38,014 nt of DNA from Acetobacteraceae bacterium (GCA_043785025.1 JAYVXQ010000289.1:1-38014), one strand, 5' to 3'. Positions 1 to 38,014 are shown, numbered from the stretch's first letter. Notes: a model not told the origin generated them from the letters alone. Made by a program: numbers and translations.

Positions 1-1079
1 CCTCCGGCGCGTCCGCCGCCGCGCGCTTGTTGCGAGGGTTGCGGCGACGCGGTCACGTTGTTCGGAGTGAATGCCATCTGCAACGTGTGCGCGATGTCGT
101 TGGCGTTGCTGTTTTGCAGATAATACGCGTGCCAGACGCGAACGGAACGGCGGCGTTCACGCTCGATCAGTCCGAACACGCGCTGCGCCGCTTCGATGTA
201 GCGCGGTTGGGACGATACGATCAGCACGGCGTTCATGCGCATCAGCGGAATGACCCGCACCAGCCCGCTCAGGCCAGCCCCGGCCTTGCCGCGAAACGAT
301 TCCGTCAGCGCGTCGGCGAAATCCTTGGCATTGCCCGAGGTGACCGGCAGCACGGCGTAAGATTGTCCCGCCAGCGCATCGATATCGAAGGACCGCACCA
401 GGTCGGCCATCGATTGCACCTGGCTCGGGTCGCCGCTGACCAGTAGGGTGTTGAGGCTGGTTTCGGCGGCGATCCGGGTGCCGGCACCCGCGACTGGTTG
501 CAGCACCTTGGCCAGATCCTCGGCCGAGACATAGCGTAACGGCACCACGATGCTGCCCGCCCCGCCCGCGGCCGCGGCGGGGACCACGCGATACAGCCCG
601 TCGCCCCGGATCAACACCGCACCCACGCTGCCCAACATGGTCTGCAAGGCCGGCAGCAACTGACGGCTGGACAACGGCCGCGCGGTGCGCAGGGTGACCG
701 TGCCCTTCACCGCCGGATCGATGCTGTAATTCGTCCGCAGCATCGCGCCGAGAATTTGCGCCACCGCTTCCCGCACATCGGTATCGGCGAAATCGAGCGA
801 ATATTGCTCGGCGCCGCCCGCCTCGGCCGCCTCGCTCGCCCCCGCGCGCGGCGTTCCGTAAATCACCTGCGCGGAGCGGCCGGAGGGTTGATACACGGGC
901 CCGTTGCTCCGGGCCGATCCGGCCGAGGGCCGGCCGTTGAAGATGGCGGGGGTGATCGAGCTGATGTTCAGCCGTTCCAGCGGCTCGCACCCGCTCAGCA
1001 GTAGCAGCGAGGCGGCGGCCAGACGCGCCGGCAATCGTTGGCGGGCCGGCATGATCGGCCAGTGTCGCGCGCGGGTCAT
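1..1079 (-). CDS. gspD: T2SS secretin GspD, N-terminal part (3' end beyond left edge); lipoprotein signal
   Basis: Not in ORF track because truncated. Manual translation from ATG 1079 (overlaps upstream TGA): MTRARHWPIMPARQRLPARLAAASLLLLSGC...EQYSLDFADTDVREAVAQILGAMLRTNYSIDPAVKGTVTLRTARPLS (secretin N0) ...VVPLRYVSAEDLAKVLQP...NTLLVSG...FDID (N1)...YYLQNSNANDIAHTL. Follows gspL-M-N. Confidence 0.92.
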   Translation of the reverse strand, partial: MTRARHWPIMPARQRLPARLAAASLLLLSGCEPLERLNISSITPAIFNGRPSAGSARSNGPVYQPSGRSAQVIYGTPRAGASEAAEAGGAEQYSLDFADTDVREAVAQILGAMLRTNYSIDPAVKGTVTLRTARPLSSRQLLPALQTMLGSVGAVLIRGDGLYRVVPAAAAGGAGSIVVPLRYVSAEDLAKVLQPVAGAGTRIAAETSLNTLLVSGDPSQVQSMADLVRSFDIDALAGQSYAVLPVTSGNAKDFADALTESFRGKAGAGLSGLVRVIPLMRMNAVLIVSSQPRYIEAAQRVFGLIERERRRSVRVWHAYYLQNSNANDIAHTLQMAFTPNNVTASPQPSQQARGGGRAG

Positions 1080-1627
1080 CGTCCGGTTCCTTGGGTGAAA
1101 ATCGTGTCGGGGGCGGAACCGGAGTCGCTTCCGGTTGGATTGGATCTGGGGGCAAGACCTGGACGAACCACGCGGTCGCCGGAGGGACCTGTCAGCGTGA
1201 CCTCGCCGGGCGCGATGGTCCGCACGCGCATGCCGCCGATGCTGTCGCCTTCGGATACCGCGCGGGATTTGCCGTCGGCGCCGATGAAGATCGCGCGGCG
1301 GTCGCGGGGGCCGACGATGACGGCGCTCAATCGCGGCATCTCATCGGCGCGCGGGCTTTCGGGTGCCGTGGGGCGCGTGGCGGATGGCGGACGCCGCTCG
1401 GGGCTGAACAGCGGGCGCGCGATCACGGCGGCGGCGACCAGACCCAGATCGTCGCGCTCCACAGGCACAACAGCGGTTGGGACACCGGTCGCTTCGCGCG
1501 GGGTGGATAAAGGCGCGGCCGTGCCCTCGGGGGCGTCGCGCCATCCCAGGATTTGCCACGACAACAGCGTCATCAACGCAATGGCGAGCCCGGTGGCGGC
1601 GATGGTCAACACGGTGGGCGCCTTCAT
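1076..1627 (-). CDS. T2SS protein N/C-like (XpsN/GspC-type, single TM plus HR-like domain)
   Basis: N-terminal TM, 'RPLFSPERRPP' motif, 'RLSAVIV...RAIF...VSEGDSIGGMRVRTIAPGEVTL'; sits between gspM and gspD as xpsN does. Confidence 0.75.
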   Translation of the reverse strand: MKAPTVLTIAATGLAIALMTLLSWQILGWRDAPEGTAAPLSTPREATGVPTAVVPVERDDLGLVAAAVIARPLFSPERRPPSATRPTAPESPRADEMPRLSAVIVGPRDRRAIFIGADGKSRAVSEGDSIGGMRVRTIAPGEVTLTGPSGDRVVRPGLAPRSNPTGSDSGSAPDTIFTQGTGR

Positions 1628-1637
1628 GCCGGCGGGC

Positions 1638-2207
1638 TCATGGTTGCGCCGCGCGCCAGGACATGACGGTCAGACCCGCCTCGACGGGTTGGGCTGGGTC
1701 TCGGCCAATGGGTGCGCGGATCTGGATCTCGTCGGTGACCATCGGCAGGTCGGATCGCGCCAAGGCCAGCAACAGGCCAACCAGAGCGGGGTACGGCGCG
1801 GTCACGGTCAGGCGGACGGCGATCGCCCGGAACTCCGCGTCCGGCTGTCCCGGCAGGATCTCCTGCGTGCCGACCCGCACCCCGGTCTGCCCCGCCAGCG
1901 CCTCGATCCGCTGTTGCAGCATCGCGGCCGCGAGCGCATCGGTCGCGCCGGTCAGCAGCACCACCGGCGTCGCGCCGTTGGCGCCCTCCGCGGCCGCCGC
2001 GACCTGTTGGCGCAACAGGGGCAGCGTATCGACCAGCGCCCCCATCCGGCGCGCGAGGGCCTGCTGGCGGCGCAGCATTTCGGCGCGCTCATCGTACCAA
2101 TCCCAGACCGGTTGGATCACCGCGAGCCACACGCACGCGAGGCCGATCGCGGCGATCGCCAGCGCGAGCATCTGTCCCCGGACACCGGTGGGTAGCGCGA
2201 CGCGCAT
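1638..2207 (-). CDS. gspM: T2SS inner-membrane platform protein GspM
   Basis: N-terminal TM, coiled coil, 'ALAAAMLQQRIEALA', ferredoxin-like C-terminus; directly downstream of gspL. Confidence 0.8.
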   Translation of the reverse strand: MRVALPTGVRGQMLALAIAAIGLACVWLAVIQPVWDWYDERAEMLRRQQALARRMGALVDTLPLLRQQVAAAAEGANGATPVVLLTGATDALAAAMLQQRIEALAGQTGVRVGTQEILPGQPDAEFRAIAVRLTVTAPYPALVGLLLALARSDLPMVTDEIQIRAPIGRDPAQPVEAGLTVMSWRAAQP

Positions 2208-2209
2208 GG

Positions 2210-3229
2210 TCAGGGTTCGAACCCGGCCTGGATGGTGAACACGTCCCGCCCGCTTTCGGCGCGCACCACCGGGGCGGCGAAAGATGGGTTTTTCACATGC
2301 GGTTCGGCCGCCATCGACGCGATCAACCGTGTCGCCGTCGCCGATTGCCCCTCCATCGTCAGCCGGTCCCGCCGCAGCGCGAGGCTGGTGAGCCAGGTGT
2401 CGTCGGGCAGCAGATCGGTCAGCACGCCCAAAAGGCGCGGGACCGCCGCCGCGCGCTCATGCGCCGCCGCGACCCGCCCCATGCCGGCCGATCCGGCCGC
2501 GATCCGCCGCCGCGTCGCATCGACCTGATCCATGGCGGGTTTGAGCACCGCCAACCGCTCCTCCACCGCCGCCAGCGCTAAAGACTGGCGCAGCAATGGG
2601 ACCGCCAGCACCGCCAGCGCCAGCAACGCGCAAACAACGAGGGCCGCGGAAAGCCCAGTACGGGACCGCGCCTGATCGTCGGATGCGATGGCGATGCGCG
2701 CGACGCCTCCGGCGGGATCCGGCGCCTCGACGGCGGAGGGCGCGATGCCCAAAGCGGCCAAATGCGCGAGCGGGGCGGCAGCCCATGATTTCGGCGCGAC
2801 CGCGATGTCGACGGTCAGCGCGCCGCTGGCCGGGTCGCGGGCGACGATCCGATGGTCGAACAGCACATCGGCCGCCGCGAAGGGGGTCAGCCGATCCATT
2901 TCATAGCGCAGCAGCCGGTCCAGATGCGCCGCCGCCGCCGCGGGCACGGTTTCCCGCCGCCGCAAGAACGCCCGCCGCAGCGCAATCACCACCGCTTCGC
3001 CCCGGCGGCGCTGGCCCATCGCGCGCGACCACGCGGCCCGGTCCGCGTCCGCGTCCAACGTGGCGATCGGGGTGAGCACCCCGCGCCGCCGCCGCGTGAC
3101 ACACCAGCCGTCGAGATCGCCGGAACTCAGGAGCATGGCGTCTTGCACGCGGCGGCTCCGCCAGCACACCACCGACACGCCGAGGCCGCGCATTTGATCG
3201 ACCCACCATGTTCCAAATTCGCGCAGCAT
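2210..3229 (-). CDS. gspL: T2SS protein GspL (PilN-domain)
   Basis: Start re-assigned to ATG 3229 (MLREFGTWW); 'LRYEMDRLTPFAAADVLFD', TM, C-terminal PilN-like 'LTDLLPDDTWLTSL...MEGQS'. Confidence 0.85.
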   Translation of the reverse strand: MLREFGTWWVDQMRGLGVSVVCWRSRRVQDAMLLSSGDLDGWCVTRRRRGVLTPIATLDADADRAAWSRAMGQRRRGEAVVIALRRAFLRRRETVPAAAAAHLDRLLRYEMDRLTPFAAADVLFDHRIVARDPASGALTVDIAVAPKSWAAAPLAHLAALGIAPSAVEAPDPAGGVARIAIASDDQARSRTGLSAALVVCALLALAVLAVPLLRQSLALAAVEERLAVLKPAMDQVDATRRRIAAGSAGMGRVAAAHERAAAVPRLLGVLTDLLPDDTWLTSLALRRDRLTMEGQSATATRLIASMAAEPHVKNPSFAAPVVRAESGRDVFTIQAGFEP

Positions 3230-3400
3230 CGAGTCGCGGCGTTCCCAGGTTTCCTCTGATGCATAAGCGGATTTATTTTGAGAGAGTATAGGGGTTTTTT
3301 CACCCGAGCGGTGGATCGTCCAAATCTGGCGGAGGCGCGGGCTGGCGCCAGAAATTAAACGGGCACACAGGTCCATCGTCCGGCGGGACGAACCAGGGCG

Positions 3401-3817
3401 TTATTCGCCGCCCGCCGACACCCGTCCCGTCAGCCAGTTCACCGTCAGGGTCCGCCGTGTAGAGCCCATGCTGACGACCACGATGCCGCCGGAGCCGCTG
3501 CCATCGGGCGCGAACCCGATCGTCTTCTGGGCTGGCATCGCCAGCAGGATGTCCGGAGCCGCGGCGATCCGGTCACCGCCGATCAGCAATCCATGTCCGT
3601 CCGGCGCGACGGCGACCGTGACCGGACGGCTTTCGGTCATCGCCCGGGATCGGGCCAGCCGCAACATCGCGCTGACCTGACCGGTCGCGCCGGACAGCGC
3701 GAGTCCATTGTCGCGGCGCGGACGAAATCCGGCACCGATCGTCAGCACCAGGCCGATGATCACCACCACGACGATCGTTTCGATCAACGTGAACCCGGAA
3801 TCGGGCGCGCGCCTCAT
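3401..3817 (-). CDS. gspH: Minor pseudopilin GspH/FimT-like
   Basis: Prepilin site SG|FTLIE, 'LRLARSRAM', 'IGFAPDGSGSGG', 'VNWLTGRV'. Confidence 0.88.
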   Translation of the reverse strand: MRRAPDSGFTLIETIVVVVIIGLVLTIGAGFRPRRDNGLALSGATGQVSAMLRLARSRAMTESRPVTVAVAPDGHGLLIGGDRIAAAPDILLAMPAQKTIGFAPDGSGSGGIVVVSMGSTRRTLTVNWLTGRVSAGGE

Positions 3818-5027
3818 TGCGCCAGATCGTTCAGGCTCAACATCGCCAGCAGCAGCGAGGCGACGATCCCGGCGATGATGGCACCCATCGCGATGGTGAT
3901 CGCGGGCGTCAGCAACGCGACCAGGCGTTGCGTCGCGGTGCGCACCTGATCCTCGTGGATCGCCGCCGCGCGCAGCGCCATGGGGCCGAGTTGCGCCGTC
4001 TCCTCCCCCAGCCGCAGCAAATGGATCAGTCTGGGCGGAAACAATCCGGACTCGCCCAACGGGGTGGACAGGCCCGCGCCGGATTTGGCGACCGCGGTCG
4101 CGTGATCGACCGCGGCGACGCCGGCCTCATTGCCCAGTACGTCGCGGGATATGGCCAGAGCCGGGATCAGGGAGACGCCGTTGTCGAGCAGACTGCCCAA
4201 GGTGCGCGCCAGCCGCGCCGCCATGATCTCACGCGACAATCGGCCAAGGATGGGGAGGCGGAGTTTGACGCGGTCGAAGGCGAGGCGCGGACCGGGACGG
4301 CGCAGCGCCACCCGCGCCACGACGAATGCCAGCAGAATGACCAGCAAGGCGGCCAGCCCGTGCCGCGACACGGCGTCTCCGGCGTCGATCAGGAATCGTG
4401 TCGACGCCGGCAGCACGGCGCCGCTTTGTTCAAATAACGGGACGAATTGCGGCAGCACCTGGGTCAGCAGCAGCACGATCGCGCCCACCGCGGCGATCAA
4501 CAGCAGGATCGGATAGATCATCGCCGAGCGGACGGTGACGGCCAAAGCGCGCTCCCGCTCCAGCAAATCCGCCAGGCGGTCGAGGGTTGCCGCCAGCGTT
4601 CCCCCCGCCTCGCCCGAGCGGACCAGGCCGACGTAAAGGCGGGAGAAACTCTCGGGCCGTTTCGCCAAAGCGGCGGCGAGCGCGGTGCCGTCGCGCACGT
4701 CGTCGCGCACCGCCGTCATGACACGGGCCACGCGGCGGGAGGGCGCGGTTTCCACCAGGAAGCGCAAGGCGCGATCGAGGTCCTGACCGGCGCCCAACAT
4801 CGTCGCGAGTTCGCGGGTCACATCGGCGACTTCCTGACGCGACAACGCCTCCCGCCCGCCGAACGGCAGCGATAAAGAGGCCGCCATACCGGTTTTGACC
4901 GGTGCCACCGACAGCGGCAGCGCGCCATCGCGCTGAATGCGCGCGAGCACGGCGGCTTCATCGGGCGCGTCCATCTCCCCGTCGATGGCATGGCCGCCGC
5001 GATCGATGGCTTTGTAGCGCCACAGGC

Positions 5028-5031
<4 letters not shown>
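3814..5031 (-). CDS. gspF: T2SS inner-membrane platform protein GspF
   Basis: Start ATG 5031 (MSLWRYKAID, GGAG upstream, ATGA overlap with gspE stop); 'TRELATMLGAG', 'SGEAGGTL', 'SAMIYP', second T2SSF repeat 'LGEETAQL'. Confidence 0.93.
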
Positions 5032-6755
<1,724 letters not shown>

Positions 6756-6918
6756 GGCGATACGATCGGATCCCTTGCGCGCGGGGTTCGGGCTTACCGG
6801 CCGCGCGATGGCGTGTGACCGGCGGGATATCATGGGTTGCGTTTCGTGTGTGTACAGGATGACGCGAGCGTGGAGAAGCAAGGACAGGGGATTTTCGACG
6901 CGTCGCGATTTGGGGGAG

Positions 6919-6945
6919 TCCGTGCCGGTCGCGGCGCTGGATTGA
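6919..6945 (-). promoter_or_regulatory. Possible degenerate ECF-type promoter upstream of gspE (TCAATCCA-N15-CGGA)
   Basis: Same spacing as the exact motif at 13090-13116 and 15150-15176, with 3 substitutions. Confidence 0.3.
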
Positions 6946-7208
6946 TTCACCACGGAGTGATCGGAGGATCACGGAGGAATGTGATCTGGCTGATGTGACG
7001 GGTGATGGATTGCCGGGTTGGCCCGGGAACCGTCGCGCGGAGGTCATTCAGGGACGGTTCGCGATCGATCCGTTTTTGGTGACTGGGTTTAGGCTGGTGC
7101 TGGCGCGCGATCGTTTCAGGTTGGTTGCGACCTGAAGCGTGATTGGTCCAATGAGATGGCGGGGCTTGAGTGGTTGGGTGCGAGGCGGCGCGGGGTGATT
7201 TTAATGTC

Positions 7209-7235
7209 TACCTGGGTTTCGGAGAAATCCGGGTA
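7209..7235 (+). repeat. REP-like hairpin copy 1 (TACCTGGGTTTC-GGA-GAAATCCGGGTA)
   Basis: 12-bp stem with two G.T pairs; homologous to 7279-7309 and 34399-34427. Confidence 0.75.
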
Positions 7236-7278
7236 TACGCGCCCAGGGTTGGTGTGGCGGCGGGCGCAAAACCAGAAG

Positions 7279-7309
7279 GATATCCGGATTTCGGAGAGAT
7301 CCGGGTATC
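7279..7309 (+). repeat. REP-like hairpin copy 2 (GATATCCGGATTTC-GGA-GAGATCCGGGTATC)
   Basis: 14-bp stem with two G.T pairs and the same GGA loop. Confidence 0.75.
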
Positions 7310-7536
7310 GCGTGCCGCGGTCTCGCTTTTTGGCGCACGATATTAAGCGGCAGCCATGATGGCAGGCGTTGTTTGTTTCGATATATTTATGATAAAATCG
7401 ACGGTCCGAGCTTATCTTTCGTGGGCCGGCCCAATTATATTTTTTCGTGGATATGACGATCAATGATCGGTTCGCGGTGAAATGGTTCGCGCCAGGACCT
7501 ATCTGGGAGCCCGCCAGCGACGGGCCCCCGAAATCG

Positions 7537-9753
7537 TTATCCGCCACCGAACATCGGCAACGACGTCACCCGTTTACCGGTCAACGCGAAATACGCGTTC
7601 GCCAAAGCGGGCGCCGCGGGCGGCAAACCGGGCTCGCCCACTCCGCCCGGCGGGTTCGCGGTCGATCCGATCACCTGCACGTTGATCGCGGGGGCGTCGC
7701 GCATGCGCATCATGCGGAACGTGTCGAAATTCTGCTGATCGGCGACCCCGTTCTGCCAGGTGATCTTGCCCCATAGCGCCGTCGCGAGGCCCTGGATGAT
7801 CGAACTTTGCATCTGTGCCGCGACCGAGTCAGGGTTCACCGTCGTGCCGCAATCCACCGCGCAATCCACCCGGACGACCTGAACCTGGCCCGCCGCGTTG
7901 GTCGCGATTTCCACGACCTCGGCGACATAGCTTCCGAAACTGAACCGGCAGGCGATCCCGCGCGCATGACCCGCGGCCGGTTTGGTGCCCCATCCCGCCA
8001 TCGCCGCGGCTTTCGCCAGCACACCCAATAGCCGCGGGCTGCTGGTCAGCAGTTTCTGGCGATAGGCCAGCGGGTCCATGCCGGCCACCGCCGCCGCCTC
8101 ATCGATCGCGGTTTCCACCACGAAGGTGTTCAGCGAATTGCCAACCGAACGCCAGAACCCGACCGGCACCGGCGTCGTCAGGATGCCATACTCCACGAAC
8201 CGCGCGCCCATCGTGTAAGGCAAACCGATCGCGCCATCCGTGCTTTGCGAGTCGAGCCCGCCCGCCACGGCCGCGGGAAACACCCGTGCGAGGATCGAGG
8301 GCGACACGATCCGGTTGTTCCACCCGACGATGTCGCCTGACCCGTTCAGACCAACCGTCAGTTTCGATATCGCCATCGGGCGGTAGAAATCATGGGTGAG
8401 TTCTTCTTCCCGCGACCAGGTCAGCTTCACCGGCTGGCCGATCTGTTTGGCGATCGTCACGGCCTGGACGACGTAATCCGTCTCGCCCTTGCGGCCAAGC
8501 CCGCCGCCCATGAACATCGAATGCACCGTCACCTGCGCCGCGGTCAGACCGGTCAGCGCCATCGCTTTCGCCTGGCAGGCATCGGGCGCTTGCGTCGGCA
8601 CCCAGATCTCGCAACTGGTCGCGGTGACCGCGGCGGTGCAGGTCATCACCTCCATCGTCGCATGCGCGGTGAAGGGCAGGGAGTAGGTGCGGCTGATGGT
8701 ATTCTTGGCCAGCGCCATGCCCGCCGCCAGGTCGCCGATTTTCTCGGCTTGCGTCACCGGGCCGTTCGCCATGATGGCGTTGGCGGCGGCGCGCATCGCC
8801 TGGCTGTCCTGAGCCGCGCGTGTCGCGGGCGGAATGGTCCATGACACCGCCAGGCCGCGGGCAAGTTGAAACGCTTTCCAGGTACTCTCGGTCGAGACGA
8901 CCGCGACGGCGTTGCCGAGATTGACCACCGCCATCGCGCCCGCGGGCACGGCGGGCGTCGCGGCGACCGTGCCACCGAATACTGGGCACTGCTTGATGGC
9001 GGCGAAGACCATGCCCGGCACCATGGCGTCGATGCCGAATTTGGCGTTGCCGTTCACTTTCAGCGCGATATCCGGCCGTTTCACCGGCAGGCCGATCAGG
9101 GAATAGCCGCTCGCGGCGGACAGGATCGGCGGGCTGGCGGGGGGCGTCAGGCCGGCGGCGATGGGTGCCAGGGCCCCATACGTCAACGAACGGCCGGTCG
9201 ACACGCTGGTGACGACGCCATTGGCGGCTTTCAGGCCCGAGGCAGGCTCATTCAACTGGATCGCGGCCGCGGCGATCAGCATCTCGCGCGCCGTCGCGCC
9301 GATCTTCAACAGGGGCTGGAACCACGACCGGATATTATTGCTGCCGCCGGTGAAGCGGCGATGCGACACCGGGTGATCGTATTTCGGCGCCGCGTCGGGC
9401 TGCGCGGTGGTGACGCGGAACCAGGCGACTTTCAGCTCCTCGGCCAGCACCTGCGCCATGCCGGAGATGATCCCCTGGCCCATTTCGGCGCCCGCGCCAT
9501 AGATTTTCACGGATTCATCGGAGCCGATGACAACCCAGACATTGACGGTCGCGGTGGTGACCGGCGCCGCCGCCACCGTCGCGCCAGGGGCCGCGCCCCC
9601 GGTCATCGCACCCTGATGCGCCGCGCCAAGCGGTCCGACGGCCAAAGCCTCGGGCGGGCGTCCAAAACCAACCACCAGTCCGCCCGCGGCGGCGCCGGTG
9701 AATAATGCGCGACGGCCCAAACGCGACGCCGAGCCAATCATCATGTCATTCAT
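7537..9753 (-). CDS. iorB: Molybdopterin-binding oxidoreductase large subunit, isoquinoline 1-oxidoreductase beta (IorB)-like, Tat signal
   Basis: GRRALFTGAAAGGLVVG Tat-like leader; 'EMGQGI', 'TGGS', 'HATME', 'MGGGLGRK', 'WSREE', 'GFWRSVG', 'VNPDSVAAQ', 'GGVGEPG...PALANA'. Substrate unknown. Confidence 0.9.
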   Translation of the reverse strand: MNDMMIGSASRLGRRALFTGAAAGGLVVGFGRPPEALAVGPLGAAHQGAMTGGAAPGATVAAAPVTTATVNVWVVIGSDESVKIYGAGAEMGQGIISGMAQVLAEELKVAWFRVTTAQPDAAPKYDHPVSHRRFTGGSNNIRSWFQPLLKIGATAREMLIAAAAIQLNEPASGLKAANGVVTSVSTGRSLTYGALAPIAAGLTPPASPPILSAASGYSLIGLPVKRPDIALKVNGNAKFGIDAMVPGMVFAAIKQCPVFGGTVAATPAVPAGAMAVVNLGNAVAVVSTESTWKAFQLARGLAVSWTIPPATRAAQDSQAMRAAANAIMANGPVTQAEKIGDLAAGMALAKNTISRTYSLPFTAHATMEVMTCTAAVTATSCEIWVPTQAPDACQAKAMALTGLTAAQVTVHSMFMGGGLGRKGETDYVVQAVTIAKQIGQPVKLTWSREEELTHDFYRPMAISKLTVGLNGSGDIVGWNNRIVSPSILARVFPAAVAGGLDSQSTDGAIGLPYTMGARFVEYGILTTPVPVGFWRSVGNSLNTFVVETAIDEAAAVAGMDPLAYRQKLLTSSPRLLGVLAKAAAMAGWGTKPAAGHARGIACRFSFGSYVAEVVEIATNAAGQVQVVRVDCAVDCGTTVNPDSVAAQMQSSIIQGLATALWGKITWQNGVADQQNFDTFRMMRMRDAPAINVQVIGSTANPPGGVGEPGLPPAAPALANAYFALTGKRVTSLPMFGGG

Positions 9754-9772
9754 ATCGCTTAATCTTTCTTAT

Positions 9773-9876
9773 TTACTGACCCGCGGCTTATTGGCCAGCG
9801 CCTCATTGGCCCAACCTTACTGACCCGCGCCTTACTGACCAACGCCTTACTGACCAACGCCTTACTGACCAGCCGC
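9773..9876 (-). repeat. Tandem array of 7 ~15-bp units, each ending GGY-CAR-stop, re-copying the iorA 3' end
   Basis: Minus strand: GCGGCTGGTCAGTAA GGCGTTGGTCAGTAA GGCGTTGGTCAGTAA GGCGCGGGTCAGTAA GGTTGGGCCAATGA GGCGCTGGCCAATAA GCCGCGGGTCAGTAA. Confidence 0.9.
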
Positions 9877-10311
9877 GCGATGGATCCCGGCGCGCACCCG
9901 TGTATAGGTGCCGCACGCGCAAATATTGCTCATGGCCGCGTCGATCTGCGCGTCGGTCGGTTTCGGCGTCCGCCGCAACAGGTTCGCCGCCGCCATGATC
10001 ATGCCGGACTGGCAATAGCCGCATTGCGGCACCTGCAAATCGATCCAGGCCTGTTGCACGGCCTTGCCGATCGGCGTGCTGGCGATGCCCTCGATCGTGA
10101 CGATCGGCTTGCCGGCGGCATCCGACACCCGCATCTGGCAGGTCTTCTCCGCCCCGCCCTCGATCCAGACCGTGCAGGCGCCGCATTCCTCGATCCCGCA
10201 GCCATACTTCGTCCCGGTCAGGCCAAGCACATCCCGCAGCACCCACAGCAGGGGTGTCGCCGGGTCAACATTGACCTGTTTTGTTTGCCCATTGACGTTC
10301 AACGTGATCAT
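9862..10311 (-). CDS. iorA: 2x[2Fe-2S] small subunit, IorA/CoxS family
   Basis: Start ATG 10311 (MITLNVNG); 'TGTKYGCGIEECGACTV', 'VPQCGYCQSGMIM', 'NICACGTY'. Confidence 0.93.
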   Translation of the reverse strand: MITLNVNGQTKQVNVDPATPLLWVLRDVLGLTGTKYGCGIEECGACTVWIEGGAEKTCQMRVSDAAGKPIVTIEGIASTPIGKAVQQAWIDLQVPQCGYCQSGMIMAAANLLRRTPKPTDAQIDAAMSNICACGTYTRVRAGIHRAAGQ

Positions 10312-10463
10312 GCGCCGGAATCTTCCCGTGACAATGTGAATATGTGATCGCCTCGACACAGCGTGCCGGGAGCGTGATAGTTACGGACTGTTTCTGGTGT
10401 CTCGGTAACATCAAATTTTGGGACGGAGCAAGCCGAATTTTCACTAATGATAACTATTCCCAT

Positions 10464-10853
10464 GTGACAAAACTTTTATCAAAGGGTTTCACCCTGCTGG
10501 AACTGGCGGCGGCGTTCGCGATCGCGGCCCTCGCCCTCGCGGCTTTTTACCAGGGCACGTTGACCGGCCTGACCGCCACGCATCAGGTTGAGCGCCATAC
10601 GCGCGCCCTCGCGCTGGCCCGCTCGCGCCTCGCGCTGACCGATCTTCCGGGCACGCTGACGCCGGGTCTGACCGAGGGGCAGGACAATGACGGGTTCCAA
10701 TGGACGGTCACCATCGTCCCTGGCCCGCGGGGGTCGGATAACGCGCGGGCGCTGATGTTGTATGACGTGCGCGTCACCGTGCGCTGGCCCGCCGCGCATG
10801 GTCAGCCGCGCGTGGTCACTTTGGCCTCGCGCCGCGCGGGGCCGCCCCCGTGA
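10464..10853 (+). CDS. gspI: Minor pseudopilin GspI (cassette 1)
   Basis: Likely GTG start 10464; KG|FTLLE; 'ALALARSRL', 'GFQWTVTI', 'LYDVRVTVRW'. Confidence 0.82.
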   Translation: MTKLLSKGFTLLELAAAFAIAALALAAFYQGTLTGLTATHQVERHTRALALARSRLALTDLPGTLTPGLTEGQDNDGFQWTVTIVPGPRGSDNARALMLYDVRVTVRWPAAHGQPRVVTLASRRAGPPP

Positions 10854-10894
10854 ACCGGGCCCCCATGAACTGGGCCCCCATGAACTGGGCCCAG
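10850..10894 (+). repeat. 3x15-bp tandem repeat at the gspI stop / gspJ start junction
   Basis: GTGAACCGGGCCCCC ATGAACTGGGCCCCC ATGAACTGGGCCCAG. Confidence 0.9.
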
Positions 10895-11482
10895 AGCGGC
10901 TTCACGTTGCTGGAGGTGCTGGCCGCTGTCGTGCTGTGCGGCCTGTTGATGCTGACACTCAGTCAGGGCACGCGCTTCATCGATATCGCCCGCCGTCAGC
11001 ATGACCGGGTGATCGGGGGGATGCGCGACCTCGACGACGCCGACCGGGTGATCCGCTGGCTGATCGAGCGCGCCGATCCCGGCACCGAGACCAATCCGGC
11101 GATCTTCACCGGCGAGCCGGACCAGTTCGCATTGCGATCCGAGCTGCCGCTGGCGGTTGGTCTGCCCGCCTCCCGCCGGGTTCTGGGGTCACTGGGCGTC
11201 GACGCCACGCACCGGCTTGTGTTGCGCTGGGTTTCCTACCGCCATGTCAGCGATGCCGCGCCCGAGGCCGCGCGCGACATCGCTCTGGTCAGCGGGGTGG
11301 ACCGTTTGGAGTGCCACTATTGGATGCCGGCGCAACGCATGGTCCCCGGCCAATGGGTGTCGCGCTGGACCGAAGCCGCGCCACCGACGTTGATCCGCGT
11401 CCGTCTGGTGTTTCCGCCCTCGGCCGGCCGGTCCTGGCCTGACATCATCGCGGCCCCGCGGCGGGAGCGCGCTTTCGAATGA
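10850..11482 (+). CDS. gspJ: Minor pseudopilin GspJ (cassette 1)
   Basis: SG|FTLLEVL; C-terminal 'W..RW...PTLIRVRLVF....WPDII' typical of GspJ. Three alternative in-frame starts (10850, 10865, 10880). Confidence 0.85.
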   Translation: MNRAPMNWAPMNWAQSGFTLLEVLAAVVLCGLLMLTLSQGTRFIDIARRQHDRVIGGMRDLDDADRVIRWLIERADPGTETNPAIFTGEPDQFALRSELPLAVGLPASRRVLGSLGVDATHRLVLRWVSYRHVSDAAPEAARDIALVSGVDRLECHYWMPAQRMVPGQWVSRWTEAAPPTLIRVRLVFPPSAGRSWPDIIAAPRRERAFE

Positions 11483-12261
11483 CCCGGCATCGGGGCTTCG
11501 TCCTGCCGCTTGTGCTGTGGACCCTCGCGTTGCTCGCGTTGCTGGAAACGCGGCTGATTGGCGACGGACGGGCGGAGCTTCAGTTGCTTCGCCGTCAGGA
11601 CCTCGCGGCGCAGGGTGTCGCGGCGGCGGAGGGCGGGATCCATGAGGCGGTTTGGCGCCACGCCGCGTCCGGCTCCGCGCATTGGCCCGCCGATGGGGTG
11701 GTGCGCGTGACGCGCGTCGGGGCGGCCGAGGTGACCGTCCGCATCGATCCGCTGGCGGGCCGGCTGAACCCGAACATCGCGCCGGCCGGTCTGATCGCGG
11801 CCCTGCTGGCGCGGCTTGGTGAGCCCGCCGATCGCGCCGAAGTTTTGGGTGCCGCGGCGTTCGATTGGCACATGCCGAATGGGCTCGCGTCGTCGGGCGG
11901 GTCGAAACAGGCGTCGTATCGCGCGGCGGGGGCGGGATACGCGCCGCCCAACCAGGGCTTTGAGACCGATGACGAGATCAGCGCCGTGTTGGGCTGGTCC
12001 GCGGGCCTGGCGGCCGCGATGCGGCCTTATCTATCGATCCACAATGACGGGGCGATCGACCGCCGTCTCGCAAGCCCAGTACTGGGCTTGGCGTTGGAAG
12101 CCACCGGAACCAATCAGCCGGAGGCCGCGGTTCCCTCCGAAACGATTGAGATCACCGCGATCGCGCGCCTGGCCGGCGGTATCATGATCCAGCGCCGCGC
12201 CGTCGCCCGCGCCCGTGCCGGTAAGCGCTTTCAGTTTCTCGACTGGGGTTTCGTGGAGTAA
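11479..12261 (+). CDS. gspK: Minor pseudopilin GspK (cassette 1)
   Basis: RG|FVLPLVLW without Glu5 (typical of GspK); 'AAEGGI', 'GRLNPNIA', 'AFDW', 'FETDDEISAVLG', 'PYLSIH'. Confidence 0.85.
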   Translation: MTRHRGFVLPLVLWTLALLALLETRLIGDGRAELQLLRRQDLAAQGVAAAEGGIHEAVWRHAASGSAHWPADGVVRVTRVGAAEVTVRIDPLAGRLNPNIAPAGLIAALLARLGEPADRAEVLGAAAFDWHMPNGLASSGGSKQASYRAAGAGYAPPNQGFETDDEISAVLGWSAGLAAAMRPYLSIHNDGAIDRRLASPVLGLALEATGTNQPEAAVPSETIEITAIARLAGGIMIQRRAVARARAGKRFQFLDWGFVE

Positions 12262-12303
12262 CGATTTCCGGGGTTATGCCACCAGCGGGTTCGAAACGAA
12301 GAA

Positions 12304-13044
12304 TTAACGAACGGCACGGCGCCGCCGCCGCGCCAGCGTCACCGCGCCAAAGCCCAAAGACAGCACGGCCAGCGACGCCGGTTCGGGCACCTGCGTCACG
12401 GTCCCGCCAATGCCCAAGGTGCCGCCATTCGCCCGGTTGATCGCCGCCACCGCCGCCGTGTTCAGGGATAAGGTCACGAACTGCCCGTCATCCGCCGCTG
12501 TCACCGTCTTCGCGCCGTAAAATACGCCGCCGCCGAGATCGCCATAGACGTTCGCCGCCGCCGACGCCCCGGTCACCGGATCCAGCGCCGAGGTCACATC
12601 AAACGCCGCATAGCCCAAAGCGGGCAGGGTGCTGATATAACCGGCTGGCAGTGGCGTGCCGGTGCCCGGATCGATCGAAACATCGGGATTATACAAAGAC
12701 AAAGTCGCGCCCGTGACCGTCGCGCGCAAACCCGTCAGTTGGAACACAAAGAAATCGCGGCGGGTCAGGTCGTCGCCGGCGCAGCCATCCGAACTTCCGC
12801 ACACCCCCGCAAGATAATTGCCGCTCACCAGTCCACCGTTTTGATCGTAGGTGCCGGTGACCGAAGGTTGAAACACCAGAGGTCCACCGGCGGTGTTCAC
12901 CGTCAGCAAAACGGACCCCGCGGCGGTGCCATCGGAATACGCGAAAATCGCGCGGCTCGGACCCGCCATCGCGGTTTGGCCTAAGCCCAACAGACCGGCC
13001 CCGATCACACTTGCCATTCCGGCCACCGTCCGAGCGATCCGCAT
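12304..13044 (-). CDS. Secreted PEP-CTERM sorting-domain protein
   Basis: ATG 13044 with GGGAGA RBS; signal peptide ending TAMA; C-terminal VPEPASLAVLSLGFGAVTLARRRRRAVR (PEP + TM + basic tail). Confidence 0.92.
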   Translation of the reverse strand: MRIARTVAGMASVIGAGLLGLGQTAMAGPSRAIFAYSDGTAAGSVLLTVNTAGGPLVFQPSVTGTYDQNGGLVSGNYLAGVCGSSDGCAGDDLTRRDFFVFQLTGLRATVTGATLSLYNPDVSIDPGTGTPLPAGYISTLPALGYAAFDVTSALDPVTGASAAANVYGDLGGGVFYGAKTVTAADDGQFVTLSLNTAAVAAINRANGGTLGIGGTVTQVPEPASLAVLSLGFGAVTLARRRRRAVR

Positions 13045-13089
13045 TTTCGTTCTCCCGATCAAATATTAAAAAACTGTTCCATTACGGAC

Positions 13090-13116
13090 TACGCGCGGAA
13101 CCAGGGTTTGGATGCA
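13090..13116 (-). promoter_or_regulatory. Putative ECF sigma promoter TGCATCCA-N15-CGTA upstream of the PEP-CTERM gene
   Basis: Both boxes and the spacing are identical to 15150-15176. Confidence 0.6.
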
Positions 13117-13145
13117 CTCATAAAACATTAACGTTCGTCCATGTT

Positions 13146-13928
13146 TCACGGAGAGGGCCATGGACGCGGACCCGGCGGATCCCACGCGAGAAAATGGACG
13201 CTGAGCCCATCGTCGCTAAGGCCCAGACGCGCGACGGCAGCGCGAATCGCGATTTTGTGGGAGGGAGTCGAAACAATCGCCTCGATCAGCACAGCGCGCT
13301 CGTCAGGCTGGGTTGCCGCCGCCAGATCGTCCTCATTCGCCAGGATCAATGCGTCGCGGACCGCTTTACTGGCGCGTTTCGGATCGGGCCGGCCGCGCCA
13401 CCAGGTGGTCATATGCGGCTCCAGCAACGCCATCATCGCGGGCGGCAGGCCCGCGCGCCGCGACAGATCGTCTAGATCGCGGAACGGCGTGAGCGGCCCC
13501 GATCCCGCGTTCACCCCGCGTCCCCGGACGACCGTCGCCGCGGCGCCTCGGGCGGTGGCCTCATCCGCGCCCAGAGCGATGAATACCTGAAATAATAACG
13601 CTGGGGAGGCAATGTTCGGATTGATCCGTCCGGACAAATCGGCATGGCGCACGACGCCGGTCGCGCCCGCCGCGATCAGCGGGAATTCGCCCTGATCGGC
13701 CGCCGCCGGGGGCGTGCTCAGCAGGCGGAACACCGCCATCCGGATGGCGCCCTCGGCGGCGGCGGCGGCGATTGCCCCGTCGCGGACCGAGGCCGCCGCG
13801 CGGGCTTCGATCCGCGCGTAATATATCAGTGTGGCCGACAACCCGGTGGCGGCGACCAACGCCATCAGCACCGCGAGCAGAATGAATCCGCGCTGCCCGC
13901 CATTGTTAAAAGACTCTCGTTGCGTCAC
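13146..13928 (-). CDS. gspK: Minor pseudopilin GspK (cassette 2)
   Basis: Likely GTG start 13928 just after the gspJ2 stop; RG|FILLAVL (no Glu5); 'AAEGAI', 'SGRINPNIASPALL', 'PFRDLDDL', 'EPHMT'. Confidence 0.82.
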   Translation of the reverse strand: MTQRESFNNGGQRGFILLAVLMALVAATGLSATLIYYARIEARAAASVRDGAIAAAAAEGAIRMAVFRLLSTPPAAADQGEFPLIAAGATGVVRHADLSGRINPNIASPALLFQVFIALGADEATARGAAATVVRGRGVNAGSGPLTPFRDLDDLSRRAGLPPAMMALLEPHMTTWWRGRPDPKRASKAVRDALILANEDDLAAATQPDERAVLIEAIVSTPSHKIAIRAAVARLGLSDDGLSVHFLAWDPPGPRPWPSP

Positions 13929-13929
13929 C

Positions 13930-14499
13930 TCAATCCACCGGGGCGAGACGCAGCGGCGCGACGATGATCGCGGGCCATGGCGCATGACCGGGATCGGCGG
14001 GGATGATCCGCACGCGCACGAGCCGCGGATTGCCCGCCATCGACCAAAGGGGGCGCCAGATGTCCGGCCCATCGCCGCCGCGATAGCTGAGCTCCAAACC
14101 GGCGACCTCGCGCGCCAGCACGATCGGGGCGGCCTCCGGTTCCTGAAAGCGCAGCAGCAGGGTTTTGCCGCTGACCACGAGTTCCGCCGTCACCGCGCCG
14201 CCCGGACCGCCCAGACCATCGCGGCGCGCGGCGGCGGGCAACCGTGTACGCAGAACGATCCGGGTTTGCGAGGCCAGAGGCGATAAGGGCCGCGCCCGCG
14301 TGCCCGGATCCATATGCGCCAGCACCTCGCGGATCGAAGCCGCCGCCGCGCGCAAATCGGCGCCATCATGGCGCAGGCTGGTCTGGCGGGCGACCGCGCG
14401 CAGGCCGAGACGTTGTGTCTGTGAAATCAACACCAGCACCAGCGACGCGACGGTGATGGCGATCAGCACCTCGATCAGCGTGAAGCCGCGCGCTGTCAT
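13930..14499 (-). CDS. gspJ: Minor pseudopilin GspJ (cassette 2)
   Basis: RG|FTLIEVL; C-terminal 'WRPLW....PRLVRVRI.......WPAIIVAP'. Confidence 0.83.
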   Translation of the reverse strand: MTARGFTLIEVLIAITVASLVLVLISQTQRLGLRAVARQTSLRHDGADLRAAAASIREVLAHMDPGTRARPLSPLASQTRIVLRTRLPAAARRDGLGGPGGAVTAELVVSGKTLLLRFQEPEAAPIVLAREVAGLELSYRGGDGPDIWRPLWSMAGNPRLVRVRIIPADPGHAPWPAIIVAPLRLAPVD

Positions 14500-14951
14500 G
14501 GTCCGTCCCGTTCCGGTGCCAGAAACTGGCTGACCAGGGTGACGCTTTGACCGGTGTCCCAGAAAACCCTGACGCTGACCTCAAACAACGCCGTATTCAG
14601 CGCATAGACCCCGCCGTTCAGCCGCAGCCTCCGGAACGGCGGGGCGACGCCCAACCGGGTGACGCTGACCCGCCAGGAATAAACCGCGTCATCCTGTCCG
14701 GACCGTGTCCCCTCCGTCAGCGACCGCGCCCCGGCGAATTCCGCCATATGCGATTGCGCCCGCGCCACCGCCCCGGTCATGTCGCGTTCCCGCCGCGCCG
14801 CGCCAAGCCCGAGATCGATCGCGCGGATCAGCGTGGCCAGAACCAGGGCCGCGAGCACCAGCGCCACCAGAGCTTCCAACAACGAAAATCCTTGATCGCC
14901 GCGCCATCCGCGATCCCGTGCTCGGATCAAACGCTGGCGGGCGCGGTGCAT
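14496..14951 (-). CDS. gspI: Minor pseudopilin GspI (cassette 2)
   Basis: QG|FSLLEAL; 'AVARAQSHM', 'YSWRVSV', 'LFEVSVRVFW'. Exact start uncertain. Confidence 0.8.
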   Translation of the reverse strand: MHRARQRLIRARDRGWRGDQGFSLLEALVALVLAALVLATLIRAIDLGLGAARRERDMTGAVARAQSHMAEFAGARSLTEGTRSGQDDAVYSWRVSVTRLGVAPPFRRLRLNGGVYALNTALFEVSVRVFWDTGQSVTLVSQFLAPERDGP

Positions 14952-15149
14952 CGCCGAAGTCCTTTATCCCGGAGCGTGTCGTTCCGGCGGGAGCGATCAT
15001 AAGCTGGTCGCGCCCACCGGTGGAACCCGGGAGTTTGGTTTCGATAGTTTGTCGAACATTTCAAAAATAACCAATTTCCAGGGCTTTGTGGCGCAGGGAG
15101 GCCTGACGCCCATCGGTTCATCGCCGCGTTAATTATTTTTCAGTCCGGA

Positions 15150-15176
15150 TGCATCCATTCGTGTGCCCGGACCGTA
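15150..15176 (+). promoter_or_regulatory. Putative ECF sigma promoter TGCATCCA-N15-CGTA upstream of the DUF4331 operon
   Basis: 46 nt upstream of the start codon, after an AT-rich tract; both boxes identical to 13090-13116. Confidence 0.6.
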
Positions 15177-15222
15177 TAGCTAACAGGTTTGCCAGGAAAC
15201 GAACCCTTACGAGGAACAGACA

Positions 15223-16677
15223 ATGTCAAAAACCAAACGCATCCTGAAAATCGCCACCGCCGTCGCGTTGCTTCCCGCCGCCGTCCTGGCGTCGAGCCAT
15301 CGGGAGGCCCCTTTGATCGGCGGCACACCGCGTTTGGATGGCACCGATTTCTATATGTTCCGAAGTTATGAGGCTGGCCGGTCGGCGTTCGTCACCATGA
15401 TCGCCAATTATATTCCGTTGCAGGATCCCTATGGCGGGCCAAACTTCTTTCCGCTCGACACCAACGCCGTGTATGACATCAACATCGACAACACCGGCTC
15501 GGCGAAACCGAATATGACGTTCCGGTTTCGCGCGAAGAAAGTCATTCAGGGGCTGACGGTCAGCGTCGGTGGCAAATCGGTCGCGGTTCCCGTCACCCAG
15601 CTGGGTCAGATCTCCAACAGCAATACGCCGCCGGGTACCCAGAATGTTGTCGAAACATTCACCATGTCGCTGGTGACGTATAATAACGGCACCGCGACGG
15701 AGACGCCGATCACCAACGCCACGTCCGGCGCCGCGGTTTTCGCCAAACCCGTCGATAATATCGGCGTGAAGACCATTCCCGACTACCCCGGATATGCCGC
15801 GAAATTCATTTATTCGATCAATATCCCGGGCTGCGCGACGCCTGGGAAAGTCTTTGTCGGACAGCGTAAGGAAAGCTTCTTCGTCAATCTGGGCGAAACC
15901 TTCGATCTGATCAATTACGCCAACCCGGTCGGCGAGCAATTCGCCAATAGCAAACGCAACGATCTCGCGGACAAGAATATCACGTCGCTGGCCGTTGAGG
16001 CGCCGATTTCCTGCCTTACCGCCGGAAATGATCCCGTGATCGCGGCCTGGACGACATCCTCCACGGTGGTGAAAAATGGCGCGGGGGTCACGACATTTTT
16101 GCAAACGTCGCGTCTCGGCAATCCGCTGGTGAATGAGGTTGTGATCGGCCTCGCCGACAAGGACAAGTTCAACGCCAGCCAGCCGGTCAATGACGGCGCC
16201 GCGTTCCTGACCTATGTCACGAACCCAACGTTACCGGCGATCATCGAAATTCTGTTTGGCGCGCCCGCGCCGACGTTGGTTCCCCGGTCCGACCTGGTCG
16301 CGGTGTTCCTCACGGGTCTGAACGGGCTGAACGCGCCCGCCAATTTGCAAACTCCGGGCGAGGAAATGCGGTTGAACACCGGCATCGCGCCGGTCGCGAA
16401 AGGCGCGCAGAATCGGTTGGGCGTGATCGCGAATGACGCCGCTGGCTATCCGAACGGGCGGCGTCCCGGCGATGACGTGGTCGATATCAGCCTGCGCGTG
16501 GTGATGGGCCGCCTGCTGGTCAATCCGCCTTTGTTCGGTACCCCGTCGCAGGCGCCCGCCGGTAACCTCGACTTCACCGACGGCGCTTACGGCGACTCGA
16601 CTTACTTCGACGCGGCGTTTCCTTACTTGCTCAACCCGATCCCGGCGTCCCCGCAACCGACCAGCCCGCCGCAATAA
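15223..16677 (+). CDS. Secreted DUF4331-family protein
   Basis: GAGGA RBS; signal peptide AVLA|SSHREAP; motifs 'DGTDFYMFRSYE', 'GGPNFF', 'FVGQRKESFFVNLG', 'SRLGNPLVNE', 'GYPNGRRPGDDVVDI', 'FPYL'. Confidence 0.88.
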   Translation: MSKTKRILKIATAVALLPAAVLASSHREAPLIGGTPRLDGTDFYMFRSYEAGRSAFVTMIANYIPLQDPYGGPNFFPLDTNAVYDINIDNTGSAKPNMTFRFRAKKVIQGLTVSVGGKSVAVPVTQLGQISNSNTPPGTQNVVETFTMSLVTYNNGTATETPITNATSGAAVFAKPVDNIGVKTIPDYPGYAAKFIYSINIPGCATPGKVFVGQRKESFFVNLGETFDLINYANPVGEQFANSKRNDLADKNITSLAVEAPISCLTAGNDPVIAAWTTSSTVVKNGAGVTTFLQTSRLGNPLVNEVVIGLADKDKFNASQPVNDGAAFLTYVTNPTLPAIIEILFGAPAPTLVPRSDLVAVFLTGLNGLNAPANLQTPGEEMRLNTGIAPVAKGAQNRLGVIANDAAGYPNGRRPGDDVVDISLRVVMGRLLVNPPLFGTPSQAPAGNLDFTDGAYGDSTYFDAAFPYLLNPIPASPQPTSPPQ

Positions 16678-16743
16678 ATTCGTGATGGGGGCCGGCTTGT
16701 GACCATGGTCTGGCTCCCCTTCAGGCGGCGCGCGAAACAGACC

Positions 16744-17925
16744 ATGCCGTGGTGGATCGCCGCGGCATGGTTCATCGTGTTCACGCTTCCACTCCATGCC
16801 GCTCCCCGCGTTCCCCCGTCCGGCGATACAATCGTGGAACGGTTGCCGGACGGCGACCTCGCATCGCGAGACCGCCGGTTGCGCGCGACCGAGTTGGCGC
16901 GCGACCCCACCAATCTCACTTTGGCCTTGCGCGTCGCCCGGTTCGACATCGGCGAAGGACAGCGCCGTGCCGATCCCCGCTTCCTGGGGCGCGCCGAGGC
17001 CGCTCTCTCCCCCTGGATCGCGTTGCCTCGACCGCCGTCGCCCGTGCTGCTGCTGCGCGGGGTGCTGCGCCAGAGCGCGCATGATTTCGACGCCGCCCTG
17101 AGCGATCTGGACACCGTGATCGCCGACAAAGCCGCCGATGCCGCACTCAAAACACAGGCCCGACTGACCCGCGCCGTGGTTCATCAGGTGCGGGGCGATT
17201 ACGATCTCGCCACGGCGGATTGCGCCGCCGCGGCGACAATGGTGCCGCGCCTCGCCGCGTTGGCCTGCCTCGCCGGTTCCGCCAGTCTCACGGGACGGGC
17301 GCGTGCCACGATGGCCGCGCTGGAACGCTTCGCTTTGGCCGGATCCGATCAAGACGACCAATCCTCCCGCGTCTGGGCTCTGACCGTTCTGGGGGAGGTC
17401 GCGGGCCGTCTCGACGAGCCAGGCCTCGCGGATCGCGCGTTCCTCGCGGCGCGGGGATTGGCGCCCGATGACACGTATCTGCTGGCGGCGCATGCTGACC
17501 TCATGCTGGACACCGGACGCGTCGCCGAGGTCATTTCGCTTCTGACCAGCCGCGCGCGGGTCGATCCGCTGCTGCTGCGCCTGATCGAGGCGCATCGCCA
17601 ACAGGGAACCGCCGATCCGGTCCTGGAATCCGACCTCGCGCTGCGTTTTGAAACCAGCCGCCGCCGGGGTGACGCGACGCATCAGCGCGAGGAAGCCCGG
17701 TTCATGCTGCATGTCCGCGACAACACGGCCGAGGCGCTGCGCCTGGCCGAGGCCAACTGGCGGGTCCAGCGGGAGCCCGCCGATGCCCGCATCCTGCTGG
17801 AGGCCGCCGCGGCCGGTCATGCCCCGGATCGCGCCGCGCCCGTCGTCGCCTGGATGGACAAAAATCATGTCGAGGAACGCGGTTTGCAATCCCGGATCGC
17901 GCGGCTTCGGGATGGACATCCATGA
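16744..17925 (+). CDS. Exported TPR-like helical repeat protein (DUF4331-associated)
   Basis: Signal peptide LHA|APRVP; Ala/Leu-rich TPR-like helices, 'DPRFLGRAEAAL', 'HDFDAALSDL', 'NWRVQREPADA'. Start 16699 (GTG) or 16744. Confidence 0.75.
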   Translation: MPWWIAAAWFIVFTLPLHAAPRVPPSGDTIVERLPDGDLASRDRRLRATELARDPTNLTLALRVARFDIGEGQRRADPRFLGRAEAALSPWIALPRPPSPVLLLRGVLRQSAHDFDAALSDLDTVIADKAADAALKTQARLTRAVVHQVRGDYDLATADCAAAATMVPRLAALACLAGSASLTGRARATMAALERFALAGSDQDDQSSRVWALTVLGEVAGRLDEPGLADRAFLAARGLAPDDTYLLAAHADLMLDTGRVAEVISLLTSRARVDPLLLRLIEAHRQQGTADPVLESDLALRFETSRRRGDATHQREEARFMLHVRDNTAEALRLAEANWRVQREPADARILLEAAAAGHAPDRAAPVVAWMDKNHVEERGLQSRIARLRDGHP

Positions 17926-19049
17926 CCCGCGGTGGCATGGCGGTTTTGTTCGCCATCCTGCTGTGGGCCGGAGCCGCGTCGGCGCATGGATCCAGCACGA
18001 GCTATGTCGTCATCAGCGCGTCGAACAGCGACGTCGCGGTGACCTGGTCGCTGTCGTTGCGCGACCTGGAGGACGCCATCGGCATCGACCAGAACGGCGA
18101 TGGCATCCTCACATGGGATGAGGTGCGATCTCAGAAAACCAGGATCGACGCTTACGCGCTGACGCGTCTGCGGATCTCGACGGCGGGGGCCACGTGCATG
18201 CCGCGCGATCCGCCGGCCCATGCGATCGACGATCTGGGGGATGGCGCGTATTTGGTGCTGAATTTTCAACTGCGGTGTCCGGTGCCGATCGGACAACTGG
18301 ACGTGACCTATGACGCGCTGTTCGAGGTTGATCCCCAGCATCGCGGGCTGGTCAATGTCACGCTGAATGGCATAGCCCAGGGCGCGGCGATGTCGCCGGG
18401 GGGACGGTCAGTGGGGTTTGGGGAGGAGCCGAGTACAGCGGCTTTCGCGATGGCGTTCTTCACGGGCGGTGTCTCCCATCTTTTGGGCGGCGCGGACCAT
18501 GTGCTGTTCATCGTCGTCCTGCTCGCCCCCGCGCTGCTACGCCCCCGCGCCGTCGACTCCTCTTGGGCGCGCCTGATCGAGGTGGTTCGGCTGCTGACCG
18601 CCTTCACGGTGGCGCATGCCTGCGCGCTGACCCTCGCCGTGCTCGGTGTGGTCGTGGTTCCCGCCCGTCTCGCCGAGGCCGCGATCGCGCTCACCATTCT
18701 GGTCACCGCATTGGACAATATCTGGCCGTTCCTGCCTGGGCGGCGATGGATCCTCGCGCTTGGGTTCGGGCTGATCCATGGGCTTGGCGTCGCCGGCGGA
18801 TTGGGGCCGCTGCATCTTCCGCCGATAATGCTCGCTCTGGCGCTGGTCGCGTTCAATCTGGGGTTGGAGGCGGTGCAGATCGCCATCGCCCTGGTGGCGA
18901 CGCCGGCGGGGATCGTTTTGCGCGCCGCGCATGGCGCGTCGTGGCGGCTGTTGCCGCTGCTGTCCGGCGCGGCGGCCTGTGCCGCGCTGATATGGCTGAT
19001 ACAGCGGACGGGATACTCCTGGTCCGCGTTGGCGGGCGGTCTGTTTTAA
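17922..19049 (+). CDS. HupE/UreJ-like protein (long type, periplasmic domain plus TM domain)
   Basis: Signal ASA|H; 'GVSHLLGGADHVLF', 'AFTVAHAC', 'FGLIHGLG', 'FNLGLEAVQ'; EF-hand-like DQNGDGILTWDE. Confidence 0.85.
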   Translation: MTRGGMAVLFAILLWAGAASAHGSSTSYVVISASNSDVAVTWSLSLRDLEDAIGIDQNGDGILTWDEVRSQKTRIDAYALTRLRISTAGATCMPRDPPAHAIDDLGDGAYLVLNFQLRCPVPIGQLDVTYDALFEVDPQHRGLVNVTLNGIAQGAAMSPGGRSVGFGEEPSTAAFAMAFFTGGVSHLLGGADHVLFIVVLLAPALLRPRAVDSSWARLIEVVRLLTAFTVAHACALTLAVLGVVVVPARLAEAAIALTILVTALDNIWPFLPGRRWILALGFGLIHGLGVAGGLGPLHLPPIMLALALVAFNLGLEAVQIAIALVATPAGIVLRAAHGASWRLLPLLSGAAACAALIWLIQRTGYSWSALAGGLF

Positions 19050-19060
19050 GGAGCGATCGC

Positions 19061-19651
19061 ATGCGAAAAATCCTGATCACACTGGCGCTGGCGTGTCTCG
19101 CGACACCGGCTTTGGCGCATTCCGGCGGCGATGTGCAGGTTGGCTTCACGGCGGGATTTCTGCACCCGCTCACGGGCCTCGATCACCTCGTCGCCATGGT
19201 CGCCGTGGGCTTATGGGGCGCGCAACTTGGCAAGCCGGAGATCTGGCTGCTGCCCATCGCGTTCCCATTGGTGATGGCGTTTGGCGGGCTGCTCGGGATC
19301 ATGCGGATCGCGTTGCCGCTGTCGGAGCCATTGATCGCCGCCTCCGCGATTGTGCTTGGGCTGGTGGTGGTCATGCAGGCGCGCTGGCCGATGGCGGCGG
19401 CGATCGCTTTGGTGTCGGTGTTCGCGATCTTTCACGGCTATGCGCATGGGCGGGAATTGCCGGACGCCGCCAGCCCCGAGGCCTATGCGATCGGGTTCGT
19501 CATGGCGACCGGCATGTTGCACGGCGTTGGCATTCTGATCGGCACGTTGCAGCGGCTGCGCTGGGGTTCGTATGTCGTGAGAGGTCTGGGTTTCGGGATC
19601 TCGGCGATTGGGGTGGTGTTCCTTTACGGTCAGATGATCGCGCCCGCCTGA
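19061..19651 (+). CDS. hupE: HupE/UreJ family Ni/Co permease
   Basis: AAGGAG RBS; ALA|H; 'GFLHPLTGLDHLVAMVAVGLW', 'FHGYAHG', 'LHGVG'. Confidence 0.92.
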   Translation: MRKILITLALACLATPALAHSGGDVQVGFTAGFLHPLTGLDHLVAMVAVGLWGAQLGKPEIWLLPIAFPLVMAFGGLLGIMRIALPLSEPLIAASAIVLGLVVVMQARWPMAAAIALVSVFAIFHGYAHGRELPDAASPEAYAIGFVMATGMLHGVGILIGTLQRLRWGSYVVRGLGFGISAIGVVFLYGQMIAPA

Positions 19652-20262
19652 TGCGCAAGCCTCTCTGGGCGCTCACCCTCGCCTTCATGTGGCCTCGCGT
19701 GGTCTGGGCTCATGGGCTATCGGCAGAGGCCGGGGATTTTTACGCGGCGGCGCAATCGCTGCTGACCGGACCTGAGGATATTCTGACCTGGCTGGCGTTG
19801 GGACTGTTCGCGGGTCTGCACGCTATGCGGCGCGCGGGCTGGAGCGCCGAATGTTTCGCGGCCGGTTTGGCGTTTGGTTTGCTGGCCGCGCGTGCCGGAT
19901 GGTTGCCCACCGCCCGTCCGGGGATCGATCTGATCGCGCCGTTGGTGTGCGGGATGCTGCTGGCTCTGGCGGTGCGATTGCCCGCACTGGCGCTTTGGGC
20001 GATCGCCGTCGCGTCGGGGCTTGTCCGCGGCTGGCATACCGGGATGGATACGTTGGCGCGGCCGGATGGGCTGGCTTTGGCCAGCGGGCTGGGGTTGGCG
20101 GGATATCTTTCCGTGCTGAGCGCGGTCGCGGCCACTGGCTGGTTTTTGAGCCAAAGCGCGGGCTGGCGCCTCATCGCGGTGCGCGCCGCCGGCAGTTGGA
20201 TCGCGGCGATCGCGATGATGACCGGGGGGTTGGCGTTCCGCCGATTGATGCAGGGGGTTTAG
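19651..20262 (+). CDS. Divergent HupE/UreJ-like membrane protein
   Basis: TGATG coupling; VWA|HG; same layout as HupE but His motifs eroded ('QSLLTGPEDIL', 'VRGWHTG'); C-terminal 'AVRAAGSWIAAI'. Confidence 0.7.
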   Translation: MRKPLWALTLAFMWPRVVWAHGLSAEAGDFYAAAQSLLTGPEDILTWLALGLFAGLHAMRRAGWSAECFAAGLAFGLLAARAGWLPTARPGIDLIAPLVCGMLLALAVRLPALALWAIAVASGLVRGWHTGMDTLARPDGLALASGLGLAGYLSVLSAVAATGWFLSQSAGWRLIAVRAAGSWIAAIAMMTGGLAFRRLMQGV

Positions 20263-20366
20263 CGCGGTTTCCGATCGCGTTGGCTCACGGAACCCGCTCT
20301 AAGTATTTGTTTTGGCGAGCATCTTTATCCGATCAGGTGTGGCCACCTGATCGGATGATGCTTTAG
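20259..20366. repeat. ~105-bp palindromic intergenic element (BRU-RS/RIME-like)
   Basis: Starts TTAGCGCGGTTTCCG, ends ATGCTTTAG; internal perfect 13-bp hairpin ATCCGATCAGGTG-TGGC-CACCTGATCGGAT (20327-20356); between convergent genes and supplies the upstream TAG. Confidence 0.55.
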
Positions 20367-20393
20367 CGAGGCGGTCGCGACCGCGTGAAGACG

Positions 20394-21170
20394 TCACCCG
20401 CCCATCCAATCGTCGAGCGATCCGCCATATAACCACAGTAACCAGGCCGCCATCGCCAAAAAGGGTCCAAACGGAATCGCCGTCGCGGCCGTCATCCGCC
20501 GCCCCACCAGCGCCGCCGCTCCCGCCGCGGCCAGGCCAAGCGACGCGGCGAGAAAAAGGGTGAGCGGCAACAGCGCGAGCCCGAGCCAGGCCCCGATTGC
20601 GGCGAATAATTTCGGATCGCCGCCGCCCAACCCATCGCGGCCTCTCAGGCGGCGATACAGCCAGGCGACGCCGGTCAGGCTTGTGAAGGCGACGACGGCG
20701 GCGAGCGTGCGATCGGACAGCGCGGCGGGATCGGCCACATACGTCGCGATCAGACCGATGACCAGCAGAGGCAGCGTCAAGGCGTCCGGCAACAGCATCG
20801 TTCTGCTATCGATCCAGGACAATGTCAGGAGCAACCAGCCCAGTACGCAGGAGGGCCAAAGATCGGCCTCGGGCACCGTGAGGCCAACCCAGAAAGCCAC
20901 CGCCATGGCGCCGAGTTCGACGGCGGGGGCGAAAAAGCCGATGGGTTCGTGGCAGTAACGGCATTGGCCGCGCGTCAGAACGAAACTCAGCAACGGCACG
21001 AGATCCCGCGCGGCGAGGCGGTGACCGCAATGGTCGCACGCCGAACGCGCGAACACGACCGGACGATTTTCCGGCAGACGTTGGATCAGGACGCCCATGA
21101 AACTACCGATCACGGGCGCGACGGCAACGGCGGGCAGCCACGCGGCAAATGAGTTGAAAACAGCGTCCAC
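20394..21170 (-). CDS. gspO: Prepilin peptidase/N-methyltransferase (A24)
   Basis: 'GSFMGVLIQRLP', CDHC...CRYC Zn motif, catalytic Asp motifs 'WIDSRTMLLPD' and 'GLGGGDPKL', 'IPFGPFL'. Confidence 0.93.
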   Translation of the reverse strand: MDAVFNSFAAWLPAVAVAPVIGSFMGVLIQRLPENRPVVFARSACDHCGHRLAARDLVPLLSFVLTRGQCRYCHEPIGFFAPAVELGAMAVAFWVGLTVPEADLWPSCVLGWLLLTLSWIDSRTMLLPDALTLPLLVIGLIATYVADPAALSDRTLAAVVAFTSLTGVAWLYRRLRGRDGLGGGDPKLFAAIGAWLGLALLPLTLFLAASLGLAAAGAAALVGRRMTAATAIPFGPFLAMAAWLLWLYGGSLDDWMGG

Positions 21171-21290
21171 GACGTTGTCTCACCACGGCGCACCTCGCTC
21201 CGCAAGCCCGTCGGGACTTACGGACTCCGGGTCAGATCGGCTTATATCGCGGGGGTGGGACGCGAAGGTCCCAACAGCCGAGGGAGCATC

Positions 21291-21716
21291 ATGAAACGTC
21301 CTCCAATCCGCATGAACCGGTCACGCGAGCGTGGTTTCACGCTGCTGGAAATTCTGGTGGTGATCGCGATTCTCGGTCTGTTGATCGGCCTGGTGGCGCC
21401 CGCCGCCTTGCGGCAATTGGGTGGGGCGCGCGTGTCGGTCACCAAACAATCGATCGAGCGGATCGGCGCGGTGCTGGACATGTATAAACTGGACGTCGGC
21501 ACCTACCCCACCGCCGAGCAGGGGTTGCGCGCGTTGGTGGAGCGGCCCGCGGGAATGCCCGGTTGGAATGGGCCGTATTTGAAGGGGGACGTGCCGGCGG
21601 ACCCGTGGAGCCATCCCTATTCCTATCGTTTCCCCTCCAACCGTCCGGCGCGGGATTACGATTTGTGTTCGGCGGGTCCACCGGGAACGGCGGCGGAGGC
21701 GATCTGCAACCCCTGA
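21291..21716 (+). CDS. gspG: Major pseudopilin GspG
   Basis: GGGAG RBS; RG|FTLLEILVVIAILGLL; 'LDMYKLDVGTYPTAEQGLRALV', 'WNGPYL', 'PADPW'. Start 21291 or 21312. Confidence 0.93.
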   Translation: MKRPPIRMNRSRERGFTLLEILVVIAILGLLIGLVAPAALRQLGGARVSVTKQSIERIGAVLDMYKLDVGTYPTAEQGLRALVERPAGMPGWNGPYLKGDVPADPWSHPYSYRFPSNRPARDYDLCSAGPPGTAAEAICNP

Positions 21717-21738
21717 TATTGATCGTGGGCGGAATGGG

Positions 21739-23211
21739 TCATTTCGTTGGATGGATATTCAGGCTTTCCCGCGCCAGCCAGCGCCTGATCATGAGCAAGG
21801 CGACGACCGTCAGGCCGGTCGCCAGACCGATCCAGATGCCGACGCCGCCCATGCCCATCGGGAACGCCAGCCACGCGCCCAAAGGCAGGCCGATCGCCCA
21901 ATAGCCGGTGAGGGCGAACAGCATGGGCACGCGCGCGTCATGCAGCCCTCGTAAAATCCCCGCCGCGACCGATTGGGCGCCGTCCGAGATCTGAAACAGC
22001 GCCGCGAGTGCGAGGAACGACATCGCATGGGCCACGACCGCCGCGTTGCATGGGTCTCCGGTTTCCAGGAAGGCGGAGATCAGCAGGCGTGGGGCGGCGA
22101 TCATGGTCAGGGACATCGTGGCCATGAACGCGGTCGCCAGGCCCAAAGCGGTCCAGCCAGCGCGGCGGATCGCCTCCCGGTCCTGACGGCCGAGGGCGCG
22201 TCCGACCCGGACCGTGGCGGCCTGGCTAATACCAAGCGGCACCATAAAGGTCAGCGACGCCAATTGAATGACGATCGCATGGGCTGCCAGGGACGCCGTG
22301 CCGATCAGGCCCATCAGGAAGGCGGCGGCGTTGAACATCGTCACCTCGAAGCTGAGGGTCGCCGCCATCGGCAGACCGAGGCGCCAGAATTCCCACAGGC
22401 GTGACCAGTCCGGACGAAAAAACGCGGCGAAAAGGCGGAAACGCCGGAAAGGATGCGCGACGGTGGCGACGACGGCCAGCGCCGAGAACATCAAAACGCT
22501 GGACAAGGTCGTCGCGAGGCCCGAGCCGGCGATCCCGAGCGGGTGGAAGCCACAACGTCCCAACATCAGGCACGCATTGGCCGCCGCGTTGACGCCGACC
22601 GCGGCGAGAGCGATGACCATCGACCACACCGGCCGCTCCAACGCGCTGATGAACGAGCGGAGGATCAGGAACGCCCAGGCGGGCAGGAGCGCCCATTGGA
22701 GGGTGCGGACGTAGGCTCCGGCCAGGACCGACAGGCTGGGCTCCTGGCCCATGGCGAGGAGCAGTTTCTCGCTCCACCACAGAGCGAGCCAGAAGGCCAC
22801 GGCCATGAACAGCGCCGACCACAATCCCATGCGGACGGTGCGCCGGACGGGCGCAATGGCGGCGGGATCGCGGCCGAGGTCGCGCGCGATCAGCGGGGCC
22901 CCGGCGTTCAGCAGACCGAGGCCGACAACGAAGGCCATGAAATAAAGATTGGCGCCCAAAGCGCCGGCCGCGAGCGTGTCCGCGCTGAGCCAGCCCATCA
23001 TCATGACGTCCGTCGTTCCCATCGCGATCTGGGTCAGATTGCCGAGGGCGAGCGGCCAGCTAAGGGCCACGAGCGCGCGGAGCTCTCCAGACCAGGACAA
23101 TGAAACGACTGGCGGGGAAACGGCCGGCGGGGAAACGGCCGGCGGGGAAACGACCGGCGGGGAAACGACCGGCGGGGAAACAGTCGGAGAGGTCTCGGGC
23201 GGTCCGGTCAT
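21739..23211 (-). CDS. MATE family efflux transporter (NorM-like)
   Basis: 'LSWPLALGNL...TDVMMMGWL', 'LGIAGSGLAT', 'LAAHAIVIQL...FMVPLG', 'FQISDGAQ...GILRG'. Confidence 0.92.
   Translation of the reverse strand: MTGPPETSPTVSPPVVSPPVVSPPAVSPPAVSPPVVSLSWSGELRALVALSWPLALGNLTQIAMGTTDVMMMGWLSADTLAAGALGANLYFMAFVVGLGLLNAGAPLIARDLGRDPAAIAPVRRTVRMGLWSALFMAVAFWLALWWSEKLLLAMGQEPSLSVLAGAYVRTLQWALLPAWAFLILRSFISALERPVWSMVIALAAVGVNAAANACLMLGRCGFHPLGIAGSGLATTLSSVLMFSALAVVATVAHPFRRFRLFAAFFRPDWSRLWEFWRLGLPMAATLSFEVTMFNAAAFLMGLIGTASLAAHAIVIQLASLTFMVPLGISQAATVRVGRALGRQDREAIRRAGWTALGLATAFMATMSLTMIAAPRLLISAFLETGDPCNAAVVAHAMSFLALAALFQISDGAQSVAAGILRGLHDARVPMLFALTGYWAIGLPLGAWLAFPMGMGGVGIWIGLATGLTVVALLMIRRWLARESLNIHPTK
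23102..23191 (-). repeat. ~6x15-bp tandem repeat encoding (V/A)VSPP in the MATE N-terminus
   Basis: GAAACG(A/G)CCGGCGGG units on + strand. Confidence 0.9.
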
Positions 23212-23317
23212 ACGGCGCGGTGGTAGCGGCGGGCGGGGGGAAAGTCACGGCGGCGTGTGGTCATTCGTCCGTGGCGATGGCAGCATGAGTCTGGAAGCCA
23301 ATAAGGAAGACAACGTC

Positions 23318-24319
23318 ATGGCGATGCGGATCCTCTGGCCGAACCTTCCGGCGGCGCTTGTACCGGTCGCGACCGAGGCGGTGGGCGCGGGGTTCGAGCT
23401 GGAATTTTGTGAGAAAGTCGAGGACGTCACGGATGCGCAATGGGCAGGCGCGGACGCGGTCGTCGGCGGGTGCCCGCCGCAATACATCGATAAACTGCGG
23501 AATTGCCGGATATTCGTGAAATACGGCGTCGGCTATGACGATGTGGATATCGGGCGTTTTGGCAAACTCGGTATCCGGGTCTGCAATGTTCCCGATTACG
23601 GCACGCGGGAGGTCGCGGATCACGCGATCGCGCTGATGATGACGCTGGCGAAGAGTGTCGCTTATCACGACCAGGAATTGCGCGCCGATCTGAAGGGCAA
23701 TTGGCGGCCCGCGCATAATCCGTTCGGACGCCGTTTGTCGGTGTGCACGTATGGCGTGGTCGGCATGGGGCGGATCGGGACGGCGGCGGCCCGGCGCGCC
23801 AAGGCGTTTGACATGGACGTGGTGTTTTATGATCCGTATCAGCCGAACGGGTATCAGTTCGCGATCGGGGTGCGGCGGGCCGATACGCTCGCGGAACTGA
23901 TGGGGCAATGCGATTTCGTGAGCGTGCATACGCCGTTGACGGCGGAGACGCGCGGGCTGATTGGCGCGGCGGCCTTCGCGGCGGCGAAAAAGGGGATGAC
24001 GCTGATCAACACCGCGCGTGGGCCGGTGGTGGATATCGACGCGCTGTATGACGCGATGAAGGACGGCACGGTGTTGGCGGCGGGACTGGATGTGCTGCCG
24101 GAGGAGCCGGCGAACGCGCAACGGCGGTTGATCGCGGCGTGGCGGGATAATGAGGATTGGATCCGGCATCGGCTGCTGTTGACGCCGCATTCGGCGTTTT
24201 TCACGCCGGAGAGCATGCGCGATAATCGGGCGTTCGCGGCGCGTACGGCGGCGCGGTTTTTGCGGGATGGGCGGTTGGAGAATTGCGTGAATGCGGGGTT
24301 TTTGGTGGAGAAGGGATGA
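23318..24319 (+). CDS. D-isomer 2-hydroxyacid dehydrogenase (CtBP-like)
   Basis: AAGGAAG RBS; 'GVGYDDVD', 'NVPDYGTREVADHA', GxGxxG 'GMGRIG', 'INTARG', 'GLDVLPEEP', 'TPHSAF'. Confidence 0.92.
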   Translation: MAMRILWPNLPAALVPVATEAVGAGFELEFCEKVEDVTDAQWAGADAVVGGCPPQYIDKLRNCRIFVKYGVGYDDVDIGRFGKLGIRVCNVPDYGTREVADHAIALMMTLAKSVAYHDQELRADLKGNWRPAHNPFGRRLSVCTYGVVGMGRIGTAAARRAKAFDMDVVFYDPYQPNGYQFAIGVRRADTLAELMGQCDFVSVHTPLTAETRGLIGAAAFAAAKKGMTLINTARGPVVDIDALYDAMKDGTVLAAGLDVLPEEPANAQRRLIAAWRDNEDWIRHRLLLTPHSAFFTPESMRDNRAFAARTAARFLRDGRLENCVNAGFLVEKG

Positions 24320-24329
24320 GCGGACCGAT

Positions 24330-24440
24330 CGCGAGGAAGGCATTCACTGGCCGGACCTCGACGAGGACATTTCCATGGTGGGCCGCCTCGCGGGTCGAGG
24401 CGATCATTCCAGAGTCCGTGAGGCTGGCGCCAAACCGTAA
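24330..24440 (+). pseudogene. C-terminal relic of a DUF2442-family gene
   Basis: Frame reads EEGIHWPDLDEDISMVGRLAGRGDHSRVREAGAKP*; GIHWPDLDED is the DUF2442 signature as I recall it; no start or N-terminal half. Confidence 0.6.
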
Positions 24441-24632
24441 CGACCTCATTCGGGTCAGTAGCGGCTGCCCGCGCTTATCAGCGCGAAGGCGTTGCGTGAG
24501 GGGCCAGGTCGAGGCTCCATGCCCGTTTCGGGCTCGGCCGCAACACGCCGGTTGCTTCGTCCAGTGGCCTTGTTTCCGACATCACCGACGGGGAAACGGC
24601 CAGGACTTCCGCCCCGGCCGTTCCCTCACGTC

Positions 24633-25940
24633 CTACCCCAGAGTGACTTCCGCCTTGATCACTTCCAGTTCAGCCGTCATCACCATGCCCTTCGTTTCCG
24701 GACCCAAATAAACCGCGATGATATACACGACCAGCGAACCGATCGCGGTATACATCATCGGTTTGGCGAACCCCATGCCCTGGTTCACCGCGAAGTAAGT
24801 CAGGATCGGCGCGACGGCCGCGCCCCAAACCGCGCCCTGGTGATAGACGAAACCCGCGGCGGTGGCGCGAACCTCGGTCGGGAAGCGTTCCGTCAGCCAG
24901 GCGGGGTTCAATGCGTCTTTGCCGCTGAAGAAACAGATGAACAGCAGAAAGAACGCAAGGAACAAGGTCCGATCGACCTGCAGGATATACAGTGGAAGCA
25001 GGAACAAGGCGATGGTCGTGGGGATCATCAGCGCCCATCGCCGGCCGACGCGTTCCGACACCGCGCCCCAGAAACTGCAAGCGACGAATGTGATGATATT
25101 TCCCCAGAACACCGGGACCGCGACCTGCGCCGGAGTCCAGCCCAATTCCTTCGTCAGATAGGTACCGAGCATAGCCCAGACCGCGTAGTAGACGCAGAAG
25201 TTCGCGGCCATCCACAGGCAGCCCGTCAGGGTATTCCACAAGTATTTACGCTTGAAGATCGCGAACAATGGCAGCGTGACCTGCGTTTTGTTTGCATTCT
25301 GCAACTTTTTGTTTTCCGACCAGACCTCGGGCTCCTTCACATACATGCGGATCCAGACGCAGACCAGTGCCGGCAATACGCCCAAAATCAACATGCCGCG
25401 CCAGCCGTAGCCTTTGTGCCATACCTCCAACGGTCCGTACAAGAACCCGTAAGCCAGGGCGGACAACGCGAAGCCCAGGCCCCAGGACCCTTGCAAAACT
25501 CCGGACATGAGACCGCGAGACCGCGCTGGCCAGGATTCCATCGCCAGCGCCGCGCCGGCCGGCCATTCCGCGCCCATACCGATGCCCAACAACGCCCGGA
25601 CCACGAATAAAAACGTAAAACTTGGCGAGAAGCCAGCGAGAAAATTGCAGATGGAATACCAAAGAATGGAGATCATCAGGGGTGCCCGCCGCCCCATTCG
25701 ATCGGCCAGCCAGCCGGATGCCGTCGCCCCAAGCAGGCGCATGACCAGCGTGACCGAGAAGACCGCCGTCACGTCGATCAGCGGAACCCCGAACTCCTGC
25801 GCGATCGGCACCATGATCAGAAGGAAGACGGTGAAGTCGAAGGCGTCGAGCGTCCAACCCATCCAGGCGGCGAAATAGGCGTACCACTGGTCCTTGGTCG
25901 GTTCTTTCCACCACGGAACGTTTGCCGCGATTCCAGACAT
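24633..25940 (-). CDS. MFS transporter, SHS (sialate/carboxylate:H+) family-like
   Basis: ATG 25940 with AAGGGGAG RBS; 'GWTLDAFDF', 'GWLADRMGRR', 'GMGAEWPAG', 'ESWPARSRG', 'ERFPTEVRATAAGFVYHQG'. Confidence 0.9.
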   Translation of the reverse strand: MSGIAANVPWWKEPTKDQWYAYFAAWMGWTLDAFDFTVFLLIMVPIAQEFGVPLIDVTAVFSVTLVMRLLGATASGWLADRMGRRAPLMISILWYSICNFLAGFSPSFTFLFVVRALLGIGMGAEWPAGAALAMESWPARSRGLMSGVLQGSWGLGFALSALAYGFLYGPLEVWHKGYGWRGMLILGVLPALVCVWIRMYVKEPEVWSENKKLQNANKTQVTLPLFAIFKRKYLWNTLTGCLWMAANFCVYYAVWAMLGTYLTKELGWTPAQVAVPVFWGNIITFVACSFWGAVSERVGRRWALMIPTTIALFLLPLYILQVDRTLFLAFFLLFICFFSGKDALNPAWLTERFPTEVRATAAGFVYHQGAVWGAAVAPILTYFAVNQGMGFAKPMMYTAIGSLVVYIIAVYLGPETKGMVMTAELEVIKAEVTLG

Positions 25941-26312
25941 AGAATTCAGCTCCCCTTTTGTGGCCAACCCGCGTCGGATGGGCTATTCATTGTACTTCGC
26001 GCGTAGAACCTATCAGTGAGTTCAAGCGGAATGCAACCAGCCCGCCACCGCGGCAGGCATTCATGGCCGCGCGACGCCGCGGTGATTGGTCAAAACGTGA
26101 GATTTATCGAAGATATTCCGCCCGGCGTTTAGTATCGGTATCGAATTTATTTTGGCCTGTCACCCCATCAACCCGGCGACAGGCCTGTTGGGTCCAGGCG
26201 CGCTTCGGTATATCTGGGTCGATGCGGCCGCCGGGCGATCCGGACCGCGCGTTCGGGATCCGCGCCGGCCAATCCGGAACCTGAACCGATGAACAAAACC
26301 GGAGGACACCCC

Positions 26313-27080
26313 ATGCGACCCAACAAAATCAAACAAATGTGGAAAGCCGGACAATGCCCCACCCTGGGCTGGCTGTCCGTGTCCCACGGCTTCACCGCCG
26401 AGGTCATGGCGCGCCAGGGCTTCGATGCCCTCTGCGTGGACCTGCAACACGGCCTCGCGGAAATGAAGGACGTCGGCCCGATGCTGCAGGCGATTTCCCA
26501 GACCGACACCGTTCCGGTCGTGCGGGTCGCCTGGAACGAGCCGGCCGCGATCATGAAGGCCCTGGACCTCGGCGCCTATTGTATCATCGTTCCGTTGGTG
26601 AACAACGCGGCGGAAGCGGCGATGGCCGTGGCGGCGTGCCGCTATCCGCCCGTGGGCATGCGCTCCTCCGGGCCGGTGCGCGCGGTGCATTACGGTGGGG
26701 CTGACTACGTCGCCAATGCCAATAACGAAATCATCATCATGGCGATGATCGAAACGAAGGAAGGGATCGAAAACCTCGATGCCATCTGCGCCACGCCCGG
26801 CCTCGACGCCGTCTATATCGGACCAGCGGATTTGTCGTTCGCTTTGGGGCTTGAACCGCGCGGCGATAATCCCGATCCGCTGCATATCGCCACCTGCGAC
26901 AAGATCCGGGAAACCGCGCACAAGCACGGCATCAAATGCGTCATGCACTGCGGCGCGGCGCCCTTCGCGGCGGGCGCGGTGAAGCGCGGCTTCGACATGG
27001 TCATGCTGACGTCGGACCTGTCGTGCATGGTCGCGGGCGCGCGGGCGCAACTGGATGAGCTCAAGGCGAAATCGGCCTGA
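26313..27080 (+). CDS. HpcH/HpaI-family class II aldolase
   Basis: GGAGG RBS; 'GFDALCVDLQHG', 'KALDLGA', 'RYPPVGMRS', 'MIET', 'YIGPADLS'. Confidence 0.92.
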   Translation: MRPNKIKQMWKAGQCPTLGWLSVSHGFTAEVMARQGFDALCVDLQHGLAEMKDVGPMLQAISQTDTVPVVRVAWNEPAAIMKALDLGAYCIIVPLVNNAAEAAMAVAACRYPPVGMRSSGPVRAVHYGGADYVANANNEIIIMAMIETKEGIENLDAICATPGLDAVYIGPADLSFALGLEPRGDNPDPLHIATCDKIRETAHKHGIKCVMHCGAAPFAAGAVKRGFDMVMLTSDLSCMVAGARAQLDELKAKSA

Positions 27081-27106
27081 CGGCGTCTCGCCGGAGGACC
27101 CAACAT

Positions 27107-27721
27107 ATGATGCGGCTGTATATCACGCCGGGTTCGCCCTATGCGCGGATCGCCCGGATCATGGTTCTGGAAAAGCGGCTGGCGGACCGGGTTGAAATCG
27201 TCAGCGCGCGAACCCGGTCGGCGGACAGTCCCTATTACCGGATCAACCCCTCGGGCCGGGTGCCGTACTTGGTCCGCGACGATGGGTGGGGGTTGGAAGA
27301 GTCCGCGGTGATCTGCCGCTATTTGGATCACCTCGACGGCCAGCCGGCATTCGATGTGCCGGCGGGCGGCGCGGGGTGGGAGGCGTCGCGGCTTGGCGCC
27401 CTCGCGACCAGCTTCCTCGACGGTGTGTCGGTATGGCTGCGTGAGACGCGGCGGCCCGCCAGCGAGCAATCCGCGACGACCCTCGACCATGAAGCGGCAC
27501 GCTCCCGCAGGCTGGTCGATGATTGGGAGAAGGACATGTCGCATCCGGTGATGGCCGGACCGCTGAACATGGCGCAGATCACGTTGATTTGCGCTCTGGG
27601 CCTGGAGGCGCGCAATCCCGCGTTTCGCTGGCGCGAGGGGCACCCCCGGCTTGGAGAGTGGTTCGACCGGATGTCCGTGCGCCCATCGATCGTGGCGACG
27701 GCGCCTCTCGCGGGGCCGTGA
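27107..27721 (+). CDS. Glutathione S-transferase family protein
   Basis: GGAGG RBS; 'SPYARIARI', 'INPSGRVPYL', 'ESAVICRYLD'. Confidence 0.88.
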   Translation: MMRLYITPGSPYARIARIMVLEKRLADRVEIVSARTRSADSPYYRINPSGRVPYLVRDDGWGLEESAVICRYLDHLDGQPAFDVPAGGAGWEASRLGALATSFLDGVSVWLRETRRPASEQSATTLDHEAARSRRLVDDWEKDMSHPVMAGPLNMAQITLICALGLEARNPAFRWREGHPRLGEWFDRMSVRPSIVATAPLAGP

Positions 27722-27734
27722 TCGCGTCAGACGA

Positions 27735-30700
27735 CTATTCAACCGCCTCGATCGGCTCAAAACCATCGGTGGCCGAGGCGGCCAGCGCCAACCGGGCCAG
27801 CGCTGGAAGCGACTTCGCGCCCGTCGACTTCATGATCGAGGCGCGGTGATTCTCAACCGTGCGCTGGCTGATGTGCAAATCGGCGGCGATGTTCTTGCTC
27901 GGGTGTCCCGCGAGAACCAGGTTCATGATCTGGCGTTGCCGCGGCGTCAGCGCGTTGATGTGATCGGTGGCGCCCATCCGCCACGCCAACAGCTTGGACG
28001 AGTCGTGCGATCGTTCCTGCGCGCGGTCGATGCTGGCGAGCAGATCCGCCGCCGCGATGGGCTTTTCGATGAAATCCGCGGCGCCGGCTTTCATCGCCTC
28101 GACCGCCATGGGCACGTCGCTGTTCCCGGTGATCACGATGGCGGGCAAAAGGTCGCCTGAGGCCCGCAAGTGGCGCAGCAGCTCCAACCCGCCCATCCCG
28201 GGCAGATAGGCGTCGATCAGCAAACACCCATCGGACCCGGGCGTGTAGCCCGACAGGAACGCCTCGCCGCTAGGGAAATCAAGGACGACGCGGCCACCAT
28301 CCTCCAGCACGCCGCGCACGGCCTCACGGATGTTGCGATCGTCGTCGACAACGAACACCACGGGCCCGTCGTGGTGACGCGCCTGATCCGGTATCGGACC
28401 AGATGCCCCGTTCGTCCCCCGGATCGCGCCGAGCAGCTCCCCCGGCTTCACCGGTTTATTGAGTTGCACGTAGCGCCGCGCGCCGATGGCGCTGAACGTC
28501 TGGGTTGAGATGTCACCGGTCAAAACGATCACCGGCAATTCCTTGCCCAACCGCGCGCGAAGTGCCGCCGCGACCGCCAGCCCATCCATGCCGTTGGGAA
28601 GATTATAGTCCGTCAGCAGAAGGTCGGGGTGGGTGGTGCCGCGTTCGACCAGCTCGATCGCCGCCGGACCATCGGCCACGACGATCGCCCGATGCCCCTC
28701 GTCGCGCAGGATCAGCGCCAGCAAAGCCCGCGTCGTCGGATCATCCTCCACGACCAGCACCGTGCGGCTGTGGTAGCGATCCCGGCTGGCGACAGCGGCG
28801 GGATGACCCTCAACCGCGGCGAGCGGGCCCGAGGATCGCGGCGGCACGGTGGCGTCGTGCCGCGTCAGAGGCAACTCGACACTGAACACCGATCCCTGTC
28901 CTGGCCGTGACTTAACGCTGACGCGGTGGCCCAGAAGCGTCGCGAGGCGCCGGACGATGGACAGGCCCAAGCCCAGACCGCGGTTTTGTTCGCGGGCCGG
29001 GTTGTCGAGTTGGTGATACTCTTCGAAAATATCCTTTAATTTGTCTTCTTGTATGCCGATACCGGTATCCCAGATCTCGATCCGGATCGTTTCGCCGTGG
29101 CGCCGGCATCCCACCAGAACCTTGCCGTTCTGGGTATATTTGATGGCGTTCGACATCAGATTGCGTAACATTTGTTCCAGCAGGCGTGGATCGCTGCGGA
29201 CCATCGATCCACAGGGCACGATCCGAAGATCCAACCCCCGCGCCTGCGCGTGATAGGTGAAGGCGTTTTTCAGGTCGCGCAGCAGGCCATCGATCTTGAA
29301 GTCCGCGGTTTCGGAGCGCACCACCCCGGCCTCGATCTGGTTGATGTCCAGCAGAGTATTCAGCATGCCGGACATGGCGCTGACCGTGTCGTCGATCTGG
29401 GACACCAGGTTCTTTGAAACCGTTCCCTCGACCCGGTTCGCGAGCAATCCGTGCAACAGCGCCAGTGTTTGCAGCGGCTGGCGCAGATCGTGGCTGGCGG
29501 CGGCCAGGAAGCGCGACTTGGCGGCGTTGGCCAGATCGGCGTCCCGCCTGGCGGCATCCAGCGCCTCGGACGCGTGTTTGTGCGCGGTGATGTCGGTGAA
29601 GGTGATGACAACGCCTTCCACCGCGCCGTCACGCGTCCGATAGGGCAGGATGCGGCGGCACCACACCCCCGCCGGTGTTTCAACCTCATGTTCGACCGGC
29701 GCCAGGGTTTCAAGCACCGTCCGCGCGTCGCTCGCCAGTCTTCCGTCGCCGGCCAGCGAATGCAGATCCGTCAGCGGCCGGTCGACATCGGATTTGATCA
29801 GCTTGAACAACGCTTTAATGGCCGGCGTGAAGAAGCGGATCTTCAGCTCGGTATCCAGAAACAATGTCGCGACGTCGGTGCTGTACAGCACGTTCTGCAG
29901 ATCGTTGGACGTGGTGCGCTGCTGTTCCAGCGTCTCCTGCAACTGGCTGTTCAGCGCCGTCAGTTCCTCGTTGAGGGATTGCAGTTCTTCTTTCGAGGTC
30001 AGTAATTCCTCGTTCGTCGACTGAAATTCCTCGTTCACCGATAAGGTGTTTTCGGCGATCGCTTTCTGCTCGTCGCCGGAAATTTCCAGGCTGCGGACCG
30101 CGCCGCGCAGTTCTTCGCGCGTGGTTTTCAGTTCGCGTTCAAGCTCCGCCACCGTTGGGCCATCGGGTAAAGCGAGGATATCGACCTCTGGGCGCGCGGG
30201 CTGATCGATGAAATGGATCATCAGCAACGCCTCGCCGTCGTTCTGGATCGGATACACCTCGATATCGAATCTTTGTTTTTGTTCCCGGAACATCGTGCTA
30301 CCGCCGGTGACAACGATGGGCGTGTTGTCCTGGATGGCGCGCAGGATCGCGGCGCGCAGCCGGGTGCGCATATCGTCGCCGACCATGGCCAGAACGTCGG
30401 ACGTGATATGTCCGGGCGCCACGCGCAAATACCGTTCGGTCGGACCGAGCGAATACAGATATTGGTGATCGCGTGTCACCAAAACCGTCGCGGGCGCGTG
30501 GGTTTCCAGCGTCCATCGTTTGCAAAGCTCCGCGAGGACGGCGTGGCGTGACGGTTGAATGATCTCACCCGGGGGCGGCGCCGTCAAACGCACGGTCTCT
30601 CCCGCGTTTTTGGCGAAATCGACGTCGCCGGGCCGGCTGCGGCCGATATGGCGAAACAGTTTCGCGGGCTTGGAAATCACCTCGAACCGCCCGGTCGCGT

Positions 30701-32147
30701 CGCCGACGCTTTCCGATCCGCCCAACAACAGGATGCCATTGGGGCGCAGCGCGAAATGAAACAGCGCGACGACTTTCCTTTGCGCCTCCGAGCCCAGGTA
30801 AATCATGACATTGCGGCAGGAAATCAGATTGAGGCGGGAGAACGGCGGGTCGGTCAGCAGGTCCTGGACGGTGAAGACGATCATCGCCCGCAACTCAGGC
30901 AGAACACGATAGGACTGATCCTCTTTGATGAAGAAGGCGTCCAGGCGGGCTTGCGTCACGTCAGCTTCGATCGTCAGGGGATAGATCCCGTCGCGCGCGA
31001 AGGCGACCGCGTCCGGATCCACGTCGGAGGCAAACAGTTGCAGCCTGGCGTTGTTGTTGGCGGCCGCGATTTGCTCGTGGAAAAGGATCGCGAGGGAATA
31101 GGCCTCTTCACCGGTGCTGCATCCGGGTACCCACACCCGCATGGTCTGGTCGGAAGGGTTGGCGCGCAGAAGATCGGGGATGGTGACGTGGGCCAGTTGC
31201 TCGAACACCGCGGGGTCGCGGAAGAAACTGGTCACATGGATCAGCAGATCCTTGGCGAGACGCTGGCTTTCGGCCGGGTCCTCGTTCAGCAAGGTCATGT
31301 ACCGATCCATGTCCTGGGTGCCGATCGCGGCCATCGTCATGCGGCGTTCGACCCGCCGTTGCAGCGTGCCGGGCTTATACAGCGTGAAGTCGTGGTTGGT
31401 CTGGGTACGCAACAGATCGAGGATGTCAGGCATCCGATCCCGCGACGCCTCGGGGCGCGGTGCGATGGGGCTGGTGCGCGCCGGCGGCGCCGCGGCGCGC
31501 GGCCGTTCGCGGATCAGCATCGCGGGCATCTCGGCGACCGGCAGAACCGCGTCCACCTCACCCGTCGCGATGGCGCCGCGCGGCATCCCATCATATCCGG
31601 CTTCTTTCGGATCCTGAGCGATCACCAGACCGCCCGCTTTCTTGACCGCGAGAAGGCCGACGCTGCCGTCGGCGCCGGTTCCGGACAGGACAATGCAACT
31701 GCCGCGCACGGCCGGATCCCGCGCCATGGACAGCAACAGCATGTCGAAGGGAAGACGGGCGCCGCGATGGGCCGGGGCTGGCGCGAGGGTCAGGACGCCA
31801 CTGGTCAGCGTCAGGAAGCGCGCGGGTGGAATGATATACAGATGTTCGGGCTCGATCGGCATGCCGTCGGCGGCTTGCACCACGGTCAGCTTCGTGTGCG
31901 GGCTCAGCAGCCCGACCATCAGACTTTCATGCGTCGGGTCAAGATGCTGAATGAGAATGAACGCCATCCCGGTGCCCGCCGGCAGCGCATCCAACAAGGC
32001 GGTACATGCCTCCAACCCCCCGGCGGACGCGCCGATGGCGACGACCTCGATACCGGCGCCGGGCAGAGACCGCGCGGCTTGCGCGATTGGCGCCGCCGCT
32101 GCCTTCTGCTTCGGTCGTCTGGGGTTGGGCGAGGAATCCTTCGGCAT
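27735..32147 (-). CDS. CheB-CheR-PAS-histidine kinase-REC-REC-LuxR hybrid signalling protein
   Basis: CheB triad 'GASAGG', 'QHL', 'GTGADG'; CheR 'VTSFFRD', 'VWVPGCSTGEEAYS', 'ISCRNVMIY'; EE-rich coiled coil; PAS; H-box 'ASHDLRQPL'; N/G boxes 'SNAIKYT', 'DTGIGI', 'GLGLGL'; two receivers; HTH 'LTPRQRQI...SKNIAADLHISQRTVENHR'. Start about 32147 (ORF open to 32309). Confidence 0.92.
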   Translation of the reverse strand: MPKDSSPNPRRPKQKAAAAPIAQAARSLPGAGIEVVAIGASAGGLEACTALLDALPAGTGMAFILIQHLDPTHESLMVGLLSPHTKLTVVQAADGMPIEPEHLYIIPPARFLTLTSGVLTLAPAPAHRGARLPFDMLLLSMARDPAVRGSCIVLSGTGADGSVGLLAVKKAGGLVIAQDPKEAGYDGMPRGAIATGEVDAVLPVAEMPAMLIRERPRAAAPPARTSPIAPRPEASRDRMPDILDLLRTQTNHDFTLYKPGTLQRRVERRMTMAAIGTQDMDRYMTLLNEDPAESQRLAKDLLIHVTSFFRDPAVFEQLAHVTIPDLLRANPSDQTMRVWVPGCSTGEEAYSLAILFHEQIAAANNNARLQLFASDVDPDAVAFARDGIYPLTIEADVTQARLDAFFIKEDQSYRVLPELRAMIVFTVQDLLTDPPFSRLNLISCRNVMIYLGSEAQRKVVALFHFALRPNGILLLGGSESVGDATGRFEVISKPAKLFRHIGRSRPGDVDFAKNAGETVRLTAPPPGEIIQPSRHAVLAELCKRWTLETHAPATVLVTRDHQYLYSLGPTERYLRVAPGHITSDVLAMVGDDMRTRLRAAILRAIQDNTPIVVTGGSTMFREQKQRFDIEVYPIQNDGEALLMIHFIDQPARPEVDILALPDGPTVAELERELKTTREELRGAVRSLEISGDEQKAIAENTLSVNEEFQSTNEELLTSKEELQSLNEELTALNSQLQETLEQQRTTSNDLQNVLYSTDVATLFLDTELKIRFFTPAIKALFKLIKSDVDRPLTDLHSLAGDGRLASDARTVLETLAPVEHEVETPAGVWCRRILPYRTRDGAVEGVVITFTDITAHKHASEALDAARRDADLANAAKSRFLAAASHDLRQPLQTLALLHGLLANRVEGTVSKNLVSQIDDTVSAMSGMLNTLLDINQIEAGVVRSETADFKIDGLLRDLKNAFTYHAQARGLDLRIVPCGSMVRSDPRLLEQMLRNLMSNAIKYTQNGKVLVGCRRHGETIRIEIWDTGIGIQEDKLKDIFEEYHQLDNPAREQNRGLGLGLSIVRRLATLLGHRVSVKSRPGQGSVFSVELPLTRHDATVPPRSSGPLAAVEGHPAAVASRDRYHSRTVLVVEDDPTTRALLALILRDEGHRAIVVADGPAAIELVERGTTHPDLLLTDYNLPNGMDGLAVAAALRARLGKELPVIVLTGDISTQTFSAIGARRYVQLNKPVKPGELLGAIRGTNGASGPIPDQARHHDGPVVFVVDDDRNIREAVRGVLEDGGRVVLDFPSGEAFLSGYTPGSDGCLLIDAYLPGMGGLELLRHLRASGDLLPAIVITGNSDVPMAVEAMKAGAADFIEKPIAAADLLASIDRAQERSHDSSKLLAWRMGATDHINALTPRQRQIMNLVLAGHPSKNIAADLHISQRTVENHRASIMKSTGAKSLPALARLALAASATDGFEPIEAVE

Positions 32148-32376
32148 CAAACATATCCTGGGCAGGAGGGGGCGAATTCGCCTCGTTGCTCGATCCTTTA
32201 GCATGCTTACGTCCGCCGCGGGAGCGACCGCTTGCTGTCGTGTGGGTATCGGACCACAGGGCGGCCGGATGCGATGGTGTCTGAGTAGATTCCGAAGCTG
32301 GTCAAACAACTTCCAAACGATCAGATTCTAAGCGGCGAAGTCCTTAACGGTCCGTCAGGCATGGGGAGATAGGCCA

Positions 32377-32733
32377 ATGCTTCAAAAATTCAGCGATCCA
32401 ACGATGCGAAAACCCTCGGTCCCGTTCAGGTCATCCGCCACCATGACGCCATCATATAATTACAGCCCACGCTTCACTGATCAAAACGGTGCGGTCAGAC
32501 GGCGGAGCGAGGACATATTGGGCGCGTGGCGTCATCCGCGCGACGGCCTGCTTGGCGCGATCGAGGCGATTATTCAAATCGTCGAGGGAACGTCCCCGCC
32601 TGGTGCGACGCTCTCGGGCAATGGAACAGTCGATGATGGGCTGGCCGCGCTTGAACGGTTGCGAAAAAATGTGGAGGCTGAGGACAGTCTCCGCCGGTAC
32701 TTCCCCACGGCATCGCGCGGTGAGGCCGCCTGA
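32377..32733 (+). CDS. Hypothetical protein
   Basis: GGAG upstream of ATG; divergent from the hybrid kinase and co-directional with the next gene; no recognisable motif. Confidence 0.4.
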   Translation: MLQKFSDPTMRKPSVPFRSSATMTPSYNYSPRFTDQNGAVRRRSEDILGAWRHPRDGLLGAIEAIIQIVEGTSPPGATLSGNGTVDDGLAALERLRKNVEAEDSLRRYFPTASRGEAA

Positions 32734-32748
32734 GGCGCACTCGACCAG

Positions 32749-33147
32749 GTGTCGGACCATGATGCCTTCGCTCTGGGCCAATCTGACCTGAACAGATTTC
32801 TGTTCGCCGTGATTTGCGTCGAGGGAAACGGCATGCCGTTGAGCGTGATCTCGGCCTTGGCGCGGCAAGGCCTCGATCCCTGGCAGGAGGCTGGGCGCTT
32901 GTCCCGGCTGTCGAAATCCGCCGCAACGGATGGATTGGTGCGAATCATCACCGCGATGTCGACCGATAAATGGATCATCGCCGATGCCATGGCGATCGCG
33001 ATCAGGCTGGTCGCTTTGTTGCCCGGTCAGGCGGTCATCCCCGGCATCGCCGCGATCCCGGTGGCGTTCGACTGGCGATGGATGGTCGTCGCGGCCATCG
33101 CGATCGTTCCGGTGGCCGCTTCGATCATTTATCTCGCCATCCGGTAG
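32749..33147 (+). CDS. Conserved-type hypothetical membrane protein
   Basis: 'FLFAVI..EGNGMPLSVISALARQGLDPWQEAGRL' resembles a recurrent alphaproteobacterial hypothetical; C-terminal TM. Confidence 0.65.
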   Translation: MSDHDAFALGQSDLNRFLFAVICVEGNGMPLSVISALARQGLDPWQEAGRLSRLSKSAATDGLVRIITAMSTDKWIIADAMAIAIRLVALLPGQAVIPGIAAIPVAFDWRWMVVAAIAIVPVAASIIYLAIR

Positions 33148-33153
33148 CGCCGC

Positions 33154-34191
33154 TCACGCCTCGATCAGAACCTTCAGCGCCTGGGTTTTGGCGGCGCGGC
33201 CGAACGTGTCATAGGCATCGAGGATCTGATCCAACCGGAAGCGATGGGTGATCAGCAACGTTGGATCGATCCGTTTGGCCTTGACGCTTTTCAACAGCAT
33301 CGGCGTGCTGACGGTATCGACCAGCCTGGTCGTGATGGTGATGTTACGATCCCACAGCGTTTCCATGTGCAGATCGACCTTGACCCCGTGCACCCCGACA
33401 TTGGCGATCACGCCGCCGGGGGCGATGATCTTCTCGCAAAATTCAAACGTCGCGGGGATGCCGACCGCCTCGATCGCGGTATCGACCCCAACGCCGTCGG
33501 TCAGCCGCATGATCTTCTCTATTGCGTCGTCCTGGCCGCTGTTGACGGTGGCCGTGGCGCCGAGGCGGCGGGCCACTTCCAGCCGGTTATCGTCCAGGTC
33601 GACCATGATGGTCTCGGCCGGCGCGTAAAATTGGGCGGTCAGCAGCGCCGCGAGGCCAATGGGGCCAGAGCCGACGATGGCGACGGTGCCGCCGGGCCGC
33701 ACGCGGCCGTTGAGCACGCCGCATTCAAAGCCCGTGGGCAGGATGTCGCTGAGCATCACCAGCGGTTCCTCATCGGCGAGGTCGGGAATTGGATAAAGAC
33801 TGGTGTCGGCATGGGGAATGCGGACAAATTCGGCCTGGGTTCCGTCGATCGTGTTGCCGAGGATCCAGCCGCCGGTGGCGCAGTGCGAATACATTTGCCG
33901 CCGGCACAAAGCGCATTTGCCGCAGGATGTGATGCAGGAAATCAGCACGCGGTCACCCGATTTGAACGCCGTGACCCCAGGCCCGATGCTGTCGACGACT
34001 CCCACGCCTTCATGGCCGAGGATCCGGCCAGGAACGCAGGTTGGCACGTCGCCTTTGAGAATGTGGAGGTCGGTGCCGCAAATCGTGGTCCGGGTCATCC
34101 GCACGATGGCGTCCGTCGGTGCCGCGATCACCGGTTTCGGGCGATCTTGCAGCGCTTTTTCGCCTGGACCGAGATAAACGAGAGCTTTCAT
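33154..34191 (-). CDS. Zinc-dependent alcohol dehydrogenase (MDR, formaldehyde-dehydrogenase-like)
   Basis: 'ICGTDLH', 'GHEGVG', structural Zn CGKCALC...C, 'SDILPTG', 'GSGPIGL'. Confidence 0.93.
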   Translation of the reverse strand: MKALVYLGPGEKALQDRPKPVIAAPTDAIVRMTRTTICGTDLHILKGDVPTCVPGRILGHEGVGVVDSIGPGVTAFKSGDRVLISCITSCGKCALCRRQMYSHCATGGWILGNTIDGTQAEFVRIPHADTSLYPIPDLADEEPLVMLSDILPTGFECGVLNGRVRPGGTVAIVGSGPIGLAALLTAQFYAPAETIMVDLDDNRLEVARRLGATATVNSGQDDAIEKIMRLTDGVGVDTAIEAVGIPATFEFCEKIIAPGGVIANVGVHGVKVDLHMETLWDRNITITTRLVDTVSTPMLLKSVKAKRIDPTLLITHRFRLDQILDAYDTFGRAAKTQALKVLIEA

Positions 34192-34398
34192 GCGGCGCGC
34201 CTTTAGTTTCGCCGGACCAATTCGGTTGGGCGGTGCACCACATTAGGGTTGTCCGCCCGCCATTTATAACGTTCGGAAACTACTTAACGGCCACGCTTTA
34301 CGTGGTTTCCGGCGCTGACGGACCAGGCGCGCGATGCCGTGGCGCTCTCGCGGACCACCGCGGAACGCGGGTCACCGGGAGCACGCCATAATGATGGT

Positions 34399-34427
34399 AT
34401 ACCCGGATTTCGGAGAAATCCGGGTAT
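34399..34427 (+). repeat. REP-like hairpin copy 3 (ATACCCGGATTTC-GGA-GAAATCCGGGTAT)
   Basis: Perfect 13-bp stem; matches the two copies at 7209-7309. Confidence 0.78.
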
Positions 34428-34840
34428 CGTTTCCGAGCCATCCTTTGTGGGATCGTTGCTGACATCGTTCGAATGGTCGAGTGGGTCCTTCACTAAATAT
34501 CGACCAAGAGCGCTACCCTGTTTTATGGGGATTTCCGCGGGGAGGCGAATCATAATTCAAACGACGTTGATGGTTCATCTGGAACTGGAACATTCGAATG
34601 CGGTATTAATCGGCGATGAAAATTGGCTCTGACGCGAAGTTGATGCTTCGGCGGTCTGTCAGAAACCGATAAGCCATTGAATTTTTAAACGAAGTCACGG
34701 CTCTCATGGTCTCAAGGATCGAACTTCCCACCTCGCCGCGATAACTCGAGCAATTCCGAGTTTCGTCAACGCCTTATCGGCCAGGCACCGCTATTGTCTT
34801 CATCACTTCGCGTCAGAGCCAAAATTGCACCACGATACAA

Positions 34841-34997
34841 CTCCTGGCGGTCGTCCGGCGTTTCGCGCTCAACGTGGTCCGATCCGCGAAGGACAAAAGG
34901 CCCATCAAGCTCCGTGGGAAGCTCGCGGCACGGAAACCGGTTTATCTCGGACAACTGATTACATGTCAGGATCTCTGAACTTGGATTGATAGTCCTG
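34841..34997 (+). mobile_element. Relic 3' end of an ISAs1-family insertion sequence
   Basis: Frame LLAVVRRFALNVVRSAKDKRPIKLRGKLAARKPVYLGQL..* resembles the ISAs1 transposase C-terminus (recalled N.A..R.FA.NL.R...K.SIK.RRK.AGW...YL), followed by a candidate end AACTTGGATTGATAGTCCTG. Confidence 0.65.
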
Positions 34998-35133
34998 GGA
35001 ACAGAAATGCGCCCGTTGATCTCCCCGTCAGAACCAGCCAAACGCCATCGAGCCTGTTAGGAGGAAGATACGCGCTCCCGACGCCAGTGATCCGACTTGC
35101 TACTCCACGGGTCACGAGGAACGAGTGGGATTG

Positions 35134-35187
35134 GACATATTTTGATACAATTCCGACATCCCGGTGTCGCGCGGCAGGTTCAGTCAT
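35134..35187 (+). promoter_or_regulatory. Conserved upstream element, copy A (tandem GACA-type repeats)
   Basis: 42/54 ungapped identity with 36286-36339. Confidence 0.7.
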
Positions 35188-35216
35188 CTGAGTCGGCAGT
35201 AAGAGGAACGACTGCA

Positions 35217-35564
35217 ATGCGATATTGGATTTTCGGCGCGTCCATGGCAGCGGGCTTCTATGCGATGACGGCCATGGCAGGCCCGGTCAGCCTGGTCCCG
35301 CCCATCGCACGCTCCGCGATCACACTCGCGCAAGCTACGACGACACCAGCGCCGGTTGGCCAGGCGCAAATGCCAACACCCTCGCCAGGCCAGACGCAAA
35401 CACGAACGCCTCCACCAGCCCACACGCCTGGTCAGCCGATGGAGCACGGGCCGGGTATGGGACCGATGACAGGCGGTCAGGGAGGACACCCTGGGCCGAT
35501 GGGCGGGATGGCGCCGTGCGCGGCTGGCAAGACCATGTCTGGTACACCCCCAATCTGCAAATAA
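35217..35564 (+). CDS. Small secreted Pro/Gly/Met/His-rich protein
   Basis: GAGGA RBS; signal peptide AMA|G; C-terminal 'PMEHGPGMGPMTGGQGGHPGPMGGMAPC...C'. Confidence 0.7.
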   Translation: MRYWIFGASMAAGFYAMTAMAGPVSLVPPIARSAITLAQATTTPAPVGQAQMPTPSPGQTQTRTPPPAHTPGQPMEHGPGMGPMTGGQGGHPGPMGGMAPCAAGKTMSGTPPICK

Positions 35565-35834
35565 CGTTTCGATCGTGTCTGAGACCGCCGAGGTCGCGTT
35601 CCAGCCGTCACGAACTGGCGAGCCTGGTCCGCTAATGAACCTGATGCCTCACGTGCCCTGGCGAACGATGAACCGATCGCCAGGACCCAATATCGGAAGC
35701 GCGGTGTGGACCGGAACGAAAACATCGCAATTGTCTGCTGACGAACCGATCCTTGGCATTAACAAATTGTCCGCGGATTTCAGCATGCTCTCAACGTTCG
35801 GTGGCTACCCCATGCAAAAGAAAGGCAACCGACG

Positions 35835-36083
35835 ATGCCCGCCGTTCCAGCATTCCGTTCCGCCACGATCTTGTTATTCGCGACGGTATTCGCGTTGGCG
35901 GGTTGCGCTGGCAAGGACACGCGCCTGACCGATGACCAGCAAAGTTGCCGGAGCATGGGACATCAGGTCGGCTCGACGGCTTTTGATCTTTGCATGAAAG
36001 ACCTGAACGAGCGGCGATGCGCTGATGTCTCCCGAAAAGGCTCGACCAACCGCCAGGTCACGCTTGGCTGTACGAGGCTTTAG
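35835..36083 (+). CDS. Small Cys-rich lipoprotein
   Basis: Lipobox LAG|C; four further Cys. Confidence 0.7.
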   Translation: MPAVPAFRSATILLFATVFALAGCAGKDTRLTDDQQSCRSMGHQVGSTAFDLCMKDLNERRCADVSRKGSTNRQVTLGCTRL

Positions 36084-36285
36084 CGCGAGGCGATCGGAGC
36101 ATGCCGTTAAGCTGCCCCATCGGTTACCGACGGCCGTGGTTCAATTCGGTTCAGGCAGGTACAATTGCCAGATGCCGCCGCTGATCGGCATTACGGTTGG
36201 CCAGGCTCCTTCGGGCTGATGCCTCGAATTCCCCGTGGTTGTGCATTCTGGGCGGACGCCGGCTGCCAGGGTCGCCGCGGGAATT

Positions 36286-36339
36286 GACAAGGTTTGACAT
36301 AATTCCGACATCCTGACGTCGCGCCGCATCGTCAGTCAT
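36286..36339 (+). promoter_or_regulatory. Conserved upstream element, copy B
   Basis: GACA at offsets 0, 10 and 21; 42/54 identity with copy A; 30 nt upstream of the cupredoxin start. Confidence 0.7.
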
Positions 36340-36369
36340 TGATAGGCTCAGAACGCCAGGATCGAGAAT

Positions 36370-36915
36370 ATGGAGAGTCGTTTGAAATCGCTTATGGTCG
36401 CCGTCCGGCTGGCAATCGCGGCCGTCATCGTCGTTGCCGCCATCCCCCCGGAAGCCCGCGCTCATGACGGAGCCCATTCCAACCTGTTAGGCGCGCCCGC
36501 CGCGCGCGGTCAGGGCCGACCGATCATGATCCACATGAACGATTATGATTTTGGTGTGCACAAAATCACGGTGAAGGTTGGCGAGACGATCCGGTTCGTG
36601 ATCGTCAATAATGGAAAACTGTTGCACGAGTTCAACATGAATACGGCGGCGGAAAACGCCGCGCACCGGCCGATGATGGTGATGATGATGCGGCATGGCA
36701 TGATCACGGAAGAAAAGGTGGTCAACCTGAAAATGAAAATGCCCGACGGCACGACGATGACGCATGTTGAACCCAATGCGGTTCTGGTCGAACCAGGAAA
36801 AAGCGCCGAGATTTCATGGAAGTTCACCAGGCCTGGTGAACTTGAGATCGGCTGCAATATTCCCGACCATACCGAATTCGGGATGGTGGCCGCGCTGAGG
36901 GTCGTAAGGCGATAA
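36370..36915 (+). CDS. Periplasmic cupredoxin (CopI/COG4454-like)
   Basis: Signal ARA|HDGAH; 'GETIRFVIVN.G...HEF', Met-rich insert, type-1 Cu loop 'CNIPDHTEFGM'. Confidence 0.88.
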   Translation: MESRLKSLMVAVRLAIAAVIVVAAIPPEARAHDGAHSNLLGAPAARGQGRPIMIHMNDYDFGVHKITVKVGETIRFVIVNNGKLLHEFNMNTAAENAAHRPMMVMMMRHGMITEEKVVNLKMKMPDGTTMTHVEPNAVLVEPGKSAEISWKFTRPGELEIGCNIPDHTEFGMVAALRVVRR

Positions 36916-36953
36916 CTGTGTGAAAGTTCGTCGAAACCGCCATGGAGGTCCGA

Positions 36954-38014
36954 ATGAACCGCCGAGATCTTTTTAAAATCGCCGCCGCCGCGGGTATGGC
37001 TGGCGCAGGCATCGCTTATCCGGGGCGGCGGGGTTTCGCCGCCGCATCGCGCACCTTCGACCTCAACGTGGAGGCGGCCCGCATTACCGTGGACGGCACA
37101 ACGTCCGCGGCACTCGCGATCGGCGGTTCCGTGCCCGGCCCGGTGATGCGCTGGCGCGAAGGGGAGGAGGTGGTGATCCGGGTCACCAATCGGCTTCGCG
37201 AGCCAACCTCGATCCATTGGCACGGATTGTTGCTCGCGGGCGTCATGGACGGAGCACCCGGATTTAACGGCTTTGTCGCCATCGGTCCGGGCGATACTTA
37301 CACCTATCGGTTTGTCCTACGCCAGGCTGGCACGTATTGGTACCACAGCCATTCCGGCGGCCAGGAACAGGCCGGTATGTATGGAGCGATTGTCATCGAG
37401 CCAGCGATGGGTGAAAAAATCGCCACTCAGCGCGACTACGTCGTGTTGCTGTCTGATCATACCACCGAGCATCCGGATACGATCTTACGGAGGCTCAAGG
37501 CGAATAACGATATTTATGTGAAAGCACCACGCACGATCCTGGATTTCTTCCGCGATTCGGCGCGCGATGGCCTTGGCCCGACGATCGAGGACCGGAAGAT
37601 GTGGGGTAACATGCGGATGTCGCCGACCGACCTCTCGGATGTGACAGGCTATCAATTCCTGATGAACGGTAAGGGCGCCGGGGACAATTGGACCGGGTTG
37701 TTTAAGCCGGGTGAACGGATGAGGCTCCGCTTTATCAACGGTTCGGCCATGACGTTCTTCGATGTACGAATTCCGGACCTGAAGATGACGGTGATCGCCG
37801 CCGATGGCCAGGATGTCGTTCCAGTCCCGGTCGATGAATTCCGCATGGGTATCGGCGAAACCTATGATGTCCTCGTCGTGCCCGGTGCGGACCGCGCCTA
37901 CACGGTGATGGCGGAACCAATTGACCGATCCGGATATGTGCGCGGCACCCTTGCCCCCCGTGAAGGCATGCAGGCGGAGGTCCCGAAATTGCGACCGCGT
38001 GCCTTGCTGACCAT
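36954..38014 (+). CDS. copA: CopA-family multicopper oxidase (truncated at right edge), Tat signal
   Basis: Not in ORF track. GGAGG RBS; MNRRDLFK; 'GSVPGPVMRWREGE', 'TSIHWHG', 'GTYWYHSHS..QEQ.G.YG', 'MWGNMRMSPTDLSDVTGY', 'RFINGSAMTFFDVRIP'. Confidence 0.93.
   Translation, partial: MNRRDLFKIAAAAGMAGAGIAYPGRRGFAAASRTFDLNVEAARITVDGTTSAALAIGGSVPGPVMRWREGEEVVIRVTNRLREPTSIHWHGLLLAGVMDGAPGFNGFVAIGPGDTYTYRFVLRQAGTYWYHSHSGGQEQAGMYGAIVIEPAMGEKIATQRDYVVLLSDHTTEHPDTILRRLKANNDIYVKAPRTILDFFRDSARDGLGPTIEDRKMWGNMRMSPTDLSDVTGYQFLMNGKGAGDNWTGLFKPGERMRLRFINGSAMTFFDVRIPDLKMTVIAADGQDVVPVPVDEFRMGIGETYDVLVVPGADRAYTVMAEPIDRSGYVRGTLAPREGMQAEVPKLRPRALLT

Follow-up and report, generated by a model that had tools for sequence, protein, structure and literature searches.

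Two divergent gspI-gspJ-gspK sets at a single type II secretion locus of an Acetobacteraceae bacterium: candidate alternative tips for adjacent exported proteins

The window, a stretch of 38,014 nucleotides from an Acetobacteraceae bacterium (GCA_043785025.1, JAYVXQ010000289.1:1-38014), carries in positions 1 to 21,716 the genes for one type II secretion system (T2SS) and two divergent gspI-gspJ-gspK sets. From their sequences, these sets are read as alternative tips of one secretion machine, each likely serving the exported protein encoded beside it, and this reading is given slightly less than an even chance. I-J-K is described as the tip trimer of the pseudopilus (PMC6211770, PMC13533445), and what is new here is the duplication of exactly gspI, gspJ and gspK. 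A wider proposal is put forward more tentatively, namely that Acetobacteraceae-type bacteria possess one T2SS whose GspI/J/K tips can be exchanged, every tip being co-inherited with a substrate of its own and selecting for it. On this view the tip would serve as a modular adaptor that selects the substrate, and set 2 would export either the DUF4331 protein or the PEP-CTERM protein.

Gene content and copy number at the locus

The genes lie where the earlier note had them: gspD to gspE, iorBA, I1J1K1, the PEP-CTERM gene, K2J2I2, the DUF4331 operon, gspO and gspG. The core block lies on the minus strand. It includes the N-terminal half of the secretin gene gspD (3..1052; PF21305, PF03958), which is truncated by the contig start and retains only the N0/N domains, and a gspC/N-like gene (1076..1627; weak NF041515 and TIGR03021 matches) in the position before gspD that it holds in relatives. 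These are followed by gspM (1638..2207; NF040576), gspL (2210..3229, start as given by the gene caller; PF05137), gspH (3401..3817; PF12019), gspF (3814..5031; PF00482, TIGR02120) and gspE (5028..6755; PF00437, PF05157), which encodes an ATPase with an MshEN domain. The gspO prepilin peptidase gene (20394..21170, minus strand; PF06750, PF01478) and the gspG major pseudopilin gene (21312..21716, plus strand; TIGR01710) are separate from this block. GspE, GspF, GspL/GspM, GspG and the prepilin peptidase were all matched by Pfam or NCBIfam profiles, GspG and GspM above the NCBIfam cut-offs. The claim that all core T2SS genes are present is borne out for E, F, G, L, M and O, but not fully for gspD, whose secretin C-half could not be located in the 88%-complete assembly; the sole PF00263 match there is a secretin of 32% identity on contig C82.

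Tip set 1, on the plus strand, comprises gspI1 (10464..10853; PF07963, NF047828), gspJ1 (10865..11482) and gspK1 (11479..12261; PF21687). Tip set 2, on the minus strand, comprises gspK2 (13146..13928), gspJ2 (13930..14499; PF07963) and gspI2 (14496..14951, start uncertain; PF07963, NF047828). GspJ2 is 34% identical to GspJ1. GspK2, like the GspC-like protein, has no Pfam match and was named from its 31% identity to GspK1 and from homologues named GspK. In alignments the tip GspKs have an intact prepilin motif and lack Glu5, and a profile built from the GspKs of the window and the satellite sets gave weak matches to 5vtm_X (E 0.004) and 3ci0_K (E 0.14).

A search of the assembly found G, H, O, E, F, L and M in single copy and only I, J and K doubled, the minor pseudopilins with a prepilin motif being one H and two each of I, J and K. 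The system had been described as a dedicated, secondary T2SS. However, no second GspE/F/G/L/M/O was found in the assembly, and 6 of its 6 prepilin-motif matches fall inside the window; hence this is not a secondary system but the only T2SS found there. Genes gspI and gspJ are absent between gspH and gspL, their place in relatives, where the order is E-F-H-I-J-L-M-C-D-K (loci L345, L346 and G069:C381).

One unitig covers 10863-20285 in runs X1/X2, which are possibly the source of the window DNA, and runs X3/X4, which come from another study, reach all 30 bins with shorter pieces. Among the pieces listed, none spans 9857-10007, and none bridges the junctions at ~7.24-7.28 kb and 20.29-20.39 kb, where two different ~100-bp multicopy repeats are found. 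The first (7200..7310) is an interspersed repeat with many genomic copies, and the second (20260..20360) belongs to another interspersed family.

Tip sets and their neighbours in relatives

Divergently from tip set 1, the minus strand carries iorA (9862..10311; PF01799, PF00111), encoding a 2Fe-2S small subunit without a leader, and iorB (7537..9753; PF02738, PF20256), encoding an iorB/aldH-like molybdopterin large subunit with a twin-arginine leader that is the likely cargo of tip set 1. The twin-arginine motif and signal peptides were judged by eye and with an in-house heuristic, not SignalP. The best PDB match of IorB is 8gy3_C (E 6e-45). Among solved structures IorB is closest to the large subunit of an aldehyde dehydrogenase, a periplasmic enzyme, which counts against its secretion. 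IorB would carry IorA via Tat into the periplasm, the I1-J1-K1 tip would prime a GspG pseudopilus on the H/E/F/L/M/C platform common to both sets, and the primed pseudopilus would push IorAB through GspD to the outside. For the PEP-CTERM protein, encoded downstream, or the DUF4331 protein, encoded head-to-head, set 2 would act likewise. Close orthologues of tip set 2 are lacking, the best other match of GspJ2 in 400 family genomes being 42% and the next homologues of GspK2 being 33–36% identical, so that either protein may be its partner.

The iorAB genes lie head-to-head with gspI-J in two relatives from the genus, at L252 (genome G069) and L253 (genome G070), and in the metagenome contig L178, with IorB 75–77% identical. 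Hence the IorAB insert is conserved beside the T2SS genes, as the enclosed-cargo proposal supposed, though it follows gspI/J only. GspK1 is 51–53% identical to the G070 and G069 copies, and GspJ of the iorAB-linked loci has diverged to 47–51% with the linkage kept, even though gspK of G070 has shifted to the other side of iorB. The G070 core cluster has no I/J/K within 34 kb, and the 2 GspJ and 2 GspK found in this genome all belong to sets outside that cluster, next to iorAB or a multicopper oxidase; like the window genome, G070 combines several tip sets with one assembly machine. Counting against the pairing, the G069 orthologue of GspK1 is on a separate contig (C555), followed by an aldolase-like gene, and gsp genes are found at only 1 of 74 metagenome loci with IorB. 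The argument for the putative secretion of IorAB by tip set 1 is genomic throughout.

Where genomes of the genus have additional J/K or I/J/K sets outside the core genes, most of these sets lie beside genes for exported proteins, and in the trees satellite GspJ and GspK group by neighbouring gene rather than by genome. Cassettes of the K<-HbpS->J type occur at 10 loci in 9 genomes (2/10 with J only); in an alignment of 9 HbpS proteins, identity to the first is 84–95%. The GspJ tree, whose bootstrap had not settled (0.980) and in which, as in the GspK tree, the set 2 proteins form long branches, places three groups outside the large core clade: an iorAB-linked clade that includes gspJ1, G069 and G070 (99/91), an HbpS-linked clade (100/99) and a pair linked to a 774-aa phosphoesterase (100/97). 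The GspK tree recovers the iorAB (100) and HbpS (100) groupings but lacks that of the phosphoesterase pair. Because the cassettes are related to one another, each clade may represent one event, and plain co-inheritance also gives clustering by neighbour. The substrates proposed for exchangeable tips are a molybdoenzyme, an HbpS-like haem protein, phosphoesterases, oxidases and PEP-CTERM proteins.

By a leader-peptide heuristic, 33/75 genes beside I/J/K encode a leader, as compared with 79/606 distant genes and 498/3506 genes of genome G000. This agrees with the earlier note in that genes for exported proteins are enriched at T2SS loci of the genus. Genes beside other gsp genes are also enriched (44/143), which counts against pairing specific to I/J/K, and the I/J/K sets at G007:C631, G060:C164 and L342 are exceptions that have no exported immediate neighbour. 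PstS-like genes flank the T2SS loci L339 and L090 of the family.

The I/J/K sets might be remnants of once complete cargo-plus-T2SS clusters, retained since the co-expression of a priming complex with the cargo would turn secretion on whenever cargo is produced, with any tip serving any substrate. Whole clusters of this kind occur in the family (levansucrase on the Kozakia plasmid, G082:C5, G017:C8, G067:C117), many cassettes are head-to-head with their cargo across a common intergenic region, and fibre assembly is reported to be licensed by I-J-K (PMC13533445). We consider such coupling without selectivity rather unlikely: a core gspJ is already present in 7/9 of the genomes with an HbpS cassette, which would make further priming genes superfluous, and the tip paralogues have diverged to 31–39% identity while keeping the same neighbour.

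Recurrence of at least 8 unrelated exported families beside I/J/K, and retention of the iorAB linkage despite the divergence of GspJ and the moved gspK in G070, make it improbable that periplasmic or unrelated proteins have stayed next to I/J/K by descent alone, at loci that are hot spots of rearrangement and insertion. Such hitch-hiking would fit the gene order, which varies widely among close relatives, the multicopy repeats flanking the inserted block, the transposases beside some cassettes (L266, L342) and an origin of each cargo clade in a single event.

Still less probable is tip display, in which the neighbour would not be released but would remain attached to the tip of a long pseudopilus, as PilY1 does on type IV pili, and act there as an adhesin or enzyme on the cell surface. 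Beta-propeller proteins do follow gspK in many genus clusters, and in Tad and type IVa pili one machine is known to use alternative sets of minor pilins (PMC12075869, PMC13759059). However, in alignments GspK1, GspK2 and the HbpS-linked GspK keep their own C-terminal hydrophobic-x-Trp strand-like motif, as described for T2SS GspK (PMC13533445), and would then need no partner strand, unlike the PilK/GspK of a PilY1-type system, whose last beta-strand is supplied by the partner; moreover, no PilT-like retraction ATPase was found among the GspE homologues in the assembly.

The PEP-CTERM gene, the DUF4331 operon and their predicted promoter

The PEP-CTERM gene (12304..13044, minus strand; PF07589) is one of 19 in the genome, which has an exosortase gene (PF09721) on contig C246. 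In 76 other genomes of the genus its product had no homologue at E<=1e-8, and no DUF4331, HupE or PEP-CTERM homologues were found in other gsp stretches of the genus. The view of all inserts as one co-inherited system was not upheld, as T2SS clusters of genus relatives carry inserts other than the DUF4331/HupE genes and the PEP-CTERM gene, the outcome that the earlier note had named as counting against its proposal. A neighbourhood survey likewise found no gsp gene near DUF4331 in any of the 14 family loci or the 3 genus loci, with T2SS genes adjoining 3/80 wider loci (L098, L104, L120).

The DUF4331 operon is a mobile module in its own right, widely distributed and not peculiar to this locus. 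On the plus strand it encodes the exported DUF4331 protein (15223..16677; PF14224), an exported 408-aa protein (16699..17925), an anglerase-type protein with a His1 beta-sandwich fused to a HupE/UreJ-2 permease (17922..19049; PF13795, weak PF20420), a HupE/UreJ permease (19061..19651; PF04955, E 4e-58) and a second, divergent one (19651..20262; PF04955, E 7e-08). The 408-aa protein is a conserved partner of DUF4331, with a homologue in 45/80 DUF4331 loci; it has no Pfam or NCBIfam match, and the TPR label given to it stays provisional.

The operon probably captures metal inside the cell envelope. The module would bind Cu/Ni in the periplasm via Ser-Ser-His and His1 termini, and the bound metal would enter through the HupE/UreJ permeases; these predicted features favour the link to metal capture that had been raised as a possibility. 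By predicted processing, the mature DUF4331 start is invariantly Xaa-Ser-His (SSH in 78 and ASH in 2 of 80 loci, with a preceding Ala in 77). The motif is also present in 111/120 DUF4331 database proteins, and the 9 misses begin downstream of it. An ATCUN motif has His at position 3 of a mature chain with a free N-terminus, and the predicted mature start of DUF4331 conforms to it. The structure model of DUF4331 has a pLDDT of 93. In the anglerase-type protein His1 is invariant in 35 aligned rows, the cleavage site being assigned by eye, and the model combines a beta-sandwich with a helical membrane domain; its best structural match is 9gce (Z 11.9, rmsd 2.8, 131 aligned). This long protein and the two other HupE/UreJ proteins had been listed as putative T2SS cargo, a role rejected because they are multi-pass inner-membrane permeases.

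The sequence TGCATCC-N16-CGTA, a predicted ECF promoter, lies ~45 nt 5' of both the PEP-CTERM start (13090..13116, minus strand) and the DUF4331 start (15150..15176, plus strand). It precedes DUF4331 in 52/80 loci by hand count and is found at the 5' end of an ECF-RskA-fasciclin-like locus on contig C496. A sigma factor of the SigK/RskA type (ECF18/19) would switch on the DUF4331 operon and the PEP-CTERM gene. The suggested co-regulation is thus favoured for these two units but not for iorA, both I/J/K sets and gspE/G, before which the exact motif is absent and matches with 1 mismatch are at chance level.

A dedicated secondary T2SS exporting all enclosed proteins as a co-regulated metal-capture and surface-display system is very improbable, since the shared promoter motif, the adjoining T2SS genes at a few wider DUF4331 loci and the head-to-head position of DUF4331 and tip set 2, a geometry seen for other cargo, are set against a sole T2SS in the assembly, DUF4331 operons without gsp neighbours in the family and genus, permeases of the inner membrane and the distribution of the exact motif.

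Comparison with known systems

How the T2SS recognises folded substrates that have no common linear signal is a long-standing open question, and divergent tip trimers with adjoining exported proteins in one genome are natural pairs for testing substrate recognition. If tips are exchangeable as proposed, substrates would be predictable from gene order, and a xanthine-oxidase-family molybdoenzyme working outside the cell is suggested. Pseudomonas Hxc, a T2SS located beside its substrate LapA, is a complete second system, in contrast to the window T2SS.

The Lsd T2SS of Gluconacetobacter diazotrophicus, reported to be required for LsdA export (PMC2765452), and the Kozakia plasmid cluster have the same family-type gene set in the order E-F-H-(I-J)-L-M-C/N-D with an adjoining substrate gene. 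These operons include one I/J/K set, whereas in the window I and J are gone from this place and two divergent I/J/K sets lie outside, each beside other genes. For IorAB, the nearest parallel is DmsAB of Shewanella, a molybdoenzyme pair described as exported by a T2SS (PMC9048795). DmsA belongs to the DMSO-reductase family, whereas IorB belongs to the xanthine-oxidase family and has no cytochrome or porin partner nearby.

The anglerase-type protein resembles Ang-1 fused to HupE/UreJ-2 (PMC12537917; PDB 9GCE) in its His1 after a predicted signal peptide, its beta-sandwich and its C-terminal PF13795 permease, but shares only 12–15% identity with it. Cu/Ni binding at the N-terminal histidine is reported there for RbAng-1a and MmAng-2a only (Franco Cairo et al. 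2025, PMC12537917), and the terms DUF4331, TPR and ATCUN have 0 occurrences in the main text of that paper. No publication on the DUF4331 operon was found; it represents a large unstudied family with a testable predicted Cu/Ni-binding terminus.

The window GspKs share with the GspI-GspJ-GspK and XcpVWX tips (PDB 3CI0, 5VTM) the prepilin motif, the lack of Glu5 and, by alignment, a C-terminal strand-like motif, but those tips are described as one set per system and the window has two. Literature searches listed no account of paralogous T2SS tip sets linked to cargo. A further likeness is to the interchangeable tips of Kil Tad and cyanobacterial pili, for which several paralogous three-gene tip clusters are reported to specialise one assembly machine (PMC12075869, PMC13759059). 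As in the window, several paralogous minor-pilin sets are combined with one major pilin and one machine. Those tips are described as acting via their own domains on surface pili, whereas the window has a T2SS as its machine and small tips, and what varies is a separate exported enzyme encoded alongside. If correct, the proposed pairing would bring interchangeable tips, known from Tad and type IVa pili, into the field of protein secretion.

Gene order and the secretion machine

Profile searches and a gene caller returned the gene order described in the earlier note: D'-C-M-L-H-F-E, iorB-iorA, I1-J1-K1, the PEP-CTERM gene, K2-J2-I2, DUF4331-(408 aa)-HupE x3, O and G. The gene labelled TPR is present, and its 408-aa product gave no profile match. 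gspD is truncated at the contig start, and its C-terminal half was not found in the assembly (G000; 4.36 Mb, 562 contigs, 88% complete), of which contig C289 is wholly the window. The names given to homologues suggest a placement in the Acetobacteraceae. Sequencing runs of two studies that contain window DNA are labelled as sediment, freshwater-sediment or plain metagenomes. In runs that are possibly its source, one unitig covers positions 10863-20285; no listed piece bridges the junctions at ~7.25 and ~20.3 kb, each of which falls in a different ~100-bp multicopy repeat. A misjoin uniting T2SS pieces by chance is unlikely, and the gene order at the junctions is known from the assembly alone.

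The repeats at 7200-7310 and 20260-20360 belong to unrelated interspersed families of ~100 bp, each with >100 BLAST matches in the genome and often found where contigs end. Inverted ends mark the copy at 7200-7310. An identical repeat at both ends of an inserted block was rejected, as the ends are two different families. The interior of gspE holds a 35-nt inverted repeat (5222-5325; 94% complementary, 34-nt spacer). Further along, 27735-32147 encodes a 1470-aa hybrid protein with CheB-like, histidine kinase, receiver and FixJ-like parts.

The locus had been proposed as a dedicated secondary T2SS exporting all of its inserts. It is no secondary system: in tblastn searches of the G000 assembly with the window proteins no second core Gsp protein was found, and the six prepilin-motif matches in the assembly all lie inside the window. 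Of the 76 other genomes of the genus, 43 encode a GspG homologue. DNA was taken around 40 gspG places (then other sides and further places) and 40 gspJ/gspE places, and merging with the window and metagenome contig L178 gave 92 stretches. The inserts as one conserved unit were rejected, since DUF4331/HupE homologues occur in none of the other gsp-bearing stretches and the window PEP-CTERM protein has no homologue in the 76 genus genomes. The latter is one of 19 PEP-CTERM proteins in G000, where an exosortase is encoded elsewhere in the genome. Inserts in other T2SS clusters of the genus encode phosphoesterases, a ferritin-like protein with a twin-arginine leader, beta-propellers, a Hint-domain protein and a lytic transglycosylase. 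The combined system proposed in the earlier note is, for the most part, locally assembled.

Tip genes beside genes for exported proteins

Duplication in the window is limited to gspI, gspJ and gspK, whose products form the known tip trimer (PMC6211770, PMC13533445). The J pair shares 34% and the K pair 31% identity. In the family order E-F-H-I-J-L-M-C-D-K, seen in Kozakia and Acidisoma plasmids and in G069:C381, I and J stand between H and L; in the window they are absent from this slot. The Kozakia plasmid (NZ_CP014677.1; L345) carries two facing T2SS operons with one gspG and one lytic transglycosylase in common and their own gspK and gspD; a levansucrase gene precedes the first.

Tip set 1 (gspI1-J1-K1, 10464-12261, +) is head-to-head with iorAB (7537-10311, -). 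IorB matches at E<=1e-100 were found in 35 of 76 genus genomes, 75-77% identity being reached by G069 and G070 only, and iorAB is head-to-head with gspI-J in both of these and in L178. The G069 orthologue of GspK1 is on a contig separate from iorAB, and in G070 gspK is shifted to the far side of iorB. The core T2SS cluster of G070 has no I/J/K, and both its GspJ and both its GspK copies adjoin iorAB or a multicopper oxidase. Among 74 metagenome loci, gsp genes lie near IorB in one, the closest (L178). Among solved structures, the large subunit of an aldehyde dehydrogenase (8gy3_C) is nearest to IorB. No gene for a cytochrome subunit lies beside iorAB in the window, in L178 or in the iorAB stretches of G069 (L252) and G070 (L253).

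The iorA-iorB spacer carries tandem 15-nt repeats of the TTACTGACCAACGCC-type (9773-9885); in relatives the gap is only about 15-70 nt. The IorB orthologues of G069 (L252:1862-4150) and G070 (L253:7544-9772) have a Thr/Gly-rich C-terminal tail that the window copy lacks, and G070 iorB contains one in-frame TAG.

Tip set 2 (gspK2-J2-I2, 13146-14951, -) had no orthologue in 400 family genomes or the searched protein collection. The set has no close relative, so the PEP-CTERM protein, DUF4331 and the product of a gene elsewhere are all candidates for its partner.

The placing of I/J/K genes beside genes for exported proteins is a general pattern in the genus. An HbpS-like gene precedes gspJ at 10 loci in 9 genomes, with a divergent gspK at 8 of the 10, and a core gspJ is additionally present in 7 of the 9. 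Other I/J/K neighbours encode a 774-aa phosphoesterase (G067, G017), a propeller protein (G065), a PEP-CTERM protein with a di-haem peroxidase (G069), a Hint protein (G010) and a ~980-aa propeller-phosphoesterase (G067, and L338 from another genus); sets at G007:C631, G060:C164 and L342 have no exported immediate neighbour. Within the HbpS cassettes, the HbpS-like protein (PF03928) is much better conserved, at 84-95%, as compared with 49-94% for GspJ and 56-93% for GspK. These K<-HbpS->J cassettes (L258, L261-L266, L273-L275; e.g. L261:6340-8687), around which no gspI was found in the fetched DNA, would make a compact and manageable model for testing whether tips pair with cargo.

Copies linked to iorAB, to HbpS and to the 774-aa phosphoesterase each formed a supported clade outside the main core clade in a GspJ tree (63 rows, rows <170 aa excluded; bootstrap not converged). 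A FastTree GspK tree (63 rows, rows <215 aa excluded) was concordant for the iorAB- and HbpS-linked clades. The two trees are evidence of long co-inheritance, not of co-evolution. By our own heuristic, leader peptides were predicted for 33/75 genes beside I/J/K, 44/143 beside other gsp genes, 79/606 distant genes and 498/3506 of all G000 genes, counts drawn from genomes that are kin, with cut genes and multi-pass proteins scored non-positive and several clear HbpS leaders missed.

The DUF4331 operon and its putative regulation

The DUF4331 operon (15223-20262, +) is a module separate from the T2SS. Of 80 DUF4331 loci spread over many phyla, 45 gave a match to the 408-aa partner and 41 to the long HupE protein (17922-19049 in the window). 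T2SS genes lie in the fetched flanks at 3 of these 80 wider loci, at 0/14 family loci and at 0/3 genus loci (sets that share at least two loci, so that the counts are not additive); three further loci of the 80 had a lone weak pilin match. In two Polaromonas loci (L104, L120) DUF4331 comes directly after a T2SS operon of the same orientation, and in L098 the operon faces a gspD cluster; these are possibly independent DUF4331-T2SS links. In other genera the operon adjoins an ECF/anti-sigma pair (L325:13283-14498) and a gene pair that we take, from sequence appearance, to be TonB-receptor-like and NikR-like (L323:11207-13965).

A mature start of Ser-Ser-His or Ala-Ser-His is predicted at 80/80 loci and in 111/120 database proteins, both sets being close relatives chosen by similarity. 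We take this start, by the definition of ATCUN, to be a Cu/Ni motif of that type. A CopI-like cupredoxin and CopA-type multicopper oxidase, a copper-resistance pair, are encoded at the contig end (36394-38012), ~16 kb away from the operon.

DUF4331 had no solved relative by sequence, and its confident structure model (pLDDT 93) gave no Foldseek match at E<=0.001. The best VIA-align match (7uwu, Z 7.9, rmsd 4.7, 199 aligned) falls in the range typical of common arrangements, and absent matches do not establish a new fold. An apparent DUF4331-TPR-like fusion (G084) was set aside, its long ORF resembling a frameshifted, degraded locus. His1 is invariant in the long HupE protein, which had no PDB match by sequence; its N-terminal domain best matched the anglerase Ang-1 (9gce, Z 11.9), described in PMC12537917 as a metal catcher that faces the periplasm and sits on an inner-membrane permease. 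The literature searched gave no mention of 'DUF4331' or 'PF14224'.

The inserts had also been expected to be co-regulated with the T2SS. The motif ATCC-N16-CGTA occurs three times in the window (0.74 expected; >=3 reached in 4/100 shuffles). Its longer form TGCATCC-N16-CGTA lies ~45 nt upstream of the start of both DUF4331 and the PEP-CTERM gene, and the third match is intragenic. By hand count the motif lies <=300 nt upstream of DUF4331 at 52/80 loci, and it precedes the ferritin-like insert at at least seven genus T2SS loci. Since it occurs 89 times in G000, its position carries the argument. No exact motif precedes iorA or gsp genes; co-regulation is therefore predicted for the DUF4331 and PEP-CTERM inserts only. 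Contig C496 encodes an ECF sigma factor, RskA and fasciclin-like proteins (L344:619-2744), with the motif at the 5' end of the locus and a divergent pair at C496:5034-5081; this locus probably regulates the DUF4331 operon. Regulation of ECF18/19 by RskA is described in PMC7826278. Sigma-70 promoter and terminator scans of the window gave chance level only, and Rfam no match.

The ferritin-like (PF13668) gene with its twin-arginine leader was seen within T2SS clusters at L063, L064, L069 (10878-11872), L074, L075, L077 and L080; on the Acidisoma plasmid (L346) a PF13668 gene lies between gspK and gspG.

Proposed tip selection and known systems

Gene content, linkage and clades are observed, and from them a mechanism is inferred. 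The twin-arginine leader of IorB would direct IorAB into the periplasm, where I1-J1-K1 would prime a pseudopilus of GspG on the common platform and would select IorAB for export. Tip-substrate contact was reportedly found for LasB (Douzi, 2011). Retention of the cargo in the style of PilY1 (PMC13533445) is less likely than release, because the GspKs retain the C-terminal strand motif. Shewanella DmsAB (PMC9048795) provides a precedent for a molybdoenzyme exported by a T2SS.

Neither alternative T2SS tips nor cargo-linked I/J/K sets were found in the literature searched, mostly without subscription journals. The proposed cargo-paired tip sets deserve a test. For Tad (PMC12075869) and type IVa pili (PMC13759059), alternative tips that share one machine have been described. 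The window machine itself is an ordinary T2SS of the family type, similar to Lsd (PMC2765452).
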